Shown piece by piece: positions 1 through 64,000 of a DNA stretch of 64,000 nucleotides. The stretch covers positions 288,001 through 352,000 of the IMG/VR virus record IMGVR_UViG_3300014208_000023, one strand, 5' to 3'. Under the pieces are notes generated by a model. It saw nothing but the letters and a program-made list of their open reading frames with translations, searched no databases and was not told the DNA's origin. The position numbers were made by a program, and so were the translations under genes. Source of the DNA: a virus (taxonomy: Duplodnaviria > Caudoviricetes). The number at the start of each line of letters is the position of its first letter. Within the stretch, counting starts at the first letter, position 1.

Positions 1-617
1 TGATATTGCTTTATAATGTCGATAATTTCATATTCATTTCTTGGAGAAAGCTTTAAGCTCTTAAAAAACTCAAAATACTTTCTATTAAAAACATAGGCGC
101 CAGTTACAGCATAGTTATCAGTGTCATTTGATAATATTTTTGGCTTTTCTTCAAATCTAACAATAACATCATTTAATATGGACACAACTCCAAATTGATG
201 AAGATTAATGTTTGTTGAATTATTTAAGAATATTTCAGCCCCATTACTTTTGGTATCGTATTTTATAGGCTTTTGGAAAGCATTATCTCCCAAGATAACC
301 GCAAATCTTTCATCCTTAATAAAAGGCTCACAAAGATTAATTGCTTGAGCTATTCCTCTAGCCTCTCTTTGATAGACGTAATTTATTTTAAGCCCAAGCT
401 CTTGACCATCCTTAAGGAGATCTACAACTTTGGCAAAATGTTCTCCTCCCAGAACGACCGTGACATTTTCTATTCCAGATTTTTTAATCGTATTTATTGA
501 GTAATCTAAAATAAGCTTATCATGAATTGGATGAAGATGCTTATTGCTTATCTTCGCAAATCTTCCAAGTCTCGTGCCCTGACCGCCAGTGAGAAGTATC
601 CCGGATTTTATTTCCAT
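1..617 (-). CDS. rmlA: Sugar-1-phosphate nucleotidyltransferase, RmlA/RfbA-like (partial, runs off window edge; absent from ORF track)
   Basis: Manual translation from ATG at 617: MEIKSGILLTGGQGTRL...NKHLHPIHDK...YVYQREARGIAQA...VILGDN...FEEKP...AVTGAYVF...SPRNEYEI; NTP-transferase motifs. Confidence 0.85.
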   Translation of the reverse strand, partial: MEIKSGILLTGGQGTRLGRFAKISNKHLHPIHDKLILDYSINTIKKSGIENVTVVLGGEHFAKVVDLLKDGQELGLKINYVYQREARGIAQAINLCEPFIKDERFAVILGDNAFQKPIKYDTKSNGAEIFLNNSTNINLHQFGVVSILNDVIVRFEEKPKILSNDTDNYAVTGAYVFNRKYFEFFKSLKLSPRNEYEIIDIIKQY

Positions 618-1090
618 CAACCTTTTATATATCTCGGAAGAATCCCTCCCTTAACGAATTCCTCTTGCTTATCTTTAGATAGCGTATTAAAGCCAGAAAT
701 GGTCTTTCTGCAGTAGTATCTGTGGCAGCTACAAGGCATTGACCAGTCAGTTTCGGAGTCAGTGCTGGTAAGAGAATAGTCAAACGTTATCTCTTCATCT
801 TTTGATATGGGGCGTAAGGCTATTAGGAAGGCAGAATTGACAACCGCCTTAACATAACAATTAGGATTGCAGTTATGATTTATAAAAAATGGAGTTTCTT
901 TTTCCAAATCAATAAAACGATCTATTCCAACTTGCAGAACATTATCTCTCTGCTCGCCAGATAGCTTGCTTACTTGTTCGCCCGTTAAATTGTTGGCCGG
1001 AAATTTAAGAATAACATCATTAGTTTCAAATGGCCGACTTGTAAAGACTCCACGCTTGTTATCATTTATTTTTTTAATAATAAGTGTCAT
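617..1090 (-). CDS. SET-domain protein (lysine methyltransferase fold) with post-SET
   Basis: RGVF, FINHNCNPN, EEITFDY and post-SET CSC(x4)C motifs. Confidence 0.9.
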   Translation of the reverse strand: MTLIIKKINDNKRGVFTSRPFETNDVILKFPANNLTGEQVSKLSGEQRDNVLQVGIDRFIDLEKETPFFINHNCNPNCYVKAVVNSAFLIALRPISKDEEITFDYSLTSTDSETDWSMPCSCHRYYCRKTISGFNTLSKDKQEEFVKGGILPRYIKG

Positions 1091-1560
1091 GTGAAAAATA
1101 TACTCATTTTGTTGAAGGTTTTATTGAGCTGCTCAAATGGTTTCCAGCCTTCTGGCACATTAAGTGCTCCATTATGTATGTCGGAATATTTGCTAATTGG
1201 CAATTCTACAATAGAAAACCCAAAATTATTTTTACAACATCTCATTGTGATTTCTTGAGAAAAATCTTCGCTTTGTTTAATTCCAGCTATGTCACTAAAT
1301 ATAAGTGCAATTATATCTTTTTTATGCTTGTAGAATAATGTCTTAATAATTCTTGGGCTATATTTAATGTAATCGTGAATCATAATGGCAATTTGCGTGT
1401 CACTATAATCCTTGGTATGACTTAGCAAAGCAATCTTATCAAAAAAAGATATTATCTCTTGCTCGCTACCTAAATGAGTGGCAGATATATTCATATTATG
1501 AATATTTATTGTTCTATGATCATTTTCCCATACACTAGTTGTTTTTTTAAAGATCGCCAT
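1087..1560 (-). CDS. Hypothetical protein
   Basis: 157-aa ORF overlapping both neighbours in operon fashion. Confidence 0.6.
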   Translation of the reverse strand: MAIFKKTTSVWENDHRTINIHNMNISATHLGSEQEIISFFDKIALLSHTKDYSDTQIAIMIHDYIKYSPRIIKTLFYKHKKDIIALIFSDIAGIKQSEDFSQEITMRCCKNNFGFSIVELPISKYSDIHNGALNVPEGWKPFEQLNKTFNKMSIFFT

Positions 1561-2437
1561 TTTTAGTTTCTAATTCTTTTAGAATTTTAATTATTGTTTC
1601 TTCATATAATTTATGATCAATATTGTTGGATTTTAATAGATTTTCTTTTGAAGAAAGAGGCCGAAGATTAGATAACGCCCATGCTTTTTTACACTCAATA
1701 TCTTTTATTGATGAATAATTGAAAAAAGAATGAGGAATAATATGATCTAGTTGCCATGTCCAAGTTGATGCGTCATTATCGTCCCAAGTTTTTGAATTAT
1801 ATGTGCTCTGATTTTCCCAAGTCATCCATGCTTCGAAAAGTGATTCTATATGAGTCTTAATTTTTGATGGATAATCTTTTCCAAATATAGATAAGCAGCC
1901 TATGTTGTTTTTTATAGAATTATTTTGCTTAAGCGCTAAATTTATTGCTCTAGACATTATCTTTCTAATTTTATAGGATGGATCTACTTGTCTTCGTATT
2001 TTATTTCTTTTTGATTTTTTAATATTTATTTTTTCTTTATTATTTTGCTGATAAAGCTTAATCTTCTCTTTAATTCTATATTTATTTTCAGAGTATCTTT
2101 TTTTAGATTGTAATATTAAATTTTCTTTATTATTAATATAATATAATTTACTATATTCAATTAATTTATCTCTATTTTCAATTCTATATTTCTTATTTTT
2201 ATTTAAAATTTTATCTTTATTTTTGTTATAATTTTCTTTTTTCTTTTTAGTTAAGACCTTTTTATTTTTTTTTCTATATTGTTTTTGATATATGGATATT
2301 TTATTTTTATTTTTTTTAGAAAAATCTTTCATATATATTTTGCGACAGTCTTTGCACACATTTCGTGTGGCCGCAAAACATTTTTTTGATTTTCTTAATC
2401 CACATGGCCCAGAGCACTTTTTCAAAAAATTATTCAC
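1547..2437 (-). CDS. HNH endonuclease with Lys/Asn-rich N-terminal region
   Basis: CxxC N-terminus, C-terminal WQLDHIIP...NLRPLSSKENLLKSN. Confidence 0.75.
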   Translation of the reverse strand: MNNFLKKCSGPCGLRKSKKCFAATRNVCKDCRKIYMKDFSKKNKNKISIYQKQYRKKNKKVLTKKKKENYNKNKDKILNKNKKYRIENRDKLIEYSKLYYINNKENLILQSKKRYSENKYRIKEKIKLYQQNNKEKINIKKSKRNKIRRQVDPSYKIRKIMSRAINLALKQNNSIKNNIGCLSIFGKDYPSKIKTHIESLFEAWMTWENQSTYNSKTWDDNDASTWTWQLDHIIPHSFFNYSSIKDIECKKAWALSNLRPLSSKENLLKSNNIDHKLYEETIIKILKELETKNGDL

Positions 2438-3209
2438 ATTCTAATGTGTTTTTATTATTAAATATAGAAAAGAGCCAGTCTTTCTCATGCGAGAATAATG
2501 GGAGCTCGTCATTTATAATTAGTTTATGCTTTATCTCTTGGCTTTTAGGATTTAATTTTGGACTTCTATATGCTCCAACCCCTCTTTTAAATGGAAGTGG
2601 GTATGAATTAAAATCAATCTTGCATTCTTCATATAGAATCTCTGATTTTTGTTTCGGACTTTTTCCTGCCAACATTTGCTTAACTTCATCTGAATTGTAG
2701 CGCTTTAGAAGCTCGTAAAAGCACGCCTGCGATAATGCCGTATGAAAGCAGTTTTGCTGCATATGTATTATAGTATTTGTAAGCTCCATTATGCTGGGAA
2801 CCACGAAAGTCTTTGCGGTAAATACGGCATCACCCAAAAGCTTTATGTCTTTTGTGTCCTTAATTTTATTGAACTCTAGGGTGGCTAGAGATGATGCGGC
2901 CGATACTATGGCCTGTATTTTGTTGTTATACCATGCATCCGTGTTAGATGTTTGGTCGTTTCGCATAGCTACCACGATTTGATCATTAAAAGTAAATGCA
3001 AAGATTACACCATCTACTTCTTGACACAACTTTACCATGGCAGCGATCATTAGCTCCATAAAATCAGGAGAGAACGGCTTATCTACCAAAGATGAAAGCT
3101 TTGAAAAAGACCGGCCATTCAAAACAATTACTACTGGTAATCGCTTCATAAGCTGATGATCTGACAATTCTTGATAGGAGTTAATCCTATCTGTTAGAGA
3201 TGCTTCCAT
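2430..3209 (-). CDS. tRNA-His guanylyltransferase (Thg1/TLP)-like protein with degenerate active site
   Basis: SLTDRINSY, RLPVVIVLNGRSF, KPFS, FTFNDQI, FKRG follow TLP layout; RLDG reads VLNG and SDE reads NDQ. Confidence 0.85.
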   Translation of the reverse strand: MEASLTDRINSYQELSDHQLMKRLPVVIVLNGRSFSKLSSLVDKPFSPDFMELMIAAMVKLCQEVDGVIFAFTFNDQIVVAMRNDQTSNTDAWYNNKIQAIVSAASSLATLEFNKIKDTKDIKLLGDAVFTAKTFVVPSIMELTNTIIHMQQNCFHTALSQACFYELLKRYNSDEVKQMLAGKSPKQKSEILYEECKIDFNSYPLPFKRGVGAYRSPKLNPKSQEIKHKLIINDELPLFSHEKDWLFSIFNNKNTLECE

Positions 3210-3217
3210 TAATACCT

Positions 3218-3228
3218 TATATATCAGC
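3218..3228 (-). promoter_or_regulatory. GCTGATATATA motif, candidate extended -10-like promoter
   Basis: Same 11-mer recurs at 6751-6761; lies just upstream of the SD and ATG of the Thg1-like gene. Confidence 0.3.
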
Positions 3229-3703
3229 CAGAGCCCAATTTATTAGATATAACCTGACAAATATTAATTACCTCTGATTTAAAAGTGGATGCTTTTGGCT
3301 CAGGAACATCAATATTTGAAACCCTATCTTTTAGATCTGATATTATTTTTTTCATACCATCAATAGAATATGGGTTCTCGTTTGATGATACGACATCATA
3401 TATCCATTTTGATAATGAATATATATTTTTTGTACTATTTGTAAATTGGCTTCCACTAATGCTTGGCGCCTTCCAAGTATTACTGAAATCTAGTTTTCCA
3501 TCAGTAAGAATAAATAAATACTTATTGAATAAGTTTATTACCTTCTCTATATCTTGTGCAAACTCTGGCTTTTTAGAAAAAAGATTAACGCGATAATTAG
3601 GTATTTGCGACAAAGATATCGTGGGAGCCTGCGTATTAACTGTTGGCACGGCAGTTGTTTGGGCTAGCTTCTTCCAAAACTTGATTCTTTCAGAGATTAT
3701 CAT
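3224..3703 (-). CDS. Hypothetical protein
   Basis: 159-aa ORF coupled to ung. Confidence 0.65.
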   Translation of the reverse strand: MIISERIKFWKKLAQTTAVPTVNTQAPTISLSQIPNYRVNLFSKKPEFAQDIEKVINLFNKYLFILTDGKLDFSNTWKAPSISGSQFTNSTKNIYSLSKWIYDVVSSNENPYSIDGMKKIISDLKDRVSNIDVPEPKASTFKSEVINICQVISNKLGSG

Positions 3704-4379
3704 TACCTAAATGCCAGTCTATTGCAGTAAGTCCCTTACTTTTTAGAAAGCCATTGACCGTTGAAAATGGTGAGCTTCTAAAAAACCCACTGTGGGCAGA
3801 AAGAGGAGATGGATGAACCGACTCAATTATGAAATGATTACGATTAGTTATGAGTTTTCTTTTGGACTTTGCAAAATTTCCCCACAAAATAAATACTAGA
3901 TTTTCTTTTTCATCATTAAGCTTTTGAATTACCCTATCAGTAAATTCTTCCCAGCCCTTATCCTTATGACTATTTGATAGTCCTTCACGAACCGTGAGGA
4001 CGCAATTTAAAAGCAATACTCCTTGTTTAGCCCATTTTGTAAGATCACCATTCTTGGAAATTGGTATGTTTAAGTCGTTTTTAAGCTCCTTAAAAATATT
4101 CAAAAGACTAGGTGGTAATGGAAAAGATTCCGGAACGCTGAAAGAAAGTCCTTGGGCTTGGCCAGGATTAATATATGGATCTTGTCCTATAACTACAACT
4201 TTAGTGTTTTCAAAATCACAATGCTTAAAAGCATTAAAGATATTTTCTTTTGCTGGAAAAATATTAAAGGATATTTCTTCTGTCGAAAGAAATTTCGAAA
4301 GATCTCTAAAATATTCTTTTTTCATTTCTTCAACTAAAAGTGTTTTCCATTCTCCCGTGAGCGACATTATTTCATCCAC
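3690..4379 (-). CDS. ung: Uracil-DNA glycosylase, family 1
   Basis: GQDPY, AQGLSFSV, PPSLLNIFKEL, GVLLLN, HPSPLSAH motifs. Confidence 0.97.
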   Translation of the reverse strand: MDEIMSLTGEWKTLLVEEMKKEYFRDLSKFLSTEEISFNIFPAKENIFNAFKHCDFENTKVVVIGQDPYINPGQAQGLSFSVPESFPLPPSLLNIFKELKNDLNIPISKNGDLTKWAKQGVLLLNCVLTVREGLSNSHKDKGWEEFTDRVIQKLNDEKENLVFILWGNFAKSKRKLITNRNHFIIESVHPSPLSAHSGFFRSSPFSTVNGFLKSKGLTAIDWHLGNDNL

Positions 4380-5538
4380 CCTTTAGGGTTTTAATTTGAG
4401 TATTTATTCTTCCCTGTAACTCATCTATGTAATCTTGAGGATTTGCATCAGGATTTGTTTGCACTCTAATTGCCAATTCATTTATGTATGCAATTGGCCA
4501 CTTATTAACTTTGTCGGCGAAAGAATCATATAGATCCCCAAGAACGCCCTTTATAACCTGGTCGTCCAAATACTCTATCGTTCTCAATTCATCAAAACGC
4601 CCTGGCCGCAGAACGGCAGGAGGGAACGCCTTCAGCGAATTGGTTATAGCTATAACCACTTTAGTATGGCGGTGAAGCCACTCTAAAAATTCTAGCATTG
4701 ATGTTGTTTCTGAAAAGTAATCAAAATCATCCAATAGAACGGCTTCTATTTCGAATGTTTCGAGTAGGAATGAGATAATTCCCATTACGGAAGCATTTGT
4801 ATTTTTGCTATACTTAAACTTTAATGTATTCAAATTAAGATCTTGAAAAATCTTGTGCGCCATAGTAGATTTTCCGGTTCCAGGCAGTCCATTAAGAATG
4901 ATTGACCTTGGCAACCCTTTGGCAATGTATCTTTCCAAATACGAGCTTAAGTCAGATGCTGTTTTAGATGGGATTGCTATGCTCTCTTCTGGCTTCAGAT
5001 CGAATTTAATTGTTGGATATCCGCTAGATCCGGTCTTACTTTCTTCCACTATAGTTACCATCTTGGAATTTCCACCATTCATTTTCTCTTTCATAATGAA
5101 ACGAAGAACATCATTCTTGTTATTCTCTGATGAGCGAAAATAAATGGCCCTTTTTGTTTTGCCTAAAGTCCCTACTGGCAGAGTGTAGATCATTGTCTTA
5201 TCTGTTTCATAGGCAAACTTGAACTGTCTTTTTGGAAAAGATTCTATGCCAGAGCTCAATATATCATAAAGGGCCTGTTGTGTATAGCTTGCGGCTAACG
5301 ACTCCCACCCATTAATAGTAGAGAAGAAGCTTTCGCTATCTCCGCTGATAATTTTTACTCCAGTATTAAATGCAGCAACCCCTCCTTCTACGAAGGATAA
5401 GGGGCTTTTGCTTTGAGCGAAACTAGACACGCTTCTGGCTATCGACATGCCCATATCAAGAACGTTTTGATGCGCAAGTATGGTTTGCAACATACTATAT
5501 TTTGCTTCTTGAAATTTCTGACTTTTGAAAATATTCAT
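4372..5538 (-). CDS. AAA+ ATPase (paralogue 1)
   Basis: Walker A GLPGTGKS, Walker B VLLDDFD, ITNS, LRPGRFD. Confidence 0.88.
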   Translation of the reverse strand: MNIFKSQKFQEAKYSMLQTILAHQNVLDMGMSIARSVSSFAQSKSPLSFVEGGVAAFNTGVKIISGDSESFFSTINGWESLAASYTQQALYDILSSGIESFPKRQFKFAYETDKTMIYTLPVGTLGKTKRAIYFRSSENNKNDVLRFIMKEKMNGGNSKMVTIVEESKTGSSGYPTIKFDLKPEESIAIPSKTASDLSSYLERYIAKGLPRSIILNGLPGTGKSTMAHKIFQDLNLNTLKFKYSKNTNASVMGIISFLLETFEIEAVLLDDFDYFSETTSMLEFLEWLHRHTKVVIAITNSLKAFPPAVLRPGRFDELRTIEYLDDQVIKGVLGDLYDSFADKVNKWPIAYINELAIRVQTNPDANPQDYIDELQGRINTQIKTLKGG

Positions 5539-6734
5539 CTTGCTGTTTCTGTAAATGTCTTTAGTGCTTTTATTTGATTTTTAACGCGCCTATCTAATTC
5601 TTTTACTTGTTGAGTAACATTGACTTTTGGATTAATAAGTATTCTCTCATTAAGTTCCTTAATATAAGCAACTGGCCAGGCCTTTACTTTTGGATAAAGA
5701 GTTTTAAATCTTGTTCCAAGAATTTCCTTAATAACTTCCTGATCTAATCTGTTGATTGTAATTATCTCATCAAATCGTGCTGGTCGTAAAATTGCCGGAT
5801 GAAATGGCGCCAAGCTATTAACGATACCGATCGTTAGTTTTAGCTTGACATGCATTCTTTCCAAGAATCCCAATAAAGATGCGGATCCTTCTACGGTATC
5901 TAGGTCGTCAAGTATTAGAGCCTCTACTTTTAGAGCGTCAATAATATTCTCAATTGCTTGAAGGTCGGATGTTTGTGGATCATATTTGAACTTAAGGGTT
6001 CGAAGTCCCAGCTCATTTATTATCGTATTGGTGCAGGTTGTTTTTCCGGTTCCAGGATATCCCAAAAATATTATTGATCTATTGATATTTTTATCAATGG
6101 CGGCTTTAATATGTTTGAGATGTTTTGTTGCTGTGGGAGAATTAATTGATTTTAACTCTTCATTCTTTAATAGAAATCTAGTGCCTGCATCAGACCATTT
6201 ATGTGGTCCTCTATGTGCTTTTTCAGTAATAGAAAAAACTTGAGATTTTATTGACTTAAAAGCTTCTTGATATACGAAATCTAATAGCTGCTCTTTTTTA
6301 CCTTCATCCAAACAAAACCATAGTCCCTGTTCATCCCTGCCAATGGATTTTCCATTTGGAAGAGTATATATTTTAGATACTGATTGGTTATTGTATTTGA
6401 AGTTTAGAACTTTGGAGGGATAATTGTCTAATATTGGAACTAGAATATCATAAAGTGGTTGCTGTGTAGTTGCACACACTAACACGTCCCAGCCCTGTTT
6501 TATATTGAAATAGTCTGAGCTCCATGAACCCATAAAATCAGCCATAACATTGAGTGAGCCAAGTCCGCCCTCAACAAATGATAGCCAATTTTTATTGTTA
6601 GCAAATGCGGTTATTGAGCGAGCAACCTCTACTCCAGCCGCAATGTATAAGCTTTTGTCCAGCAATTCTCTAACAAGTTTCCGCTTGAATTTATGAAACT
6701 TTTCGCTATCAAAAAATGATGATTCACTTTTCAT
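5535..6734 (-). CDS. AAA+ ATPase (paralogue 2)
   Basis: Walker A GYPGTGKT, LILDDLD, IVNS, LRPARFD; N-terminus similar to paralogue 1. Confidence 0.88.
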   Translation of the reverse strand: MKSESSFFDSEKFHKFKRKLVRELLDKSLYIAAGVEVARSITAFANNKNWLSFVEGGLGSLNVMADFMGSWSSDYFNIKQGWDVLVCATTQQPLYDILVPILDNYPSKVLNFKYNNQSVSKIYTLPNGKSIGRDEQGLWFCLDEGKKEQLLDFVYQEAFKSIKSQVFSITEKAHRGPHKWSDAGTRFLLKNEELKSINSPTATKHLKHIKAAIDKNINRSIIFLGYPGTGKTTCTNTIINELGLRTLKFKYDPQTSDLQAIENIIDALKVEALILDDLDTVEGSASLLGFLERMHVKLKLTIGIVNSLAPFHPAILRPARFDEIITINRLDQEVIKEILGTRFKTLYPKVKAWPVAYIKELNERILINPKVNVTQQVKELDRRVKNQIKALKTFTETAR

Positions 6735-6750
6735 TTATGCCTCTTATGAG

Positions 6751-6761
6751 TATATATCAGC
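6751..6761 (-). promoter_or_regulatory. GCTGATATATA motif, candidate promoter
   Basis: Intergenic, 16 nt upstream of ATG 6734; identical to 3218-3228. Confidence 0.35.
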
Positions 6762-6813
6762 ATCACTTGCCTTACCGACAAGATTGCAATAATGATTATC
6801 GTATCAAACGGAC

Positions 6814-7566
6814 TTATTCAAACGGAATAAAAAGTGATTTTCTTTTTTGAACGTAAGCGGCGCAATTCTCCCTAAATTTTGCAAGATTATTTTTGTGACA
6901 ATCAGTTTTAAACTCTCTATATGGGCCAACATCTAGCTCTCCCTGTCCAAAATGTATTCCCATTTCAGGAAGATAAGCCATTTCCCATCCTAATAATCTG
7001 GCCCTAAAGAAATAGTCAGCATCCTCTTCTCCATATTTTCCAAATTCTGTTATAAAATAACCTATTTGGTTATGAAGTTCTCTGCTAAAAACTGTGCAAG
7101 CAGTTCCCAGATTTCCTTGGGTTTTGTATTGAAACGTTTTGCCATGTCTGCTACGTATTGGATATTCTACGCCTTCCATATTCAATCCAACTGCAAACTT
7201 TGGATTAACTGAAAGAATATCTAATGATTTAGATAGCCACCCAGGAACGAATTCAATATCATTATCTAGCGTTGATAGGTATTCATCATTATATTTGGCA
7301 GATGCTTTTAGTCCTTGATTGCGACCAATAGCAATTCCCATATTTTCTTTGTTATAAACAAAGTCTTGACCAACACAATTCTTATTATTCCAAATATTTT
7401 CCTTTAGCCAAGGATCATTTTCTAGCCACTCCACCGTTCCATCAGTAGAGCCGTTATCAACTATAATGAGTCTGAATGGCGAATCAGTATTCTCAAAAAG
7501 GCTCTTGAGCATTCTTTTTGTTAAATCCAGCCTATTATAAGTAACAATCATTAATGATGTTGTCAT
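6814..7566 (-). CDS. Glycosyltransferase family 2
   Basis: IVTYNR, IVDNGSTDGT, LDNDIE, YGEEDADY; start at 7566 by ATGA overlap. Confidence 0.9.
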   Translation of the reverse strand: MTTSLMIVTYNRLDLTKRMLKSLFENTDSPFRLIIVDNGSTDGTVEWLENDPWLKENIWNNKNCVGQDFVYNKENMGIAIGRNQGLKASAKYNDEYLSTLDNDIEFVPGWLSKSLDILSVNPKFAVGLNMEGVEYPIRSRHGKTFQYKTQGNLGTACTVFSRELHNQIGYFITEFGKYGEEDADYFFRARLLGWEMAYLPEMGIHFGQGELDVGPYREFKTDCHKNNLAKFRENCAAYVQKRKSLFIPFE

Positions 7567-7934
7567 TTGCACATCTTCTTTATTGTCTTAAGGGTCTCGA
7601 TAAAACTTTCTGCCTGTAGTTTTTTAAGCTCAATTTCTTTGTCTTCTAAAGTCGAAATTCTAACCTTGAGATGGTGTTCGTCTTCGTTTATAATTTGGTC
7701 CGCGCTTAATTCTTCAATTTTAGCACACAATTTATTAAACGTAGTTGTTTTTATGAAATCAACTTTAGATTTGGCAAAATCTTTAATCTCTTTAAGATTA
7801 TTGCTCATAAGAATGAATGTAGCCATTCTTTCTACTTCTGGATATCCTACTTTATTAGGAACAAAAACTCTATATATCGGTTCGGCCACAAGCCCGCAAA
7901 TAAAAGCGGTTGCTATAAATATTAAATCAATCAT
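7563..7934 (-). CDS. Hypothetical protein with N-terminal hydrophobic segment
   Basis: LIFIATAFICGLVA then coiled-coil-like C-terminus. Confidence 0.6.
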   Translation of the reverse strand: MIDLIFIATAFICGLVAEPIYRVFVPNKVGYPEVERMATFILMSNNLKEIKDFAKSKVDFIKTTTFNKLCAKIEELSADQIINEDEHHLKVRISTLEDKEIELKKLQAESFIETLKTIKKMCK

Positions 7935-7954
7935 TGCGCACCATTTATAAAATG

Positions 7955-8875
7955 TTAGTTTGCTCTGTTTTCAACAAACCATTTGTAAGTTTTAGCTATT
8001 CCGTCTTCTAGAGACGTTTCTGCCTTAAGCCCAATTGATTTTAGTTTAGAAACGTCCAACAGTTTTCTTGGTGTTCCGTCAGGCTTGCTGCTATTATATG
8101 TGACTGGCCCTTCGTAACCGACAACTTTCTTTATCAAAATCGCCAAATCGTTAATGGTCATATCCTCACCGACACCAACATTAATGAGATCCGGTATGTC
8201 GTCCATAAACAATGTTTCTTTTACTATATTGGCCAGATCTTCACAATACATAAATTCTCTTCTAGCTTTTCCAGTTCCCCATAATTCTACGGACTCTGAA
8301 CCATTTACTTTAGCTTCGTGAATTTTTCGCAGTAAAGCCGGCAACACATGAGAATCTTCCAGATCAAAACTATCACCGGGCCCATACAAATTGGTGGGCA
8401 TTAATGAGTAGCCGGGAAAATTATATTGCCTACAATATGCTCTTATCATTTGCACTCCGGCAATTTTGGCAACAGCATAAGCGTCATTAGTAGATTCTAA
8501 TGGTCCGGTTAGAAGATATTCTTCTTTAATTGGTTGAGGGGCAAATTTTGGATAGATACACGACGATCCAAGAAAACAAAACTTTTTGCAACCATACTTT
8601 CTAGCTGCCTCTATTGTATTTACGGTTATTTGTAAATTCTGCCTAATAAAATCTCCCTGATAAGTAAAGTTTGCCATAATACCGCCAACCTTTGCGGCGG
8701 CCATTACAACATAATCAGGATGGTATTCTTTGAAAAAATCCTCTACTTGAGCTTGATTGGTTAAATCAAGCTCTGATCTAGATTTAGTAATGATATTATC
8801 ATAGTTAGATTTTTTAAGACTGCGCACTACGGCAGATCCTACCATCCCATTATGGCCCGCTACGTAAATGCTCAT
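7955..8875 (-). CDS. fcl: GDP-L-fucose synthase
   Basis: GHNGMVGS, AAAKVGGI, LGSSCIYP, YAVAK, PTNLYGP, SHVLP, REFMY, PDGTPRK. Confidence 0.95.
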   Translation of the reverse strand: MSIYVAGHNGMVGSAVVRSLKKSNYDNIITKSRSELDLTNQAQVEDFFKEYHPDYVVMAAAKVGGIMANFTYQGDFIRQNLQITVNTIEAARKYGCKKFCFLGSSCIYPKFAPQPIKEEYLLTGPLESTNDAYAVAKIAGVQMIRAYCRQYNFPGYSLMPTNLYGPGDSFDLEDSHVLPALLRKIHEAKVNGSESVELWGTGKARREFMYCEDLANIVKETLFMDDIPDLINVGVGEDMTINDLAILIKKVVGYEGPVTYNSSKPDGTPRKLLDVSKLKSIGLKAETSLEDGIAKTYKWFVENRAN

Positions 8876-9873
8876 TTTTTATTTAGTAAATAAAGTTCTT
8901 TTTCAGCCAATTCCATATCATATTGAATCATCTCATCTACCAGCATTTGGAATGAAAACTTTGGTTCCCAACCCAGCTCTTTTCGTATTTTGGAAGAATC
9001 TCCGCATAGAGCATCCACTTCGCTTGCTCTAAAGTATTTAGGATCTATTTCAACATAGTTTTTGTAATCAAGCCCCAGATGAGAAAATACCATCTCAACA
9101 AACTCTAGAACTGAATGCATCTCTCCGCTAGAGATAACGTAGTCTCCAGGATTTTCAGCAGTTATGATTTTAAACATTCCGGCAGCTACGTCCGATGCAT
9201 GAGACCAATCTCTTTTGGCGTCTAGATTTCCTAGATATAGTTTTTCTTGTAGCCCTAGTTTTATACGAGTTGCCGCTCTAGTTATTTTTCTGGTAACGAA
9301 GGTTTCTCCTCGTCTAGCGCCTTCGTGATTGAAACTGATGGCGTTACTGGCATGCATTCCATAAGCTTCTCTGTAGTTTATGGTGGCGTAGAATCCGGCC
9401 ACCTTTGCCACTCCATACGGAGACCTTGGGTGAAATGGCGTTGTTTCACTCTGTGGTGGATTTTCAGATCCAAACATTTCGCTGCTTGAGGCCGTAAGGA
9501 ATCTGGTTTTGGGACTACATTTCCTAACTGCCTCCAAAACTCTCATTACTCCGGTTCCTGTAACGTCCATGGTATAAACTGGAATATCAAAACTTACCTT
9601 AACGTGAGATTGCGCTCCCATGTTAAATAACAAATCTGGCTTAATATCTCCTATCCAGCTAGATAGTGATGCATAATCAGATAGGTCTCCATATGTTAAT
9701 TCTAATTGCGCATCCGAATGCGGATCTTGATAAAGATGGTCTATTCTCTCCGTATTTAGAGAGCTACTTCGACGCTTTAATCCATGAACCTTATAGCCTT
9801 CTTTTAGAAGAAGTTCGCATAGATATGATCCCGTCTGTCCAGTAACGCCAGTAATGCAAGCAGTTTTAGTCAT
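8872..9873 (-). CDS. gmd: GDP-mannose 4,6-dehydratase
   Basis: ITGVTGQTGSYL, AQSHVKVSF, ASSSEMFG, PRSPYGVAK, FNHE, ETFVTRKI, LGNLDAKRDW. Confidence 0.97.
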   Translation of the reverse strand: MTKTACITGVTGQTGSYLCELLLKEGYKVHGLKRRSSSLNTERIDHLYQDPHSDAQLELTYGDLSDYASLSSWIGDIKPDLLFNMGAQSHVKVSFDIPVYTMDVTGTGVMRVLEAVRKCSPKTRFLTASSSEMFGSENPPQSETTPFHPRSPYGVAKVAGFYATINYREAYGMHASNAISFNHEGARRGETFVTRKITRAATRIKLGLQEKLYLGNLDAKRDWSHASDVAAGMFKIITAENPGDYVISSGEMHSVLEFVEMVFSHLGLDYKNYVEIDPKYFRASEVDALCGDSSKIRKELGWEPKFSFQMLVDEMIQYDMELAEKELYLLNKK

Positions 9874-9928
9874 TTAAAGTCCTTAACAATTCTATATCAA
9901 ATGAACAAAAAGTTTTTCAACTAAAATT

Positions 9929-10183
9929 TCATTTTTTACCATATATTTTGGTCGATCCCTGCCCATATAGTTTTTGTGCCTCTCCGGTTTTAACCATATG
10001 ATTTATCTGCTCGTCTATCTGCTGAATAAGATCATTTCTCTGCTGGTTTGCTATGTTAGTAAGGCGAGTGGCATCTGCAATCTCCTTATCTGTAGCGGAT
10101 TTATTCCTCTTAATATCTTCGGCCATCCATATTCTTATATTGGTTACTGATAAGCTGTCAATTAGATTTCCAATAGTAGTCAT
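9929..10183 (-). CDS. DUF4254-like small helical protein
   Basis: TIGNLIDSLSVTNIRIWMAED...NQQRNDLIQQID pattern. Confidence 0.6.
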   Translation of the reverse strand: MTTIGNLIDSLSVTNIRIWMAEDIKRNKSATDKEIADATRLTNIANQQRNDLIQQIDEQINHMVKTGEAQKLYGQGSTKIYGKK

Positions 10184-10977
10184 TGTTTCCTAGTTTTGAA
10201 TTGTTCGATGTCTTCTTGCGTATCATTTAGAAGGTCCCAATACGTATATTCCCAATTTACGGATGGGGTAATCCATTTTGTATTAGTTGGCGGAGTGCTT
10301 GTATCTTCATTAACAAGATCGTGATATTCTAAACCGTTCATTTCGTATAAATCTTGCACGAAGTTTCTAACATTAAACGCCATTCCGGCCCCAACCATAC
10401 AATCTTCGATCTGCCCTATGCTTTTGCTTACGACAAATTTTGTATGAACCATATCTCGCTCGAAGTCCAAATTACCAACACTAATTTTTTCATTATTTAC
10501 GATCGATCTAAATATCTTTCCAAATAGGAAATACTTGCTTCTATACGTTGAATTGAAATAGAATGGGTGAATAAATATAACTTTTTTGTATAGATCGTTT
10601 AATTCACGAAGTTCTTTAATTTTATTTAAGAGAAGTAGTTTAGAAATCGCGTATTCATTTTTAAGATCGAAATTTGGTTCCGTATCTAAAGATATTACTC
10701 CCTCCCCAAACCCTCTCCACAATTCACAACTGGTGTAGCACACTATCTTTTTGGAGTTTTGCAGAAGGGCTTTGATTATCTTTAGTGTGTTCAGATAATT
10801 CGGAGTGATATAGTCAATGTTCTTTTCGTATATTCTCTGCTCGGCAAAAGTAATATATACAGAGTCCCATTGATTTTGTTTTAAATAATTGAAGTCAATA
10901 TTTCTGGAGGAAATTTTGACATAATCATCCGGAAAATACTGGGCTAACTGGGACGAACTTCCTATCACTAAATCCAC
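10180..10977 (-). CDS. Atypical NAD-dependent epimerase/dehydratase (SDR)
   Basis: Degenerate GSSSQLA glycine motif, YAISK (YxxxK), RDMVH. Confidence 0.7.
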   Translation of the reverse strand: MDLVIGSSSQLAQYFPDDYVKISSRNIDFNYLKQNQWDSVYITFAEQRIYEKNIDYITPNYLNTLKIIKALLQNSKKIVCYTSCELWRGFGEGVISLDTEPNFDLKNEYAISKLLLLNKIKELRELNDLYKKVIFIHPFYFNSTYRSKYFLFGKIFRSIVNNEKISVGNLDFERDMVHTKFVVSKSIGQIEDCMVGAGMAFNVRNFVQDLYEMNGLEYHDLVNEDTSTPPTNTKWITPSVNWEYTYWDLLNDTQEDIEQFKTRKQ

Positions 10978-12194
10978 TAGACACCTATAACTTCAAATTT
11001 CGGGCAGGGGACTATAAAACGACCACCTGCTAACAAATAATCCTGTTCTCTGCTGACAAACTCATTTATAAAATGCCAAGGCAATACTAGTAAATAATCT
11101 GGCTTTGCTCTACGCATCTCATCTTCAGAGTAAATCGGTATATTTGTTCCTACCGTTTTAAGCCCAAACTTATAGGGACTACGCTCGGCAATTCCATCGA
11201 TTAACGTGTGGTCAAGTCCAAAATATTGCAATAGGGTATTTCCTTTGGTGGAGGCGCCATAACCCCAAATAGTCTTGCCTTTGGCCTTCTCTTCTTTTAT
11301 AAAGAATACGGTTTTTTCTTTCAAAGATTCTATATCATTGTAAAACGATATCCAGGTTTCAGCTTGGTCTAATTTCAAAGTTTTTTCATATGCCAATAGA
11401 GAATCAACTCTCATATTGCAGATGTCTCTATATGGTTGAGAAGAAAATGTTTTTTCATCACCAGATTGTTTCATCGTATAAATTCTAAATGACCCGCCAT
11501 TAACATCATTAAGCTGGCAGTCCATAACTTTAAACCCATTTTTTTCTAGCAAAGCTTTTAAATTAAAAAGAGAATAGTAATAAATGTGTTCGTGACAGAT
11601 ATTATCAAAAGCCATTTGTTTAATCATTAATGGCGTATAGCTTAATTGAAGAACCCAAATGCCATTATCATCCAACACTTCTCCGATATCACGAATAAAT
11701 GAGTCTGGGTCTTCCAGGTCATAAAACATAGCTATAGAGGTTATTACTTTCGCTTTTAATCCGCCAAACTTACATTTTTTAAATGTATTAGCGCTAAAGT
11801 AATCTTGAATAATTAAATTGGAATGTTTTTGTGACTCGGCTTTATATGAATCATCTACCGGATCTATTCCAACTCTGATTAGGTCAGATGGTAACCACGA
11901 AAGAAGCGTTCCGTCATTACAAGCAATATCTATCCAAAGATCATTTTCTTTAAGTTTTTTTATTTTAAGAATGGAATCAACTATATCTTTTAATTCTTGT
12001 TTCATAGAAGAATTAATGCCGCTACGATACCAATATGTTCCATACATAGTATTTAACGGAGCTGATTTGGAAAGCTTAACGTTTCCATCATCAGTTAGCA
12101 ATAGTTTCATTTCAACCTTATCGCCCCGTGGTGGCTGGTTGTCTTTTATAAAGTCAGAAACATATAGGTCGCCTAAAGTAAAAAGCTCTTTCAT
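10977..12194 (-). CDS. NDP-sugar C-methyltransferase
   Basis: YWYRSG, DIACNDGTLL, SIAMFYDL, DNICHEH, GYGASTKGNTLL, LPWHF. Confidence 0.92.
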   Translation of the reverse strand: MKELFTLGDLYVSDFIKDNQPPRGDKVEMKLLLTDDGNVKLSKSAPLNTMYGTYWYRSGINSSMKQELKDIVDSILKIKKLKENDLWIDIACNDGTLLSWLPSDLIRVGIDPVDDSYKAESQKHSNLIIQDYFSANTFKKCKFGGLKAKVITSIAMFYDLEDPDSFIRDIGEVLDDNGIWVLQLSYTPLMIKQMAFDNICHEHIYYYSLFNLKALLEKNGFKVMDCQLNDVNGGSFRIYTMKQSGDEKTFSSQPYRDICNMRVDSLLAYEKTLKLDQAETWISFYNDIESLKEKTVFFIKEEKAKGKTIWGYGASTKGNTLLQYFGLDHTLIDGIAERSPYKFGLKTVGTNIPIYSEDEMRRAKPDYLLVLPWHFINEFVSREQDYLLAGGRFIVPCPKFEVIGV

Positions 12195-12206
12195 TATGAT
12201 TTTGAC

Positions 12207-13106
12207 CTAAAATTTGTTTAATGTTTCCGATATTGCCTGCGCGAATCCACTGTTCATTCTATCTAAAGACATATTATCGCAAATAAAGCTATTAACTGAA
12301 CCATTAGCAATAACCGAACTTTGAATCATAGTTCCGCACATTTCTACTCTGGGAACCGGCTTATTGCCCCAGCAACTTACTGCCTGGGTAATTCCGCTAC
12401 ATACTCCAATAAATAAATCGCAATAATTATGAACTAGCGCTAACTGTCTTACGGTAAAACTAGATCCGGAAACAACCCCAGGATCATCAACATATTTTGT
12501 ATGATCCATCATGCTGGCGAAAATAAAATTACATTTTCCAAATTTAGCCCTGCATAGAACCATCATATTTCTAATTACTTCTTCGCTCAAATTAAAATTG
12601 CCCGCCGATCTCAATTGAGACTCTATCATAACGGTTTTTGGGTGAGGTAGTTTAGAGCAAAACTCTCTTGCCATTTCACGCTCTTCATCGGAGAATTTTA
12701 GGTAAGGATGCCATTCCGCCGATGGATCTACGCCAAAAACCATTCTTGGTATATTTGAGTAATTGACATCATTAAGGGCATTATTTGGAAGCATTGCCCA
12801 TGGAGCTGGAAAATAACCATTATGCAGGTCTTTCATAGTATCATAATCCTGCCTTCTATTTAATAGAAGTTGCCCGTTTTTATCCATTAAATTTCTAAAG
12901 TCTTCTTGAGGCCAATCTCTTATTTCAGAGATGGCGTCATTATGCTTTAGCATATCCATGTACGTGGCTTTTTCTGGGGAAGTATTGAGAAACCAAACGA
13001 TTTCTTTACCAGGCCATAGGATATCTTTATATTTCAAAACGCAAGTGCATAAAGCTATGTCACCGTGCTGCCCATGAACAAAAATTCCAATCTTATTATT
13101 TACCAC
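12207..13106 (-). CDS. Putative GT-B glycosyltransferase (GT9-like)
   Basis: N-terminal HGDI after beta strand and C-terminal LFIGVCSG resemble GT9 motifs; cluster context. Confidence 0.5.
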   Translation of the reverse strand: MVNNKIGIFVHGQHGDIALCTCVLKYKDILWPGKEIVWFLNTSPEKATYMDMLKHNDAISEIRDWPQEDFRNLMDKNGQLLLNRRQDYDTMKDLHNGYFPAPWAMLPNNALNDVNYSNIPRMVFGVDPSAEWHPYLKFSDEEREMAREFCSKLPHPKTVMIESQLRSAGNFNLSEEVIRNMMVLCRAKFGKCNFIFASMMDHTKYVDDPGVVSGSSFTVRQLALVHNYCDLFIGVCSGITQAVSCWGNKPVPRVEMCGTMIQSSVIANGSVNSFICDNMSLDRMNSGFAQAISETLNKF

Positions 13107-13155
13107 ACTTGTCCTTATGTCAATACTTTGTTATTGGTATAGATAAGGGACGCAA

Positions 13156-13788
13156 ATGACATATTACTCTCAAGCATGGCAAGACGAATTCGTTATAAAT
13201 CTTTTGAACTTTAAAAAGAATGGGCACTTCATAGACATAGGAAGCACCGATGGTATGAATCAAAGTAATTCATATTTTCTTGAAAAAGAAATGGGGTGGA
13301 AAGGAACTTGCGTTGAGCTTGGAATCGGCTATACCGAGCACTATAAAAACAATAGAAGCTGCGTATTCTTAAATGAAGACGCTACCAAAATAGATTATAA
13401 ATCTTTATTTGATAAAAATCAATATCCATCACGAATAGATTATTTGTCTTTGGATATTGATGAGAGCAGTATGCTTGGTCTTGCAAAATTACCGTTTGAT
13501 GACTATAAGTTTAGCGTTATAACTATAGAGCATGACTCGTATAGATTTGGTGATATACTGAAAAATCAAGAGAGAGAATTTTTAAGGCATCACAATTATA
13601 CTCCATTATTTTTAGACGTTCTAGTTCCGCTTGGCTGTGGAATGGGACCAAATCTTTCATTTGAAGACTGGTGGGTAGATGCGTCTGTTTTTAATATGGA
13701 AAAATTAAACAAATTAAGTGCCACAAGAATGTATCCAGACGAAATAGTTGCTATGATAAAAAATAAGAAAGATATATACGCCATATAG
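13156..13788 (+). CDS. FkbM-like SAM methyltransferase
   Basis: YSQAWQD, FIDIGSTDG, IDYLSLDID, ITIEH. Confidence 0.8.
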   Translation: MTYYSQAWQDEFVINLLNFKKNGHFIDIGSTDGMNQSNSYFLEKEMGWKGTCVELGIGYTEHYKNNRSCVFLNEDATKIDYKSLFDKNQYPSRIDYLSLDIDESSMLGLAKLPFDDYKFSVITIEHDSYRFGDILKNQEREFLRHHNYTPLFLDVLVPLGCGMGPNLSFEDWWVDASVFNMEKLNKLSATRMYPDEIVAMIKNKKDIYAI

Positions 13789-13807
13789 TGAAAGGTTCGC
13801 CGAAAAT

Positions 13808-14623
13808 ATGAAAAAAATAATAAGCTACTCTTTGTATAATTCTATTCCAAAGAACACGATAAATGCCATCATCAACTGTATGTTGGTGCCTAAAATATAC
13901 CCAGGCTGGATAGCAAGATTTTATATAGATGATACTGTGCCAAAGCCTATTGTGGATATTTTACGAACTTTTGACTATGTTGAAATAGTTGAAATGCCAA
14001 GGGGAACTGGAAGTGAGCGTATGTGCTGGCGGTTCCTCCCAGCGGCAGACTATAATGCAATAATGATATCACGTGATTGCGATAGCTGGATTAGTTCAAG
14101 AGAAAAAGTTTGTGTCGATGCTTGGTTAGCTAGTGATAAAAACTTTAGTATTATTTATGATCACTGTTATCACACGGACTCAAAAATTAAAATAATGGGT
14201 GGCGTGTGGGGCTCAAGAAATGGTATCATTCCAAAGATGGCCGAAGAAATTGATAAGTTTGTAAATGCTGGCCAAACTTATGACCAGGGCCTATTATCAT
14301 CCGTAATCTATCCAAACATTACGCATACCGTCATGATTCATTATGGTGACCCTCAATATAATAATAAGGGGGAACGAATTCATCGAGGCAGCGAACTTGG
14401 AGGAGTTCCAATTCCGCCCTATGAAGAAAACGACGAGCCAATTCCTGGCCTTTCATTTAGACGCGTTAATAAGTTGAATGAATTTTTCTGCGCTCACTGC
14501 AAAAAACATCATGACGTTTTCATTGGTGGCATTATGGAACATATTCCAGAAGATGCTATGCAGGTTGTCAGAAATTACGCTAAAGAAAAGGGAATTTCAG
14601 TAGAAAATTGTCCTGGCTTCTAA
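13808..14623 (+). CDS. Putative glycosyltransferase-like protein
   Basis: IISYSLY, YPGW, WRFL, SRDCDS (DxD), MGGVWG, DQ motifs. Confidence 0.6.
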   Translation: MKKIISYSLYNSIPKNTINAIINCMLVPKIYPGWIARFYIDDTVPKPIVDILRTFDYVEIVEMPRGTGSERMCWRFLPAADYNAIMISRDCDSWISSREKVCVDAWLASDKNFSIIYDHCYHTDSKIKIMGGVWGSRNGIIPKMAEEIDKFVNAGQTYDQGLLSSVIYPNITHTVMIHYGDPQYNNKGERIHRGSELGGVPIPPYEENDEPIPGLSFRRVNKLNEFFCAHCKKHHDVFIGGIMEHIPEDAMQVVRNYAKEKGISVENCPGF

Positions 14624-15393
14624 TAAAAATACTTCAAAAACAAATCCATTCTTAATTTATGCCCCTCAGCAAATGAGGGGAAATAAGAATTCCATTGAGA
14701 ACCAGCCATATAATGGTAGAACCCATTAGCAACCCAGCCGGCACTTAATCCATATTTGCCACATATAAATAAATCATCTCTAAAATACTGTAAGAATGGG
14801 GTATCTTTGGCTGTGCTAATATAATTTAATATTTGGCTATTTTCCAGAAACTTAACTTTTTCTGGATTACTTTCAATAAAGTATCTGGTTTTCCCACCAC
14901 AATCTAGTCCTGGCTCTAATCCAAAATCTATATTTTTAGGATTTTGTAGAAGAGCCATATTAATGATCGTAAATGCTGGGTAGAAATAAATAATTCCTTT
15001 ACCATCCAATATTTTATATTCAGTTGTGCTTGCCGCAATATTGTTTCCTATAATATTTGAAACATTAATATCTTCTATTGGAAATACATCAGTATGAAGC
15101 AAAATAATAATTTCACAATTATTTTTAACGGCATAGTCTTGTACTGCCCAATTTAAAGTGGCAGCATATCCTTCTGAAGGATTTTGAATCTTATGAATAC
15201 TTTGCGGAACTCTCACGCAATTAATTTTATTATAGGAGGTCACCAGATTTATGGCCGCTTCCATCTCCGGATCCATTGCATCATTAAATAATACAAAATC
15301 AAAATCTTCTTTCATATACTTTTGAAATTGTCTATACATTATATCAATTGGAAACTTATCATTGACAGCAAAAGAGAAAACGGATATTTTCAT
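14620..15393 (-). CDS. Putative GT-A-like protein
   Basis: LLHTDVFP, LDCGG, YHYMAGSQW; glycan cluster context. Confidence 0.5.
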   Translation of the reverse strand: MKISVFSFAVNDKFPIDIMYRQFQKYMKEDFDFVLFNDAMDPEMEAAINLVTSYNKINCVRVPQSIHKIQNPSEGYAATLNWAVQDYAVKNNCEIIILLHTDVFPIEDINVSNIIGNNIAASTTEYKILDGKGIIYFYPAFTIINMALLQNPKNIDFGLEPGLDCGGKTRYFIESNPEKVKFLENSQILNYISTAKDTPFLQYFRDDLFICGKYGLSAGWVANGFYHYMAGSQWNSYFPSFAEGHKLRMDLFLKYFY

Positions 15394-16289
15394 ACAAGCT
15401 CCATAGAATTAATAGTTTCTTGAAGACCGTCCTTCAAAGAAGTAAATGATATATTTGGCATTATTGTTTTTAAGTATTGATTGCTTACGGTTTTCTTTAA
15501 ATTTCCATCAGGCTTACTGGTATCAAATTTAATTTGATGTTTGAAATTGACTATTTCGCCAATCGTAGTTGATAGGTCTGCAATACTAATTTCTTCGTCA
15601 CCGCAACAAATTACTGGTTTTGTGTCGAAATAAACATATACCAATTCTTTTATTATTGAGGCTAAATCTTTAGAATAAATAAACTGCCTTAATGGCTTGC
15701 CGGCACCACTCATTATGACATCAGAATTATTTTTCTCTGCATCTTTAAACTTATTAATTAAGTTTGGTATTAACCTACCAGAAGACATATTGTCATTTGG
15801 GCCATAGATATTTGACGGTATTATTCCAAAGTATTTTCTGCCATATTGAGTGTTATAATTTTGGCACTGTAGCTCAAGCATTCTTTTTGAAAACGCGTAT
15901 CCGGCAAAAGCTCCGGTTAAATTGCCTTCAAAAATCATAGACTCGTCCATAGGAAATTTTGATGGAACTTCTGGAAACATATTGACTGAAAGGCAGCACA
16001 TTACATTTTGAATATTAGATATATTGGCTGCCTCTAATACGTTTTCATTTATTCTAACATTTGTTGAGAACGAAGAAACTCTATCTATATTGTAGAAGCC
16101 AGGAACATATGATGCCAAATGAACAATATAATCTGGCCGCATCTCATTTATAAAACCAATAGTCTGCGATCTTTCCGTTAAGTCACAATCTTTTCTATTG
16201 ATGAATATCCAATTATTTTCACCTGAGCACATAGACTTTAGCGCGCTTCCTACGCAACCATCACTTCCAGTAACTAAAATACGTTTCAT
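15390..16289 (-). CDS. GDP-fucose synthase-like SDR paralogue (probable reductase)
   Basis: VTGSDGCVG, HLAS, YAFSK, PSNIYGP, LRQFIYSKDLA, KPDG; epimerase Cys and His positions read N and R. Confidence 0.85.
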   Translation of the reverse strand: MKRILVTGSDGCVGSALKSMCSGENNWIFINRKDCDLTERSQTIGFINEMRPDYIVHLASYVPGFYNIDRVSSFSTNVRINENVLEAANISNIQNVMCCLSVNMFPEVPSKFPMDESMIFEGNLTGAFAGYAFSKRMLELQCQNYNTQYGRKYFGIIPSNIYGPNDNMSSGRLIPNLINKFKDAEKNNSDVIMSGAGKPLRQFIYSKDLASIIKELVYVYFDTKPVICCGDEEISIADLSTTIGEIVNFKHQIKFDTSKPDGNLKKTVSNQYLKTIMPNISFTSLKDGLQETINSMELV

Positions 16290-17488
16290 GGCTTGTAGCT
16301 CAACAATATATCAACCAGATCATCCACTAGATCGGCCGACATTAAATTGCTTGGAAGACCTATAAAACACCCTCTATAGTGGCATTTCTCGGCCCCTTTA
16401 AAATCAGCCGGATTTAATTCAGGATAAAGATCCTTGATGACTGGCTGCCTAACCATATTGCCGGTTATTATTGGCCTATTTTCGACGCCTTTGCTTGAAA
16501 GATAATCTAAATAATCTGATAGCTTAATGTTTTCATCCAAAAACATAGTTACTCCAAACCACGCAATATCGCCATTATCTATTTCTTTTGGAAATGAAAT
16601 AAAGCTACCTCTTGGATCTGCTTCTATTTTTGACTTTATATTGCTATAGTTTATTTTCCTATTTTCGTTTTTAGATTTTAATTTATATAGCTGATGCACG
16701 CCCATCGCCGCCTGTATCTCCATGGGCCTGACGTTATATCCTAGATTTACGAAAGTAAATCTTGGGTCTATGTCCGGAAACTGTTCCTGAATTTCATTCT
16801 TATTCTTTAGGCTCCTAGACCAACCATGGGCACGCAGACACTTTATGAGCTCATAATCCTCATCGTCATCACAAACTACCATTCCGCCTTCCATAGTAGT
16901 TATGTGATGTGAATAATAAAATGAATATGTGGCAAAGGTTCCAAAAGTCCCCAGGTATTTGCCATCATATTTGGATCCTAGGCTTTCACACGTATCCTCT
17001 ATTAAAATAAGATTGTGGCGCTTAACTATATCCATTAATTTTCTCATGTCGGTGGAGTTTCCTAGGACATGAACCAACATAATGGCTTTTGTTTTTTCAG
17101 TTATTTTCTTTTCTAGATCCTCTAAATCTATATTTAGAGTTTCAGGATCTACATCGACAAACACTGGAACTAGATTGCACTGAACAATTGGAAAAATACT
17201 TGTAGACCAACACAAGGCCGGAACAATAACTTCATCGCCCGGCACAAGCTTATTGGCTCTTTTGTAGTTAGTTAAAGCGGCTACGGCTAACAAATTGGCG
17301 GACGAACCAGAATTAACCATAACTGCATGTTTAGCACCAACATATTCTGCGAACATATTTTCGAATTGGCTTACCTGCTCACCCATAGTGAAGTTTCCGG
17401 TAAGCAATACTTTAATCATATTTAAAATATCATCAGTATCGTGAGCGTTCTGTCCCAATGGGAACTTCATAATTAACGGTGATTTCAT
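16286..17488 (-). CDS. colD: PLP/PMP-dependent GDP-4-keto-6-deoxymannose 3-dehydratase, ColD-like (DegT/DnrJ family)
   Basis: NSGSSANL, WSTS, EDTCES, SFYYSHHITTMEGG (His in place of Schiff-base Lys), RAHGWSR, GYNVRP; no E1-type Cys cluster. Confidence 0.8.
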   Translation of the reverse strand: MKSPLIMKFPLGQNAHDTDDILNMIKVLLTGNFTMGEQVSQFENMFAEYVGAKHAVMVNSGSSANLLAVAALTNYKRANKLVPGDEVIVPALCWSTSIFPIVQCNLVPVFVDVDPETLNIDLEDLEKKITEKTKAIMLVHVLGNSTDMRKLMDIVKRHNLILIEDTCESLGSKYDGKYLGTFGTFATYSFYYSHHITTMEGGMVVCDDDEDYELIKCLRAHGWSRSLKNKNEIQEQFPDIDPRFTFVNLGYNVRPMEIQAAMGVHQLYKLKSKNENRKINYSNIKSKIEADPRGSFISFPKEIDNGDIAWFGVTMFLDENIKLSDYLDYLSSKGVENRPIITGNMVRQPVIKDLYPELNPADFKGAEKCHYRGCFIGLPSNLMSADLVDDLVDILLSYKP

Positions 17489-18552
17489 AGTTGGCTCTTA
17501 AGGCTGGTAAGAATTTCTTGCCAGTTATTATAAACTGAAGATCTTCTCAAGATATTGTGTTGGGACATATTATAGCTAATTTCGCTAGTATTTACGGTAT
17601 TTAATAAGTGAGATAGGTGAGATGGTGAATCAAAATATTGAATATATTTCATATTTCCTTCGTCGTAAAAATCACAGGTATCTATCCATTTATTTAAAAC
17701 CTCTGGGTTTCGAAGACTATTTGGATTATTTATATCTTCTGGCTCTTGCGCCTTACCTACTCTATAAAAAGTAAGGTCAGCAAATGCTTTGTTTTGATGA
17801 AACAATTCTTTTAAATAGGATTTAGATGGGAAAAATAATGGAACGTTAGCCGTATATTGCTCGAACGTAGACATTGTTCCATTGTGATATGGAATATGAA
17901 TTATTCCTTTATAACTATATAGATCTGCCCAGCTATATTTCCAGTTGCCGTTTCTTATTGCGCCAAGACTGACACACGAATTTCCAGGAACAGATATCTC
18001 TGATCGATCATGTATAACGAACTGATTTTTTGTTCCAGTATATTTGGCATTTGTATATTCGCATAAGTTTGGAATATGCATGCCAGTAATTCCAGTCATA
18101 TATTTAGTGTAATATTGGTCTCCTTTATTATTGCAAACATAATAAAGTTTTCCAGATGCAGCTCTTTCTTTTAGAAAGATATTTAATCTATCTCTAATTG
18201 CTAGATTGAAAGTATTGGGATGGTCATATCTAATACAATTAACAACTATAATTGGTTTATTAAATTTTTCATATAGAAGAGCGAATTCAGTAGGATAGCA
18301 CGCAATGAAGCCATCATATTTGCTTAATTCTTCTTTATTTGCCTCATAGAACTTATCACAAACTTCTTGCGTGCATACTCCAGAACAAGTTAATTGCGTT
18401 CCATCACTTAATTTGATATTTGGTTTAGGCTTATTTAAAACCCAGTGATGACCGGATAGCGACCAATCATCAACTTCATGGCCCAAATTTTTGAAAATAT
18501 GAGCCACATCTGCTATGACTGAAACGTGCTGGTCTATGTTGAAAAATTTCAT
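17485..18552 (-). CDS. Putative glycosyltransferase-like protein
   Basis: MSTFEQYTANVPLFFP resembles GT-B nucleotide-binding segment; cluster context. Confidence 0.5.
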   Translation of the reverse strand: MKFFNIDQHVSVIADVAHIFKNLGHEVDDWSLSGHHWVLNKPKPNIKLSDGTQLTCSGVCTQEVCDKFYEANKEELSKYDGFIACYPTEFALLYEKFNKPIIVVNCIRYDHPNTFNLAIRDRLNIFLKERAASGKLYYVCNNKGDQYYTKYMTGITGMHIPNLCEYTNAKYTGTKNQFVIHDRSEISVPGNSCVSLGAIRNGNWKYSWADLYSYKGIIHIPYHNGTMSTFEQYTANVPLFFPSKSYLKELFHQNKAFADLTFYRVGKAQEPEDINNPNSLRNPEVLNKWIDTCDFYDEGNMKYIQYFDSPSHLSHLLNTVNTSEISYNMSQHNILRRSSVYNNWQEILTSLKSQL

Positions 18553-18567
18553 ATATCCTAAATATAA

Positions 18568-19413
18568 TTATACTGCTTCAGAAGAGGTGTGAAAAAGCCG
18601 AATACCTATTTGCGTTTTGTTTTCTAGAAAATACATCTGCACATCAAACCCATTACTAAATGGCTTAATAGTATTATACAAAGTATATGGCGAAAACCAA
18701 TACTTATGATCTGGATGAACCATTTCTAACGAAAACTCATCTGAACAAAAAATTTCCGCAACTGCCATACACGGAACAGTGAATAAATATTCTTTAGCTT
18801 TTACTGAAAAAATATCTTTTAAAAATAAATCTACATTTGGAACGTGCTCCATTACTTCAGGAACTATGACAATATCATATTCTTTATCAACATCCTTATA
18901 TGACGTAAAGTATGTTCCTGGGCAGGCCTGTTTTAGCTTATTTGTGGTTTCAACATCAATATCCAGACCGTCTATTCGCGTATTTATTCTTTTTTTAAAT
19001 TCAGAATAAGCTATTTCTGCAAGAGAAGATGCAAGCTCTGCCTTGGCGAGCGCTTCATTTCCAACGGCCTGTTCTGGCGTTACCTTCGCTCTTTCTTTAG
19101 TTCTTTCTATTTTTGCCTTATCTACTTTCTCTTTAAGAACTATTTCTTCTTCGGTCTTCATGTCCTTAAGTTTAGATAAGAATATATGCAAATTAGATTC
19201 CACATTAAAAACCATAGTGTCAGCGCATCCTACATGTAGGACTGTTTTGCCCTGACATAAATTTCCAATAAATTCAAATCTAGAATGTCTGATATTTTTC
19301 AGATGCATTTTTTGTATATAAAAATTATCAGTAGCCTCGTATGTTTTACGGGCAATTTTAACTGGTGCTTCTGGTGCTTCGATAACTTCTAGCTGCATAT
19401 TTTCTCCGGTCAT
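18568..19413 (-). CDS. Class I SAM methyltransferase with helical insertion
   Basis: VLHVGCAD, GLDID, EVMEHV, HPDH; ~60-aa charged insert. Confidence 0.75.
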   Translation of the reverse strand: MTGENMQLEVIEAPEAPVKIARKTYEATDNFYIQKMHLKNIRHSRFEFIGNLCQGKTVLHVGCADTMVFNVESNLHIFLSKLKDMKTEEEIVLKEKVDKAKIERTKERAKVTPEQAVGNEALAKAELASSLAEIAYSEFKKRINTRIDGLDIDVETTNKLKQACPGTYFTSYKDVDKEYDIVIVPEVMEHVPNVDLFLKDIFSVKAKEYLFTVPCMAVAEIFCSDEFSLEMVHPDHKYWFSPYTLYNTIKPFSNGFDVQMYFLENKTQIGIRLFHTSSEAV

Positions 19414-20129
19414 ATTTTAATCCATTCTGGTGGTAAAAGGTCTTTTGTGTTATGTTGTAGTGCCGGCCCAAACCAGGTACTTGGTGCCAGAACTTTTTTA
19501 TTTTCGTTTTTATTTAGCCAAGCTCCCCACCAGCTAAAGCTACTGTTGCATATAATATTGCTTTCGCATGTTTTAGCCATCAAAGCTAAATCTATTGCCG
19601 GCCCATTTCCCTCAGAATATTCGTATTGATTTCCTACGAAATTTCTTTTGGCCCAGTCCATATCATCAGATAGAATCAAAAATTTCTTGCACCCACTCAT
19701 TTCCATTGCTTTTGAATAATAATCCATACTCATAAGTGGATGACAATTTTGAAAATTAAGGTAATCACCTCTTCTTATATGAAGAGAACACAATCCCTCT
19801 TCTCTTTCAAACTTATAAATTGGAGTTAATGCTTTAGCTATTTCTTCTTTATTATTTTCAAAGTATTTCCAGGATTGGAAATATCCTATTAAATCCACCG
19901 AATTAGACGCTGGGATTTCATCATAATGAAATGCTTTTTCCTGATAAGTTTTAGATACGGCTATATTTGATGAAAAACAATTATGCAAATTAAAGTTAGG
20001 TTCATATTGCCAAGGTGGAAACTGATAATCCGTATTGTTTTTAATAGCAGTAGATATAGTGGTAGCTATCTGGAATAAACAATTCCCTAACCTACCCATC
20101 TTTCCTAGCTGTGAAAACGTAACTGTCAT
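19410..20129 (-). CDS. Alpha-1,2-fucosyltransferase, GT11 family
   Basis: GRLGN, GYFQS, HIRRGDY, SDD, NSSFSWWGAWL. Confidence 0.93.
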   Translation of the reverse strand: MTVTFSQLGKMGRLGNCLFQIATTISTAIKNNTDYQFPPWQYEPNFNLHNCFSSNIAVSKTYQEKAFHYDEIPASNSVDLIGYFQSWKYFENNKEEIAKALTPIYKFEREEGLCSLHIRRGDYLNFQNCHPLMSMDYYSKAMEMSGCKKFLILSDDMDWAKRNFVGNQYEYSEGNGPAIDLALMAKTCESNIICNSSFSWWGAWLNKNENKKVLAPSTWFGPALQHNTKDLLPPEWIKI

Positions 20130-22459
20130 TGCCTTATTTCGTGGTGGTTTTTATCAAGTAGAAGTATTTTTGGCGCAAATGTTTTTGGAAGCCACTTCTT
20201 CTTATAAGACTCAATATTTGATTGAGGGTAGTGATAGCTTGGAGTCAAAATTACTGTTGGCTCGTTGTCTAGAAAATACCTATTTATTGCGGTCTCGTCG
20301 TGCCAAACTGGAATCACGTTGTTTGCCACATCTCTATCTATAACATCCTTACACCATTTAGCAAGCTCCATATACTTGTCTCTTCTACCTCCACTAAATC
20401 CTCCGCCAAAATAGTTCTTATATTTTTTTGGATACGAATCAGAAATGAATAAACGAGAGGCTGGATTTGTTTCAAATGGACCCTTACCATTAGTAAATCC
20501 ACAATGCTGAACGCCAACCAAATCGCCTATAATCTCTGGCCCAATATTATCTACGAATAAACAATCAACATCTACATAATATAGATAATCTTCATTATTC
20601 AGAATATGCTCATTGTTTGCGAAATGGGCAAATCGATCCATACTGGCAAATGGAAACGGTTTATGCTGAATTGGAATATGAATTATTCTACGATCCGATT
20701 TTGGAATATGAACTGTTTTTCGCTCAGCATCTAATGACGTTATGTCGCTAAAAACATAATATGTTACATCAAAATTTTCATTTAGAAAATGTTTGTCGGC
20801 AGAATCTATTATTCCTTGCAAAAATCTATCATATTTGCCCGTGGCTATAAGCATTAGTCCAACCGAAGTTTTTTTACTTGGCGGAGATACTGGAGAATAC
20901 CGAGGCATATTTCTAATGTGCCTATCAAGATCTTGTTGCATCTTAACATTTACTTTATGATCATTAATTGGGTTTTCCATATTATAGACATAAAGAATAT
21001 CTGAAATGTATTTTTGATGGTGTTTTGCCATTTCCATCATAGGAAACATTATGGCGAAATCCCATGTCATCTTGAAAAATTCACCGTTAATCGATAAATC
21101 TTCTTTTCTTATTATTTTGAATAGCCAAGCATAGAACGTTCTTAAGTGGGAGGCTGCCCAAGGCGTTTTTCTAAACGCTAGATTTTCTATAACTTCTGGT
21201 CGATAGGCGCCGGCAATACCTGAGCCGCCATTTGGGTGGTTTGTATATTGTCCGTAAGACATCCAAATATCACTTTCATTGTAGTGACGCTTAAGTCTAT
21301 TCAAAACCTCTCCATCGGGAAGCCAGTCATCACCATCAAGCGTTAGGACAATTTCATCATCAGCACAACTATGAATCATATTATATAGATTTGCCAACGC
21401 TCCTTGTCTGGAGTTATTCTTTATTACGGTGCATTTATGTTGGTGCGGTGAGTTTTTCACCGCAGCATTTACCAAATTGAATGTTTGATCTGGAGAGCAA
21501 TCATCTACAAATATGACTCTGAACTTATCATAATTTTGATTTAGTGCCGACAATATATTCTTTACGCACCATCTTTCATTATTGTAGCTTGGAATAACAA
21601 TAACGAACCTTTTTTCTTTAGAATCCAATGACCACGCTCGCGGAACATTAACTAGGGCCGTTTTCATTGGCAAACTAATTGATGTTGGATCATTAAGTGT
21701 TAGTGGCTTGCCAATAGTTAAGCCTGGCCTTCTTGAATTAATAAAGCGCTCACTATACTGAACATCTCCGCTTCTACGTGCGGCATCTGACTCCAGCTTA
21801 AGAATATGGTGCCTATCTCTGCGTATAAACCAAAGCCTTCTATTACCAAATTTTCTTCCGGTATCATTAACCGACCAGTCATATCTAAATTGGCCGTGAT
21901 TTAATTTAGTCTCATCAACCCTTTTGAATTTTGCATTCAATGATGAAAGCTTGTTTTGCAGATTTTTTTCTGAAACAATGCTTCCTTCTCCACTGAAGGA
22001 ATGATCGTCTATATCTTTAGATTCATAAATAGGAACTAATATATTTGGATTAGAAGAATCTAATATTTCAGTTTCTAGAACTATTCTTTCAGAAACTGAA
22101 AGCAACGATTCTATATGTTTTTCATATGTCTTAAGGTGACATAGAAGATCTATGCTAATGGCCATATCAAAAGAAAAAGGCTCGAATGGAAAATCTTTTT
22201 CCAAATCGAGCTGCATTGTTTTTATATATGGGAACTTTTTTCTAATAAGATTTAGGTTAGATTCTCTTGCATCTACGCAAGTCATCTCCGCCCCTAACCT
22301 TGCAAATATATTGGCAAATTCTCCGTTACCGGCACCCAAATCAAGGATCTTTTTTCCTTTGAAAAAGGTCTGTCCAAAATAATCAATTATAGTTTTGCTT
22401 AACTTGAAATTTCTCTCTTTTTGCTCGGCTGGAGTCATAACTCTAAATATAACTGCCAT
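20126..22459 (-). CDS. Multidomain methyltransferase + GT2 + GT6 fusion protein
   Basis: LDLGAGNG (aa ~1-215); IPSYN, DDCS, LDGDD (GT2); IATGKY, YYVDVD, GGFSGG, WHDETAIN (GT6, ~20126-20870). Confidence 0.88.
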   Translation of the reverse strand: MAVIFRVMTPAEQKERNFKLSKTIIDYFGQTFFKGKKILDLGAGNGEFANIFARLGAEMTCVDARESNLNLIRKKFPYIKTMQLDLEKDFPFEPFSFDMAISIDLLCHLKTYEKHIESLLSVSERIVLETEILDSSNPNILVPIYESKDIDDHSFSGEGSIVSEKNLQNKLSSLNAKFKRVDETKLNHGQFRYDWSVNDTGRKFGNRRLWFIRRDRHHILKLESDAARRSGDVQYSERFINSRRPGLTIGKPLTLNDPTSISLPMKTALVNVPRAWSLDSKEKRFVIVIPSYNNERWCVKNILSALNQNYDKFRVIFVDDCSPDQTFNLVNAAVKNSPHQHKCTVIKNNSRQGALANLYNMIHSCADDEIVLTLDGDDWLPDGEVLNRLKRHYNESDIWMSYGQYTNHPNGGSGIAGAYRPEVIENLAFRKTPWAASHLRTFYAWLFKIIRKEDLSINGEFFKMTWDFAIMFPMMEMAKHHQKYISDILYVYNMENPINDHKVNVKMQQDLDRHIRNMPRYSPVSPPSKKTSVGLMLIATGKYDRFLQGIIDSADKHFLNENFDVTYYVFSDITSLDAERKTVHIPKSDRRIIHIPIQHKPFPFASMDRFAHFANNEHILNNEDYLYYVDVDCLFVDNIGPEIIGDLVGVQHCGFTNGKGPFETNPASRLFISDSYPKKYKNYFGGGFSGGRRDKYMELAKWCKDVIDRDVANNVIPVWHDETAINRYFLDNEPTVILTPSYHYPQSNIESYKKKWLPKTFAPKILLLDKNHHEIRQ

Positions 22460-22504
22460 TATAAGAGTTTTGCAACATATTAATCATCTCGTATTTATAT
22501 ACAA

Positions 22505-25249
22505 ATGGCCACAAATTATCCTACCCATATTGACGACACCTCTAGCTTGCCAGTTGTGGCTGATAACGTACATAGAGTAGATTCTGATGTTATTAATCGA
22601 TTACGGGCCGCAATTATAGCCGTTGAATCTGAATTGGGCACAAAACCAAGTGGAATATATGGAACCGTAACTAATCGGCTTGATGGGTTTGAAACTCTAA
22701 TTAATTCGATCATTAGCGCCGGCGTTGCTAGCAGCTTTACTGCTGCCGGCGATTTAAGCGGGAACTCTACTAGCCAAGTAGTTATTGGCTTACGTGGAGT
22801 TTCAGTAAGCTCTACGGCACCAACAAATGGTCAAATATTATCATATGATGGATATTCTTGGAAAGCTAAGGGGCCACAAACTCCAGTTGTTACACAGGAA
22901 GCTTGGTTCATAGATCCAGTTAGCGGCAACGATTCCAATAGCGGACTTACTTCTGGAACGGCTCTAAAAACTCTTGCGGAAATGTATTCTCGCTGGGGTC
23001 CGGCTCCAAAGCTATTAGCATCTGTTTCTGGATTTATTACCGTAACACTAATGAGTGCTCCGGGCATAAATGACCCCATTATTTTGAGCGGAGATCTTGG
23101 TCCAGACACGAATTTAATGTATAAAGGAGCGGCATCTACCGTTAGATCTGGAACTTTTAGTGCGGTAACTGCACTTAATTCAGCAACAAATCAAGCGTGG
23201 GAAGTTGATGATAGCGCTAGAGATTGGACTACGGATCTAAATAAGCGCATTAAAAATACGACTGCCGGAGCAAATCTTGGACAAGTAGCCTGGGTAGCTA
23301 AAAGCATAGGTGGAACATCTGCCAGAATATCGCAGCCGGCATTTATTGATGCGGCCACAATACATGGATATACCGGGCCAACAGTTGGAGTATTCTCCAC
23401 TAGCGACACTTATATAGTAGAAGATATTACGGAGGCTTATTTAGCAAGCGTTATTCGCGTAGGCCGTTTCGAAGGCAATGAATTAGTTCACCCTGGTAGG
23501 GTATTTTTTCAGGATATTTATTTTAAAAATTCAGTTGGCGGAACACTAATTCAGCAGTGTGCTTCTTTAGTATTTTTGGGTTGTCGTTTTGATAACTCAT
23601 ATCTTGAGCATGCATTAGCTCCTGCATTTATGAATTGTAATTTGGGTAATGGTATTGGCATCTTTGAATCTGAAATGTCAACAATTACAGGAATGATTGC
23701 GGGAGATATGAATATAGCTTCTGGCAGTAAAGTATATATGCAAAATTGGCTGGTTCAGGGCGCGACCATTTATTTATTTGGTGGAGATGTAGTTCTTACT
23801 GGAACTTTAGGAATTTTTGATTCTGCCGCAGACGCGATCAACGTTGGATATGCTAGTTACGGCAAAGGGTCTCTTGATGCTGGGCTAGCTTTGTTTGGAA
23901 GTGGCAATGCTGGGCATGGAGTTAATATTGGCCCACTAGGATCATTAGCTTATGCTACAACCCCTACAATTACTGGAACTGCCGGCAACGTTGTTATTGA
24001 TGGAACATCGCTAACATGGAGAACGGCACCGCAAATTTTTAGTGGAACAAACAATTCTACGAGCACCTTTTCAGTAGGTCCAAACCCCGCTCTTACTGGC
24101 GATTGTTTGCGCCTTGGACCATCCATAGCTAATGCTGGCGTATATAACAATGTAATAACCACTCGCATCAATGGTGCAGATGCTACCGTCGTCAGAATTC
24201 ATGACGGCGCCTCTTACATCATGCTGGGAGATACCGGCTATTACATGACGCTACAAGGCTATAATAACGTGTTCGCTTCCAATGCGTTAGGCATTCACGA
24301 GTTCATAATTGGAGCTGCTGACGCAATGCAACTTAATGCTAACGGCGTTCAGATTGGGCCAGGCGCTTTTGATCTTGGCGGTGGAACTGGTGTAATCGGA
24401 ATTGATGACGCGGCCGTTGTTCCAACAACCAATCCAACAGGCGGAGTAGTTCTTTATTCTGAAACGGGGGCACTGAAATTCAGAAACCCAGCAGGCACAA
24501 TAACAACACTTGGTTCAGGCGGATCTCCAGGCGGTTCTGATACGTATATTCAATTTAATGATACTTCTACTTTTGGTGGCGATGCTGGACTTACCTATAA
24601 TAAAACCACAAACGTTCTTTCATTAACCGACGCTATTGCTATTGGAGCAATACCTGCATCTGCGGGCTCACTGCGATTAGCAACCAGTTCTATTATAAAC
24701 TATCGCAATGCATCCAATACTGGAGACGTTCAAGCACTCAACTGTGATGGTTCGTTTGTGTATGTCGGAGATGTTAGTCGCAATGATTCTGGATTATTGC
24801 TATATTCTGGTGGTAGTGTTGCCATTAATGCAACTGGTGACGTTGTGCTTGGGTATGGCACGCCAAGATTAACTGCCACTACTACCAATATTCTTTCTAC
24901 ATTTCCACTTATTGGTGATAGCGCCAACACTTCGCCATACGGTGTTCATGGAGGAGTAATTGTTACTCCAGCAATAGACGCTGCCGTAACACTAGTGGCA
25001 GCAGAATATAACTTCGATTGGATTCAAGTTGATACCGGCGCTTGGGCGACTGGCCCATTTGGGGTTATTTTTCCAACTCCAGCCACAAAAGCCGCGGGTT
25101 TTTATAAAACTGTTTTTAACAATTCGACGCAAACAATAACGGTGCAAAATGGCGGAGTAGCAACCAGAACTCTTACTACTGGACTTGGCCAGAGATTTTG
25201 GTTTGATGATGGCGGCGCGTTTTTTGCTGGGGCAACATTTACTCCATAA
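22505..25249 (+). CDS. Virion structural protein, tailspike/fibre-like
   Basis: 914 aa G/T/A/S-rich; WFIDPVSGNDSNSG motif typical before beta-helix domains; GGSDTYIQFN fibre-type segment. Confidence 0.6.
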   Translation: MATNYPTHIDDTSSLPVVADNVHRVDSDVINRLRAAIIAVESELGTKPSGIYGTVTNRLDGFETLINSIISAGVASSFTAAGDLSGNSTSQVVIGLRGVSVSSTAPTNGQILSYDGYSWKAKGPQTPVVTQEAWFIDPVSGNDSNSGLTSGTALKTLAEMYSRWGPAPKLLASVSGFITVTLMSAPGINDPIILSGDLGPDTNLMYKGAASTVRSGTFSAVTALNSATNQAWEVDDSARDWTTDLNKRIKNTTAGANLGQVAWVAKSIGGTSARISQPAFIDAATIHGYTGPTVGVFSTSDTYIVEDITEAYLASVIRVGRFEGNELVHPGRVFFQDIYFKNSVGGTLIQQCASLVFLGCRFDNSYLEHALAPAFMNCNLGNGIGIFESEMSTITGMIAGDMNIASGSKVYMQNWLVQGATIYLFGGDVVLTGTLGIFDSAADAINVGYASYGKGSLDAGLALFGSGNAGHGVNIGPLGSLAYATTPTITGTAGNVVIDGTSLTWRTAPQIFSGTNNSTSTFSVGPNPALTGDCLRLGPSIANAGVYNNVITTRINGADATVVRIHDGASYIMLGDTGYYMTLQGYNNVFASNALGIHEFIIGAADAMQLNANGVQIGPGAFDLGGGTGVIGIDDAAVVPTTNPTGGVVLYSETGALKFRNPAGTITTLGSGGSPGGSDTYIQFNDTSTFGGDAGLTYNKTTNVLSLTDAIAIGAIPASAGSLRLATSSIINYRNASNTGDVQALNCDGSFVYVGDVSRNDSGLLLYSGGSVAINATGDVVLGYGTPRLTATTTNILSTFPLIGDSANTSPYGVHGGVIVTPAIDAAVTLVAAEYNFDWIQVDTGAWATGPFGVIFPTPATKAAGFYKTVFNNSTQTITVQNGGVATRTLTTGLGQRFWFDDGGAFFAGATFTP

Positions 25250-25263
25250 TAAATATGGGTTAT

Positions 25264-25842
25264 TTACAATTGCTCGCCCTCTGAAATCTCCGCCACTAGA
25301 TCAAGTATTTTTGACTCCGATACTGGATAGTAGTTCCACCGATCAACTCCAACATTAATCATGCGGTTTCTAAATAGCCATTTTTCATGAATGTGACCGT
25401 GAAGTAGCCACTGCCCATCATTCTTTGGGCGGTAATCAGGATACCTTTGATCCTTATCACCTTCTTTTAGAAAAGGTAGATGACAAAGAAGAAACTTACG
25501 ATCGCCAATCGATAGCTCCATACGCTCTTGAACGGAAGCAAATCCATATTCAATATATTTTAGAATTGATTTTTTATGCTTTGAATGTTTCGAAAAACAA
25601 GAATCGTGGTTGCCTGAAACTAGATGTTTAATTCCGTTAAGTCTAGATAGGATTGGTTGAACAAACTTATCATTTAGTGAGAAATCTCCCAGATGATAAA
25701 CCACATCATCTATACCAACAACTTCATTGTATCTTTTTACAATTTCATAATTCATTTCTTCAACGTCTTTAAATGGACGATTAGAGTAACCAATAATCGC
25801 CTTATGGAAAAAATGCTGATCAGACGTGAAAAAAATTGTCAT
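25264..25842 (-). CDS. Calcineurin-like metallophosphoesterase
   Basis: SDQH, LGDFS, GNHD, HGHIH, NVGVD. Confidence 0.9.
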   Translation of the reverse strand: MTIFFTSDQHFFHKAIIGYSNRPFKDVEEMNYEIVKRYNEVVGIDDVVYHLGDFSLNDKFVQPILSRLNGIKHLVSGNHDSCFSKHSKHKKSILKYIEYGFASVQERMELSIGDRKFLLCHLPFLKEGDKDQRYPDYRPKNDGQWLLHGHIHEKWLFRNRMINVGVDRWNYYPVSESKILDLVAEISEGEQL

Positions 25843-26620
25843 CGTTTATAAATCTCTTCTACTCTATGGTGGAAGATCCTAGTAATCATCCATATGAATT
25901 TAGAATAGGACATTTTACCTTTAGCTCTATTACAAAGCAAACAACAAGGAATAACATTTTCTAAATCGTGCTTACCATCACTTGTTTTTCGATCTAAACC
26001 ATTATATATGAAATTACCATGAAGACTAGCAAACTCTGAGCATCCATATGTTTTGTTAAACACATTAGACATATTTGATGGGTTAGTTCCACAATAATGA
26101 CAAGGAAGTTGAGATAATTTTAAAAAATTATCGAATGATAAATTCCCATCACTATATGAGTCTCTATAGACCATTCTTGCCGTAGATAATCTCGGCTCTT
26201 CTGGAGCCGAATGTATTTTATTGTGCCCGCAAGATTTTATGCTTCTTCCGTCTATTCTAGATAAATCTCTATATCTAACTATTTTTCTAGGCCACAATCA
26301 CAAATACAAGGAAAAAACATTACATTTTTGTTGAAATAACCGGAACCAGTTATAGTAAGTTGGCCGAATTTTTCATTCAAAATGTTTGGTATATTTCTAC
26401 GGGAACATCCGCAAGATTTGCTTCGCCCGGAAGATAGGGATAGTCCTTTTATTATTTTTAGCTTACCGCAATCACATTTACAAGACCAATATGTATCTTT
26501 ACAATTTAGATTATCTGGCTTGCTTACTTTTTCAAGCACAATCCAAAATCCAAATTTCATTCCAACTCCTACAGAGGGTTTTTTATATTTCATTTCTATG
26601 TGGAATGTTTGCGTCTTCAA
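25839..26620 (-). pseudogene. HNH-type endonuclease split by a one-base frameshift
   Basis: Upstream ORF has CKCDCG/KSCGC repeats; downstream ORF continues KSCG, CHYCG, GLDR, CCLLCN; frames join by adding one A at the A5 run near 26282-26286. Confidence 0.7.
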
Positions 26621-26831
26621 TACGTTTCATTTTATGAAAATCTGGATTTGGTGAATGGCGCAAATAAGGATTGCAGTCTGGACAAATTAAATCGCTATAA
26701 TCTTCTCTAGTAACAACCCATCCTTTTGTAGCGCTATTTGGTTTATGCCAGCAGACGTATTTGCACACGCTACAAGTGGATTTCCACACTTCTTCGTTAG
26801 TTCTACTATAGACATCAACAACTACTTGCAT
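26583..26831 (-). CDS. Small Zn-finger-like hypothetical protein
   Basis: CSVC and CPDC pairs. Confidence 0.5.
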   Translation of the reverse strand: MQVVVDVYSRTNEEVWKSTCSVCKYVCWHKPNSATKGWVVTREDYSDLICPDCNPYLRHSPNPDFHKMKRIEDANIPHRNEI

Positions 26832-27283
26832 TTTAAGTCTAGCTCCACCAACTCTTTATTTAGAGCGGCCATTTTGTTTTTAACAATATTAATTCGTTTT
26901 TTAACAAAATCAGATAGGCTCTTTTTATATTCTTTATCTTTACCAAAATTAACTACTTCATTAAAAAATTTATATTCTTCTTGATTAAATTGAGAAGCAA
27001 AATCATTACATTTTTCTATGAATTTTTTTATTTCAAGAGAGTATTTGTCAGCATCTAAAATACAAGCCCGGTCTATTTCTTCAAATACATAGTCTTTATA
27101 TTTTGCGGCTATATTTTCGTTCCATTCATATTGGGCGTAATCATCTTCTTCCCAGTAAAGTTTAAGAGGAACTTCAAACGAAAGATCTATATTTACTTTA
27201 GTTTTAACTAATTTTCCTTTTTCAAGTTTTTTGAATTCTTTATTTAGAGAACGAAGAACTGTTGTCTTATTTAATTTCGGCAT
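26822..27283 (-). CDS. Hypothetical protein
   Basis: ORF; start MPKL chosen to minimise overlap with upstream gene. Confidence 0.55.
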   Translation of the reverse strand: MPKLNKTTVLRSLNKEFKKLEKGKLVKTKVNIDLSFEVPLKLYWEEDDYAQYEWNENIAAKYKDYVFEEIDRACILDADKYSLEIKKFIEKCNDFASQFNQEEYKFFNEVVNFGKDKEYKKSLSDFVKKRINIVKNKMAALNKELVELDLKCK

Positions 27284-27746
27284 TTTTAATCTCATAATCA
27301 TAAATATAAACATCAACATCATTTGCAAAAACTTCTTCAATCATTGGCTCTATGATTTCCCATTTACCACCAGCCAATCCGCAACCAATTCTAGGCATAT
27401 GAACCGAAGCTTCGTTTTCTTTTGCAATTTTACATACATCATATAGACATTTTCTGAGCGCCTCATATCTAATGGGTGGATCGTTTTTATCACCATAGCC
27501 CTGCTGAGCTATCATATTGGCTACAAGAATATCTCCCCTTACTTTTACATATCCAACATTTCCTTGAGCGAAATTAATTTTTGTTCTATACCAATTTCTA
27601 TATTCTATCTCTGGATCTTTCCATTTTTTGGAAAGAGCTAGAACAAATCCTTTTCCCCATCCACCCATATCATTATTTATATGAGCTATAATTTTGGCAC
27701 CATTAGTTTTTGGATCGGTAGCGTCACCTTTTAAATAAGTAATCAT
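27267..27746 (-). CDS. Macrodomain protein (TARG1/Poa1/DarG-like ADP-ribose processing)
   Basis: KGDAT, IAHINND.GGWGKGF, NMIAQ, HMPRIGCGLAGGKW. Confidence 0.9.
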   Translation of the reverse strand: MITYLKGDATDPKTNGAKIIAHINNDMGGWGKGFVLALSKKWKDPEIEYRNWYRTKINFAQGNVGYVKVRGDILVANMIAQQGYGDKNDPPIRYEALRKCLYDVCKIAKENEASVHMPRIGCGLAGGKWEIIEPMIEEVFANDVDVYIYDYEIKNAEIK

Positions 27747-27747
27747 A

Positions 27748-27930
27748 TTATTTTTTAATTATTCTACATATTTTATCGCATCGGACCCTTATGATGGCAT
27801 TATCAAATGCAGGACACATGAGCTCAATATATCCATAATATTTTCGGAAAAGATTACCAGTATAAAGGCCGCCTCCGCTACTAAACTGAACAATGTCGTC
27901 CGTCGTTAGATTGGCAATACAAGACTTCAT
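27748..27930 (-). CDS. Hypothetical protein
   Basis: 60-aa ORF filling the operon gap. Confidence 0.45.
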   Translation of the reverse strand: MKSCIANLTTDDIVQFSSGGGLYTGNLFRKYYGYIELMCPAFDNAIIRVRCDKICRIIKK

Positions 27931-27935
27931 TTCAT

Positions 27936-28529
27936 TTATTTTCTATCGAAAGCTAGCTTAAGGCGCTCTTTCAATTCGACCAAATTAGAGCCATCATATC
28001 TAAAGATATTGTCTTGATAAGCGGCCCCACCTACGGCAAACATTTCGTTCCATGGGTGAGCTATACAAACAACCAATCCTCTAGGCCTATGATTAAGCCA
28101 CTTTAGAAAATATGGAGAGAAGTCATCCACAAGCACGCGTCCGTATGAGAGTGACTTATCTTGAGTTATTGTTACTGGAACGTCTGGCAAATGTTCTTGG
28201 CACCACGAATATTTCTCATGCCATGCAGAGGGGCATTTTCTTGGCCCTTGAGTTAAGACATTTATAGAGAATCCAATTTCTTTAAGAAGACCTACTATGT
28301 GAAAACCTAGTGGTAGTGGTTCTAGATTTCTCCAAAATCCGGGCTGGTTTTGAATCAGCTTTCTGCGATGTTTAAGATAAGGTTGATCGGAACCAAAATT
28401 AGCCGCATACTTATCATACGGGTCTTCATGTGGCGAAGAAATCAACGCCATCTCTGCGGACATTGTTTTGTCGTAGTCAGCAACTGTCCCGTCTAAATCT
28501 AGAAGGGCAATTTTTGGATCTGAACTCAT
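27936..28529 (-). CDS. HAD-family 5'(3')-deoxyribonucleotidase-like protein
   Basis: LLDLDGTVAD, VLT, K, LVDD motifs. Confidence 0.8.
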   Translation of the reverse strand: MSSDPKIALLDLDGTVADYDKTMSAEMALISSPHEDPYDKYAANFGSDQPYLKHRRKLIQNQPGFWRNLEPLPLGFHIVGLLKEIGFSINVLTQGPRKCPSAWHEKYSWCQEHLPDVPVTITQDKSLSYGRVLVDDFSPYFLKWLNHRPRGLVVCIAHPWNEMFAVGGAAYQDNIFRYDGSNLVELKERLKLAFDRK

Positions 28530-30832
28530 GCGTTTAATACTTTATCTTCTTCAAGATCTTCGTAAAAAATTTCTATTTCTGGATCGAAACTTTCTTCTTG
28601 TGATCTTTCTTGTAAGTTAGAAGATACCGAATCAGTTACGACGCCTGTTACTAGATCGAGAATTTCTTCTACTGCAAAATTACCGGCAGTAGTTAAGCTG
28701 CTTACTCGAAACTCCTTTGCCATGATTTGTGCCTTTTCATTATCTTTCATAGCGTATGTAAGAGCCATGCCATTAACCATGGATACGAAAGATGTTCCTA
28801 GCTCTGAATCTAGGAATTGCTGTAACATTGCAGACTTGTCTCCAGGAAGAGCGGCAGACAAAACGCCTTTGGTTACTTTATTTAGTTGAGTTGCTGCTAC
28901 GCGGACTCCGGCTTTTTTTGCTTCTCCTACTAATTTATTTTGCTTAATTTCTTCCTTTATGGGCTTCTCGTCTGTTAGATAGTCATATTTTGTTAGAGGA
29001 TTAATGTTTCTATTATACTCTTCCCAATCAAAAGCTAAATCCGGCAAGATTGGAATTGGATATACTTTAATTTCTCCTGGCTTTATGTCCTTAAAAATAC
29101 CGCGCCAGATATCCTCATCTTCTTTGGCTGCCAAGTAATTATCCTCTTCAATTATTTTATTGACATCAATTTTTTTGCCATTTATAGTTAAGTTCGGAGT
29201 ATTTATGCTCACTGACGGCCCGGCTATATTTACTCCCCCAAGGGCGTTTATATCGTAACTGGTCGCTTTAGGATCGCTAACTGCACTGGCGGCAGTTTCA
29301 ACTTGAGAAACATATTTAGATCCTGGATTTAAAACCTCAAATCCTGACATTTCTTTTACAAACCAAGAAGTATCGGGAATTGGAGGCAGCGGCGGTGGGA
29401 CGGGTATTTCTTTTTTACCTTTTGGCAGATCATTATATTGAGTAACGATAGACCTAATGTATTGCATTTGACTTTTAGTTAGCTCTTCAAATAGCAAGAC
29501 TCCTTCACTAATTGAATTAAGCTCTGCAACTAAAACATCTATATTTGCTGGATCCCAGTTCATACACTTATTATATTGTGCATCACAAGATTCTGGGTTG
29601 TTATCTATTACTCCCCATACTCGTAATTTATGAACCAAATCTTTAATTGTTTTTCTTAAAGCCGGACTCTTAAGTGAATCGCCTTCTTGTATCTCTTTAA
29701 GAATTGCCGAGTGATTGGCATATTCTTTTGATTTATTTACCTTAAGAATATGATCTCTGATAGCGTTGGCGGAAGCCAATTCTTCTGCGCTATTCTGCCG
29801 AATTATATTATTGAAGGCGTGATTTGTTATCTTTTTTTCCAGATCCTTACGCTCATTGAGATCCCAGTTAAAAAATGTAGCCTTTTCTTTTGCGGTTAGA
29901 AAAATATTGCAATTAACAAGCCTATTAATTAGTGCTTGTGAATTAAAGGCATCTCCCCAAGTAGTAATTTTTGATGCATTAATATCTCTTACTACTTCTT
30001 TAATGCCAGCAAGTAATATTTTTTTTTCATCCGGATGCTTACATTTTCTGTAAATCTTTATGAAATTACGTAGGGCATCATAATTTGAGCTTGTCCAAGT
30101 AATATACTTGGACTGCTGATCTTGTCGTTCGTAGTCATGGGAAAATACTCCCATCTCCCATAGCTCGTCATTGAACTGGCTTGGGTTAATTAAATCCCTT
30201 GGAGAAAGCATTCCTGGCCTATTAAAGCTGTTGGCTGTAATAGGCGATCCGTCCGTCATGCCAAAAGACTTGGCGGTTATTTGGTCACCGTCTTTTATAT
30301 TGAGAACATTGGCTGCAATTTTGTCGTCATAGGCATAGGTGGATGTATTTTTACTCACATCGCTACCTATATCAACACCGGCAAAAGTTGTAAATGGAAG
30401 CGTTTTTAAATCGTCAATAACCTCTTGAACCGTCATGGTTTTTGGTAAAGTTAATTTTTGATTATGATCAAAATACGAATTACCATCCAATATTGGATCT
30501 CTATTATCCAAATATTCTGCCATATCTGTTTTTAGAATTGGCAACGATCCATCCGGTAACGTATCTACTATAAGAGAGGCTCCGGCTGGAATTTTCTTTT
30601 TTGGAGATTTCTCTATTAAGGTCTTTACTTGCTTATAGAGATCGTCTAATTTTTTCTTATCATTAACTTCTCTAACAATCTCATCTACCGCTTCTTGCGA
30701 AAATTGTAAGATGCCGGCATTCATCATATCGGCAATCAATTCATTGCGAGTTATCTTTTCAAGAGGAGAAAGCGGAGCAAGCCGCTCATCCTGAGTAAGA
30801 TTTTCAAAAAGCGTTGATAATTTATATTCCAT
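28526..30832 (-). CDS. Large hypothetical protein with conserved paralogous C-terminal domain
   Basis: 768 aa; C-terminal 100 aa align ungapped with ORF 45945-47891. Confidence 0.75.
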   Translation of the reverse strand: MEYKLSTLFENLTQDERLAPLSPLEKITRNELIADMMNAGILQFSQEAVDEIVREVNDKKKLDDLYKQVKTLIEKSPKKKIPAGASLIVDTLPDGSLPILKTDMAEYLDNRDPILDGNSYFDHNQKLTLPKTMTVQEVIDDLKTLPFTTFAGVDIGSDVSKNTSTYAYDDKIAANVLNIKDGDQITAKSFGMTDGSPITANSFNRPGMLSPRDLINPSQFNDELWEMGVFSHDYERQDQQSKYITWTSSNYDALRNFIKIYRKCKHPDEKKILLAGIKEVVRDINASKITTWGDAFNSQALINRLVNCNIFLTAKEKATFFNWDLNERKDLEKKITNHAFNNIIRQNSAEELASANAIRDHILKVNKSKEYANHSAILKEIQEGDSLKSPALRKTIKDLVHKLRVWGVIDNNPESCDAQYNKCMNWDPANIDVLVAELNSISEGVLLFEELTKSQMQYIRSIVTQYNDLPKGKKEIPVPPPLPPIPDTSWFVKEMSGFEVLNPGSKYVSQVETAASAVSDPKATSYDINALGGVNIAGPSVSINTPNLTINGKKIDVNKIIEEDNYLAAKEDEDIWRGIFKDIKPGEIKVYPIPILPDLAFDWEEYNRNINPLTKYDYLTDEKPIKEEIKQNKLVGEAKKAGVRVAATQLNKVTKGVLSAALPGDKSAMLQQFLDSELGTSFVSMVNGMALTYAMKDNEKAQIMAKEFRVSSLTTAGNFAVEEILDLVTGVVTDSVSSNLQERSQEESFDPEIEIFYEDLEEDKVLNA

Positions 30833-30859
30833 ATTTCTTTCTAGAATGAATATTCTTCT

Positions 30860-31588
30860 TTAAACGTCTATTGTAAATTTGTCGTCGAAACCGTTTTCTT
30901 CAACGGTCTCGTGAAACATAGTATATCCTCTTGGGTTTGCCACTATGCGTGTGTCCTCAACTTTTGTATCCACGTGTGCGTGTGTGTGTCCGTGGATCCA
31001 TAACGATGGCTTCCTATCTTCAATCAAGGCCTCCATATTTGAAAGATAAAACACATTTGTTTTATCGCTCTTATATTTTGGATTGATGCATTTTGGAGAC
31101 GGAAGGTAGTGGCTTATGACTATATCTCCTTCTTTGAGGTTATCGTCCAAAAACTGTTTTGCTTTTTTATTTTCGTCCCAAACCCAATCCCCAAAATTAC
31201 GGATATACTTAAAGTCTGACCAGTCCCAAGTTTTTTCTGGAGAAACGAATGAATACCATAATGTACATCCTATAAATCGACGACCTTCTAATTCAAGAAT
31301 TTTATTGTCTAGAATATGAAGGTTAGAATACTTCTCTTGTATTAGATCGAAATTATGAATAACACTACCGGCATCAGATCCGTAATATTCGTGATTACCT
31401 GGAACAAAAATAACTTTAGGATATTTCGCGCAAAATAAACCAATAGCTTTTTCAAGGCATGGGCTTTCGGCAATATCTCCAGCAAGAATTAAAACATCGA
31501 TTCCGGTTGAGTCTAGATTTTTAATTATCGACTCTCCTTCGTCATCGTGATATTCTAAATGGAGATCGGACATTATAGCAAGTTTCAT
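30860..31588 (-). CDS. Calcineurin-like metallophosphoesterase
   Basis: SDLH, LAGDI, PGNHEYY, SHY, HGHTH, NPRGY. Confidence 0.92.
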   Translation of the reverse strand: MKLAIMSDLHLEYHDDEGESIIKNLDSTGIDVLILAGDIAESPCLEKAIGLFCAKYPKVIFVPGNHEYYGSDAGSVIHNFDLIQEKYSNLHILDNKILELEGRRFIGCTLWYSFVSPEKTWDWSDFKYIRNFGDWVWDENKKAKQFLDDNLKEGDIVISHYLPSPKCINPKYKSDKTNVFYLSNMEALIEDRKPSLWIHGHTHAHVDTKVEDTRIVANPRGYTMFHETVEENGFDDKFTIDV

Positions 31589-31604
31589 TTTTAATCTCTT
31601 ATCT

Positions 31605-32171
31605 TTAGCGACGCCATGGATTGTATTGATTTACAACTATACCAGGAGTGGGTAGCTGAGGGGCAGGCATTACCGGCATTTCATCGGCAACCTCTTGTGG
31701 GTCGATACCTATAGCTTGGCGTATATTTTGGCGAGCTTCCCGCATTTGATCCGCAATACCCTGTCTTGCTGCCGGAGTTACTTGAGCCACCTCTACCGGC
31801 TGATTATTTGTATATCCTCTTGGAATTCCCATTCCCGCCGCCACTTGCATATCAAAGTTCCCCCAATTTGCTCTATATGGGGTTCTGGCTGGCGCTGGGG
31901 CAGCAATCTCTTCGAACAAGTCATTCGTAGGCATCTTAAACTTTGGTGTCTTTTTAGGTTTTGGCCTAGCTTCACTTATGACCTTTATATTGCAGACGGT
32001 TCCGTTCTTTTTAAGAACAGAAATTTGACGATCCAACTGATCGATAGTTAGGCTGCTAAAGACTGGGCTTATCTCGTCTCTCTTAACTGAGAGTCCATTT
32101 ATAGTTAATAGATCCTCAATTATCTGAGCAATTACATTTTCGCCTTCGTGACTAGATATTGTTATTTCCAT
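31605..32171 (-). CDS. Hypothetical protein, Pro/Gln-rich C-terminus
   Basis: 188-aa ORF. Confidence 0.6.
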   Translation of the reverse strand: MEITISSHEGENVIAQIIEDLLTINGLSVKRDEISPVFSSLTIDQLDRQISVLKKNGTVCNIKVISEARPKPKKTPKFKMPTNDLFEEIAAPAPARTPYRANWGNFDMQVAAGMGIPRGYTNNQPVEVAQVTPAARQGIADQMREARQNIRQAIGIDPQEVADEMPVMPAPQLPTPGIVVNQYNPWRR

Positions 32172-32173
32172 TT

Positions 32174-32509
32174 TTATATCGCTCTTCTAATGTTATTATC
32201 GCCAAATATAAGTGGCTGATACTCAATAGGCCTAATTCCAACTTCTACATCCTGTAGCTCAACAGCTTGATTGGCCTCAGCCATTTGAGCAACCCGTAAT
32301 TCTGATCTAATTTCTTTTATAGTTTTAACTAAAGCTTTTGGGCCAATTTCTGCGCTTATCTTTACTCTTTGAAAAAGAAATAAGTATTCAAAAGAAGAAT
32401 CTTTTGCCTTAAAGTAATCACAAATTTCAATATATGCCGCAGGGTTCGATAACAATGTATCGCAGAATTCGTGAAAATTCTTTCTCTCTTCTAAAGTTAG
32501 CTCACTCAT
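32174..32509 (-). CDS. Hypothetical protein
   Basis: 111-aa ORF. Confidence 0.6.
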   Translation of the reverse strand: MSELTLEERKNFHEFCDTLLSNPAAYIEICDYFKAKDSSFEYLFLFQRVKISAEIGPKALVKTIKEIRSELRVAQMAEANQAVELQDVEVGIRPIEYQPLIFGDNNIRRAI

Positions 32510-32981
32510 TGTAATTGACCTTAAGTTTTCTTAATTTTTTAGAGGCCTGTTCAAAATCTTCTTTTGCTTTGGCAATTTTTCTGCGACGATCTTCAACCTT
32601 AAACCAAGCACTAAATGCCTTTTTCTCTTTAAGGTAAATAGCCATTTCTGTTTGATATTTAATCATTTTTTTATCGTAAAGCTTTTGCTTACGAGCATAA
32701 CTTTTCATTTCAAGATCAAAGCTATCATTCGATATAGATTCAAAATATTCAAGAGACGAGCCGCCATCATCACACTCATCTTCATAAGAATTAATTATAT
32801 TTGCTTTTTCTAGCGGATAATTATTTGGCAACATTTTAATTATGTTGGAAATACTTATTGTTTGATCGTCTAAAGACCTATAACGAGGAAACTCTATGGT
32901 TTTAGATGGTGCAGTTAATTTGTATGGATGAGTTGGATGAATTGGTTTCTTAGGTTTTTTCATAGAAATTTCTTGGATCAA
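32502..32981 (-). CDS. Hypothetical protein with coiled-coil C-terminus
   Basis: 159-aa ORF. Confidence 0.55.
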   Translation of the reverse strand: MIQEISMKKPKKPIHPTHPYKLTAPSKTIEFPRYRSLDDQTISISNIIKMLPNNYPLEKANIINSYEDECDDGGSSLEYFESISNDSFDLEMKSYARKQKLYDKKMIKYQTEMAIYLKEKKAFSAWFKVEDRRRKIAKAKEDFEQASKKLRKLKVNYNE

Positions 32982-33429
32982 TAATTTTTATCTCTTTATT
33001 TTTGCTTTGGGCATATCGAACACAATTGCCTGTTCCGCCCTTTTGTGAATCATCGTAGCAAGCCAAAACCATATCGCAATTATCAACCAGATAACGGTTT
33101 CTAATTTCCATCTTCCAGGCTTCGTATTTGCCTTCTGATATAATAATCACCTCCTGGGCTTTTGTCAAGTATCCATCATATCGCTTTTGGCTTCTCAAGG
33201 GCCACATACTCTCTTGGCCTTTAAAAGGAACGGCAATCTGATATGGGATATGTAGAGCAATTGCGGCATCTATAATTAAAGAATCGAATCCTAATGCTCC
33301 ACCAGAAATAATTTTCTCTGGATTTACCTCTTCCAAAATTCGGACAACTTCAGCACATATAGGATTCCATATTTTATGAGGATAATACTTATTGAATATT
33401 TTTCTATGTCCAGTCCCGGAAATAATCAT
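32950..33429 (-). CDS. SLOG-family protein (YspA/DUF1273-like)
   Basis: SGTGHR, ISGGALGFD, RNRYLVD, GGTGNCVRYA. Confidence 0.85.
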   Translation of the reverse strand: MIISGTGHRKIFNKYYPHKIWNPICAEVVRILEEVNPEKIISGGALGFDSLIIDAAIALHIPYQIAVPFKGQESMWPLRSQKRYDGYLTKAQEVIIISEGKYEAWKMEIRNRYLVDNCDMVLACYDDSQKGGTGNCVRYAQSKNKEIKIIDPRNFYEKT

Positions 33430-33460
33430 TTAAAACTCCATAATTCGAGATATATCACAG

Positions 33461-34384
33461 GTGGAGGAACTGATGGATTTAATTAACGAGGAAATATATG
33501 CGTATCTGGCTGGGTTTTTAGATGCTGACGGAAGCATCACAATTGTAAATAGAAACATTAAAGGAAAACCTACTCGTTATAGAGTGCAAATATGTGTATA
33601 TAACTGCAATATACTTATCATTAATAAATTAAAACATTTATTTGGAGGCAAAATACGGTCAAATAATGTTAATAGCTCTTATTCTAAATGGCGAAATTGT
33701 TTCGTATATAGTTTATCAGATAGCCAGGCAATTAATGTAATTAAGAATATTTATCCATATCTTATAATTAAGAAACGGCAAGCAGATATAGCGCTACAAA
33801 TAGCGGAAGTAAGATCAGAGGCAAATCCAGCAGAAAGACGATGGAACAAAGAAATTGCCAATAAAATTAATGATTCTATGCTTAGACTTAAAGCAGAAAT
33901 TAATAAATTAAATATTCGTGGAACAGAAAAAATATTCTCAAAAATAGATGTAAGCTCTATACCTTACAATAAGCATTATTTAGCAGGATTTTGTGATGCT
34001 GACGGATCAATTATGATTACCAAAATGGGAAAAGGCGTAGCGGCAAGAATTACATTTACTAATACTGACAAAAATATACTTGAATGGATTCGTTTTCACA
34101 AAGGCGGAGCAAACATTGAAACAAGAAACCATGGTAATGATAAATGGAATTTAGGATATTCTTTAAGATTTTACCCCAAAACAACATATCTTTTGGCTCA
34201 AGAATTATATCCGCATTTAATTTTAAAAAAAAGACAAGCCAAATTAGTATTAACTCTTGGAAAAATTAGAAAACTTTATTCTTCTGTTGAACTTCAAAAT
34301 AATATAAAACTTAATGAACGATGCCACTCATTAAATGAGAAATTAAAAACTATTTGTTCTAAATTAAATAAACGATCATTTTAA
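33461..34384 (+). CDS. Double-motif LAGLIDADG homing endonuclease, free-standing and antisense to neighbours
   Basis: YLAGFLDADGS and YLAGFCDADGS; repeated YPxLIxKKRQA. Confidence 0.9.
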   Translation: MEELMDLINEEIYAYLAGFLDADGSITIVNRNIKGKPTRYRVQICVYNCNILIINKLKHLFGGKIRSNNVNSSYSKWRNCFVYSLSDSQAINVIKNIYPYLIIKKRQADIALQIAEVRSEANPAERRWNKEIANKINDSMLRLKAEINKLNIRGTEKIFSKIDVSSIPYNKHYLAGFCDADGSIMITKMGKGVAARITFTNTDKNILEWIRFHKGGANIETRNHGNDKWNLGYSLRFYPKTTYLLAQELYPHLILKKRQAKLVLTLGKIRKLYSSVELQNNIKLNERCHSLNEKLKTICSKLNKRSF

Positions 34385-34704
34385 TAACCAACACTCTTTT
34401 TACACCCACAAGAAGAAGTTTGATTGGGATCGGTAAAAATAAATCCAGTCTCCATTAAGCTATTTTTATAATCCATAACGGCTTCCGACATATACTGGCT
34501 TGAAATTTCATCAATAAAAACTTTTATTTCATTAAATTCAATAATAGTATCATTTTCTCTAGGATTTTTTTCAAATTCTATAGATCTTATTAGGCCGACA
34601 CAACCACCTCCGGCTAGCTTTATTCTTACCGAATAATAGCCAATACCTTCTTCATCAGAGATTTTTTTTATCTGTTTCGCGGCTTTTTCAGTTATTGAAA
34701 ACAT
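34381..34704 (-). CDS. iscA: HesB/IscA-type Fe-S carrier protein
   Basis: ITEKA, GGGC, GF.F..PN, SCGCKKS. Confidence 0.85.
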   Translation of the reverse strand: MFSITEKAAKQIKKISDEEGIGYYSVRIKLAGGGCVGLIRSIEFEKNPRENDTIIEFNEIKVFIDEISSQYMSEAVMDYKNSLMETGFIFTDPNQTSSCGCKKSVGY

Positions 34705-35144
34705 TTTATATCTCCAACAGACATATTTAATGCGTACGCAATATCTTTTATTACGTCCTTAATGTTAAGGATGCATTCATCATTCATTTGCTGATCAAAT
34801 TCAGTTCCCTGACCACCATTTTGTTCTAGCCCACTTAATTCATAACATGCGAACTCAAGTCTTTGATGAAGACCATTTTTTTGAACTATTGAATGATGGC
34901 CGGCTCCCATAAATAACTTTTTTCTTATTGGATCTTTACGAGAAAAACGATTATCTTTAGTGTCTCTGTAAAAATCATAGTTGCTTGACTTACTTATTAA
35001 TTCGCCAAGAAGATTTTCTTTTATTTGATTACACTCGCCAATATCTGTGGGAGAAAAATCATCATGCGTGTCGGCATAGTTTAAAACTAAAGCCTTAATT
35101 AGGCATTTCGCCTCATTATCAGTCAGATCTAAAACTATTGACAT
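34692..35144 (-). CDS. Hypothetical protein
   Basis: 150-aa ORF. Confidence 0.55.
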   Translation of the reverse strand: MSIVLDLTDNEAKCLIKALVLNYADTHDDFSPTDIGECNQIKENLLGELISKSSNYDFYRDTKDNRFSRKDPIRKKLFMGAGHHSIVQKNGLHQRLEFACYELSGLEQNGGQGTEFDQQMNDECILNIKDVIKDIAYALNMSVGDIKCFQ

Positions 35145-35278
35145 GCTTCCATTTCCTCAGCTTCTTGAGCCAACAGGGATTCTAATATCCAATAAAAAAG
35201 GTCTGGCTCCATAGAATTAATATCATCTATGGTAATGTGCAGCCTATTCTGGACATAATATACTTCATCGCTTCCCAT
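35135..35278 (-). CDS. Small acidic hypothetical protein (47 aa, not in ORF track)
   Basis: Manual translation MGSDEVYYVQ...EEMEACQ fills the gap. Confidence 0.4.
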   Translation of the reverse strand: MGSDEVYYVQNRLHITIDDINSMEPDLFYWILESLLAQEAEEMEACQ

Positions 35279-35287
35279 AATAAATCT

Positions 35288-35578
35288 TTAGCTTTCTTTA
35301 TCTTCTGGAGACACTCTTGTTTGAGAAAACAAATCTCCTGGCGGCCTACAAATCATTGGAATGTCCAAATCCTCAACTCCCAATTCATGCACCAGTCTAA
35401 TCACTCGTTCGCCCCTAGTTTCTTGTGGGGCCGGAACAAGTTTGCCATCAATTTCTAAAAATGGCTCGAAAGAATGAGAGCATCCGTAACACCCAGCGTC
35501 ACAATGGCGCTTGGCATCATCATCGGATTTTAAGCAATAACATCCGACACACATCATGATTTCATCAGATCGAGCCAT
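35288..35578 (-). CDS. Cys-rich hypothetical protein
   Basis: CxxC pairs. Confidence 0.5.
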   Translation of the reverse strand: MARSDEIMMCVGCYCLKSDDDAKRHCDAGCYGCSHSFEPFLEIDGKLVPAPQETRGERVIRLVHELGVEDLDIPMICRPPGDLFSQTRVSPEDKES

Positions 35579-35587
35579 TTTACACCA

Positions 35588-35878
35588 TTATTCCGTAATA
35601 ACTGCTAGGATGTTATATTCTTGAATCATCAAGAAATCCTGACCCTCAAACTTCAGCTTGATGCCGCTCTGTGGTGGGACGAGCACGACATTGCCTGGCT
35701 TTACCGACATCGGAACAAGCTGGCCGCTCTCAAGCGTTCGTCCGGGCCCTACGGCTAAAACCTCGGCTTCCTGCGACTCGCTCTGACCGGTGCCAGGAAT
35801 ATGTAGTCCTCCTGGGGTCATCTTGTTTTCTTCTCTGCGTTTGATTAGAACATTGTCATTCATTGGTGATAGTTTCAT
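35588..35878 (-). CDS. groES: Co-chaperonin GroES
   Basis: LSPMNDNVLIK, TPGGLHIP, VLAVGPG, VKPG, ILAVI; start at MKLSP. Confidence 0.95.
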   Translation of the reverse strand: MKLSPMNDNVLIKRREENKMTPGGLHIPGTGQSESQEAEVLAVGPGRTLESGQLVPMSVKPGNVVLVPPQSGIKLKFEGQDFLMIQEYNILAVITE

Positions 35879-36077
35879 TTGTTTCTTCCTCTTCTTTATA
35901 ATTAAGTAACTCAAACCACGTATCAGTTGGCATCACCGCATAGATGCTGCCGTCCGCATTATAAATATATACCGTACCGATCTCATCCTCTTCAGCCCAG
36001 CCCCCTGTTTCAGTGTCTAAAAAATATTCGTTTAGAACTGAATCAATTATTTCCAAATCAGGAGCTTTATTTTTCAT
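35856..36077 (-). CDS. Hypothetical acidic protein
   Basis: 73-aa ORF. Confidence 0.5.
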   Translation of the reverse strand: MKNKAPDLEIIDSVLNEYFLDTETGGWAEEDEIGTVYIYNADGSIYAVMPTDTWFELLNYKEEEETNETITNE

Positions 36078-36564
36078 AAATACCTAAAACCTCTTTTTCT
36101 TTTGAAGTTAGATTTAGATTCTTGATCTTGCGAAGAGCTGCTTTGCGAATGCTTTGCCGCTCTCGCTCTATCTCTTCATCTTTGATGCGCATCTTTTCAC
36201 AATATGCATCGTCTATAGCCTGATCTTTACAGTCAGCTATTTGCTCATAAATTGGACTAGCCAAACCAGCAATTAGGGCTTTTTTATATTTTTCTAGCAC
36301 ATAGTTTATTGATGCACTAGAAGCTACTGCCTTTTTAACTTCTGAAATGTTCAGCTTCATTGCTGCTAAATCTTGGTCTGAAATTTTCAACCTAATACAA
36401 TCGCCCTCAATATCTGAATCGTTACAATCATACCACTGATCAATAACATATTCTTTATCTGGTTGAAATGATTTAACCTGCGCATCAACTAATTTTTGTA
36501 GAATATTTTCTTGTATCATTTTTTGTCTCTCCAATATATCCATATTGAACATAGTCTTCCGCAA
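36067..36564 (-). CDS. Hypothetical protein with C-terminal LNLTSKEKEVL motif
   Basis: Member of the C-terminal motif family. Confidence 0.6.
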   Translation of the reverse strand: MRKTMFNMDILERQKMIQENILQKLVDAQVKSFQPDKEYVIDQWYDCNDSDIEGDCIRLKISDQDLAAMKLNISEVKKAVASSASINYVLEKYKKALIAGLASPIYEQIADCKDQAIDDAYCEKMRIKDEEIERERQSIRKAALRKIKNLNLTSKEKEVLGIYEK

Positions 36565-36788
36565 AACTTATCTTCAATAACCTCAAACCCACAATCTCTT
36601 AGGTTTGAGATGATAAATTCTGAACTGCCGTCCAAATCATAAACATGGTCTGCAGTCAAAATACACAAATCTTTTCCTTTATCAGCAGACTTCTCTATTA
36701 AGAATTCTGCCTTTTTAAGGTCATTGAATTTTGAGTTCAATTTCGCAGTCGAGGCCTTCGCTTTAATTGATTCTATTGAAAATTCCAT
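36516..36788 (-). CDS. Small hypothetical protein (tandem paralogue 1)
   Basis: SADKG...LRDCGF...IYW pattern shared with next two ORFs. Confidence 0.6.
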   Translation of the reverse strand: MEFSIESIKAKASTAKLNSKFNDLKKAEFLIEKSADKGKDLCILTADHVYDLDGSSEFIISNLRDCGFEVIEDKFCGRLCSIWIYWRDKK

Positions 36789-37043
36789 TTACCACCTAAT
36801 ATTATAATGGCACAATAAACTATCATTGTTGCCGACAATTTGTGAAGCCTCAAAACCTTCTTCTTTGAGCTTTTCAATTACATATGTGCCATAACCATTT
36901 AGATTAAGGCCAAGAGTAGAAGTAGAGTTTTTTCCTAAACGGGCAGCGTCTAAAATAATATTCTTAATATCTAACATTGCCTTATTTCTAATTCGTAATT
37001 TTCCTATTTCAGATTGTCTCTTTACTTTTTGTAAGAATTCCAT
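36789..37043 (-). CDS. Small hypothetical protein (tandem paralogue 2)
   Basis: AARLG...LKEEGF...IRW. Confidence 0.6.
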   Translation of the reverse strand: MEFLQKVKRQSEIGKLRIRNKAMLDIKNIILDAARLGKNSTSTLGLNLNGYGTYVIEKLKEEGFEASQIVGNNDSLLCHYNIRW

Positions 37044-37046
37044 TTT

Positions 37047-37280
37047 TCACCAACTAATTTTAGAGCCAACAATTTTAAATCCCTGCTCAATTAAATATTC
37101 TTTAATGTATTTAATATGCTCTTTTGAGTAGGACGTTTGCAAATAGGCATGACTCATTCCGGCATTTGCGCAATCTTCTATAATTTTAATTACGTTTCTT
37201 AAGCACGCATCTCTTTTGGAGATTAGGGCTACTTGCGTTTTTTTTCTAATGCTGGCAATATAATTCTGTTCCATGATCAT
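37047..37280 (-). CDS. Small hypothetical protein (tandem paralogue 3)
   Basis: CANAG...LIEQGF...ISW; start from ATGA overlap at 37280. Confidence 0.6.
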   Translation of the reverse strand: MIMEQNYIASIRKKTQVALISKRDACLRNVIKIIEDCANAGMSHAYLQTSYSKEHIKYIKEYLIEQGFKIVGSKISW

Positions 37281-37918
37281 ACCGCCAATTTCTTTAGAAT
37301 TGCTTTTTGCGAAGCAGTTAAGCAAAGAGAATCTAAAAGCTCTTTGTTTTTATTGGCAATTTTTTGCTCACGCAAGGCCTTTCGTAAAGCTTTTTGCTTA
37401 TTCTTTTCTTTAATCTCATCAAGCTTGGCTTTTCTGATGGCAGCTTCTTCCGCTCTCTTTTTTCTAGCGGCAGCCTGATTCTTTTCGGTTTTAATTTTGG
37501 CTAATCTTTTCTTTTCAGCCTTAGCGTGCTCGGCTGCGGCCTTCTTCTCTCTATCTTCAATTAGTTGATTTGAGACCTTAAGAAATTCATTTACAAAATT
37601 AAGCTGCATTGTGGTTAGAAGCTTTTTGACTGCCGGAATTTTTCCGGCCTCTTCCAGAGAGGCCTCTGTTACCTTATCCAACCCTCTTGGATTTAGGTAA
37701 TGAACAACATTTCGTATCTGATGCTCTTCAACAGGGATATTTTTATAACGACTATAGCCATAGCCATAATAACTATATCTTCTAGAAGAAGACCATCTCT
37801 TGTACTTTATTGATGGCGCAACCCATTCTGCTGGAACTTTGGAAGTTACTGCATTAAAAGACTCTTCAATTAGCTTATTAGTATCTGCTTTGACTGGAAT
37901 TATTGTTTCTGTAATCAT
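37277..37918 (-). CDS. Hypothetical protein, charged helix plus LCLTASQKAILKK tail
   Basis: Member of the C-terminal motif family. Confidence 0.65.
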   Translation of the reverse strand: MITETIIPVKADTNKLIEESFNAVTSKVPAEWVAPSIKYKRWSSSRRYSYYGYGYSRYKNIPVEEHQIRNVVHYLNPRGLDKVTEASLEEAGKIPAVKKLLTTMQLNFVNEFLKVSNQLIEDREKKAAAEHAKAEKKRLAKIKTEKNQAAARKKRAEEAAIRKAKLDEIKEKNKQKALRKALREQKIANKNKELLDSLCLTASQKAILKKLAV

Positions 37919-38382
37919 TGTCCATCTACCATTTTCTTTAAAATTAATTTTTGTTCTGGAGTTAGTTTTAGTTGTGTAAATATATTGCCGGATTGCACTT
38001 GGTCTCTTACGCGCTTATCAGCTTCTTGTTGTTTTCTAATGCGTTCCTCTTGTTCCTTGGCAAATTTTGCTTGTGCTGCCTGATGGGCCTGCTTGATCTT
38101 TTTTTGCGCCGCCCTCAATATTTTTGAGCGTTTAACTTGCAATTTTAAATCTGAAATTATATTTTTCTCAAAATCTTTGATTAGATTTGAAATTGGTTCA
38201 AACTTATACATCTGCTCTTGCAGCTCTTGCGCCGGAGTATTTGATAGATAATCATCTAAAGCATTTATGCTTTTATCAGGCATTGACCGCAATTTGCTTG
38301 AGTAAAACCACTCCATTCTTGTAGATTTTTTTCCAATAACTTTTCTCATTGGAACTTCAGGTAACGGAATTTTTTTAATCAT
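37915..38382 (-). CDS. Hypothetical protein, charged helix plus LKLTPEQKLILKK tail
   Basis: Member of the C-terminal motif family. Confidence 0.65.
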   Translation of the reverse strand: MIKKIPLPEVPMRKVIGKKSTRMEWFYSSKLRSMPDKSINALDDYLSNTPAQELQEQMYKFEPISNLIKDFEKNIISDLKLQVKRSKILRAAQKKIKQAHQAAQAKFAKEQEERIRKQQEADKRVRDQVQSGNIFTQLKLTPEQKLILKKMVDGQ

Positions 38383-38816
38383 TTTGATCCGACCATTTTC
38401 TTTAGAATTTCTTTTTGCTCTCGCGTAAGATTTAGTTTAGCAAACATACTTTTAGCATTTTTCTTGGCCTCAATCTCTCTTGCTTTTCGCTCTTCTATTA
38501 ATCTTTTTCTTTTTCTGGCCAAAGCTAGGTCTGCCTTTTTTCTTTTTATGGTAGCTTTAACGGCTTTCTTTAGGCCATTAAAGATGCTGGCCTTATAAGC
38601 GGCCATAGCATCATTCATTACCTTAAGAGAAGATAATTTTTGTATATCATCATTTGATATAGACAAAACTCCTTCGCTAAAAAGCTCAATATCTTTATTT
38701 GACATTTTTCTCATTATGTTATCTAGCGAATATGATAAATCATATGGCTGAAATTTTGTCAAAACATTTGTAAAAACACTGTTAAACTCGGCTGTCTCGG
38801 TGGCTCTTGCGGTCAT
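38379..38816 (-). CDS. Hypothetical protein, charged helix plus LNLTREQKEILKK tail
   Basis: Member of the C-terminal motif family. Confidence 0.65.
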   Translation of the reverse strand: MTARATETAEFNSVFTNVLTKFQPYDLSYSLDNIMRKMSNKDIELFSEGVLSISNDDIQKLSSLKVMNDAMAAYKASIFNGLKKAVKATIKRKKADLALARKRKRLIEERKAREIEAKKNAKSMFAKLNLTREQKEILKKMVGSK

Positions 38817-39418
38817 TATAATACTCCTTCCAGTAATCCTATTAGTGCAAATCCTTGACCTACCGGATAGTCAGGATGCGTGAAAACATCTTCTAAAGTC
38901 ATTTCTAGAAATCGGTAGTCATAGCCCTCATAGTCAATCAAAACAATGTCCTGCTCAGAGGTCTCATATAACTCTTTTAGAGTCTCGAATTCCTTAGTTT
39001 TGACGACCGCTTCCTTATATAATGGAAGAAAGATTTCATTCTGAGCCTCAAGCCTATTAAGCTTTCTGCCTTTCCACCAATGATGAAGGCATTCGTTCCA
39101 GGCACCTAAAGGATATTTGATTGGTTTCTTATTTTCCCAACCAGCCTTCGCCCACTTCCAATAGTTATCGTTTGGCTCGCCCTTATCGTTACTATACTGT
39201 GCGTATATTTTGGCGAACTGATAGCCGTTCTCAAGATTATGGGCCCAATATCCATCATAAAGATTAACTGGCCCAACATTAAACGGGCTCAGCATTCTTC
39301 CAAACGAGTCTGAATATGATGTTACATTTATGATAATGCTATCTTCTGGAACCTCATGTTTAAAAGAAAGATTGTAAAGAACTGGTTTCATCTCTTTTCT
39401 TTTAGTTCCATAATCCAT
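38816..39418 (-). CDS. Hypothetical protein, possibly DUF6939/NADAR-like
   Basis: INVTS, LSPF, LENGYQFAKIY, IFLPLY, LIDY resemble NADAR-related motifs. Confidence 0.4.
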   Translation of the reverse strand: MDYGTKRKEMKPVLYNLSFKHEVPEDSIIINVTSYSDSFGRMLSPFNVGPVNLYDGYWAHNLENGYQFAKIYAQYSNDKGEPNDNYWKWAKAGWENKKPIKYPLGAWNECLHHWWKGRKLNRLEAQNEIFLPLYKEAVVKTKEFETLKELYETSEQDIVLIDYEGYDYRFLEMTLEDVFTHPDYPVGQGFALIGLLEGVL

Positions 39419-39672
39419 TCCTGAATTAATTGGGCGGATTCTTTTGACCTATCGCCTTCATGTAGAGGAATTAGATCGTGATGAACTTCGTTCATCCAAG
39501 GGTGAGAAACCAATCCCTTAAGATAAGCGTCCCCTCCATTCAATTCAATTACATTTCCATCCATAAACTCAACCAATAATTTGGTTCCGCCAAATATGCG
39601 GAAAGCAAAACACTTGCTGCCTATTGGATATGGGCCGTATTGTTTTGTAGTCAAATATAAATGCTTTTTCAT
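39388..39672 (-). CDS. Hypothetical protein
   Basis: 94-aa ORF. Confidence 0.5.
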   Translation of the reverse strand: MKKHLYLTTKQYGPYPIGSKCFAFRIFGGTKLLVEFMDGNVIELNGGDAYLKGLVSHPWMNEVHHDLIPLHEGDRSKESAQLIQEWIMELKEKR

Positions 39673-39677
39673 TTGTG

Positions 39678-39959
39678 TTATTTAATAATTTCAACAATAT
39701 CTGCTTCAGCAACCTTATGATAGCCCTCAAAAGCTACAATTGAATCGCCTACTTTTATATGCGTCCAAAGATGGGTATCTAGAGGAACTAGGGTAGCATC
39801 AGTCATTTCGCCTGGGTTAAGTAAAAAATCAGCGTCATCAAAAAGAATTACTCCGGCTTCTTGGGCCGTATCTTTTGGAATCCTCCAATTAAACTTATTG
39901 TCACTATAAAGCCCACCTTTACGGGCAGGCATCAGATGCAGTGATACTTTAAATTTCAT
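39678..39959 (-). CDS. Stand-alone EF-Tu C-terminal domain-like beta-barrel protein
   Basis: FKVSLHL...KGG, LLNPGE, EG..KVA..DIVEI parallel EF-Tu domain III. Confidence 0.5.
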   Translation of the reverse strand: MKFKVSLHLMPARKGGLYSDNKFNWRIPKDTAQEAGVILFDDADFLLNPGEMTDATLVPLDTHLWTHIKVGDSIVAFEGYHKVAEADIVEIIK

Positions 39960-39960
39960 A

Positions 39961-40389
39961 TTAGTTCAAATGCCTCATGTCCTTTTTGGGAGCATTAGAT
40001 ATTAACGCCTCGACTGGCTTGCTGTCTGATGACTCGCCTTCTTCGGCGGACTTGTCTTTATTTCCGAAATGATCGCTCATTTCTTTTAGAAAGAAAGCCG
40101 TTTCATTCTCCTCTATAAATATAGATGAGCTTGCTATCTGATAGGCTCTTTCCAGAATCATCTCTCCAGTTGCCGAGTTTTCAAAAAGAAACTCCGCCTT
40201 TTCCTCATCAGAGCCTAGGGTTTTGACGTGAGCAATGGCTTTTTCAGCTTCCTCAAGACGCTCCTGCTCTTCTTCATTTTCCGGCTCCTCATTAACTCCA
40301 TTTTCCAAAAAATCATCTAAAACAATATGTTCGGCCATATGTATGGCTCTTTCCTTATCGGTATCTGATAGTGTCGAAAATAGCTTCAT
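39961..40389 (-). CDS. Acidic hypothetical protein
   Basis: 142-aa ORF. Confidence 0.6.
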   Translation of the reverse strand: MKLFSTLSDTDKERAIHMAEHIVLDDFLENGVNEEPENEEEQERLEEAEKAIAHVKTLGSDEEKAEFLFENSATGEMILERAYQIASSSIFIEENETAFFLKEMSDHFGNKDKSAEEGESSDSKPVEALISNAPKKDMRHLN

Positions 40390-40484
40390 TTTATTCTCCG
40401 TTTATTCTTCGTTCGTTCGTTACGCTCAATGTTACTAGTGATTTTTGCCTTCTCGACAACTTTATATCTATAAAGCGGTATATA

Positions 40485-41126
40485 ATGGGCGGTTCCCTGA
40501 GGATTGTGGCGTTATTACTAGCTGTTTTTTTTATAGTCTTTAGCGGGACTTGCTGCATCCTCCAACACAAATCGAAGCAGCCAGCAATTTGGCTTTCCGA
40601 ACCCATTAAGAAAACCGTCTGGATTGACGCATCCTTTTCCGAAGAGGAAAAGAATGATATCGTTAGGGCCTATAAAAGGCTAGAATGCAGCACAAATCAT
40701 TCCATAGTTCAGTTTGAATTCATTACCAACGCTAGTGTTGCGGACTACTATCAGATGAGAATAAGTCCAAGCATAGTGATTATGAGTGTAGATAGTAAGG
40801 ACCCAAGAATTAGAGCGTCAGATAGAAGACTAGCAAAGGAACATAAAGGCAAACAAACTGCCGGACTCTTCTTGAGTCAAGAAGAAATTCCAACTGTTCT
40901 TTTGCCAAGAGATAGGTTAATTAGAAGCACATTTTATGAAGTTGCCTTACATGAAGCCATTCATTCTTCGTTAAATATACTTGACCATAGCGAAAGTAAA
41001 AGTGCCGTTATGTTCTATGCTATGGATGAAACATCAGCCCACGACATCTCTAAAGATGATTTGAAATTTATTTGTGAATATTACCAGTGTGACGCCGAAT
41101 CTTTTAATGTATGTGGTGGAGAATGA
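40485..41126 (+). CDS. Secreted or membrane-anchored Zn metallopeptidase (matrixin-like)
   Basis: Hydrophobic N-terminus, HEAIHSSLNILDH, Met-turn-like SAVMFY. Confidence 0.7.
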   Translation: MGGSLRIVALLLAVFFIVFSGTCCILQHKSKQPAIWLSEPIKKTVWIDASFSEEEKNDIVRAYKRLECSTNHSIVQFEFITNASVADYYQMRISPSIVIMSVDSKDPRIRASDRRLAKEHKGKQTAGLFLSQEEIPTVLLPRDRLIRSTFYEVALHEAIHSSLNILDHSESKSAVMFYAMDETSAHDISKDDLKFICEYYQCDAESFNVCGGE

Positions 41127-41899
41127 AAATGCTTAAAAAAATAATAGTTCTATTGATGCTGATTGCTGGTCCAATATCTTGTATGAAACCTCCTGCCAGG
41201 CCGGAGGCTAGCCTACCTACAAGGCTAATTGAGCAAACTGTTTCGCTGGTTGGATATAACTCCAATAAAGGATGGGGAACATATTGCACCGGAGTGTGGG
41301 TTGATTCTCGCCATATACTTACTGCATACCACTGTGCCGCTGCCGCTAAAGTTATGAGCCTTCCAGAAGACGACCAAGAATCTGCTGAAGATAAAGGTCA
41401 AAAACTTGATGCTATTGGCGCCCCAGTGTATTATTCAACAAAAGACTCTTTCAATAATGTTGTTCATCACGGACCAATGAACTATCTCAGCGCTAAAGTT
41501 GTTGCTGGCGATGGAGCACACGACATAGCCTTAATAGAAGTTAATGGTAGCCCGTTGGTCCATCGACATGCCGTATTAGCTGATTTTGAGCCGGCTGTTG
41601 GAGATGACATAGTAGTCATGGGCCATCCAGCAAAGATTGAATATACATTCACGCGCGGGTATGTGTCTGCATATAGATCGGATATCGACCAGGACGCAAT
41701 AGATATTCATGGGCCTTTCATGCAGATAAACGCCGGAATTTCTGGCGGAAATAGCGGTGGAGGAGTGTTTGATATGGGCGGCCACCTCGTTGGTATTATA
41801 TCTTTTTGCAACTCAAGAATGGCAGTTCAGGCCTTTACCGTTCCAATGGGGTCTATAAAAAGATTTTTAGAAGAATACAATAAAAACAAAAAAGGCTGA
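41123..41899 (+). CDS. Trypsin-like serine protease with signal peptide
   Basis: Triad LTAYHC, HDIALI, GNSGGG; signal-like MKMLKKIIVLLMLIAGPISC. Confidence 0.92.
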   Translation: MKMLKKIIVLLMLIAGPISCMKPPARPEASLPTRLIEQTVSLVGYNSNKGWGTYCTGVWVDSRHILTAYHCAAAAKVMSLPEDDQESAEDKGQKLDAIGAPVYYSTKDSFNNVVHHGPMNYLSAKVVAGDGAHDIALIEVNGSPLVHRHAVLADFEPAVGDDIVVMGHPAKIEYTFTRGYVSAYRSDIDQDAIDIHGPFMQINAGISGGNSGGGVFDMGGHLVGIISFCNSRMAVQAFTVPMGSIKRFLEEYNKNKKG

Positions 41900-41903
41900 A
41901 ATC

Positions 41904-42614
41904 TTACATTATTATAACGTATTTTGCTAAGCGATGACTTTTTGTTATTTTGTATAGCTTCTTAATTTCTTCAAAATTTTCCGTAGCAATTATTCTATTC
42001 TCTATCTTTTCTAGATTAGCAAATGGAAGTGTTGCTATAAGCCTAATATAGTAATTGCTTTTATTTTTTAAAAGCAGATTTTCGATAATTTCAAATTCTG
42101 CTTTATTTTTGGCTAGCGTTGCACATTTGTATAGATACCTCGATTTTTTCGAGCGAATCAAAATCTTCTTATGCTTCTCTATTTGAGAGTTTTTATGAAA
42201 ATTAATGAATATATAGGAAGCTTTTGCATTCTCCGCATTAAGAATGAGCCTCTCTATGGCAGCAGTATTTGAATATGGAACCTGTGAAAATTCCGCCAAA
42301 AGCTCTGCATCATTGATTTCCAATACCGCCTTTTCTAGGTTGGAAACGTTGGCTCCAATAATGTTTAGCGGAAACAAAACAAGATAGCGAAGGTTAAATC
42401 TGGACCTATTCGCTATCTTGATTATATAGTTTTCTAGCTCTGATGTTGGAAAGCTCCTTCTATCCAGTTCCAAAGCTAATCGGTATGGATAGAAGGAGTT
42501 TGTTTTGTCAAAAGCTTTATTTATTAGGCGGCGTGCTTTTTGTTCATATAATCTCTTGTTGGAGGTTTTTGATAAATCATCTACCAATCTCAAAAAATCA
42601 TATTCTGCTGCCAT
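41904..42614 (-). CDS. Hypothetical helical repeat-like protein
   Basis: Repeats of AN/SN..xLExxI pattern. Confidence 0.55.
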   Translation of the reverse strand: MAAEYDFLRLVDDLSKTSNKRLYEQKARRLINKAFDKTNSFYPYRLALELDRRSFPTSELENYIIKIANRSRFNLRYLVLFPLNIIGANVSNLEKAVLEINDAELLAEFSQVPYSNTAAIERLILNAENAKASYIFINFHKNSQIEKHKKILIRSKKSRYLYKCATLAKNKAEFEIIENLLLKNKSNYYIRLIATLPFANLEKIENRIIATENFEEIKKLYKITKSHRLAKYVIIM

Positions 42615-42644
42615 CTCATAAAGATGCTTTAGATTTGATAGTCG

Positions 42645-43742
42645 TTATCGGAGATACTGTTCTATTAGCTCTATTGAGAGGCCGTCTATTTTTTTGATGT
42701 CTGGGCAATAAGGTAGAAAATCGCAGGTTTTATAGAGATCATTCAATTCCCTATCTTCCCTTTCTGCCCATTCTATTAAATAATCAACTTCCCAAAGACC
42801 AGAACGAATTTCTAGAAGTTCTTCTCGGTCAGCTATTCGTTTAACACGAACCTCTCCGGTTGTTAAAATCTCACGACACATGCGTAACAAGCGAACTAAA
42901 TGATATGCGTGCTTGCAGTCGTATCCAAATTTGGCCTCAATTGCTGCCCTTTCTGGATTTCTTTCTAGCTTCCACTTAAGATACTGCTCCCATTCTCGTT
43001 TTTTACCTAGATACTCCCGTTCTCTTTGGAGAAGATGAATAAAGTTCTCGTCTAACCCAGAACGTCTTGCGCTAGATAACCAACGATCGTCTGACGTAAT
43101 CTTTGCGTCAGCCATCATTTCCGCCATTACATTGCGGATACCTATTTTTTCAGCCTCTTGAAGGTCTTGAAGCCAATCAAAATTGATACGATCCATATCC
43201 TTCTGGATCATGGCCATCGTAGCTTCTAACTGATTCTTCTCAATCAGAGGTTTTTCTTCTAGCCCAAACTCTTTACGAGATGGTGGGCAGAGCATTGGAT
43301 TGCGGAGATATTTTCGATGGTTTTTTATGCGGTTAAGCTGACTAACCGCATATCCGGCAAAGCTCCACCTTACTCGTTTAGAAAGGAAAATATTCCTGTT
43401 TTCAAGGATTTTTTCTCCTGCCTTGGAGACGAAAATATGGTCAGAAGGATCTGTGAAAAGAACCTCTATGCAGTTAGGGTTGCAGTTGGATAGCAGGCTA
43501 AAAAACTTACGTAGCTCGTAAATTACCGTATCTGGCTCATTGAACTCTTGCTGCTCGAACTTTTTAGTAACGCCGAAATAGTAGTCTTTCGTTGGAATGG
43601 CTACTCCCTTATAGTCGTCGTCACTGCCTTCGATGTTTGTTCCATAAGCTTTAGATCCGTGGCGGGTAAGGTAGATTACGCCATCAGATATGGGAGATTT
43701 GATCTCCTTAAGCTTATCGAAAATTATATGATTAGTCATCAT
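42645..43742 (-). CDS. Pol-beta-superfamily nucleotidyltransferase (RlaP/YcgL-like)
   Basis: GSKAYGTNIEGSDDDYKG, NPNCIEVLF, FAGYA, YDCKHAYHLVRLL. Confidence 0.85.
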   Translation of the reverse strand: MMTNHIIFDKLKEIKSPISDGVIYLTRHGSKAYGTNIEGSDDDYKGVAIPTKDYYFGVTKKFEQQEFNEPDTVIYELRKFFSLLSNCNPNCIEVLFTDPSDHIFVSKAGEKILENRNIFLSKRVRWSFAGYAVSQLNRIKNHRKYLRNPMLCPPSRKEFGLEEKPLIEKNQLEATMAMIQKDMDRINFDWLQDLQEAEKIGIRNVMAEMMADAKITSDDRWLSSARRSGLDENFIHLLQREREYLGKKREWEQYLKWKLERNPERAAIEAKFGYDCKHAYHLVRLLRMCREILTTGEVRVKRIADREELLEIRSGLWEVDYLIEWAEREDRELNDLYKTCDFLPYCPDIKKIDGLSIELIEQYLR

Positions 43743-44067
43743 CGTCTTCTTGTGATTCTGGATAAAAGGGGTTATACCTCATTCGATTAGAATAAAGACA
43801 TATGGCCTCTTGTTTTTTTAGAATTTCTTTTTCATCAACTTCACATTCAGATAATGGCAGTATTGTTTCCCACCCATCGCCACTATCTGCCGGAGCAATT
43901 TCTACGAATGTTTCTTTTTCTATTTCAGTAATGGCTAATCTTTCGCCAGTTTCAGTGCAGCCATTAAACTCAATATAAACATCTGCTTCTTGATTTTCTT
44001 TAGAAAGAAGTTCTATTAATTCTTTGATTTTCATTTTACTTGTCTCGTATAGGAATGTGGGCATCAA
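43732..44067 (-). CDS. Hypothetical protein
   Basis: MKIKELIELL-type small phage ORF. Confidence 0.5.
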   Translation of the reverse strand: MMPTFLYETSKMKIKELIELLSKENQEADVYIEFNGCTETGERLAITEIEKETFVEIAPADSGDGWETILPLSECEVDEKEILKKQEAICLYSNRMRYNPFYPESQEDDDD

Positions 44068-44233
44068 ACCCTTCGCATTGGCAGTGCATATCTATACCGT
44101 GAATATCTTTGGCATTACATTTGCCTGGTTCGCCGCCAAAAAGAACTCCCATAATCCACGATCTTTTGCTTAAATGCTCGTGCTTCCAGTGCATGCATTC
44201 ACATATGTTCTTTTCGCTAAATTTAGTAGTCAT
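44036..44233 (-). CDS. Small Cys/His-rich protein
   Basis: CECMH, C, CQC. Confidence 0.5.
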   Translation of the reverse strand: MTTKFSEKNICECMHWKHEHLSKRSWIMGVLFGGEPGKCNAKDIHGIDMHCQCEGFDAHIPIRDK

Positions 44234-44391
44234 TAGTTTCTGCGGCCAAAAATTAATGAGAGAGCTCCTAATACTAGGAAGACAAAGAATAGGATTTTGG
44301 CAATACCCGCTGAAGCTCCGGCAATAGCGCCGAAACCTAATACTGCTGCGACAAGTGCGATAACGAAAAAGATGGCTGAATAATATAACAT
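44233..44391 (-). CDS. DUF1328 (YtjA/UPF0391) small membrane protein, 52 aa (not in ORF track)
   Basis: [52 protein letters not shown]. Confidence 0.85.
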
Positions 44392-44421
44392 TTTATGTGT
44401 CTTTCTATTTTTAGTTTAGTA

Positions 44422-45591
44422 TCAATTAGTCAAAAATTCAAACGGATCCATAAGCCGTGTATTAGGCTCTTTTGGCGCCAGGCTTATAACATCTTCGGGC
44501 TTTACTCCGGTTGAAATATATTCAATAGGGGTTTTAGTGAAAGACTCGACATACTTCAAAAAGGATCTTGTTTGATTGGCGTCTTTAGAATCTTTCCAGC
44601 AAGGCAAATCAAGATAGGTCGGATTTACATTATTGAAGTCGCTTGGAGAGAATACCTCTTTGCCATATGAGACGCAAGTTTTGATGCTTCTCTGGCCTTC
44701 AGGAATATCCATCTTACATACAATTAGGTGTGTGATTCCGCCTTTTTGAATTCCGTATTTGAGCATTGGCAAGTCGAGATAGCCAATTCTACGAGGCTTT
44801 CCGGTTGTTGCTCCAATCTCTCCGCCAAGCTCTCTCCACTGAATAGCATCTTCCGATGACATTTCAGTTGGCAAAGGGCCTGGGCTTCCAGCCTTGGTTA
44901 CATACGGCTTCATCATTCCATAAACCCTATCCAGCTTAACGAAATTAAAGCCAGAGGCAGCTATGCCTGAAACGGTGCAGTCGCCAGCGGTAACATACGG
45001 GTAAAGCCCAGCATTAATGTCGAGCATTACTCCTTGGCTGCCTTCAAAGAGGAGTCTTGATTTCTCAAATTCTTCTTTCATAGCCAAGACCGTAGTAAAT
45101 GTAACGCCAACCGCCTTTAGCTTTTTGATAACTTCAGCATCATCGTTCATGTAGTTATACACGCGACTACCATTGCGGCTGTATTTACTAACCGCTGCTG
45201 GCCCAACACCTTTGCCAGTAGATCCTACTCCTGTGTTGTGGGCCTTATCAAGATCAATGTGGCCAGAGCTAATAGTAAATGCGTCCATATCCACGTATAT
45301 GGACTCGCCTACTCCTGGAAAATCTTTCTCAAATAAGAGGATTTCGGCCAATAGATTTTCTAGGTTAATATACATTCCCGATGCAAGATAGGATTTTACC
45401 GTCTTACATCTATAATCTGCCGATGGAAGATAATGATGGGTGTATTTCTTGCCATCACGATAGATGACGTGACCACAATTTTCCGAGCCAGCATGACGAA
45501 TAACCCAATCATATTTGGGAGAGAAATGATGGGTGAAATGACCCTTACCATTGTCTCCTAAAAGACAATCTAAAACCGCTATATTTTTCAT
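44422..45591 (-). CDS. purA: Adenylosuccinate synthetase-like protein, divergent
   Basis: GDNGKG, NCGH, GSTGKGVGP, EGSQG, YPYVT, GATTGKPRRIG, CKMD, STG. Confidence 0.88.
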   Translation of the reverse strand: MKNIAVLDCLLGDNGKGHFTHHFSPKYDWVIRHAGSENCGHVIYRDGKKYTHHYLPSADYRCKTVKSYLASGMYINLENLLAEILLFEKDFPGVGESIYVDMDAFTISSGHIDLDKAHNTGVGSTGKGVGPAAVSKYSRNGSRVYNYMNDDAEVIKKLKAVGVTFTTVLAMKEEFEKSRLLFEGSQGVMLDINAGLYPYVTAGDCTVSGIAASGFNFVKLDRVYGMMKPYVTKAGSPGPLPTEMSSEDAIQWRELGGEIGATTGKPRRIGYLDLPMLKYGIQKGGITHLIVCKMDIPEGQRSIKTCVSYGKEVFSPSDFNNVNPTYLDLPCWKDSKDANQTRSFLKYVESFTKTPIEYISTGVKPEDVISLAPKEPNTRLMDPFEFLTN

Positions 45592-45592
45592 A

Positions 45593-45925
45593 TCATATTC
45601 CTAGTATTCGTTGTCTCAAGGCTCTAATTATGGCGTTATCACAACAAGAACAATTTTTGCTTCTAGATATAAATGGCTTGGTTCTTAGCGAAGGAAGACA
45701 ATCAGACTCATCTATTATTGAGTCGCCACCCTCAAATGATTTTAGACCACACCAAGTTTGGGTATCAGGCTCTCTACCATAATAGAGATATGAGTCGTAA
45801 CTGTTTCGACGAGAGTTGCCTATTCGTATATGGCGTTTTGGAGTTCTAGCTTTCAATTGTTCTCTCGCAATAATTGGTGACTTAACTATGTTTTTAGGAT
45901 TAGTCAGCCTTCTAATTTTTCTCAT
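45593..45925 (-). CDS. Basic hypothetical protein
   Basis: 110-aa ORF. Confidence 0.5.
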   Translation of the reverse strand: MRKIRRLTNPKNIVKSPIIAREQLKARTPKRHIRIGNSRRNSYDSYLYYGREPDTQTWCGLKSFEGGDSIIDESDCLPSLRTKPFISRSKNCSCCDNAIIRALRQRILGI

Positions 45926-45944
45926 TTAAAATGAAGCCTTTTCT

Positions 45945-47891
45945 CTAATTAAGCATCTGATTTCGTTCTTTTTCATTTTCTTGAATTAGAGCAAAATCCT
46001 CTTCTATAATTTCGTTTTCCGTATCAATTTCTTGGGACTCCGGCAAATCAGCAACGGTATTTTTAATAACGTCAAAAATTCCACCCATTAGTGTATTGAC
46101 TGCCTCATTGCCAAGCGTGGTTATTCCTGAAACACGCAATTCTTTGGCTAGTTTTTGAGCCGTGTCGTTTGACTCCATAGCATATGTAAGAGTGACGCCG
46201 CCAATCATACTAACAAAACTGTTGCCTAGCTCTGATGATAGGAAGTCTTTTATTCCTTCGGCCTTATCTTTTGGAAGAGACTTTATGATGGCAGTTCTTG
46301 TTATGTTGTTTAACTGCTTGCCGGCAATCCTGCAGGCTGCCTTATGAACTTCAGACTCGAATTTGGTTTCTCCAAACCTATCAAATAGATCATTTAAAAG
46401 TATTTGGTCATTGTCCGTAATTGTATAACCTTCGTCTTGAGAAGAATCAAAATCACTATAGAAATAATTGTTGTTTGCCTGATCCTGAATGCGCCAAGCC
46501 TTCAATCCAGAATTAGTAATTATTCCTAGGGCAACATACTTATCTAAATCCTTTATTTGGATTTTTCCATTAGCCAAAAGACGATTAATCTTTTCAATCT
46601 CTTTAATATTTTTGGCTTCTTTTTTAGACACATGCGCGTGTGGGTCCAGCGGTATATCTTTAGTATCAATGAAATAAGGAATGTCTTTCTCCAAAACCTT
46701 ATCATTGGCTTTAGAAACTAAAGTTTTAATTTCAGAAAGCGTTGCAGTCATATCTCCTTTAAAATAAGAAGATATTCTTTGCGCAATCGTTATATGATCA
46801 CTGTCTGACCATCTTTCACATTTACTCATTTGTGTAATGAAGTCGTTTCTGTCAATGGCGTTAATATTGACAAGACGCCCAACAAAATCACTCATCTCGT
46901 TGTATGAGCCAGGAATGCGTATTTCTATATCTTTATCTTTTTTAGCCAAATCTTCTTTTATAAGATTTGCCTTCGCTTGTTCTTCTACTGTTCTGCGGGC
47001 AGCGGAACTATTTGCTATAAATATATGATCCGACACCAAAGCCTTATCTAGCTCCAATCCGGTATCTAGAAACTTTAGAAAAGCATTTTTTACATGATCT
47101 GCGCCAACATTTGACCAACTTAAAAAATCTTTTAGACTTACATTGAAGCCGTAACGATTAAGTTGATGAATATCTAAAGGAGGGGCTGAGCCGAATTTTT
47201 TCGCAATACGCTCTTTTGTAAGCTCCTCTACTTTTTTAGTAAGTTCCTCTATTTTTAGAATCTTCTGTTTTTCTTCTTCTTTTTTGGAAGCCGCTAGTCT
47301 TTCAGCGTCAAAAGCCTTGATAAATTCTTCGGCTCTTTCCTTTATTTGTTTTTGATATTTAGCATAATCAACTACGTTTTCTTCTGGCCAAGTCGGCTCA
47401 CTAACAAGCTCTTCTTTTGAGAAGGCGGCTTGCAATTCTTTTTCAAGAGGAAGAAAATCTGATTTAGCATCTACTTTTAGCGTAACTGTTTCAGAAATTG
47501 AACTGCCTAATTTATCCGCTCCAACTGATACTTGTTTTGACATGTCGGAAGCACTATAACGAGCCTTCATGTCGTTGAAGGATTTTTTTGCTTTTAGCCA
47601 CTGGTCGTATTCTATTTTGGATAGAAGTTCTCCATGAAGATAATAATTATCAGGAAGGTTAGCGCCATGAATAGACCCTCTGTTTTCCACGGCAGGCCCA
47701 TCTTCCCTATGAATAACGCCATGTGTAGAGGTTCTATGAAGAGCGGAGCCGTCAGGAAATTTTGTGACGGTTACTGGATAATCATATTCCCATTGTGCCG
47801 ATACAACAAGTTTTCCATTGGAACGGTATATTTTATACCCGGTGTCACTATAAGTAATCATGTTTTTATATAGAAACATATGGCATACCAC
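45945..47891 (-). CDS. Large hypothetical protein with HREDGPA motif and conserved paralogous C-terminal domain
   Basis: 648 aa; C-terminus matches ORF 28526-30832. Confidence 0.75.
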   Translation of the reverse strand: MVCHMFLYKNMITYSDTGYKIYRSNGKLVVSAQWEYDYPVTVTKFPDGSALHRTSTHGVIHREDGPAVENRGSIHGANLPDNYYLHGELLSKIEYDQWLKAKKSFNDMKARYSASDMSKQVSVGADKLGSSISETVTLKVDAKSDFLPLEKELQAAFSKEELVSEPTWPEENVVDYAKYQKQIKERAEEFIKAFDAERLAASKKEEEKQKILKIEELTKKVEELTKERIAKKFGSAPPLDIHQLNRYGFNVSLKDFLSWSNVGADHVKNAFLKFLDTGLELDKALVSDHIFIANSSAARRTVEEQAKANLIKEDLAKKDKDIEIRIPGSYNEMSDFVGRLVNINAIDRNDFITQMSKCERWSDSDHITIAQRISSYFKGDMTATLSEIKTLVSKANDKVLEKDIPYFIDTKDIPLDPHAHVSKKEAKNIKEIEKINRLLANGKIQIKDLDKYVALGIITNSGLKAWRIQDQANNNYFYSDFDSSQDEGYTITDNDQILLNDLFDRFGETKFESEVHKAACRIAGKQLNNITRTAIIKSLPKDKAEGIKDFLSSELGNSFVSMIGGVTLTYAMESNDTAQKLAKELRVSGITTLGNEAVNTLMGGIFDVIKNTVADLPESQEIDTENEIIEEDFALIQENEKERNQMLN

Positions 47892-48891
47892 TATCTCTGT
47901 ATGAGCGGTATTTTTCTGGTAACTTTTTTACCTGTGGAGTAAGAGGTATTCCCCTAAAGTATTGTTTAATTTTCGACGCTTGTAATAATTTTTTACTTAT
48001 AAGTTTGGGCGACATGCTCTTATAAAAGATATTTGTATAGACATCTATATTGGCAGATCCTGAAGAAAAATAAGCGTATGGCCCCTCTATTACGAAGGCG
48101 CGCTTTTTCTTATCTTCTTCTGTGGCCTCTACATATTGGGTGTCTTTAAATCTGTGCATCGGTGCCGTAAGTCTAACTACGGCGCGAGCCAGCATACGCT
48201 CGCCATATTTGGCGTATGGCTTTCCATCAGTAATATACATTACGCCCATGTTAGGATCAATAATGGATCCTATTAAGCAAGTGGATTGTGTCTTACCCCA
48301 AGACTGGCAGGACTTTATGCCTCTCATGCTCATGGTGGCAATATCCCATGGGTGGGTAGAAAAAACTACCTCTAAATCGTCGTTCCAAGAAAGCTCTAGA
48401 TTGGCCCCATCAACTAATAGTTTTTTATATAGTGACAATTTCGCAGTATAAATGCACCCAAATTCCTCTAAATCTTGATAAAGCCTATTTAATAGATCAA
48501 GTAACGAATCGCCTTTTTGATAGGTAATCAACTTGCCACGGTAATAATTATTGACCTTAACTTCGCACGGCAAAACCAACATTCCATTCTTCTTAATAGA
48601 AGATACGGTTATTTTGCTTGCTAGATTAGCTAGCGAGCTTCTCATTAATGTAATGGTAGATGATAATAATAATGACCACCCTTCCCAATTACTAGTATAT
48701 TTTACTAAGGCAGACTTTAGGTTTTTTACATAAGTCTCCATAGAAATATTACACTTGTGTGTGCATGTCTCTCTATAATCGGAAATCTCAAAATCCTTAA
48801 AGCTTTTGATAATTTCGCAATTTTTGATGTGAGAATTGTTTCGAATAAATTCTGGATATTTTTTGTTTTTAAACGTTACTGGAATTTTCAT
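47866..48891 (-). CDS. Hypothetical protein
   Basis: 341-aa ORF with conserved-looking FSTHPWDIATMSMRG..SCQ block. Confidence 0.65.
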   Translation of the reverse strand: MKIPVTFKNKKYPEFIRNNSHIKNCEIIKSFKDFEISDYRETCTHKCNISMETYVKNLKSALVKYTSNWEGWSLLLSSTITLMRSSLANLASKITVSSIKKNGMLVLPCEVKVNNYYRGKLITYQKGDSLLDLLNRLYQDLEEFGCIYTAKLSLYKKLLVDGANLELSWNDDLEVVFSTHPWDIATMSMRGIKSCQSWGKTQSTCLIGSIIDPNMGVMYITDGKPYAKYGERMLARAVVRLTAPMHRFKDTQYVEATEEDKKKRAFVIEGPYAYFSSGSANIDVYTNIFYKSMSPKLISKKLLQASKIKQYFRGIPLTPQVKKLPEKYRSYRDSGMPYVSI

Positions 48892-49316
48892 TACTTTACA
48901 TCTAATATGGATTTAAAGATTATTTTTTGTTTTGGAGTAAGACCCAAATCCAGAATTAGTTGTTTAATTTTCTTATTCTTTTCAACGGATTTTGATGCTT
49001 CCCGCTCATCAATTTCTTTGAGTCGCTTATCTTCTTCTTCTAGAAACTTAATTTCTTTTAGGCCTTTAATAAAGTCATCAACAAAACTATTTCTCATCTT
49101 AAAGAAGACTTGATTGACCGCTATGCTGTTTCGCAGTATTTCAGTTACCACTTTAGTATCTTGAGACAATAATGAAAATAATTCCTTGCAAGCAGGATCG
49201 TCCAAATTAGATTCCATTATCTCTGTCAAAATCTGATTTGATAATGTGCCATAATGGGTATGGTAGGCCCACATGAACTTTTCAAGTGCCGGCCCCAACT
49301 TATTGTTCTTTTTCAT
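48891..49316 (-). CDS. Hypothetical protein with LGLTPKQKIIF tail
   Basis: Member of the C-terminal motif family. Confidence 0.65.
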   Translation of the reverse strand: MKKNNKLGPALEKFMWAYHTHYGTLSNQILTEIMESNLDDPACKELFSLLSQDTKVVTEILRNSIAVNQVFFKMRNSFVDDFIKGLKEIKFLEEEDKRLKEIDEREASKSVEKNKKIKQLILDLGLTPKQKIIFKSILDVK

Positions 49317-49783
49317 TACGTTCCTTCAAAGGCATTAATGTGCAGGCCTAGAGTGCTTAATACCTGCTTTTGTCTCGGAGTCAATCTGGCAGCTCTATAT
49401 AGGGCCTTATTTTCTATAGCCTTTTTGGCAGCCGTTTCTCTGTGTCTTTTAAGAGTTTTAATATTGGTCAAAGCCTTAACTACGTTTGGCGCAAATGACT
49501 TCGTGTTTGAATCAGTTATTCTCTTGAAGAATTTTGCAAGAGAAAACGACTCCTTCATAAGCCTATTTACCTCAATCTCATTTTCAGAGAGAGCGGTAAC
49601 AAACACCACCAGCTCATCTTCTGATAAGGATGAAGAAATGGCCAAACTAATATTGCCATCACTAACTAGCTGATAACATTCAGTATATGAATTATACTCT
49701 AGATAGCCGGTTAGTTGATCGTCTAAAGTCTTATAGACTTTAGCTATTAGTTTCTTAATTTCTGTTTCGTTAGATATCGGCAT
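49316..49783 (-). CDS. Hypothetical protein with ARLTPRQKQVL tail
   Basis: Member of the C-terminal motif family. Confidence 0.6.
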   Translation of the reverse strand: MPISNETEIKKLIAKVYKTLDDQLTGYLEYNSYTECYQLVSDGNISLAISSSLSEDELVVFVTALSENEIEVNRLMKESFSLAKFFKRITDSNTKSFAPNVVKALTNIKTLKRHRETAAKKAIENKALYRAARLTPRQKQVLSTLGLHINAFEGT

Positions 49784-49790
49784 ATTTTTC

Positions 49791-50927
49791 TCATATGAAA
49801 AATTTTAAATTGTTATTTTCTACTTCTTCTTGCTCTTTAAATGTAAGCAAGTGCGGTTCATTATGAATTGCAAGATAGACCGCTTCTTGCCATAATTGTT
49901 TCTTTACTTTATTAAGGTAATCGAAATCAATTTTCGATTTGTTATTAAGCTCAATAGTCCATAGGCGACGAGAAAGAGCTGCGTCTTTAATGAATTTTGA
50001 TTTGTTAGTTGTGGCTCCGAATGAGTTTCGGAGATTAAACCTCTGGGCATCGCGTCTCCAAGGAAGACGAACATCTATAAACCTTGTAGATAGAAGCTGC
50101 TTGAATGTTTCTTGTGACTTCGGGGCTTCCAAAGAAGAAAGCTCGTCAAAGCAAGAAATCGTTTTACCAATGATTCCTTCGATAAACTTCTGCGGGTTCT
50201 TGATATTGCATAGGACTTCGCCGGTTCTGTTGTCAAATGGAGCAGGCAGTAGCTCTCGGAAAAAGGAGGTTTTACCTACGCCGCCAGGACCGGTTAGGAC
50301 GAGGCAGCCGTCAAAAGCTACGCCTGGCTCCATCGCTCTTTTTGCCGTCCCTACAATCCATTTGCGGAAGAGAAATGTGGCATATTCGGCATCAGTCTCC
50401 AATGCCTCGCCATATAGGGAAGGAATGAAGTTTTCTATGATGCTTTCTTGAGAAGTGTCCCAGCCAGCAAAATGATCCTTAAACACCTTTGAGGTAAAAT
50501 CAGTTACGTCAAGAAGCTTGAGCGCACCATCAAAATGTGAATTCAGTGATGCAACCTTAATTCCGGTTTGCCTCATAAACTCATTGACTAAATCCATTTT
50601 CGTGGCAGGGTTCATCATTATCCCGTCCAGAAAGACGTGTCCGCTTTCTTCATCTTTAATGATTCTGCTTGAAACGAAAGGAGAATTGGTAAGCCATTCT
50701 CTAACGAAAACTACCGATGGTTTATAAACAATTTCTTGTTGTTTATTTACGGTGAAATGGCAAGTTGGATATCCAATTGTTTGTATAATTTCCGCCTTGA
50801 TTTGATCTGGCGATTTGGTCTTGAACTTCTGAATGAAGCTTTTAATACCGGCCTTCGCATTGCTTTGAAGAACGGAGCGAGCCAAATTCGTCGCTTCTTT
50901 GGCGAGAAACTTTTCTAAAAATGCCAT
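49791..50927 (-). CDS. VapE/VirE-like P-loop ATPase (phage helicase-related)
   Basis: LVLTGPGGVGKTSF, FDELS, GATTN, RRLW. Confidence 0.85.
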   Translation of the reverse strand: MAFLEKFLAKEATNLARSVLQSNAKAGIKSFIQKFKTKSPDQIKAEIIQTIGYPTCHFTVNKQQEIVYKPSVVFVREWLTNSPFVSSRIIKDEESGHVFLDGIMMNPATKMDLVNEFMRQTGIKVASLNSHFDGALKLLDVTDFTSKVFKDHFAGWDTSQESIIENFIPSLYGEALETDAEYATFLFRKWIVGTAKRAMEPGVAFDGCLVLTGPGGVGKTSFFRELLPAPFDNRTGEVLCNIKNPQKFIEGIIGKTISCFDELSSLEAPKSQETFKQLLSTRFIDVRLPWRRDAQRFNLRNSFGATTNKSKFIKDAALSRRLWTIELNNKSKIDFDYLNKVKKQLWQEAVYLAIHNEPHLLTFKEQEEVENNNLKFFI

Positions 50928-50939
50928 TGTTTTCTTTCT

Positions 50940-51218
50940 TTAACCGAAACGGACTATTTCTTGTGCTTCTTCAAGCTGTTTGGTCATGGACACTATTTTA
51001 TCTGCGGCCATCTTTTTAAGCTGATTATAAACGGATTGTAGTGCTACTTCTGGACTGTCAGAAGTATGGCTAATTGACTTTGCCGAACTATCTTGTGTAG
51101 CTCTAGCAATCCATTTGCCGGAAAATGGTAAGCTTTTGCAATCAACCCATTTATACTCAACAAATCTTCCAAGTTTTTCGGCCTGAATAAGAAGTTCTGT
51201 TGCGGAACGGTTTTCCAT
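50940..51218 (-). CDS. Hypothetical protein
   Basis: 92-aa ORF, weakly similar to next ORF. Confidence 0.55.
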   Translation of the reverse strand: MENRSATELLIQAEKLGRFVEYKWVDCKSLPFSGKWIARATQDSSAKSISHTSDSPEVALQSVYNQLKKMAADKIVSMTKQLEEAQEIVRFG

Positions 51219-51223
51219 TTGAA

Positions 51224-51538
51224 TTATTCTCTTTCTAGAAGGACTTGGAGGTCTTTAGTAAGGTCTTGGAGAGCTTTAGTTTCTTCGGAAAGAACTTTCA
51301 ACTGTTTGACCGCCTCTTTCTTCATCTTCACAATAAGTCCTTCGAGGGCCGCCATAGAGGTTGGGCCGTCCTCAACTAAAGTTATTTTACTACAATTAGA
51401 GTCAAAAGCGGGAAAAGCAGACGCTCTCCAAACATACATGCATTCAAACATAGTTGGGCTAAGCTGAATGCTGGCTCTGCCTATGTGCCGAGCAAGTAGA
51501 TTGGCTGGGCCTATCAGTTCTAATGTAGGATCTTTCAT
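51224..51538 (-). CDS. Hypothetical protein
   Basis: 104-aa ORF. Confidence 0.55.
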   Translation of the reverse strand: MKDPTLELIGPANLLARHIGRASIQLSPTMFECMYVWRASAFPAFDSNCSKITLVEDGPTSMAALEGLIVKMKKEAVKQLKVLSEETKALQDLTKDLQVLLERE

Positions 51539-51575
51539 GTTTTCTTTCTATAAAAAAGGGCAATGTAATTAGAGC

Positions 51576-52073
51576 TTATTTAGATTGATAAGTTTTAAAT
51601 ACCTTATCAAAAGCCAAACTAAATATGCCGTAATTTTTACTCATATTTACGTGATGAATGTTGTGCAGTTCTTGCCAACGACTGAAAAAAGGAAGGCGCT
51701 GCCAAATAGATTTATTCAGATGAAATCCGTCGTGAATGTAATCGTGTAGCAATCCAGTTACAATCATTGATGCAAGCACACATGCACACGTCCATATAGA
51801 TATGCCTATCAGGAAGTGACTTGCTATTACCATAAGCATTATGGGGGAGAATGCAAGAGTAAAAATGAAGGCTGAATTATTTTTTCCAGAACTACGATAA
51901 ACATCGGAAGTCAAATTCCCTGGCGGATATTGAACTGTATGATGATCCATATGGGCCTGATACAAGGGGCCGCAAATTGGATTGTGAAATAATCTGTGCG
52001 TCCAGTATCCCAAAAAAGAAGTGAATAGTGCTGAGCCTGCAATTATAAGTGCGGTAAAAATCATATTTTCCAA
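51576..52073 (-). CDS. Sterol desaturase/fatty acid hydroxylase superfamily membrane protein
   Basis: His boxes HRLFH, HMDHH, HDYIHDGFH, HNIHH, NYGI; transmembrane segments. Confidence 0.85.
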   Translation of the reverse strand: MENMIFTALIIAGSALFTSFLGYWTHRLFHNPICGPLYQAHMDHHTVQYPPGNLTSDVYRSSGKNNSAFIFTLAFSPIMLMVIASHFLIGISIWTCACVLASMIVTGLLHDYIHDGFHLNKSIWQRLPFFSRWQELHNIHHVNMSKNYGIFSLAFDKVFKTYQSK

Positions 52074-52771
52074 TTTATATTATTAACTATTTTATAGATG
52101 GCAGCCCTACTTACTCCGTATTCCTCACCTAGCTTAGCGTTGGAGTATTTGCCAGTAGCAAATTTTGCTCTTATTTCTTTAACTAAAGAAAAATTAAGTT
52201 TGGCTTTGCCATTTTTCTCACCAGAAACATCTTTGCTGTGCTGCACCTTCCAATTTTCTGGCTGGATTTTTCCGAAATTTGGATGTGCAGTACCTAACTT
52301 GCCGTACATTGGCCCATTTTTACCAGAAAGTGCTTTGCTTATTTTGCTTCTAGTTTCCTCAGAAATAGGCTTGCCGAACTTAGGGTGATTTTCTTTTTTT
52401 ATACCGAACAAATAGCTTTTATTGCCTCTGTGGGAGGCAGCTAATTTTTCCTTATGTTCATCTGAAAATTTCAATCCAGATAAGCCTTCTCCGCCTTTTG
52501 TTAAATTACATGCCCATTTGCCATTATTTTCGGGATCGGCAACATAAGTGCCATATTGGTTAATTAATGCCATCTCCATGTCAAGAGCAAATTTTTCGTC
52601 TTTAGTAGCCAAAACAATTTCTCTATTCATGCCATGTTTAGCGGCAACTCTAACCCAATAGTTATTTCTAGGCTTCCCATCAAACACGCGACCATATAGG
52701 CCTTTGCCCACATAAAATGTGTTACCATCATCGGTCTTATCTAGATAAAGATAGAAAACTTTTTTACTCAT
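52061..52771 (-). CDS. GIY-YIG-type homing endonuclease with NUMOD3-like repeats and HTH
   Basis: FYLY...FYVGKG, E..LI, NLTKGGEG, SEEHK/SEETR repeats, YGVSR HTH. Confidence 0.8.
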   Translation of the reverse strand: MSKKVFYLYLDKTDDGNTFYVGKGLYGRVFDGKPRNNYWVRVAAKHGMNREIVLATKDEKFALDMEMALINQYGTYVADPENNGKWACNLTKGGEGLSGLKFSDEHKEKLAASHRGNKSYLFGIKKENHPKFGKPISEETRSKISKALSGKNGPMYGKLGTAHPNFGKIQPENWKVQHSKDVSGEKNGKAKLNFSLVKEIRAKFATGKYSNAKLGEEYGVSRAAIYKIVNNINWKI

Positions 52772-53415
52772 ACAGTAACCGTATTATTATCAGAATCATC
52801 TTCATAATATTCTGTATATACATCTTTTGTAAGACCAAAATCACGAAGAAGAGGCTTTCCATCTAACATGCCCCAAGAGCTAATTTTTATAGCATCACCC
52901 ACTTGAAGTTGTTTGTCTAAAATTAATTTAGATAAACACCTATATAGTGTATTTTTTACAATTTCATCATATTCTTCTGGCTTGCCTTCATGAACTTCAT
53001 TGTTAAATGTCCAATAAATTGCTTTACCAAAAGTTTTGAAACTTATGCCTACTGCATCTTCGAAATCTTCTTCAGTCATAGTTTCGGTCCATCTTACAAT
53101 AATCCATTTAGATTCCGTGTCAGCCGCCAATACGTTATTAAGGCATTCTCCTCTCATTGACATTTCTGCAGAATTTTGTGCTAAACCCTTATCCGAATGA
53201 GCAATTTTCAATACCAAACTATCTGAAATTTGAAATATTGTTCTAGATGAACCCTCGCCTAACTTATCAAAGCTCTCTTCAGCAAGCTCTACTCTATCGT
53301 CAAAATCCTTTAAAGAGCTGATTTCCTTGAGGATTTCATCGTTATTTTTAACGATTTTTCCTACGCTATCAGTAAGCTTCTCGAATTTTTCGGCGGCAAG
53401 AAGAAGATTTTTCAT
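52768..53415 (-). CDS. Protein kinase-like fold protein
   Basis: LGEGSSRTIF, VLKIA, AQNSAE, GDAIKISSWG, LRDFGL. Confidence 0.6.
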   Translation of the reverse strand: MKNLLLAAEKFEKLTDSVGKIVKNNDEILKEISSLKDFDDRVELAEESFDKLGEGSSRTIFQISDSLVLKIAHSDKGLAQNSAEMSMRGECLNNVLAADTESKWIIVRWTETMTEEDFEDAVGISFKTFGKAIYWTFNNEVHEGKPEEYDEIVKNTLYRCLSKLILDKQLQVGDAIKISSWGMLDGKPLLRDFGLTKDVYTEYYEDDSDNNTVTV

Positions 53416-53435
53416 ATCATAATGATGCGATTTTT

Positions 53436-53624
53436 TTATACGATTTTGATCTGAATCGTCCGGAAAACGATTTTAGTTTTGTCTTCTGGTGGAAGCTGAA
53501 GACTGTATAGTTTCGCGTATTTCGACGCATTCGCTTCATTTTCCTCAACCTCAACTACCTCTACTTTGGCAATATTTCTTGTGATTGGAGACATAGTTTC
53601 TTTGTAAATAACATTTGCATACAT
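53436..53624 (-). CDS. Hypothetical protein
   Basis: 62-aa ORF. Confidence 0.45.
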   Translation of the reverse strand: MYANVIYKETMSPITRNIAKVEVVEVEENEANASKYAKLYSLQLPPEDKTKIVFRTIQIKIV

Positions 53625-53633
53625 AAGTCTTAC

Positions 53634-54059
53634 CTATTTAAGTTTCAGCTTGCAGCGTTTAAGCTCTTCCTCGGTTGGAAGATGATGACCCAGATATTCC
53701 TTAAGAATAGATGCGTCGGATGGATTAAGAATTACGAAACGATCAATTGCTAATATCTCATATTCTTGATGATTTAAGAATGATAGCTCTATTTGATGAA
53801 TATGATGATTTAATCCAATTTCAATTCTAGAATCATCTCTAGATTGTAATTGGTGGTCTGTAGAAAATACCATTAGATCACGGCCTACCGTGAGGTTGCA
53901 TTTAGACATGGTATTACGTAATAGTTCTAGGTGCCTAGCCTTGTTTCTAATTATGAATTCTTGTGGAAGAAATGGGCCTTCAAGTTTAATTGCCTCTATA
54001 GGCTCCTCTTCAGGCGGAGGCGATAGCCCCAATAATTGTAGTAAGTGCATTGGGCTCAA
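53634..54059 (-). CDS. Hypothetical protein
   Basis: 141-aa ORF. Confidence 0.55.
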   Translation of the reverse strand: MSPMHLLQLLGLSPPPEEEPIEAIKLEGPFLPQEFIIRNKARHLELLRNTMSKCNLTVGRDLMVFSTDHQLQSRDDSRIEIGLNHHIHQIELSFLNHQEYEILAIDRFVILNPSDASILKEYLGHHLPTEEELKRCKLKLK

Positions 54060-54135
54060 TCAGATGAGGTCTTATGCAGAGATGATTTAATGATCATTAT
54101 CTTTATAAGATTGCTGTTTATTTTTCGCTCCGCGT

Positions 54136-54597
54136 TTAGGAGTTAATTTGTGTTTCATAGGTCCCGCACTGGACCTCATGCTTGCCGCTAGAGCGAAGGG
54201 ATTTCGCGGCTTTAGCTTTTTCTTTTTTTTCTTTTTTTTCTTGTTCGCCATTGTATTTAATGACTTTCAAAATTCTTGTGCCACCAACTTCAGTTGGAAG
54301 CCAGAATATTTTAATAGAACTAATAAGTAGTAGTGGGCATATTTTTTTTGCTGTAACCAAATAACCATTCTTCTCGACTAGAGAAGGATAATGAAATGAC
54401 CGGTTAGGCTCATCTCCTTTTGAGACGTTTATACCCAAAAGGTATGCGTCGCTATATCTATTGTAGCCTACAACTCTACCTTTAATGTTTCCATGAAATT
54501 TGGTTTCGGCCACTATTATATCGCCTATTTTGATATTTGACCTGCAACTTAAATAGTTATCGTATTCTTTTTTTGAAGAGAAATTATTAGGGAACAT
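54136..54597 (-). CDS. Hypothetical protein
   Basis: 153-aa ORF. Confidence 0.55.
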   Translation of the reverse strand: MFPNNFSSKKEYDNYLSCRSNIKIGDIIVAETKFHGNIKGRVVGYNRYSDAYLLGINVSKGDEPNRSFHYPSLVEKNGYLVTAKKICPLLLISSIKIFWLPTEVGGTRILKVIKYNGEQEKKEKKEKAKAAKSLRSSGKHEVQCGTYETQINS

Positions 54598-54619
54598 ATT
54601 TATGTTATACCAAACAAAT

Positions 54620-54651
54620 TGACCCCGTAGAACCTATATTCTACGGGGTCA
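54620..54651 (-). terminator. Probable intrinsic terminator
   Basis: Perfect 13-bp stem TGACCCCGTAGAA/TTCTACGGGGTCA, 6-nt loop, followed on minus strand by ATTTGTTT. Confidence 0.75.
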
Positions 54652-54656
54652 TATTT

Positions 54657-54818
54657 TCATGAAAAACGACTTGAAATCCAAGCAATTACTTTTTGGAAAG
54701 TATTACCTATTGTGGTAATAACTCTTGCTATGATTCCTGTTGGGGCTAGTAAAACAAATCCAACCGATAGTATGATGGCTAGAATTAGCAAGCCTAAAGG
54801 CCAAGTAAGCTCATTCAT
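54657..54818 (-). CDS. Small membrane protein
   Basis: MNELTWPLGLLILAIILSVGFVLL... Confidence 0.55.
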   Translation of the reverse strand: MNELTWPLGLLILAIILSVGFVLLAPTGIIARVITTIGNTFQKVIAWISSRFS

Positions 54819-55134
54819 TATTGTCCTCGTCTTCCTCTGCGTCCATATCAACGGCAGATGCTATCGCCGCAATGTTTTTGGCCGAATCAATTTTCGGGTC
54901 TATCTTGAATATTCCGCCGCCTCGGCCTGCTCGTGGCTTAACGCTGTCGCAGTTATTTACGATTAGGGCAGTGATTCCTGCCGCTACTGAAACTGGGACA
55001 TGAGTTTCTTCTACAATTTGATCTACAAAGTCTTTTGTAGTAAAGCGAGATCCTACTTCCATATTTTCAATTATTGACTCTGCAACTTTTGAGACCGTAG
55101 AGATTGTTTCTGCAATATTTTTTTCGTTAATCAT
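54811..55134 (-). CDS. Hypothetical protein, possible winged-helix with acidic tail
   Basis: GGAG SD before MINEK; RAGRGGGIF. Confidence 0.55.
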   Translation of the reverse strand: MINEKNIAETISTVSKVAESIIENMEVGSRFTTKDFVDQIVEETHVPVSVAAGITALIVNNCDSVKPRAGRGGGIFKIDPKIDSAKNIAAIASAVDMDAEEDEDNNE

Positions 55135-55205
55135 ATTTACTCCGTAATACATACACATAAGAAAGTCATTTTGAAAAGGATGACTCAAACCTAAGTTTAT
55201 AAGAG

Positions 55206-55985
55206 CTAGTCGTTTTTTAAATTAAAGGACCTCCCAAAAGGTGGTTTGAAAGCGGCGTTTAAAGAAGTTAGTATCCATAAGAATTGGGTTTCACTATTTG
55301 GTGAGCCTTTTTTATTAAGCTCTTCTAAATCGAAGATAGCGCCGTCCGTAAGTATCACTACCATATCGACCGGGCCGTATTCTTTTTCATACGAATAGAT
55401 CGTCGGAGCGAGGGCCGTGCCTCCTCCGCCTGTATATTGGATTTTGAGTAATTCCCCAAGCTCAGCGCTTTCGATATGTGTAGCCGTCTCGTAATACGGA
55501 ACGGTATCAAAGCAAACGACGTGCCCCTCAATGCTCAATCCTAAAACCTGTAATTGAGATACTCCGTAAGTGGCATCTTCTTTAGAAACCGAACCACTTC
55601 TATCCACTAGAACTAATACTTTAAATACGTTAAGTTTTTTCTTTGGAAGATACTGTCCATAAAATAAAGCCCTTGATCTTGGAGATCCCCAATCATTTTT
55701 GCCAATACCTTCTTTTTTAGAGCCCAAAGTAATGGCCACGAAGTCTTCCCAGGTCATCTTGGGGGCAATTAAGATTCCCAATTCCTCTTGAAGGCCAGGA
55801 CTCATCTTTGCGCCCATTCTGCGGGCACCCTCTACTGCGCTTTGGAATCTTTGCGCTAGTTCTTCTTCTGTGATGTTGGCGTCCATATGAACGTCGGTAA
55901 GGCTTCCTACCCCAAAGACATCAATTATCTCAACATCATCTCCATCACACTTGCACTTTTTTTCCGGTTCCGTATTCTTTGGCAT
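55206..55985 (-). CDS. VWA-domain protein (DUF2201 C-terminal part)
   Basis: MIDAS VLVDRSGSV, GGGGT, VILTDG. Confidence 0.88.
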   Translation of the reverse strand: MPKNTEPEKKCKCDGDDVEIIDVFGVGSLTDVHMDANITEEELAQRFQSAVEGARRMGAKMSPGLQEELGILIAPKMTWEDFVAITLGSKKEGIGKNDWGSPRSRALFYGQYLPKKKLNVFKVLVLVDRSGSVSKEDATYGVSQLQVLGLSIEGHVVCFDTVPYYETATHIESAELGELLKIQYTGGGGTALAPTIYSYEKEYGPVDMVVILTDGAIFDLEELNKKGSPNSETQFLWILTSLNAAFKPPFGRSFNLKND

Positions 55986-56889
55986 TATGCTCTTGAATCT
56001 TCTTTAGTTTTCTTTTCATTTCCTGAACGTCTTCCGGCACCTTATAGCAAAAGAGTTTTCCGCACTCATCGCATCTTGGAACCTGACGCATTAAGTGATC
56101 ATATATCACTTCTGGTTGCGACATATCTTTGTGTAGATTCGGCTCGGCATAAAGAACGGTTGGCTCTACATAATTTGAATCAACATAGTCTGGAGCCAAC
56201 ATCCTCTGTATAGCTGACCGAGGCGAGAATGGCAGCATCTTTTCTGGTGGATTATATGGATCCCTAACGAATTGGGCATAATCTTCTAAAGTAACATAGT
56301 CGGCCAATTCCTTGAATAGAACTTCAGGCCGCTTAAATCCCCTCTGCCTCAAGTCATCAATCGTATTGAAATTGGCCTTAAAGTCAATTGATATATTCCA
56401 TAATGAAGGAATCCGATGCCCGCGTCTGTTTGGATGTAAGAGCGCTGCGTGCATTCCTTCATGTCCAACTAGGCACCTTACTCCTAGTTTGCTTTTTGCA
56501 GTAACAAATTGTGGTGCCCAATAAAAAACCTTACCATCAGTAGCGGCAGTCTCTACTATTTGAGGATATTTTTTCTTGTATTCTCTATATCTTATAATCG
56601 ATGCTAGGTCTTCTTCATTCAATGGAAGATTAAGGTCATCTTTCCTATCCGTCCTATCAAAAGCTTTTCTTAAAGGAATTAAGTCTATACCAGTAATATC
56701 ACAATAATGTGGCATTGGAGCCACTAGCTGCATTAATAATGGGTCTCCGCCGACTTTTGAGCCGAGCAGATTCATATTCCATCCAGTTGATAGTTCGGCA
56801 AAAACTTCCGAAAGATAACCTTGGCACCTATTGACTAGGTGCTCTTTTTCTTTTGAATCTATCTCTCCAATTATCTTGGTGAATTTCAC
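55945..56889 (-). CDS. Putative metallopeptidase (DUF2201 N-terminal part)
   Basis: TAATDG, GHEGMH (HExxH), WNISID, CDEC. Confidence 0.85.
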   Translation of the reverse strand: MKFTKIIGEIDSKEKEHLVNRCQGYLSEVFAELSTGWNMNLLGSKVGGDPLLMQLVAPMPHYCDITGIDLIPLRKAFDRTDRKDDLNLPLNEEDLASIIRYREYKKKYPQIVETAATDGKVFYWAPQFVTAKSKLGVRCLVGHEGMHAALLHPNRRGHRIPSLWNISIDFKANFNTIDDLRQRGFKRPEVLFKELADYVTLEDYAQFVRDPYNPPEKMLPFSPRSAIQRMLAPDYVDSNYVEPTVLYAEPNLHKDMSQPEVIYDHLMRQVPRCDECGKLFCYKVPEDVQEMKRKLKKIQEHNAKEYGTGKKVQV

Positions 56890-56950
56890 TTTTATTCCGC
56901 CGCAGCAAATATAATCATATAAATGATATGTGCAGTATAGACATACATCA

Positions 56951-58078
56951 TTAGATTGATGCGCCCTTCATTTGGTTGGCCAACTTCTCTATTAGTTTAT
57001 CGTATTCCTTAACCGCAAAGAGATGCTTGAACATTCTATCTTTACCAATTGCGTTCCTGATTCCTATCAACGCAAGCTCCTCGTCAATTTGAAGAAGGAA
57101 TTTGCCGACATTTCTAACTTGAACCGGAATCTCTTTCCTATTATTTGCAACCATCTCATCCAATAGATGAGCCACTCTTGTGCATAAGATGATTACCATC
57201 GTAATCTTCTTGCTTGGCGTAATTCCTTTGGAGAAGGGAGTTTTGGTTTTCAACCCATTAAGTATGTTTGCTATATCCGGCATTAGAACTTGATAATGCT
57301 CAAAATATGCCTGATATCTTATACCGGCCACCTTGCCTAAACAACCAGTTATTTTGGTTGTAATTAGCTCTGGTGACCACCCGTTAGCTTCTCCGTATTT
57401 GGCTAGTTTGGAGGCCTCTTCCCACATTCTAGGAGATGGTGTTCCAAAGCTTTCAGCGGGATTAATCTCTCCATATAAGTCAGATGGAACATCTGTCAAA
57501 TATGCGATAACGGATGGATGTAGCTCTCCATCACCCAATCCCCATTCTATGAAGTCCTTTATGGTCGGTTCAAGAAGATACTTTTCGGTTCTATCGAGAA
57601 GAGGCAGTATTGGACGCCGGCCTCCTTCGGCCGGCAGGTTTCCTGTCATCAATATTGATCGTAAGTTTTTAAACTTACGACCATTAATGCTGTGGCTGCG
57701 AAGAAACTCTAGTAGAGGAGCGTGAAGCTCTTTATCGGCCTTATCTACTTCGTCCAAGATGGCCACTACTGGCTCATCACCTTCTAATAGTGGTTTAAAA
57801 ATTAGCGGAAGTATGTATCTTACATACTCATCTTTTCTTGAGAAAGAAGAAATATCTGGAAATCCGGCAGCATCAACTCTCTCTAAAGTAGAGACGTTCC
57901 AAAAAAATGTCTTGCAACCACTTCTCTTAATTACTTGATCAAGTATTTCTGTTTTTCCGCATCCACGTCTGCCTACGACAAAACAATTTCCACCATATTG
58001 AATGGTGGCTTCAACTATTTTAGCATACTCTTTGGTGGAGATTGTCTTTAGATTAAAGTCAGAATGCGGTCTCTGCAT
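56951..58078 (-). CDS. MoxR-like AAA+ ATPase
   Basis: GRRGCGKT, LDEVDKA, MTGN, LLDR, PSPRMW; start after AAGGA SD. Confidence 0.88.
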   Translation of the reverse strand: MQRPHSDFNLKTISTKEYAKIVEATIQYGGNCFVVGRRGCGKTEILDQVIKRSGCKTFFWNVSTLERVDAAGFPDISSFSRKDEYVRYILPLIFKPLLEGDEPVVAILDEVDKADKELHAPLLEFLRSHSINGRKFKNLRSILMTGNLPAEGGRRPILPLLDRTEKYLLEPTIKDFIEWGLGDGELHPSVIAYLTDVPSDLYGEINPAESFGTPSPRMWEEASKLAKYGEANGWSPELITTKITGCLGKVAGIRYQAYFEHYQVLMPDIANILNGLKTKTPFSKGITPSKKITMVIILCTRVAHLLDEMVANNRKEIPVQVRNVGKFLLQIDEELALIGIRNAIGKDRMFKHLFAVKEYDKLIEKLANQMKGASI

Positions 58079-58158
58079 CAACGTCCTTACCCTATAATAT
58101 AACCACGCACGCGCATGTGTCAAGGGCAATCGTGAAGATAAAAACGGATTATTGGTTT

Positions 58159-58620
58159 TTAGTTATGGCGATTCGGTTTAGTAGTCATGGCCGCTCGTAG
58201 GTAATTCTCCATTTCGTGGAGATTATCAAATATATTGGTTTTATAAGCCAATACCATCTCCGGTAAATTACTATGTTTATGGAATAGCTGATCAAACCCA
58301 GGCACCCATCTAACAAGATCGCCAAGCAAATCTCCAGAAGATTTAATCTGCTGTTTAGTTAGAACCGATGGCCTCATCAATTTTGGATCAATAAGCTTTT
58401 TGGCTTTTTCATCAAAAACCCGCTCGTCGAAAACTGAAAGCCAAATATTGAATAATTTCAGAAATGAAAAATTCAATAAGACGCCAGGCATACTACAATT
58501 CACTTTTCTATCAATGGATAGTTTAAAAAGCGAATCAGTAATTGGCATAAAAGTAACATCTAAAGCCACCCACTTAAATAGTGTGAAGATAATTTTGGTT
58601 GTGAAATGGTAATTTTTCAT
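58159..58620 (-). CDS. Hypothetical protein
   Basis: 153-aa ORF. Confidence 0.55.
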   Translation of the reverse strand: MKNYHFTTKIIFTLFKWVALDVTFMPITDSLFKLSIDRKVNCSMPGVLLNFSFLKLFNIWLSVFDERVFDEKAKKLIDPKLMRPSVLTKQQIKSSGDLLGDLVRWVPGFDQLFHKHSNLPEMVLAYKTNIFDNLHEMENYLRAAMTTKPNRHN

Positions 58621-58814
58621 TAGACGCCATCTATCTTTCTCATTGCATCAAAAAGAACTACTGCCACTTTTCTATAATTATCCTCTGACTTCTTATCTCC
58701 AGATAAGTTGGCAAAATCTGCTTCTCCATCAAAGTTTTCTATAAGAGCCGAAACTATAGATAGTAAGCCATGCTCTTTTACTAGAGAGCTAATTTGCTGA
58801 TTTAATTTTTCCAT
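58620..58814 (-). CDS. Hypothetical protein
   Basis: 64-aa ORF. Confidence 0.5.
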   Translation of the reverse strand: MEKLNQQISSLVKEHGLLSIVSALIENFDGEADFANLSGDKKSEDNYRKVAVVLFDAMRKIDGV

Positions 58815-58818
58815 GTGT

Positions 58819-59019
58819 TTAATAAAACGTGTAGCCAGTTATTATGCCTTGTGAAATAGAAAGGTTTATTCGTAGCGGCACGAACGTATCTCCCAATTCA
58901 TTAGTGACACTATCAGTTTTGCAGATCCTGGGAATAAATCCTCGGCTCTTGATAATTGGCATGGCGTGCATTAGTTTTATTCCCAGCAATACTGGGAATG
59001 TTCTGTGAATATCATGCAT
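58819..59019 (-). CDS. Small protein, weak I78/potato inhibitor I-like pattern
   Basis: DTFVPLRINLSISQGII. Confidence 0.35.
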   Translation of the reverse strand: MHDIHRTFPVLLGIKLMHAMPIIKSRGFIPRICKTDSVTNELGDTFVPLRINLSISQGIITGYTFY

Positions 59020-59872
59020 TTGGCTGGATCTCCTTAAATAATGATTTGGCCTTTTGTGGCTTCGCCTTATTTACCATTGCCTGAAACTTCGCAATTATGG
59101 TGCTTCTTTCGTTCAGAGAATCTTTGAATGGCTCCGTCAATATGATTAGCTCTTTCAACGAGATAATATCCATTTTGTCTATGATGATAAATTTCAATAT
59201 GACGTTGAGAGTATCTTTATCGAGATCCTTCTTATTCACATATTCTCTAATGTGATCTACGGCGCTTCCAGTTTTACCCTGTTTAACAAGGGCATATAGG
59301 GTATCGCAAAATAGCTCGCGCTCTTTGTATGATGTCCCATAAGCATTATTCAGTGTTCCAGCCCAGTTATTGTTAGACGATGAAGACGTGTATGGATAAT
59401 TCGGATTTGTTGATCTATGATAGCCCTGAGTATCATACGCTCTTTGCGGTGGCGGCTGAACCGGAGGAAGAAGTTTCTGAAAATCTCCCTTATACATTGT
59501 TACCAATTTAGACATTGGCGCAATTTCATTGGTCAATTCTGAAATGTTGTCTTCAATATATCTGAGGATATCGTCCTCAACTGCGGCCATCAATATCTCG
59601 CCGTCCTTTTCTCCAACTAAGGAGAAGTTTTTCGGAGAAATATCGTAGGCATAATATCTAACGCACTTGCTATTGTTTAGATCGACAAAAAGATATGACT
59701 TCTCTTTTTCTCCCAAAGCTTTAAGCGGGGGAGGCATTGTTGTCATTCTGGTAAGATCGATAATCATCGTCTTTTCATTTTCAGAAAGATAGAAATGCGT
59801 GCAGTTAAGGTTGGGTTTTGCATTAATTAGTTTGGCCCACTTAACAATACGATCGAACGATTCGGTGATCAT
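59012..59872 (-). CDS. Hypothetical protein
   Basis: 286-aa ORF with Pro/Ser/Asn-rich linker. Confidence 0.65.
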   Translation of the reverse strand: MITESFDRIVKWAKLINAKPNLNCTHFYLSENEKTMIIDLTRMTTMPPPLKALGEKEKSYLFVDLNNSKCVRYYAYDISPKNFSLVGEKDGEILMAAVEDDILRYIEDNISELTNEIAPMSKLVTMYKGDFQKLLPPVQPPPQRAYDTQGYHRSTNPNYPYTSSSSNNNWAGTLNNAYGTSYKERELFCDTLYALVKQGKTGSAVDHIREYVNKKDLDKDTLNVILKFIIIDKMDIISLKELIILTEPFKDSLNERSTIIAKFQAMVNKAKPQKAKSLFKEIQPNA

Positions 59873-59885
59873 TTATATTAACTTT

Positions 59886-60626
59886 CTACTGTTCTTGATC
59901 CGTAGCACGAGTCTTTTTTAATACCTTGTAAATGCAAGGTATTGATACTTTGTATTTTTCTGCCAAGTCCGTTACTTTAACGCCATTACCGTAATCTTTT
60001 TTTATCTCTACAACGTCATCTTTAGATAACTTAATTCTTTTAAGAACCCACTCCTGCTTATACTCCCTTGCCTGAGCTTTTTCTTTCATTAAAGCTATGG
60101 TCTCTTCGGAGTGTTTCTTGCCGTAGAAGGGATTGTTTTCGCCTCTATTAAAAGCTTTCTTCTTATTGGCGGCAGAAATCTTGGCCTTAGTCTCTTCGGT
60201 GTGATGCTGCCCATAAAATGGATTATCTGCACCAGAGTATTTGCCTTTGTTTAAATCTGATAACTTTTCTTTTGTCTCGGCCGAGTGAGTTCTACCATTA
60301 AATCCCCGTCCTCCAGCCGTTTTATTATATCCACCGTCGCCAAAAGTATTGTAAAACTTAATCCAATACTGTTCGCGTTTGAATCCAAATCTCTTTGGGC
60401 ACTCTTCTAAAACTTCAAAAGTGAAGCTTCCAACTCCAAAATCTAAAATGGCTTGGTGTAGGTCTCTAAAGCTACCATTAGTCATATATAGCGTTTTATT
60501 TTTTGAAATTAGAATATGTTTTTTCCATCTTCTAATTGGTTTGGCGTAGCTTGTCACGCCAATATATGACTTATTGTTCTTTATATTTGTTATCTTATAT
60601 ATAAAAGATGTAGATGATTTCCTCAT
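59886..60626 (-). CDS. GIY-YIG homing endonuclease with NUMOD3 repeats and HTH
   Basis: FIYKITN...SYIGVT, REQYWI, GYNKT, three HSxETK repeats. Confidence 0.9.
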   Translation of the reverse strand: MRKSSTSFIYKITNIKNNKSYIGVTSYAKPIRRWKKHILISKNKTLYMTNGSFRDLHQAILDFGVGSFTFEVLEECPKRFGFKREQYWIKFYNTFGDGGYNKTAGGRGFNGRTHSAETKEKLSDLNKGKYSGADNPFYGQHHTEETKAKISAANKKKAFNRGENNPFYGKKHSEETIALMKEKAQAREYKQEWVLKRIKLSKDDVVEIKKDYGNGVKVTDLAEKYKVSIPCIYKVLKKTRATDQEQ

Positions 60627-60764
60627 TCTAGAATGAGGTTTTATTACCTAATTTGAACTTTAAGTATAATTAGAGCTATCAGATAACTATCTGGCGTATT
60701 TACGCCAGTTATATGGCCAATATCATAGACCGATATAACTAGCCCAAATCTCTGGCCGCCAAGC

Positions 60765-61580
60765 TCAACCCTGGCGGGAGGCCTCTTGCTCTTCTTCGGC
60801 AGCTTTCTTGTCTTCAGCTTCCTGCTCAGCAATCATATATTTGAATGCTGGGGCTGACCAAATTAGCTCATCTTGAACCGATCTGCTTCCAAGCCAGGAA
60901 GTAGGAATTCTTTCCGACCTAATCTTTGGCTCTTTGCCATTAAGATCAATATCTACATAGAAGCTAGATGCGTTTGCTTCAGAGCAGATTCCCCTGAAAA
61001 GCTTTCCATCAACGAAGTGGAGCGCGGCGTCGTCCGAGATGGCGTAACCAGGCTTTATGCGCTTCTCAAGGATAGCGGTTTTATAGGCGGCTCTGCGCTC
61101 GTCTGAACGATAGTGCGGACAATTGCTGTATGGTAGGAATCCTAGTGCCGGCATTGGGGCCAGCTTACCAGCAAAGCTATCAGTAATGCATTCGTCAAAC
61201 CAGCAAACTGACCCGGCGCTTCCGCCGGCCATGATCGTGCCGTTATCATAAGCCTCCATTAGATATTCATGGACGCCCCACTCTTTCCAAACGCCCATCA
61301 TAGATTTTGACTGACCACCAGCAACTAGAATAATGTCCTGATTAAGGATAAACTCCCTAATGTTTTTCTCTTTGTTGCGGAACAATGGAAGATAATCCAG
61401 CTCGCAATGATGGCGGCGCATTATTCCATAGAATGTCCTTATTAGGTCTTCGTTATCTCCGCTTGCCGTTGGAAGAAGGCATACTTTTGGCTTCTCACTG
61501 CTAGACTGTGCCAGCATATAATAGTGAAATGGAATATCAGTTACCGCATCACCGCCAGCCGCAATTATTTGTTTAGTCAT
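60765..61580 (-). CDS. pepE: Peptidase E (S51 family)
   Basis: PTASGD, VAGGQS, GGSAGS, LGFLP, CPHY, DD.ALH. Confidence 0.88.
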   Translation of the reverse strand: MTKQIIAAGGDAVTDIPFHYYMLAQSSSEKPKVCLLPTASGDNEDLIRTFYGIMRRHHCELDYLPLFRNKEKNIREFILNQDIILVAGGQSKSMMGVWKEWGVHEYLMEAYDNGTIMAGGSAGSVCWFDECITDSFAGKLAPMPALGFLPYSNCPHYRSDERRAAYKTAILEKRIKPGYAISDDAALHFVDGKLFRGICSEANASSFYVDIDLNGKEPKIRSERIPTSWLGSRSVQDELIWSAPAFKYMIAEQEAEDKKAAEEEQEASRQG

Positions 61581-61593
61581 TTTTATGATTACT

Positions 61594-61989
61594 TTATAGT
61601 AGGTGATTGAAATTGAATGAAAGATTTTGATGTTCAGCCAGCATTTTAAGATGTTTTGGCCAGTTAGCTGGCATAGAACGATCGTGAATTATCTGAAGTT
61701 CTTCTAGGAGCTTCAGGTGATCGCCATATTTCTTGTAAAGAGATTTGGTATTAGAAATAACATATCTTGCAGCTTTTGATTCAAAAAATGGATGATATTC
61801 TTCATCGGATATAAGACATCCTACCGCACATTTTAAATTGTCGCGGCCCCTATATGAACATATTTCATCGTCTGAATCGTTCGTGCTCGCCGGGCCTAAT
61901 GACTGTTTGTTTTGTGTAAGCAAGTGGTTACATACAAAATCAAAAACTTCTTGAGCAGAAGAAAAATCTAAATCTTTTAAAGTTATCAT
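61594..61989 (-). CDS. Phage-type hypothetical protein
   Basis: QEVFD...HLLTQ...CSYRG...KCAVGCLI. Confidence 0.6.
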   Translation of the reverse strand: MITLKDLDFSSAQEVFDFVCNHLLTQNKQSLGPASTNDSDDEICSYRGRDNLKCAVGCLISDEEYHPFFESKAARYVISNTKSLYKKYGDHLKLLEELQIIHDRSMPANWPKHLKMLAEHQNLSFNFNHLL

Positions 61990-61998
61990 TGCTTCTTT

Positions 61999-63435
61999 CT
62001 AACATTTACTTACCAAGTATAATTCATCCTTGGCACGAGTCACTGCCACATATTCTGCGTTTAGCTCTTCTTTGTTTTGGCCAAACGTCAGGGTGTATGC
62101 AAGGAAGAATACACGTTTTGCTTCTAAACCCTTAGCGCCATGAATAGTGTAAAGAGATACTATATTGTCAGTGGTCTTATTCTCAAAGAGAGACTTTATT
62201 GTATCAGTCAATTCATCTACCGTCTGAAGGCCTTCAGCCAAAACATTTAAGCACTCAATCTTATCTGCAAGTGTGCGTGTGCTTCTGTTTTTCGCCTTTA
62301 GTCTGGCGGCCTCTTGCGTTCCCCAAGCATCCAGCCAAACCAAAAATGACTTAATAGTTTTCTTTTTAGACTGCTTTATTACGCCATTCAGTATTGGGCC
62401 GAGATCCTTGCCTTTTAGGATGGCCGGAATCTTTTTCCGCCATAAACTAAAGCATATACTAATCAGTGGAGCATTGGTTCTAGATACTACGAAGTCTCCT
62501 GGCTGAATCATATCAGGCAGTTTGCTTTCTGTAATCTGAATTATCTTACCATCTTTGGCGTTCGGAGCATACTTGATATCCGGCACCATCTTCTGGGCTC
62601 TGAATACTATGTTCTTTCCGCAACGGTAGGAGATAGGAAGGTAAAGAATCTTAGCTTTTAGCCGTTCTTGAAGATTACTAATGGCATCAAGGTCGGCACC
62701 CCTAAACTTATAGAGAACCTGAAAATTATCTCCGAATGATATAATTCTACCATCCTTCTTGCAAGCGGTAAGTCCAAGATAAATCTGTGCTGGATTTAAG
62801 TCCTGCACCTCGTCAATCAAAACGCGGTCATACTTTTCTACCGGAAGATTAAGAACGAAAGGAAAATAGATCATATCATCATAATCTATAGTGTCTTTCT
62901 TTTTCTTACATTCTCCAAGAGCAATAATGACTGTTTGAATAAAATCTTCACGAGAAAGAGAGCCTTGGCTAATATCGAACTCATCCATAAGTTCATCGAT
63001 TTTGGCTGGCGTATCTATTATAAGACCTTTGCAAAGAGAGACGCATTTCTTCATCTCGAAGATTGTCTCGTAATCATCTTTGTCTTTAGGGCTGGCTTTA
63101 AGAGGCTCAAGTAATTTCTTGATTATCTTAAATGCCTTCTCAGTGTCAAGTTTTACCTTGCCGAGTGACTGCCTAATCAGTCTATATCCAAACGAATGGA
63201 GCGTGCAAATCTCTAGATTTGCATAGCTAGGTGCTCTCTCTTGTAGCTCTACTGCAATCTTTTTATTAAAAGCTACTACAAGTATTTTTTTATCTGGAGA
63301 AATATACTTTAGGGCTTCTAGTAGGGTGGATGTTTTACCACTGCCAGCTCTAGCTTCCACGATAGTATGCCCAAGACCTTCGCGAACGTCTTTGAAAATT
63401 GCTTTTTGATATTCTGAATAAACTAGATGGGACAA
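61999..63435 (-). CDS. UvrD/Rep-like superfamily 1 helicase
   Basis: ARAGSGKT, IDEVQD, YKFRGA, SYRC, RTNA, TIHGAKGLE, YVAVTRAK. Confidence 0.93.
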   Translation of the reverse strand: MSHLVYSEYQKAIFKDVREGLGHTIVEARAGSGKTSTLLEALKYISPDKKILVVAFNKKIAVELQERAPSYANLEICTLHSFGYRLIRQSLGKVKLDTEKAFKIIKKLLEPLKASPKDKDDYETIFEMKKCVSLCKGLIIDTPAKIDELMDEFDISQGSLSREDFIQTVIIALGECKKKKDTIDYDDMIYFPFVLNLPVEKYDRVLIDEVQDLNPAQIYLGLTACKKDGRIISFGDNFQVLYKFRGADLDAISNLQERLKAKILYLPISYRCGKNIVFRAQKMVPDIKYAPNAKDGKIIQITESKLPDMIQPGDFVVSRTNAPLISICFSLWRKKIPAILKGKDLGPILNGVIKQSKKKTIKSFLVWLDAWGTQEAARLKAKNRSTRTLADKIECLNVLAEGLQTVDELTDTIKSLFENKTTDNIVSLYTIHGAKGLEAKRVFFLAYTLTFGQNKEELNAEYVAVTRAKDELYLVSKC

Positions 63436-63510
63436 ACTTTCCTTATTGAAAGCATAATAAAAGGCATACTAAAGTCTTTGCTTGAATATGCCTTTTAATT
63501 AGGCCGAATT

Positions 63511-63579
63511 TCAGCGATGAGAACGAATTACTTTGTAGATAACAACCGCTGCTACAACTGCAATAACTAGATTAATCAT
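63511..63579 (-). CDS. Possible 22-aa membrane peptide
   Basis: AAGGAAA SD then MINLVIAVVAAVVIYKVIRSHR. Confidence 0.4.
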   Translation of the reverse strand: MINLVIAVVAAVVIYKVIRSHR

Positions 63580-63607
63580 TGGATTTCCTTTCTTTAGGTT
63601 GGAGATT

Positions 63608-63736
63608 TCAGGCGGGCTTGGTGGTGCCAAACACTCGATCAAATGCCTGGCCAACAAGGCGATTAGTCACCTTGCTAACGTAAAGGCTAACGGCGAACTG
63701 TGTGGCGAACTTTGCAATATACTTAAATGACGACAT
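63608..63736 (-). CDS. Possible 42-aa protein
   Basis: MSSFKYIAKFATQFAVSLYVSK...TKPA with AGAGGA upstream. Confidence 0.35.
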   Translation of the reverse strand: MSSFKYIAKFATQFAVSLYVSKVTNRLVGQAFDRVFGTTKPA

Positions 63737-63986
63737 ATTCTTTTTCCTCTCTTAATGTATTATAGTCTTCATGCCAATCGCCTCGGAGAATTGCTGTTTT
63801 TGCCAGCTTTAATTCAGAGACTAGGGTGGAGTTTTCTAATACTTGGTTTATTCTTCTATCTAGAAGACTAGTTATTGCTAAAGCAGCGACTTCAGCAATA
63901 TCAACTTCACAATGAGCGCAGATTGGTTTGGAACACTTATTTCTTCTGGAGAAGAAATTGCTGATGCCCTTAATTGACCGGAACAT
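63723..63986 (-). CDS. Hypothetical protein
   Basis: 87-aa ORF with CAHC. Confidence 0.5.
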   Translation of the reverse strand: MFRSIKGISNFFSRRNKCSKPICAHCEVDIAEVAALAITSLLDRRINQVLENSTLVSELKLAKTAILRGDWHEDYNTLREEKEYVVI

Positions 63987-64000
63987 AATGCGTTATGGCA

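Follow-up and report, generated by a model that had tools for sequence, protein, structure and literature searches.

Positions 2430..3209 on the (−) strand of the window, the 64,000-nt stretch of phage DNA that we analyzed, encode a protein of 259 aa. [quoted passage not shown] The reading frame is intact, with an ATG start and zero internal stops. In Pfam searches, the protein matched Thg1 (PF04446) at 8.5e-18 (65 bits compared to a cut-off of 29.2, covering profile positions 3–130 of 130) and Thg1C (PF14413) at 1.9e-7 (31.7 bits, cut-off 26.3), and a match to PHROG 4717 was obtained at 1.2e-35. The closest solved structure by sequence was that of BtTLP (4kgk; 1.8e-17, residues 4–247), with the Thg1 structures of C. 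albicans and human ranking next, and the identity to canonical TLPs amounted to about 25–31%. The AF2 model (pLDDT 88, pTM 0.85), when used in Foldseek, retrieved 4kgm with an E value of 7e-19 (TM 0.75/0.84), and TM values of 0.75–0.84 were obtained for 4kgm, 3wbz, and 5axk. Pfam, PDB alignments, AF2, and Foldseek thus confirm the full-length, TLP-like layout noted in the preliminary description. At the fold level, the protein belongs to the Thg1/TLP superfamily, with both the palm and the C-terminal domain present. BtTLP (4KGK/4KGM; PMC3701042) is the best match in sequence as well as in fold, and both proteins are equal in length and have the two-domain layout in common. MaTLP, solved with tRNA (5AXK–5AXN; PMC4820378), also has the same fold (Foldseek 1.5e-14).

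A second gene, encoding a protein of 159 aa, is located directly upstream (3224..3703, (−) strand) and stops 14 nt before the start of the N-type gene, with an AAGG sequence within the spacer. An HMM built from the upstream ORFs of relatives matched this ORF at 1e-7, and iteration added one further locus (L009). A helical orphan of 145–195 aa occurs directly upstream in the window and in 6 of 8 distinct related loci, and homologues of the partner share contigs with TLP homologues. According to alignment and an AF2 model (pLDDT 84), the partner starts with a helix that carries a 'K-x-AQ' motif and continues through a disordered linker into a helical bundle. No match to the partner was found in Pfam, PHROG, or NCBIfam, nor by Foldseek in PDB or BFVD, and the ESM Atlas yielded generic four-helix bundles only. 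The partner evolves fast, faster than the TLP-like gene, as would be expected if it is the component in contact with a host factor.

The window belongs to a complete 428-kb phage genome with terminal repeats; a reading of the record as a eukaryotic giant virus, based on a SET domain, UDG, and low GC content, was therefore dropped. This genome encodes the N-type protein and no canonical TLP, and the same holds for a related 97%-complete genome (G002). A fragment of another related phage (G004) has a gene for a canonical TLP in addition to one for an N-type protein, indicating that the N-type does not replace the enzyme. The tRNA set of the phage comprises 16 tRNAs, along with tRNA look-alikes that have closed anticodon loops; tRNA-His is absent from the complete 428-kb genome, and an RtcB is encoded. 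The idea that the look-alikes are natural TLP ligands by virtue of shortened acceptor stems was not supported, as ARAGORN draws full 7-bp stems in all of them. In the gene neighborhood, genes of sugar metabolism predominate rather than RNA-repair genes. A gene for a 2H-SAK phosphoesterase adjoins downstream in three related loci (L002, L003, and L004); the corresponding search gave no match in the complete genome of the window, and none in the control panel.

We then compared the functional residues by column counts between the clade of the protein (n = 65) and canonical sequences (n = 49), with PDB alignments as reference and motif coordinates checked by translation. At the end of palm strand 1, the motif VLNGR (aa 29–33; 3111..3125, (−) strand) is found, so that 'VRLDGR/VRIDGA' of human Thg1 and BtTLP pairs with 'IVLNGR'. 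N31 occupies the position of the Asp that bridges the metals (human D29, BtTLP D30, MaTLP D21), at which all 49 canonical sequences have D and the clade has N in 59 of 65 and never D. V29 replaces BtTLP R28 (human R27), where the clade has V, I, T, or S as opposed to R in 49/49 canonical sequences. In characterized enzymes the strand-1 Arg holds the incoming NTP, and the roles of this Arg and of the bridging Asp have been described (PMC3701042, PMC4820378). R33 is conserved in the clade alone. Further downstream, NDQ (aa 75–77; 2979..2987, (−) strand) stands in place of SDE, with 'QSDE' of the human and Bt proteins pairing with 'FNDQ'. The activation Ser (BtTLP S74) is N75 (N in 54/65, compared to S in 49/49 canonical sequences), and the third carboxylate (human E77, BtTLP E76) is Q77 (E in 34 and Q in 20 members of the clade, compared to E 49/49). 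D76, the second metal carboxylate (human D76, BtTLP D75), is kept throughout the clade (65/65). So is K44 (3078..3080, (−) strand; 65/65), the counterpart of BtTLP K43, which positions the activating ATP (PMC3701042).

By ungapped PDB alignment, A100 (2910..2912, (−) strand) is found where other members have a Lys that acts in trans at the site of nucleotidyl transfer (BtTLP K99, Thg1 K95/96, i.e. K96 in ScThg1; PMC3701042). This Lys is found in 49/49 canonical sequences and in 42/65 of the clade, with A or S in the subclade of the protein. FTAK (aa 130–133; 2811..2822, (−) strand) replaces FDxR ('FDGR' in the alignment) and puts K133 where canonical proteins have Arg in 49/49 cases (BtTLP R131 / ScThg1 R133), a residue that in BtTLP contacts the gamma-phosphate of the incoming NTP (PMC3701042). 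WRQxD ('WRQ(A/Q)D') is represented by HMQQN (aa 149–153; 2751..2765, (−) strand), in which Q151 (BtTLP Q148) is kept and M150 is found at the position of BtTLP R147 (R in 49/49 canonical sequences; K in 31, M in 15, and others in the clade). Substitution of this Arg (R147A) left 0.9% activity in yeast (PMC3701042). It is probably equivalent to MaTLP R136, the residue by which the 5' nucleotide and C72 are read (PMC4820378). Moreover, BtTLP E12 aligns with Q13. Retained are T39 (BtTLP T38) and F50 of the purine pocket as well as the N-terminal R8, while the third activation-step position (ScThg1 N161, BtTLP M158) is variable in the clade and the canonical set alike. Invariance in the 49 canonical sequences is not retained by the clade at K10, R29, D31, Q74, S75, K100, D131, R133, R150, D153, and N157.

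Thus, where active 3'-5' polymerases have three carboxylates, the protein has N31, D76, and Q77, and at the nucleotidyl-transfer site V29, A100, and K133 stand for the basic ScThg1 residues R27, K96, and R133. Changing the metal ligands to alanine abolishes activity in characterized enzymes (PMC3701042, PMC11957112). A search for a compensating acidic residue identified E64 and E166 as the sole clade-specific conserved acids, and palm topology would place E64 at the distal end of helix A. The preliminary description had listed the VLNG, NDQ, FTAK, and HMQQN substitutions, each of which was recovered residue by residue in the PDB alignments, and had inferred from them that the protein lost its catalytic residues. 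This holds for D29→N, E77→Q, R27→V, and S75→N in human numbering. As a general statement it goes too far, since D76, the D of NDQ, and K44 are retained; their presence in 65/65 members indicates that the nucleotide or 5'-end pocket is partly under selection and that residual or altered chemistry is possible.

The replacements are shared by a large group of homologues. An alignment of 45 intact homologues, on contigs of up to 431 kb, had a mean column identity of 58% and the same Asn in 45/45 sequences, which excludes chance or sequencing error; frames were intact in at least 45 lineages. In the FastTree phylogeny, the clade of 65 had a support of 100 and comprised 59 members with Asn, 6 with Ser, Thr, or Glu, and 0 with Asp at the first metal site, although the Asn codon AAT is a single transition away from Asp. 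IQ-TREE recovered an all-non-Asp clade of 28 with a support of 95. A search for the whole family gave 2,652 hits. Across 129 representatives, the first carboxylate was replaced in 66 (by N, S, T, E, or Q) and the second in 9. Erosion of the site is graded, leading from a near-canonical member (P0045; RN.K.HDE.DR.RD) to the protein of the window (VN.K.NDQ.TK.MN). Apparent dN/dS was about 0.1–0.4 with dS saturated; these values are rough upper-range estimates from distant pairs. Two longer family members (P0146, 682 aa; P0184, 390 aa) were found to have no informative extra domain. Scans for further related loci yielded one short locus in metagenomes and none in a second pass of IMG/VR.

Judged from these sequences, the clade is under purifying selection and fits the operational definition of a pseudoenzyme, in which essential residues are missing and the gene is kept. 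The fixation of the replacements across a large clade, together with purifying selection, indicates repurposing and not decay, in agreement with the preliminary description, which had named close relatives with the canonical D and E as counterevidence; no such relatives were found. The branch is old, large, and conserved, and to date it is known from uncultured huge phages only. To our knowledge, Thg1/TLP proteins are the sole 3'-5' polymerases, and all members studied to date are active enzymes; our literature search found no paper that pairs Thg1 with the term 'pseudoenzyme'.

Canonical phage TLPs, which constitute PHROG 4717 ('tRNA-His guanylyltransferase'), are members of the same family and likewise occur in large phages; examples are those of Bacillus phage FADO (gp072), Stenotrophomonas phage CM1, the Lak megaphages, and Caulobacter phage CcrPW. 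In contrast to the N-type protein, all 12 phage TLPs sampled from GenBank have kept D, SDE, FDx(R/K), and (W/Y)RxxD, and 10 of the 12 have the strand-1 Arg, the exceptions being two Lak phages with Met. They group in the canonical clade, separate from that of the N-type protein, and none of the 12 genes is accompanied by the upstream partner.

The elements that dock tRNA present a different picture from the catalytic site. The protein shares with BtTLP, in addition to K43/K44, D75/D76, the T38/T39 purine pocket, and Q148/Q151, the KRG motif (aa 208–210) and the beta-hairpin (aa 211–233; together 2511..2588, (−) strand). In the AF2 model, the hairpin is formed by strands at 211–220 and 225–233, and column counts show conserved basic residues at R215, K227, and K229. 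The column of K227 holds K in 58/65 and R in 6 members of the clade and R in 35/49 canonical sequences; on this alignment, K227 matches the canonical Arg, which may be equivalent to MaTLP R215. Through R215, the hairpin of MaTLP grips the tRNA elbow (PMC4820378). A hairpin with a conserved basic residue, a feature of TLP-type tRNA binders, is thus present, and the flexible hairpin of MaTLP seems to be kept. The MaTLP metal ligand D21 and R136 have no equivalent in the protein; D69 has one. Basic residues newly fixed in the clade are R33, K37, R83, K169, K188, and K229.

Taken together, the N-type protein may be a non-polymerising module that binds tRNA ends and acts with its upstream partner, a reading to which we give slightly less than an even chance. 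The protein would no longer be capable of templated 3'-5' nucleotide addition, as it has no bridging Asp, two of its three NTP-holding basic residues are missing and the third is Lys for Arg, and nearly the whole site of the incoming nucleotide is gone, as are the 5'-nucleotide-reading Arg (M), the third carboxylate (Q), and the activation Ser (N). The chemistry of BtTLP, which repairs 5'-truncated tRNA, is hence not to be expected of it. The retained parts, namely the whole fold, K44, D76, R8, KRG, and the basic hairpin residue, could allow the protein to dock on a tRNA-shaped RNA at its acceptor end and elbow. Perhaps one metal would still be bound, holding a nucleotide or a 5'-phosphorylated end without extending it. 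Such a protein would amount to a naturally occurring 'trap' or adaptor built on a catalytic site; jointly with its small helical partner, it might withhold particular tRNA-like RNAs, mark them, or pass them on in the course of infection. The heavy investment of the phage in tRNAs (16 tRNAs, look-alikes, and RtcB) makes a role on such RNAs likely. However, the complete conservation of D76 and K44 goes beyond the needs of a dead pocket, so that some chemistry may survive, and Asn is able to ligate Mg2+ by its carbonyl oxygen. The protein is also less basic than a stronger RNA binder should be (pI 6.5 and net charge −1, compared to median pI values of 7.5 for the clade and 8.5 for canonical TLPs), its neighborhood is one of sugar metabolism, and the equivalence of K227 and MaTLP R215 is one of alignment only.

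The retained pocket could alternatively belong to an altered enzyme with a one-metal or Mn-dependent site (D76, N31, K44) that performs the first step only, i.e. 5'-adenylylation or guanylylation as a cap-like mark, or another reaction on RNA 5' ends, and that has abandoned nucleotidyl transfer. We consider this unlikely but well worth keeping in mind, as T39, F50, and Q151 are retained besides the invariant D76 and K44, the Asn is conserved and not drifting, and the asymmetry between the carboxylates (66 compared to 9 of 129 replaced) is not predicted by a site that was simply abandoned. Furthermore, in canonical TLPs activation and nucleotidyl transfer depend on partly distinct sets of residues (PMC3701042), and adenylylation is less metal-demanding than transfer, Ca2+ supporting step 1 only (PMC11957112). 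On the other hand, every structure shows the missing Asp bridging the two metals that serve both steps (PMC3701042, PMC4820378). The activation Ser is replaced as well, D76 may be structural in the beta2-beta3 turn, and we found no precedent in the literature.

In degenerate GGDEF domains and other palm-domain pseudoenzymes, catalytic carboxylates have been lost, yet ligands are still bound and the domains serve in regulation; in the case of degenerate GGDEF domains, allosteric binding of GTP or c-di-GMP is known. These domains have a related palm fold but belong to another family with another ligand, and the comparison is an analogy only. It raises the possibility, which we regard as improbable, that the protein binds nucleotides as a sensor or regulatory subunit, no longer acts on RNA, and controls the partner or another phage factor. 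The Thg1 palm is nearest to those of GGDEF and Cas10 (PMC2904730), residues of the purine pocket are kept, positive charge is reduced, and the partner gene is tightly linked; yet most triphosphate ligands are missing, the basic hairpin residue, KRG, and R8 are conserved, and new basic positions have been fixed.

It is very improbable that the protein acts as a dominant-negative subunit that blocks tRNA 5'-end repair in mixed tetramers with a canonical TLP of host or phage. Thg1/TLP proteins do form tetramers in which active and tRNA sites span subunits (PMC4820378, PMC3701042), and a canonical TLP and an N-type protein are encoded together in G004, which lends slight support to the poisoning of a host enzyme that the preliminary description had suggested. 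Its other suggestion, a shield for tRNA-His, concerns a tRNA that the phage does not encode. However, the complete genome of the window and the 97%-complete genome have no canonical TLP, and the identity of only about 25–31% to canonical TLPs makes shared interfaces doubtful. Bacterial TLPs are sporadic, and among the control-panel genomes a TLP match was obtained in an archaeon only; the presence of RtcB suggests that the phage favors repair and does not block it. That the gene is decaying, an assembly error, or a functionless remnant is scarcely credible, as the many missing catalytic residues are outweighed by intact frames in at least 45 lineages, strong column conservation with clade-specific invariant residues, dN well below dS, and a confident AF2 fold.

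A broader reading, which we put forward as speculative and decidedly doubtful, is that the N-type protein and its fast-evolving helical partner make up a novel module of two genes in megaphages and target RNA 5' ends in a mode not known from the Thg1/TLP family, either as a substrate trap or as a one-metal cap enzyme. The trap would capture 5'-damaged or 5'-triphosphorylated tRNA-like RNAs, for example blunting a tRNA-cleaving defence of the host or its alarm; the one-metal enzyme would install or remove a nucleotide cap without polymerising. The non-Asp radiation would then constitute a large, as yet unrecognised functional branch within the 3'-5' polymerase superfamily.

The Pfam, PHROG, and JGI pipelines call these genes 'tRNA(His) guanylyltransferase', a label that inflates estimates of the 'tRNA repair' capacity of huge phages. 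The branch has replaced the bridging one of the two metal-binding aspartates, dismantled the site of the incoming nucleotide, kept the tRNA-docking parts, and gained a linked partner. If tRNA ends are bound but not extended, it would represent a natural case of a repair polymerase that became an adaptor for RNA in the conflict between phage and host; if catalysis of some kind persists, it would represent new chemistry on the Thg1 fold.

The product of the TLP-like ORF (positions 2430–3209, minus strand; 259 aa) had been called a Thg1-like protein (TLP) in a preliminary description, which proposed alignment to the family profiles. The protein matched both domains that Pfam defines for the tRNA-His guanylyltransferase family, Thg1 (65 bits, covering the full profile) and Thg1C (31.7 bits). 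The top solved relative was the Thg1-like protein of Bacillus thuringiensis (BtTLP, 4kgk, 1.8e-17), aligned nearly end to end, followed by fungal and human Thg1. An AlphaFold2 model with 45 homologues as input (pLDDT 88, pTM 0.85) gave TM scores of 0.7–0.84 against BtTLP, C. albicans Thg1, human Thg1 and an archaeal TLP. We regard the Thg1/TLP fold of this protein as secure.

HMMER alignments to the solved relatives contained no gaps over the first 103 residues, so that residue equivalences are direct in this part; residue roles were taken from studies on BtTLP (PMC3701042) and on MaTLP with tRNA (PMC4820378). Where palm strand 1 ends, N31 replaces the aspartate that forms the bridge between the two Mg ions (human D29, BtTLP D30, MaTLP D21), and Q77 replaces the third carboxylate (human E77, BtTLP E76). 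The residues that hold the triphosphate of the incoming NTP are changed as well: V29 stands in place of BtTLP R28, K133 in place of R131, and A100 in place of K99', which acts in trans. Q13 occupies the position of BtTLP E12, the brace of R28 and R131, N75 that of the activation-step serine S74, and M150 that of R147, the strictly conserved arginine of WRQ. The latter probably corresponds to R136 of MaTLP, a residue that recognises C72 and the 5' nucleotide (PMC4820378). Kept are D76 as the second metal ligand, K44, which positions ATP, T39 and F50 of the purine pocket, and Q151. The four motif readings of the preliminary description (VLNG for RLDG, NDQ for SDE, FTAK for FDxR, HMQQN for WRQxD) were correct when checked by coordinate. 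However, its view that both metal aspartates are affected has to be amended to one. Canonical 3'-5' addition requires two Asp-bridged metals and a second NTP held by basic residues (PMC3701042, PMC4820378), and replacing these residues by alanine abolishes or severely impairs the activity of the known enzymes (PMC3701042, PMC11957112). Because the bridging aspartate and the NTP holders are missing, the protein is, judged from its sequence, probably unable to perform templated 3'-5' addition.

A word-index search yielded 45 relatives with a lowest identity of 38%, on contigs of up to 431 kb. In their alignment N31, R33, K44, P45, N84 and D85 do not vary, and D76 is nearly constant. Synonymous sites were saturated among nine DNA sequences, with an apparent dN/dS of about 0.1–0.4, which therefore indicates purifying selection; conservation and dN/dS had been proposed as a check, and both speak for maintenance of the substituted protein. 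The asparagine codon, read in three sequences, is AAT, one transition away from aspartate. An exhaustive search of 1.84 billion representatives revealed 2,652 family members, the best 150 of which were combined with the 45 relatives to give 173 full-length rows. FastTree and IQ-TREE trees agreed. One clade is entirely canonical (signature R-D / K / SDE / D-R / R-D), and its sister is a radiation in which the basal members are canonical and those nested inside are altered to an increasing degree. The query's clade comprises 65 rows (FastTree support 100) with Asn at the first carboxylate in 59, Ser, Thr or Glu in six and Asp in none; the corresponding 28-row clade in IQ-TREE (83 rows) is entirely non-Asp (support 95). 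In the representative P0045, the first Asp has become Asn and the neighbouring Ser His, while the remaining signature residues are intact. In most of the 65-row clade R28, D131 and R131 are missing too, though K99 and, at position 150, a Lys are often kept, and the query's subclade lacks K99, E77 and the position-150 Lys in addition. This order of signatures suggests that the catalytic site was eroded stepwise. Eleven positions conserved to at least 88% in 49 canonical sequences (K10, R29, D31, Q74, S75, A106, D131, R133, R150, D153 and N157) are not maintained in the 65-row clade, and K100, present in 49/49 canonical sequences, occurs in 42/65 there. Conversely, about 20 positions are conserved in the query's clade only, including the basic R33, K37, R83, K169, K188 and K229. 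At the first carboxylate, 63 of 129 full-length representatives have D, 33 N, 12 S, 10 E, 5 Q, 5 T and one R, whereas 120 have D at the second; mere abandonment of the site would not give such an asymmetry.

Other remodelled sites were observed in the family. A separate subclade (P0078, P0084, P0099, P0101, P0121, P0124, P0127 and others) keeps both metal aspartates, has SDK for SDE and has lost FDxR; further representatives read AGE or GGE, with Gly where the second carboxylate should be. Across the Thg1 superfamily the active site has been remodelled in diverse and apparently recurrent ways. By tblastn, Thg1-like genes were found in 149 GenBank phage records, and twelve were sampled across the ranking, from phages of Bacillus, Stenotrophomonas, Pectobacterium, Ralstonia, Caulobacter, Mycobacterium and Salicola, two Lak megaphages and two uncultured 485-kb phages. 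In contrast to the window protein, all twelve possess the metal carboxylates, FDx(R/K) and (W/Y)RxxD, only the two Lak phages lacking the strand-1 Arg (Met instead), and all fall into the canonical clade. So far, the altered type is known from metagenomic huge phages only. Full-text searches returned no paper combining Thg1 with 'pseudoenzyme' or linking tRNA-His guanylyltransferase with huge phages, and reviews on jumbo-phage RNA repair treat Thg1 solely as an active enzyme.

Directly upstream lies a partner gene (3224–3703, minus strand; 159 aa), whose end is separated from the TLP-like start by 14 nt. An HMM derived from the immediate upstream neighbours of the TLP-like gene at three related loci detected it at 1e-7, and one iteration added the upstream ORF of another locus. 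The partner occupies this position in the window and in six of eight other distinct loci, with spacers of 14–17 nt or a 4-nt overlap, except in locus L003, where a shorter ORF lies about 250 nt away. Its eight closest homologues reside on the same contigs as TLP-like homologues. Partner homologues share only 65% identity where the TLP-like proteins share 90%, and the partner therefore evolves faster. In its AlphaFold2 model (pLDDT 84) a helix at the N-terminus is followed by a disordered linker and then by a helical bundle; nothing similar was found in PDB, BFVD, Pfam, PHROG, NCBIfam or the ESM Atlas. In locus L005, which begins at a contig end, a 159-aa ORF in the partner's place (17–496) has a C-terminal CxxC...CxxC zinc-ribbon pattern, reminiscent of the C-terminal end of TnpB/OrfB transposon proteins.

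The remaining neighbours are variable and mostly concern sugar metabolism. In three relatives a 2H-SAK ('Swiss Army Knife') 2H-phosphoesterase ORF (PF22547, 1.9e-6) lies just downstream (L002 8931–9329, L003 9399–9785, L004 1636–2034), a possible link to RNA-end processing that the window lacks. The window encodes a SET-domain protein (617–1090, minus strand; 157 aa; PF00856, 1.3e-15), a homologue of which directly follows the TLP-like gene in the related locus L009 (8765–9235); SET methyltransferases are unusual in phages. A Lys-rich ORF (1547–2437, minus strand; 296 aa) overlaps the TLP-like stop by 8 nt; it had no Pfam match and is not conserved among relatives, its residues 42–97 match PHROG 36724 (unknown function), and an HNH-like 'DH...N...N' pattern was seen by eye at its C-terminus. 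Two tandem overlapping AAA+ ATPase paralogues (4372–5538 and 5535–6734, both minus strand; 388 and 399 aa) have in common an N-terminal region, about 200 aa long, without family match and adjoin a uracil-DNA glycosylase gene (3690–4379). In a 239-kb relative (locus L007), at least nine tandem small paralogous ORFs (86–115 aa, a single blast cluster; 8795–10348 and 14838–15995) directly follow the TLP-like gene.

The tRNA-positioning surfaces, comprising R8, the KRG motif, R215 and, in the hairpin, a Lys at the alignment position of the archaeal TLP's elbow-binding Arg, are conserved, and the new basic positions are fixed as well. Our tentative preference, at somewhat below even chances, is that the protein would bind tRNA ends or tRNA-like RNA without polymerising and would act jointly with the upstream partner. 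The low charge of the query (pI 6.5) and the missing RNA-repair neighbourhood argue against this. The complete genome (428,320 bp, direct terminal repeats, completeness estimate 100%) contains one Thg1-family gene, 16 tRNA genes without tRNA-His, an RtcB RNA ligase gene and an array of tRNA-shaped RNAs whose anticodon loops are closed; the window corresponds to its positions 288001–352000. The main rival, a changed and possibly one-metal chemistry confined to the activation step, is favoured by D76 and K44, which are invariant in the 65-row clade, but we consider it rather unlikely. A nucleotide-sensing regulatory subunit appears less likely still, and a dominant-negative poison of a canonical TLP is improbable. 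Among nine related IMG/VR records, eight carry the altered type alone; a 152-kb fragment (G004) encodes both a fully canonical TLP (L012 1477–2229; G004:C1, about 25.2 kb) and, 53 kb apart, the altered type (L016 1453–2232, about 78.8 kb), which is therefore not simply this phage's version of the enzyme. A remnant without function is by far the least probable.

The altered Thg1-like protein noticed in the preliminary description is real, and its type runs through a large, conserved clade that has a partner gene linked to it. Its function is within reach of ordinary biochemistry, and the L012/L016 pair provides natural material for the question of hetero-oligomers or division of labour.

Follow-up and report, generated by a model that had tools for sequence, protein, structure and literature searches.

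A candidate membrane-free glycan factory in a huge tailed phage from groundwater

What does a tailed phage build with 17 genes for sugar synthesis and transfer, and onto which acceptor? The question is raised by a glycan island at positions 6814–22459 of the window, the whole stretch of 64,000 nucleotides that was analysed, which belongs to the complete 428-kb genome of a groundwater phage. The identity and completeness of this genome are marked by direct terminal repeats (IMG/VR record), a portal, a head protease and an HK97-type major capsid protein (MCP) 53% identical to its counterpart in Bacillus phage G, so that hallmark genes of a phage are present on the contig; no match to an NCLDV capsid was found in the phage.

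Enzymes of the island

The 17 ORFs are densely packed, and searches with Pfam and NCBIfam profiles recovered sugar enzymes, GT2, GT11 and GT6 domains and methyltransferase domains. Together with PDB matches they bore out the gene content proposed in the earlier note, namely Gmd, Fcl, a second Fcl-like protein, a ColD-like protein, a C-methyltransferase and an atypical SDR, all at the positions given there. Gmd, the GDP-mannose 4,6-dehydratase (8872–9873, minus strand), scored 451 bits with TIGR01472, above the cut-off of 415, and Fcl, the GDP-L-fucose synthase (7955–8875, minus), matched NF047922 at 1.5e-130 (435 bits, under the cut-off of 500) and Epimerase at 4e-65. By homology, Gmd would convert host GDP-mannose to GDP-4-keto-6-deoxymannose, from which Fcl would form GDP-L-fucose. 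The same intermediate would be led to GDP-L-colitose by ColD, a GDP-4-keto-6-deoxymannose 3-dehydratase of the DegT family (16286–17488, minus), and by a second Fcl paralogue (15390–16289, minus; NF047922 167 bits, Epimerase 5e-39). ColD has the E. coli enzyme as its best PDB match (2gms, 9e-85), perosamine synthases matching far more weakly (7e-48), and keeps the catalytic histidine (SHH), the residue altered in the H188N structure 3b8x. The second paralogue is 31% identical to the Fcl of the island and its gene start overlaps the ColD stop; this paralogy and position make it a candidate ColC-like GDP-L-colitose synthase.

A third branch may provide a C-methyl 6-deoxyhexose, made by a TylC3-type NDP-hexose C-methyltransferase (10977–12194, minus; Methyltransf_14 1.2e-45, Methyltransf_23 4e-14), with orthologues in 8 related loci at 61–84% identity, and by the atypical SDR (10180–10977, minus), a candidate 4-ketoreductase for the C-methylated sugar with a weak GDP_Man_Dehyd/gmd match (9e-5 and 5e-7) and orthologues in loci L020 and L021. 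The gene of a small DUF4254 protein (9929–10183, minus; PF14063 1e-10) always adjoins that of the C-methyltransferase, the synteny being seen in L012, L014, L020, L021 and L022. A possible outlying supply gene encodes an RmlA-like sugar-1-phosphate nucleotidylyltransferase, whose N-terminal part lies at 3–620 (minus; Pfam NTP_transferase 1.7e-32; NCBIfam rmlA_long 1.4e-45, below cut-off); the full gene (244 aa, genome 287886–288620) extends past the start of the window, just outside which it is neighboured by a weakly RmlD-like 288-aa gene (rmlD 4e-15).

Of the roughly eight glycosyltransferase (GT) or GT-like domains claimed earlier, four were found by Pfam (two GT2, one GT11 and one GT6), while four more ORFs resemble GTs in fold, through language-model leads or through their fusion partners. 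The first GT2 is a soluble 252-aa protein (6814–7572, minus; PF00535 3e-19), here called the anchor of the locus and a candidate initiating transferase. The second belongs to a three-domain enzyme (20126–22459, minus; Pfam) with a methyltransferase (MT) at about residues 20–125, GT2 at about 285–435 and GT6 at about 530–755. Its GT6 domain is best matched in the PDB by BoGT6a (4ayj, 4e-36), retaining WHDE and having DVD in place of the NAN of BoGT6a. The GT11 protein (19410–20129, minus) is an alpha-1,2-fucosyl (or colitosyl) transferase matching PF01531 at 5e-20 (72 bits, above the cut-off of 23.9).

The protein at 12207–13106 (minus) has no match at the sequence level; its AF2 model, of moderate quality (pLDDT 64), gave as Foldseek top matches the GT9 structure 3tov, WaaF 1psw and WaaC (E about 1e-5, TM about 0.45) and AFDB GT9 clusters, which suggest a GT-B fold of the GT9 (heptosyltransferase) type. 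Two conserved proteins match neither Pfam nor the PDB. One, of 271 aa (13808–14623, plus; orthologues 59–68% identical), is possibly a GT8-like GT-A enzyme, as suggested by a language-model lead, the Atlas features of viral GT8 and Nucleotid_trans clusters (0.92–0.93); the other, of 257 aa (14620–15393, minus), is possibly GT2-like by a lead of the same kind to viral clusters named GT2, one of which, at 0.97, has PF00535 in 20% of its content. The 355-aa protein at 17485–18552 (minus) belongs to a large uncharacterised family (1232 clusters at 50% identity) whose members are repeatedly fused to GT47/RXYLT1-like, GT2, GT25 and MT domains and whose Atlas neighbours are auto-named glycosyltransferase; with a poor AF2 model (pLDDT 44), it is a candidate transferase by association. 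Among the three other methyltransferase domains noted earlier, that of the fusion gene and an FkbM-family enzyme (13156–13788, plus; PF05050 2e-5, 25.3 bits, above the cut-off of 22.7) were recovered, and the call at 18568–19413 (minus) is weak, a probable SAM methyltransferase judging by Methyltransf_23 (0.0045), phrog_22502 methyltransferase (6e-5) and UbiG (5e-5). The remaining ORF, of 123 aa (7563–7934, minus), has a single N-terminal hydrophobic segment (TM 1–23), neither a Pfam nor a PHROG match, and no homologue among the related loci.

Fixed ends and an exchanged middle

Phage contigs of 200–480 kb carry the 252-aa GT2 and the MT-GT2-GT6 fusion again and again, in hundreds of relatives. 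For the anchor GT2, 480 clusters were found at E ≤ 1e-20, the best 120 being 53–77% identical and lying on contigs of up to 479 kb; it is kept in 18 of 22 related loci. Its identity across the clade (53–77%) exceeds that of the rest of the island, whereas its best bacterial relatives are only 24–36% identical. The fusion has more than 120 clusters of relatives (41–72% identity, contigs likewise up to 479 kb) and is followed by the GT11 gene in nearly all related loci. The sugar-pathway genes between the two are exchanged from phage to phage. In L010, ColD and ColC are replaced by a PRK-aldolase fusion, an NTP transferase and a TylF methyltransferase, and contig G001 retains the anchor GT2 in an island that otherwise differs, with DegT, PglD_N and an MT-GT1 fusion; the colitose pathway, absent from both, is a swappable cassette. 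The core transferases are retained in phages from groundwater, freshwater, wastewater and soil. This clade of huge phages shares a variable sugar locus, of which the island is one form and in which two conserved transferase genes would have stayed fixed while the cassette between them was traded, giving each phage its own 'serotype'.

Export and the target of the glycan

The absence of export genes, noted earlier for the island, was upheld and extends to the entire genome. No polytopic membrane protein was found across the complete 428 kb, the maximum being four predicted transmembrane (TM) segments per ORF; nor did the whole genome yield a Bac_transf protein (initiating phosphoglycosyltransferase) or, as a sign of an ABC exporter, an ABC_tran match above cut-off. 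The island proteins are free of TM segments except the 123-aa one. An ORF with at least six TM segments or a phosphoglycosyltransferase occurred in 0 of 22 related phage loci (421 kb) as against 14 of the 67 bacterial loci holding homologous GT genes (one-sided p = 0.013). The best explanation, put forward tentatively, is a glycan factory that works in the cytoplasm without membrane parts and may glycosylate the phage's own fibres, a target somewhat favoured over the host envelope.

According to this explanation, the chain would be begun by the phage-specific 252-aa GT2 on a phage-encoded acceptor, most likely a virion fibre, for instance a collagen-like one or the 914-aa fibre-like protein encoded next to the island. 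The GT2, GT11 and GT6 activities would give a fucosylated, blood-group-A/B-like branch, up to four more GT-like proteins may extend the chain, and the three methyltransferases may decorate or cap it. Flippase, polymerase, ligase and exporter would be unneeded because virions assemble in the cytoplasm.

Virion proteins are made a plausible target by the phage-specific conserved GT2 and by the fact that all three glycan clusters of this phage sit beside a fibrous-protein gene. The island adjoins a divergent, modular gene (22505–25249, plus) for a 914-aa protein, which we infer to be fibre-like, a candidate receptor-binding protein and a possible acceptor. Over its N-terminal 57–120 aa it shares 42% identity with the N-termini of two other proteins, and over residues 541–669 it shares 40% with a structural-region protein; it is conserved only over the N-terminal ~75 aa (71–80%), in 637–662-aa proteins of related 424–431-kb phages, and has no Pfam, PHROG, PDB or isolate match. 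Of the relatives, only L010 and L011, which are the closest, have the fibre gene bordering the island; in L012 small ORFs and Thg1 occupy that place. One of the two additional glycan clusters flanks on both sides a collagen-like fibre gene rich in G-P-T, G-S-T and G-A-T triplets, and the other adjoins the structural module; cluster 2 and the collagen-like fibre are missing from six relatives and therefore have little bearing on the island. The fibre reading is opposed by the surroundings of the island, whose neighbours are genes for replication and RNA repair (Thg1, UDG, AAA ATPases, helicases) and which stands outside the head-tail module, by the absence of a Ser/Thr-rich C-terminal tail from the MCP, and by the bacterial GT6 and GT11 enzymes characterised in PMC4202792, all of which act on O-antigen units.

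The chief alternative, a real possibility though a less probable one, is that undecaprenyl-pyrophosphate-linked intermediates of the host serve as the base on which the phage enzymes assemble or lengthen a glycan. The host's phosphoglycosyltransferase, flippase or ABC transporter, and ligase would see to its export, changing O-antigen, capsule or wall glycan. The gain would be a block to superinfection, or progeny that no longer adsorb to debris and to cells already infected. In bacteria, the 67 GTDB loci, mostly in MAGs of Chlamydiota, Dependentiae and Pseudomonadota, hold homologues of GT11 and of the GT2-GT6 portion at 37–53% identity. On one annotated Chlamydiae contig, GT6, GT2 and GT11 stand together with GT4, SDRs and a Bac_transf initiating phosphoglycosyltransferase, a polysaccharide cluster that implies lipid-linked assembly; lipid-linked intermediates of the host are therefore possible substrates of the phage enzymes. 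Furthermore, E. coli O86 WbnI and B. ovatus BoGT6a use Fuc-alpha2-Gal acceptors of surface glycans (PMC4202792), and Iyer et al. 2021 read the clusters of jumbo cyanophages as modifiers of O antigen or capsule that pre-empt rival phages (PMC7824862); the place of the island among non-structural genes and the resemblance of cassette exchange to serotype loci point the same way. However, no membrane or initiating component occurs in a 428-kb genome that duplicates many other host functions, and, for lack of a dedicated Wzy, a new repeat unit could at best be exported singly. The most conserved gene, that of the 252-aa GT2, has no close bacterial orthologue, which is unexpected if the acceptor is a host lipid-linked sugar common to bacterial pathways. 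Moreover, the same core transferases serve phages from all four habitats, whose hosts probably differ, and with them the host acceptors.

A soluble or secreted glycoconjugate, or a glycosylated host protein, is an improbable product. In its favour, Iyer et al. 2021 (PMC7824862) proposed that another class of cyanophage clusters makes sugar-derived secondary metabolites; against this, genes forming an aglycone (PKS, NRPS, halogenase, carbamoyltransferase) were not found in the island, the genome has no exporter, and eight transferases suggest an oligosaccharide bound to a macromolecule. DNA, which the earlier note had named beside virion proteins, received no support as the target. Its hypermodification, in which the first transferase would sugar a hydroxymethylated base and the others lengthen the chain to a restriction-blocking oligosaccharide, is very improbable, even though some phage GTs are known to hypermodify DNA, using diverse glycans (Pyle 2024, as cited in PMC12619734), and a UDG-superfamily gene lies ~2.4 kb away from the island. 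A thymidylate-synthase-family gene is also present (genome 93715–94563), but this ThyA homologue scores as an ordinary thymidylate synthase (TIGR03284 178 bits, above the cut-off of 108) and keeps the Asn typical of uracil-specific enzymes, which rules it out as a dCMP hydroxymethylase. No DNA glycosyltransferase was recognised among the annotated genes, and GT6 and GT11 use sugar acceptors. Known DNA glycans comprise one to three sugars, a size far exceeded by eight transferases, three deoxy-sugar pathways and three O-methylations. Finally, cellular DNA mis-joined onto a phage contig hardly deserves consideration, for although the GT genes have bacterial homologues and the related contig G007 is labelled 'provirus' in IMG/VR, the assembly is not chimeric: window positions 5500–25400 are covered in each of two runs by one 122,925-nt contig with 0 differences and flat depth, GC content shows no discontinuity, the island synteny is repeated on 420–480-kb contigs from JGI, NCBI and ENA, and the clade portal (53–58% identity) is also found on five IMG/VR contigs bearing the GT core.

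Comparison with known glycosylation systems

The proposal of an autonomous glycan system stands insofar as nucleotide-sugar tailoring and the assembly of the glycan are phage-borne and self-contained, with no export genes genome-wide; the term 'undescribed' was too strong, because clusters in jumbo phages and glycosylation by chloroviruses, mimiviruses and mycobacteriophages have already been described. Polymorphic nucleotide-sugar/GT clusters in jumbo phages were reported by Iyer, Anantharaman, Krishnan, Burroughs and Aravind in 2021 (PMC7824862). Like the island, those of jumbo cyanophages combine nucleotide-sugar enzymes, nucleotidyltransferases, methyltransferases and paralogous GTs from many families, are sporadic and polymorphic between related phages, and have functions assigned by inference only; their published reading, a change of the host surface, is ranked second here. 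GT6 is also encoded by P-SSM2 and many Synechococcus phages, but the GT6 of the island is only 26–32% identical to the cyanophage proteins and is fused to GT2 and MT. The present lineage differs in its phage-G-like MCP, genomes of 400–480 kb and groundwater origin, and the island in its colitose and C-methyl-sugar branches and in the conserved anchor GT2 that marks a fixed locus.

Chloroviruses and mimiviruses are established cases of viruses that carry out glycosylation autonomously; the PBCV-1 capsid is glycosylated by soluble GTs with the virus's own Gmd and the three-domain A064R (GT-GT-MT), from genes expressed early (PMC9614988), and Megavirinae have clade-specific glycan clusters serving their fibrils (PMC10117803). 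These viruses share with the island virus-encoded Gmd and GDP-fucose synthesis (PMC9614988, PMC7826918, PMC10117803), soluble cytoplasmic GTs, multi-domain transferases (A064R having two GT domains and a methyltransferase), methylated deoxy-sugars, clade-specific glycan gene sets and the lack of a host ER/Golgi or export step. However, they are eukaryotic giant viruses with double-jelly-roll capsids, whereas the island belongs to a tailed phage with a portal and an HK97-type MCP; the likeness of A064R to the MT-GT2-GT6 fusion, which differs in domain order, is so far one of architecture only, and their glycan target is proven, whereas that of the island is putative.

Mycobacteriophage capsid and tail glycans have also been reported (Freeman 2023, as cited in PMC12619734), and there phage-encoded soluble GTs reportedly O-glycosylate virion proteins likewise in the cytoplasm without export machinery. 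No homology to mycobacteriophage GTs was found by tblastn with the anchor GT2 and the fusion protein as queries. Mycobacteriophage systems have few GTs and draw on host nucleotide sugars, whereas the island has 17 genes and three sugar pathways and the MCP is without the Ser/Thr-rich tail.

Among bacterial pathways, E. coli O86 WbnI (GT6) with its GT11, and B. ovatus BoGT6a, resemble the island in combining GT11, GT6 and GDP-fucose supply (PMC4202792), and the product predicted for both O86-type enzymes and the island is Fuc-alpha1,2-Gal to which an alpha1,3-linked hexose is added. Bacterial GT6 enzymes, however, carry NXN, are mostly metal-independent and act on lipid-linked units in clusters containing Wzx and Wzy; the phage domain has DVD, as in vertebrate enzymes, and the phage has neither Wzx nor Wzy. 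The GDP-L-colitose pathway (Gmd, ColD, ColC) of E. coli O55 and Yersinia is mirrored by a Gmd above the equivalog cut-off, by the close ColD match and by an Fcl-like gene translationally coupled to ColD, with the differences that ColC is assigned in the island by paralogy and position only and that the pathway is swappable in the phage clade. A system of this kind is thus already known, and the present version differs from it in lineage, fusion enzyme, sugar branches and anchor GT2.

Affiliation and integrity of the genome

The record harbouring the island, of which the window covers bases 288001–352000, comprises 428,320 bp with direct terminal repeats (IMG/VR), is 100% complete as judged by CheckV, has a GC content of 39.7% and originates from a groundwater metagenome. 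ARAGORN detected 16 tRNA-like genes and could assign an anticodon to all but two of them. Both a portal protein (genome 227626–229500; phrog_16240, 2e-50) and an HK97-type major capsid protein (genome 183893–184900) are encoded on this same contig, which belongs to Caudoviricetes; the nearest portal of an isolate is that of phage G (31% identity), and the capsid protein shows 53% identity with the protein annotated as major head protein in Bacillus phage G. Together with a head-maturation-protease domain (genome 218434–221799) and a collagen-like tail fibre of 1005 aa (genome 200616–203633), these supply the phage hallmark genes that the earlier note wished to see confirmed on the contig; a large DNA polymerase is located at genome 256597–260130. 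Given the phage hallmarks, membership of Nucleocytoviricota is very unlikely. The double-jelly-roll capsid family PF04451 gave no match in the genome, in a search that likewise matched none of the control genomes, and the same holds for family Gp23; the genome search for Terminase_6N was also negative and no terminase was identified. Neither the island nor the window stretch at 40–60 kb had a megablast match among 50,697 phage records.

A cellular or chimeric origin of the contig, which would have undermined the proposal, fails because in both of two runs one contig of 122,925 nt covers window positions 5500–25400 with 0 differences and even depth, and because the gene order is common to contigs of 420–480 kb from JGI, NCBI and ENA. 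Short "joints" in the read-assembly check were 21–25-nt matches from unrelated contigs and were disregarded.

Concerning expression signals, a sigma-70 promoter scan remained at shuffled expectation (71 sites versus 70.3; terminators 14 versus 12.6), no enrichment of TATAAATA was seen upstream of genes, and none of the RNA runs searched contains the sequence. The sole upstream word enriched in the whole genome was TGATATAT(A), by 10–13 fold, usually ending 7–10 nt before the start codon, as at window 3218 and 6751; GATATATG-N7-ATG has been noted in another genome. The enriched word may serve the clade as a signal for translation or transcription and gives no information on expression timing. 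Shine-Dalgarno motifs precede 29% of crude gene starts, a weak usage that indicates no host.

Some further features of these genomes deserve mention. Genome 124351–125718 (position 5351–6718 of stretch L052) encodes a member of the tubulin/FtsZ family (Tubulin 1.8e-19) whose C-terminal domain is TubZ-like, a cytoskeletal gene of the PhuZ/TubZ type in a phage-G-like huge phage. In the related IMG/VR contigs G004 (stretch L047) and G008 (L046) the portal homologue is found in two pieces about 1.2 kb apart inside single ORFs of 1005 and 1073 aa, which suggests that these portal genes contain inserted sequence, perhaps encoding an intein or additional domain. The C-terminal ~130 residues of a 768-aa protein (window 28526–30832) form a module that returns with 29–42% identity in five further proteins encoded by the genome, among them those at genome 333945–335891, 377336–382395 and 391664–393859.

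Enzymes encoded by the island

The island at window 6814–22459 is filled by 17 ORFs with mostly overlapping stop and start codons, and nucleotide-sugar genes and several glycosyltransferases (GTs) occur in one block according to Pfam and NCBIfam. Comparison with Pfam, NCBIfam and the PDB bore out the inventory of 17 ORFs drawn up from the sequence beforehand. The assignments are Gmd (scoring above its NCBIfam equivalog cut-off), Fcl and a second Fcl paralogue, a DegT-family protein, a sugar C-methyltransferase (Methyltransf_14), an FkbM methyltransferase, a DUF4254 protein, a weak SDR, GT2, GT11 and a 777-aa protein uniting methyltransferase (MT), GT2 and GT6 domains. As for the about eight GT domains counted earlier, four are firm and four others probable.

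The best solved relative of the DegT protein (16286–17488, minus strand) is Escherichia coli ColD (2gms, 9e-85), with perosamine synthases far behind. Its SHH motif aligns with SHH of ColD, where the H188N mutant (3b8x) shows SNH, and the catalytic histidine is thus kept. By these features the protein classifies as ColD, the PMP-dependent 3-dehydratase with histidine in place of the aminotransferase lysine. The gene coupled to it (15390–16289, minus strand) encodes an Fcl-type SDR that scores 167 bits against the Fcl model and so stays well under its cut-off; this ColC-like protein is a candidate 5-epimerase/4-reductase that may act on GDP-4-keto-3,6-dideoxymannose.

The C-terminal domain of the fusion protein (20126–22459, minus strand) scored 118.6 bits with PF03414 (cut-off 25), and its nearest solved relative is BoGT6a from Bacteroides ovatus (4e-36). 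The domain has DVD opposite NAN of BoGT6a and keeps WHDE, and residues Asp630, Asp632 and Glu722 are invariant in 26 homologues. Threshold, DXD motif and the catalytic glutamate of WHDE together place it by sequence in CAZy family GT6, which comprises retaining α-1,3-Gal/GalNAc/Glc transferases. The short neighbouring protein of 239 aa (19410–20129, minus strand) scored 72.3 bits with PF01531 (cut-off 23.9) over profile positions 107–296 of 298, and can be assigned to the α-1,2-fucosyltransferase family GT11, the predicted donor being fucose or colitose.

The remaining ORFs are less distinct. The product of 12207–13106 has a predicted GT-B fold with GT9 heptosyltransferases as best structural matches (moderate model, low TM-scores); 13808–14623 and 14620–15393 have language-model leads only, to GT8-like and GT2-like viral clusters, respectively; 18568–19413 is a weak methyltransferase candidate; and no function was assigned to 7563–7934. 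The 355-aa protein encoded at 17485–18552 (minus strand), whose AF2 model was too poor for a structure search (pLDDT 44), belongs to a family of 1232 clusters without a Pfam model, other members of which are fused to GT47/RXYLT1-like, GT2, GT25 or methyltransferase domains. NCBIfam and PHROGs yielded nothing for the unassigned ORFs of the island, and profile searches against PDB sequences gave only chance-level matches for four of them. One remote homologue of the 355-aa family, P0160, is fused to a zf-MYND finger, a domain typical of eukaryotes and their viruses, so that giant viruses may have members of the family too.

As homology shows, Gmd feeds both Fcl, yielding GDP-fucose, and ColD, with the ColC-like enzyme presumably completing GDP-colitose, while the C-methyltransferase and the 265-aa SDR (10180–10977, minus strand) may provide a C-methyl deoxyhexose. 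From the known acceptor logic of the families concerned (PMC4202792), the GT2 domain, GT11 and GT6 are expected to make Fuc-α1,2-Gal carrying an α1,3-hexose, and the methyltransferases would decorate or cap the chain.

A variable locus, additional clusters and the origin of the genes

The island is one allele of a variable locus found throughout a clade of 400–480-kb phages. More than 120 cluster representatives of the fusion protein were retrieved (41–72% identity), many on contigs of 200–479 kb, and the anchor GT2 of 252 aa (6814–7572, minus strand) has 480 representatives at E≤1e-20, the best 120 of these 480 being 53–77% identical; the related-locus search required an alignment as the query, a single fusion protein having given nothing. 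Five IMG/VR contigs with the GT core also carry the clade portal (53–58% identity). The locus L012 (NCBI, 467 kb) has nearly the same gene set in a rearranged order, and L010 (JGI, 422 kb), with a fusion protein 72% identical, contains a PRK-aldolase fusion, an NTP transferase and a TylF methyltransferase instead of ColD/ColC. The same place after SET and Thg1 is taken in contig G001 (406 kb, 95% complete), which has a portal 69% identical, by genes for a DegT aminotransferase, a PglD-like acetyltransferase and an MT-GT1 fusion; GT6 and GT11 are lacking, yet the anchor GT2 is kept at 56% identity.

Genes for a SET-domain protein (617–1090), a Thg1-like tRNA-His guanylyltransferase (2430–3209) and a UDG-superfamily protein (3690–4379) are located beside the island, the last followed by two paralogous AAA ATPases (4372–6734); SET and Thg1 are syntenic also in G001 and L012. 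Downstream, window 42645–50927 encodes an RlaP-type nucleotidyltransferase (RNA repair), a PurA adenylosuccinate synthetase and a VapE-like primase/helicase.

The island is not the sole glycan locus of the genome, since three GT2 domains were detected elsewhere when the genome was searched for this family. A second cluster (genome 191377–207288; 1377–17288 of stretch L005) is wrapped around the gene for the 1005-aa collagen-like fibre, with a 4,6-dehydratase-like SDR, a second sugar C-methyltransferase (Methyltransf_13+14), a cupin, a GT1-like protein, two methyltransferases and a 911-aa GT2+GT4 fusion on one side and a polysaccharide pyruvyl transferase on the other. The fibre is built largely of G-P-T, G-S-T and G-A-T triplets, the motif that is O-glycosylated in the Bacillus exosporium protein BclA. 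Neither the GT2+GT4 fusion nor the fibre C-terminus was found in six relatives, and this cluster and its fibre are therefore accessory and unusable as clade-wide evidence. A third cluster (genome 125703–129629; L052:6703–10629), situated directly before large structural genes, consists of an SDR epimerase/dehydratase and two GT2 around a 340-aa coiled-coil protein. In addition, the region 6 kb upstream of the island encodes an RmlA-like nucleotidyltransferase and an RmlD-like protein.

Adjoining the island, a 914-aa protein (22505–25249, plus strand) obtained no annotation in Pfam, PHROG, PDB or isolate searches. It has its N-terminus in common with two further proteins encoded by this phage, and one internal segment with a structural-region protein, and its conservation across related phages is limited to the first ~75 residues. 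This pattern of conserved anchor and variable body suggests a receptor-binding fibre. The C-terminus of the major capsid protein is not Ser/Thr-rich.

Homologues of the GT2-GT6 part and of GT11, 37–53% identical, occur as separate genes in 67 bacterial reference loci, mostly of Chlamydiota, Dependentiae and Pseudomonadota MAGs and several on megabase contigs; in one annotated contig from Chlamydiae, the neighbours of GT6, GT2 and GT11 are GT4, SDRs and an initiating enzyme of the Bac_transf family. For the anchor GT2, even the best relatives in bacteria are only 24–36% identical. From this difference in identity and the Bac_transf neighbourhood, the elongating enzymes look borrowed from lipid-linked bacterial pathways, and the conserved candidate initiator looks like a phage-specific lineage. 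Two contigs with GT2-GT6 genes, L078 (425,589 bp) and L087 (445,804 bp), are as large as the clade genomes; these GTDB genome records are assigned to a Verrucomicrobiae MAG and to a MAG named "uncultured bacterium", respectively, and may represent phage genomes placed in bacterial bins.

Acceptor of the glycan and comparison with known systems

Each of the 1260 ORFs of at least 60 aa in the whole genome has at most four transmembrane segments in a Kyte-Doolittle scan. Wzx, Wzy and WaaL (10–12 segments each) were accordingly not found in the genome, WecA is excluded on the same grounds, and the scan detected no six-segment permease of the Wzm type. The highest-scoring ABC_tran match of the genome, in an unrelated ORF of 467 aa, reached 19.7 bits where 25 are required, and PF02397 (Bac_transf; WbaP/PglC) is absent from the whole genome in a search with 9 of 14 controls positive. 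The lack of Wzx, Wzy, ABC exporter and ligase, noted before for the neighbourhood of the island, is thus a property of the entire complete genome. Across 22 related phage loci no ORF has six or more transmembrane segments, and a polytopic membrane ORF or initiating enzyme lies within 6 kb in 14 of the 67 bacterial loci versus none of the 22 phage loci (one-sided p=0.013). The multi-domain GT+MT layout of the fusion presumably resembles that of polymerase/terminator enzymes in the ABC-transporter-dependent O-polysaccharide pathway. No isolate of the clade is known.

The absence of membrane steps, the conserved phage-specific initiator, the gene for a fibrous protein beside each of the three clusters and the precedent of giant viruses, which possess soluble, early-expressed GTs and a GT-GT-MT enzyme (PMC9614988), favour the phage's own fibres as the acceptor, a reading that falls just short of an even chance. 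Taken as a whole, the following proposal is tentative and somewhat less probable: phages of the widespread 400–480-kb clade, which are distant relatives of Bacillus phage G, would autonomously O-glycosylate their own fibres with long methylated deoxy-sugar glycans bearing a blood-group-A/B-like fucosylated branch, a phage-specific GT2 would start the chain on the fibre, and a cassette swapped between fixed end genes would give each phage its virion "serotype".

Remodelling of the host envelope through the export steps of the host is a strong rival, of distinctly less than even probability: the apparently borrowed enzymes stem from lipid-linked pathways, the island is situated among non-structural genes, and similar cyanophage clusters have been read as modifying the host O antigen or capsule (PMC7824862). 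Glycosylation of DNA (T-even type) as the product of the island is unlikely, since the one ThyA-family gene looks like an ordinary thymidylate synthase, scoring as such and having Asn where dCMP hydroxymethylases have Asp (the sequence is compatible also with dUMP hydroxymethylase). As regards virion glycosylation of the mycobacteriophage type, with the GTs of Che8, Corndog and Myrna, no Mycobacterium phage was matched when 50,697 phage records were searched by tblastn with the anchor GT2 and with the fusion protein.

Phage glycan clusters of the general kind are already published. No counterpart was found in the literature searched for the lineage, for the architecture of fixed ends and swapped cassette, for the MT-GT2-GT6 fusion with its DXD-type GT6, for the colitose and C-methyl branches or for several clusters in one genome. 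Should the glycan be placed on the host envelope, the island would represent a very large serotype-conversion system of a lytic phage, borrowing all export steps from the host, and a useful model of superinfection exclusion in huge phages. Whichever of these readings holds, the soluble enzymes are of practical interest, namely the DXD-type microbial GT6 fused to GT2 and a methyltransferase, the compact GT11, the colitose pathway, the sugar C-methyltransferase with its DUF4254 partner, and the 355-aa protein family with its more than 1200 clusters, no Pfam model and repeated fusions to glycosyltransferases. Should the glycan be placed on the virion, its "serotypes" would form a new axis of phage diversity, with a bearing on adsorption, on decoy avoidance, on how host defences or grazers recognise the phage and on how immunogenic phages are in therapy, and tailed phages would join the giant viruses in running a complete host-independent glycosylation pathway. 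Glycosylation of the phage's own fibres would then be the bacterial-virus counterpart of the glycosylation of mimivirus fibrils and chlorovirus capsids.

What the first reader, a model, noticed from the sequence alone, without database searches (positions are those of the whole stretch)
15390..16289. Second Fcl-like enzyme keeps the reductase triad but lacks both epimerase residues
Seen: the first copy has SSCIYP and SHVLP, whereas this copy has LSVNMFP and GRLIP with Ser and YxxxK retained. Known: Cys109 and His179 of E. coli Fcl perform 3,5-epimerisation. Inference: a reductase-only enzyme which, sitting directly after the ColD-like gene, could give a D-configured 6-deoxy or 3,6-dideoxy GDP-sugar rather than L-fucose or L-colitose, possibly an unusual product.
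Basis: partly seen in the sequence, partly recalled or inferred. Interest (0 to 1): 0.6.

Follow-up and report, generated by a model that had tools for sequence, protein, structure and literature searches.

The report
Phage sugar reductase lacking epimerase residues
A 428-kb phage carries, fused in reading order to a ColD sugar dehydratase, a relative of GDP-fucose synthase that keeps its reductase machinery but has replaced both epimerase residues. The same change is fixed in about a hundred related phage genes, so the phages probably make a D-configured 3,6-dideoxy sugar rather than L-colitose. This has not been tested at the bench.

Summary
ORF 15390-16289(-) is a 299-aa Fcl/GMER-like SDR. 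It keeps the NADPH motif and the S101/Y131/K135 triad, but has Asn103 and Arg172 where Fcl has the Cys/His epimerisation dyad. The copy at 7955-8875(-) is canonical.

The change is not decay. About 99 metagenomic cluster representatives at 50-82% identity share it: Arg is invariant and Asn occurs in about 92%. They form one clade (SH-aLRT 100) nested among Cys/His enzymes of the eukaryote/giant-virus type, away from bacterial Fcl/ColC.

The gene overlaps a true ColD orthologue by ATGA. ColD lies beside or near it in all six relatives examined, and a natural ColD-Fcl-like fusion exists (P0246). By contrast, ColD-adjacent Fcl-like genes are Cys/His in 46 of 50 prokaryotic cases and in all 7 IMG/VR viral cases. 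No RmlC-type epimerase is found in the phage.

There is published precedent. The C. jejuni Fcl homologues DdahC (T/H) and MlghC (Y/R) are reductases only, and an H180R change shifts DdahC towards non-epimerised substrate. ColD-type dehydratase plus C4-reductases gave D-configured GDP-3,6-dideoxy-heptoses in vitro.

Best reading (about 0.6): a C4-ketoreductase that makes a GDP-3,6-dideoxy-D-hexose, with the C4 configuration unknown. It is a new variant of a known kind. First-reader notes of this scan record the same pairing in another genome.

The parts
15390..16289 (-). Fcl/GMER-like extended SDR (P0001, 299 aa) with an Asn103/Arg172 dyad; predicted NADPH-dependent C4-ketoreductase without epimerase activity
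   Evidence: Pfam Epimerase E 5e-39. NCBIfam Fcl 167 bits against a cut-off of 500. Human GFS 211 bits and E. coli GMER 124 bits. AlphaFold model pLDDT 94.6, TM 0.93-0.95 to human GFS.
15981..15989 (-). Codons S101-V102-N103: the triad Ser is kept and Asn sits at the position of the Fcl Cys109 base
   Evidence: Asn is found in 92% of 98 clade members, against Cys in 100% of the nearest Cys/His group.
15885..15899 (-). Codons Y131-A-F-S-K135: the SDR catalytic Tyr and Lys
   Evidence: Invariant in alignments A1 and A3.
15774..15776 (-). Codon R172 at the position of the Fcl His179 acid
   Evidence: Arg is in 100% of clade members and His in 100% of both Cys/His comparison groups. It aligns to the His of human GFS.
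16286..17488 (-). ColD orthologue (P0002, 400 aa): PLP/PMP-dependent GDP-4-keto-6-deoxy-D-mannose 3-dehydratase, translationally coupled to the reductase
   Evidence: E. coli ColD 2gms scores 288 bits, E 9e-85, with SFYYSHHITTMEGG carrying His at the Schiff-base Lys position. ATGA overlap.
8872..9873 (-). GDP-mannose 4,6-dehydratase (Gmd), which supplies the ColD substrate
   Evidence: TIGR01472 451.5 bits, above the cut-off of 415.
7955..8875 (-). Canonical bacterial-type Fcl with the Cys/His dyad (SSCIYP, SHVLP)
   Evidence: NF047922 435 bits. It groups with bacterial Fcl/ColC-like sequences.
17485..18552 (-). Conserved 355-aa neighbour upstream of ColD (P0003); candidate glycosyltransferase
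   Evidence: A protein of the same size sits at the same position in relatives. No Pfam or PHROG hit. Language-model neighbours are named glycosyltransferase; this is a lead only.
14620..15393 (-). Conserved 257-aa neighbour downstream (P0004), ATGA-coupled; candidate GT2-like transferase
   Evidence: Conserved at the same position in relatives. ATGA overlap. Language-model neighbours include GT2 clusters; this is a lead only.

Best explanation
P0001 is an NADPH-dependent C4-ketoreductase descended from a eukaryote/giant-virus-type GDP-fucose synthase, and it has given up the Cys/His epimerisation dyad. It works as the last step of a three-enzyme phage pathway. [quoted passage not shown] ColD removes the 3-OH to give GDP-4-keto-3,6-dideoxy-D-mannose. 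P0001 then reduces C4 without inverting C5. The product would be a D-configured GDP-3,6-dideoxyhexose, either arabino (tyvelose-type) or lyxo. The two conserved flanking GT-like proteins probably transfer it.

Shown here: the residues, their conservation, the clade, the coupling to ColD and the absence of an RmlC-type epimerase. Inferred: the loss of epimerase activity, the substrate, the product and the acceptor.
For: The triad S101/Y131/K135 and the glycines G8/G11/G14 are conserved, and the fold is confidently Fcl-like. The Asn/Arg replacement is fixed in about 99 cluster representatives. The position of the Cys also tolerates Thr, His, Gly or Ser, which fits a residue that is no longer catalytic. 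Positions 103 and 172 are among only ten that discriminate the clade, and positions 63, 65, 104 and 173 on the list lie in or next to the conserved HLAxxVGG segment and the two dyad motifs. The clade is monophyletic (SH-aLRT 100) and nested among Cys/His enzymes. ColD is next to or near the gene in 6 of 6 relatives, mostly with a 4-bp overlap. Of 46 family members on contigs of at least 10 kb, 36 share their exact longest-contig length with a close ColD homologue. P0246 is a natural fusion of a ColD domain and an Fcl-like domain with a Gly/His dyad. Elsewhere, ColD-adjacent Fcl-like genes keep Cys/His: 46 of 50 prokaryotic and 7 of 7 IMG/VR viral. No PF00908 epimerase is found in the 428-kb genome, while controls ring in 11 of 14 genomes. 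No epimerase or cupin domain is found in the island. [quoted passage not shown] In PMC10440746, a ColD-type dehydratase plus C4-reductases, without an epimerase, gave GDP-3,6-dideoxy-D-arabino- and D-lyxo-heptose.
Against: No activity has been measured. Arg, Tyr131 or another residue might still support a slow C5 epimerisation. The sister sequence P0247 has Ser/Lys, and Cys/Lys dyads are functional epimerase dyads in GME (PMC7949155). An epimerase of unrecognised fold, or one from the host, could act between ColD and the reductase. Adjacency does not prove that the ColD product is the substrate. The C4 stereochemistry cannot be read from sequence, because homologues reduce to either face.
Confidence: 0.6

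Rival explanations
1. P0001 is still a ColC-like bifunctional C5-epimerase/C4-reductase that uses non-canonical acid/base residues. The pathway would then make GDP-L-colitose, which the nearby GT11 could transfer.
For: It sits where a ColC would be expected, directly coupled to ColD. A GT11 gene lies in the island. Only one centre (C5) needs inverting in a 3-deoxy substrate. The sister P0247 has Ser/Lys, which resembles the functional Cys/Lys dyad of GME (PMC7949155).
Against: Asn cannot act as a base. That position also tolerates Thr, Gly, His and Ser within the clade. Presumed ColC enzymes next to ColD keep Cys/His in 46 of 50 prokaryotic and 7 of 7 viral loci. No new Cys, His, Asp or Glu is gained among the clade-specific positions. 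Restoring Cys in DdahC did not create epimerase activity, which shows that a precise dyad is needed.
Confidence: 0.15
2. P0001 reduces the Gmd product directly and makes GDP-D-rhamnose or GDP-6-deoxy-D-talose. ColD would serve another branch.
For: [quoted passage not shown] Gmd is present.
Against: ColD partnership is conserved in every context examined, with stop/start overlap, and a ColD-Fcl-like fusion exists. Under this reading ColD would be left without a reductase, unless the canonical Fcl serves it.
Confidence: 0.12
3. P0001 is a pure reductase, but an unrecognised phage or host epimerase acts first, as in the C. jejuni HS:5 pathway. The product would then be an L-configured 3,6-dideoxyhexose.
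For: The natural C. jejuni pathways use a separate cupin epimerase between the C3-dehydratase and the C4-reductase. Several island ORFs have no assignable domain.
Against: No PF00908 match is found in the whole 428-kb genome. No cupin or epimerase family appears in the gene tables of six related loci.
Confidence: 0.1
4. The gene is a decaying, non-functional Fcl copy.
For: It scores far below the Fcl equivalog cut-off (167 against 500 bits).
Against: The frame is open and the model is high-confidence. About 48 columns are invariant across 29 clade members that are only 49-82% identical to it. The triad and NADPH site are intact, and synteny is conserved.
Confidence: 0.02

Closest known systems
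C. jejuni GDP-heptose C4-reductases MlghC (Cj1428) and DdahC (PDB 7anc, 7m13, 7cxt, 7anh, 8ewu)
   Same: They are Fcl/GFS homologues with an intact S-Y-K triad and a replaced Cys/His dyad: Y108/R180 in MlghC and T110/H180 in DdahC. They were shown to be reductases without epimerase activity. Arg at the His position is shared with MlghC (PMC7949155). They are structural neighbours of the P0001 model (TM 0.82-0.90).
   Different: They share only 21-24% identity with P0001, and their chains are 345-373 aa against 299 aa. PMC7949155 describes a more open pocket suited to heptoses. They work with a separate cupin epimerase, and none is found in the phage. P0001's dyad is Asn/Arg, and its origin lies independently within the eukaryote/virus-type GFS branch.
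GDP-L-colitose synthase ColC of the bacterial ColD/ColC pathway
   Same: It is an Fcl-like SDR encoded next to ColD and acts on GDP-4-keto-3,6-dideoxy-D-mannose.
   Different: Bacterial ColD-adjacent homologues keep Cys/His and usually lie upstream of ColD. They form a separate bacterial clade. P0001 lies downstream of ColD, has Asn/Arg and belongs to another branch.
GDP-L-fucose synthase (human GFS/TSTA3; E. coli Fcl/GMER)
   Same: These are the best sequence and structure matches: 211 bits to human GFS, about 36% identity, TM 0.93-0.95. They share the fold, the NADPH site and the triad.
   Different: Both epimerisation residues are replaced, and P0001 scores below the NCBIfam equivalog cut-off.
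RMD-type GDP-4-keto-6-deoxy-D-mannose reductase (PDB 2pk3)
   Same: The proposed chemistry is the same: C4 reduction of a GDP-4-keto-D-sugar without epimerisation.
   Different: It is a distant, GMD-like lineage (E 9e-7, 31.9 bits; TM 0.80, 21% identity).

Membership tests
GDP-L-fucose synthase (Fcl/GMER/GFS) | Extended-SDR fold with an N-terminal GxxGxxG NADPH site | tested here: met
   GSDGCVG at residues 8-14. Pfam Epimerase E 5e-39. Model pLDDT 94.6, TM 0.93-0.95 to 4bkp, 4bl5 and 4b8w.
GDP-L-fucose synthase (Fcl/GMER/GFS) | Ser-Tyr-Lys reductase triad | tested here: met
   S101, Y131 and K135 are invariant in A1 and A3.
GDP-L-fucose synthase (Fcl/GMER/GFS) | Cys/His acid-base dyad for 3,5-epimerisation (E. 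coli C109/H179) | tested here: not met
   N103 and R172 occupy the aligned positions.
GDP-L-fucose synthase (Fcl/GMER/GFS) | Score above the NCBIfam equivalog cut-off (NF047922, 500 bits) | tested here: not met
   167.5 bits.
GDP-L-colitose synthase (ColC) | Encoded with ColD | tested here: met
   ATGA overlap with a ColD orthologue, conserved in relatives.
GDP-L-colitose synthase (ColC) | Retains the epimerisation dyad, as ColD-adjacent homologues do | tested here: not met
   Cys/His in 46 of 50 prokaryotic and 7 of 7 viral ColD-adjacent homologues, against Asn/Arg here.
GDP-L-colitose synthase (ColC) | Groups phylogenetically with bacterial ColD-adjacent Fcl-like enzymes | tested here: not met
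   The two are separated by a branch with SH-aLRT 100. P0001 nests in the eukaryote/virus-type branch.
Fcl-like C4-reductases without epimerase activity (MlghC/DdahC type) | Fcl-like fold and triad with the Cys/His dyad replaced | tested here: met
   Asn/Arg here, against Y/R in MlghC and T/H in DdahC.
Fcl-like C4-reductases without epimerase activity (MlghC/DdahC type) | Measured reductase activity and absence of epimerase activity | not testable with these tools
   This needs an enzyme assay.
Fcl-like C4-reductases without epimerase activity (MlghC/DdahC type) | Works downstream of a separate cupin C3/C5 epimerase on GDP-heptoses | tested here: not met
   No PF00908 match in the genome. A hexose pathway is implied by Gmd.

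The most novel reading that the evidence does not exclude
A lineage of 250-480-kb phages makes a GDP-activated 3,6-dideoxy-D-hexose, either tyvelose-configured or the D-lyxo isomer. This would use a Gmd-ColD-reductase route with no epimerase. I found no report of such a nucleotide sugar from nature. The two conserved, unclassified GT-like neighbours would install it on a virion or host-surface glycan.
Probability: 0.45. Interest if true: 0.65.

Novelty: new variant of a known kind. Interest (0 to 1): 0.5.

Why it matters
If the prediction holds, it would add a third natural outcome to the GDP-mannose deoxysugar tree beside L-fucose and L-colitose. It would also give a GDP-linked route to a D-3,6-dideoxyhexose, a class otherwise made from CDP-glucose. 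It would show huge phages inventing their own sugar chemistry from a eukaryote/virus-type enzyme rather than copying a host O-antigen operon. The clade is a clean natural experiment on how a bifunctional epimerase/reductase is pared down to a reductase: Cys to Asn, His to Arg, plus a few clade-specific changes in or next to the conserved motifs. It could also supply a small, well-behaved enzyme for making rare GDP-sugars.

Tried and rejected
- **Decayed copy:** rejected on conservation and the model.
- **Recent paralogue of the first Fcl:** rejected. The two share 34% identity and sit on different tree branches.
- **Giant-virus origin of the record:** the NCLDV capsid search was empty, but it was also empty in all controls, so it is uninformative. 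Terminase_6N was also not found. The phage nature rests on PHROG hits to replication genes and on the record's classification.
- **Getting E. coli ColD/ColC by DNA search of E. coli genomes:** no match.
- **First genome-contig scan with single ColD:** nothing found. The second scan, with an alignment, worked.
- **IMG/VR:** holds no close (>44% identity) member of the Asn/Arg clade other than the window's own record.
- **The look-up of encoding contigs:** closed after six look-ups. The contexts of the Cys/His sister sequences (P0118, P0111, P0124), of P0246 and of P0247 could therefore not be read.
- **C. jejuni reductase sequences:** not obtainable by reference, so they are missing from the trees. 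Their dyads are taken from PMC7949155.
- **Literature search for GDP-tyvelose:** zero occurrences in the held library. This is weak evidence of absence.

Full report
**Setting.** The window is bases 288001-352000 of a 428,320-bp virus record with direct terminal repeats. Genes are short, mostly on one strand and often overlap at stop/start codons. Window ORFs match phage replication families, for example DNA helicase phrog_1967 at E 7e-86. The finding lies in a glycan island at about 6.8-22.5 kb. The island holds Gmd, a canonical Fcl, a sugar C-methyltransferase, a methyltransferase-GT2-GT6 fusion, a GT11, further methyltransferases and several unassigned ORFs.

- ORF 15390-16289(-) encodes 299 aa with GSDGCVG, LS101-V-N103-MFP, Y131-AFS-K135 and G-R172-LIP.
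- The copy at 7955-8875(-) has SSCIYP and SHVLP and scores 435 bits on the NCBIfam Fcl model. The target scores 167 bits against a cut-off of 500.
- The best solved relative is human GDP-L-fucose synthase (211 bits; E. coli GMER 124 bits). In that alignment Asn lies over the catalytic Cys and Arg over the catalytic His.
- An AlphaFold model built on 48 sequences is confident (pLDDT 94.6, pTM 0.93). It superposes on human GFS at TM 0.93-0.95.
- The upstream gene 16286-17488(-) is a true ColD. It matches E. coli ColD at 288 bits (E 9e-85) and carries SFYYSHHITTMEGG, with His at the Schiff-base Lys position.
- The ColD stop and the reductase start overlap as ATGA. So do the reductase stop and the start of the next gene.

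**The replacement is a clade signature, not decay.**
- A search of 5.8 billion proteins returned about 99 cluster representatives at 50-82% identity. Many sit on contigs of 250-480 kb.
- All of them carry LS-x-N-MF and G-R-L-[IV]-P. Arg is invariant. Asn is in about 92%, with Thr, His, Gly or Ser in the rest.
- Every homologue at 45% identity or less in that list is canonical Cys/His. All 79 IMG/VR relatives at 36-44% identity are Cys/His as well.
- Only ten positions separate 98 clade members from 100 of the nearest Cys/His sequences. They include 103 (C to N), 172 (H to R) and their neighbours 104 and 173, plus 63 and 65 in the conserved HLAxxVGG segment.
- No new Cys, His, Asp or Glu appears among these positions.

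**Phylogeny.**
- In a 119-sequence tree the Asn/Arg sequences form one clade (SH-aLRT 100, stem 0.66). It is nested among Cys/His sequences from metagenomes and giant-virus MAGs.
- That whole branch is split, at support 100, from bacterial Fcl and from the bacterial ColD-adjacent (ColC-like) clade. The window's first Fcl groups with the bacterial side.
- The enzyme is therefore neither a duplicate of the phage's Fcl nor an orthologue of bacterial ColC.
- A search of 1.84 billion representatives found the nearest outside relatives. P0247, with a Ser/Lys dyad, is sister to the clade at support 99. P0246 is a 718-aa natural fusion of a ColD domain (58% identity, His-type motif) and an Fcl-like domain (49% identity) with a Gly/His dyad.
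- Among the 150 best representatives, 124 are Cys/His and 26 carry other pairs, including Y/R, T/N, A/H, N/H and C/R. Dyad loss has therefore happened repeatedly in this family.

**Coupling to ColD.**
- In six relatives at 50-72% identity, a His-type ColD lies directly upstream with a 4-bp overlap in four (for the 72% relative, two contigs were read). In the fifth it lies one gene away, and in the sixth about 5 kb away.
- Conserved proteins of about 355 aa and 257 aa flank the pair.
- Of 46 family members whose longest contig is at least 10 kb, 36 share that exact contig length with a member of the close ColD family. This is an indirect sign that both genes lie on the same contig.
- The P0246 fusion adds Rosetta-stone support.
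- By contrast, 46 of 50 Fcl-like genes found within the 6-kb flanks of ColD in 80 prokaryotic loci are Cys/His. Most of these lie directly upstream of ColD. Three Actinomycetota have Ala/His.
- All seven IMG/VR Fcl-like genes next to His-type ColD are Cys/His.

**No separate epimerase.** PF00908 (RmlC-type) finds nothing in the 428-kb genome at E 0.1 or better, while it rings in 11 of 14 control genomes. Pfam scans of the island ORFs show no cupin or epimerase domain. The gene tables of the related loci show none either. An epimerase of unknown fold, or a host enzyme, is not excluded.

**What is known.**
- PMC7949155 states that in GFS Cys109 is the base and His179 the acid for both epimerisations.
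[quoted passage not shown] The C4 configuration of that product was not determined.
- PMC10440746 shows a ColD-type C3-dehydratase feeding Fcl-like C4-reductases. The natural routes include a C5-epimerase and give L-sugars. Omitting the epimerase gave GDP-3,6-dideoxy-D-arabino- and D-lyxo-heptose in vitro.
- The enzyme type and the chemistry are therefore precedented. A natural hexose pathway of this form is not, as far as I could find. 'GDP-tyvelose' occurs nowhere in the held library.

**Mechanism proposed (inferred).** Gmd (TIGR01472 451 bits) makes GDP-4-keto-6-deoxy-D-mannose. ColD makes GDP-4-keto-3,6-dideoxy-D-mannose. P0001 then delivers hydride from NADPH to C4, with Tyr131 as the acid and no inversion at C5. 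The product would be GDP-3,6-dideoxy-D-arabino-hexose or the D-lyxo isomer. Which face is reduced cannot be told from sequence, because homologues differ. Arg172 probably positions the non-epimerised sugar, by analogy with DdahC H180R. The flanking GT-like proteins are the likely transferases, but only language-model leads support this.

**Verdict.** This is a new, phage-specific variant of a known kind of enzyme, with a plausible new product. Interest is moderate. First-reader notes of this scan record the same ColD plus Asn/Arg pairing in another genome.

Noticed in passing
window 44422-45591 (-) and 42645-43742 (-): A 389-aa ORF matches phrog_1211, annotated '2-aminooxy adenylosuccinate synthetase' (E 3e-63). 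This may be PurZ-like. It sits near a phrog_388 nucleotidyltransferase (E 1e-58). Together they hint at a modified-base (2-aminoadenine) DNA pathway in this phage.
   Followed up: no
P0246 (718 aa, metagenomic; no locus): A natural single-chain fusion of a His-type ColD domain (residues 15-392) and an Fcl-like SDR (407-628 and onward) with a Gly/His dyad.
   Followed up: partly
L118:1537-2544, L120:5044-5994, L127:5045-5983: Three Actinomycetota ColD-adjacent Fcl-like genes have Ala in place of the Cys base (GSAA-x-YP) but keep His. This may be another reductase-leaning or altered ColC variant in bacteria.
   Followed up: no
P0213-P0245 (ColD homologues of 530-560 aa): A group of ColD homologues at 55-59% identity carries an N-terminal extension of about 145 aa with no Pfam match. 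In P0216 the DegT domain spans 148-515. P0216 has the same longest-contig length (88,547 bp) as the Cys/His Fcl-like P0118.
   Followed up: no
window 15390-16289 (-): The public gene call for this ORF (P0006) is 280 aa and 94% of the frame. It presumably starts at Met20 and so lacks the NADPH-binding glycines. Homologues of 298 aa and the ATGA overlap support the 299-aa start at 16289.
   Followed up: yes
window 9929-12194 (-): A sugar C-methyltransferase (Methyltransf_14, E 1e-45), an atypical 265-aa SDR and a DUF4254 protein form a separate module. It is present in relative L086 but not seen within the 8-kb flanks of L084 or L087. It is therefore independent of the ColD-reductase pair.
   Followed up: partly
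Fcl family at large: Of the 150 best 50%-identity representatives, 26 lack the Cys/His pair (A/H, C/R, N/H, Y/R, T/N, S/K, G/H and others) while keeping the triad. Reductase-only or altered derivatives of Fcl may be common and are mostly annotated as GDP-L-fucose synthase.
   Followed up: partly
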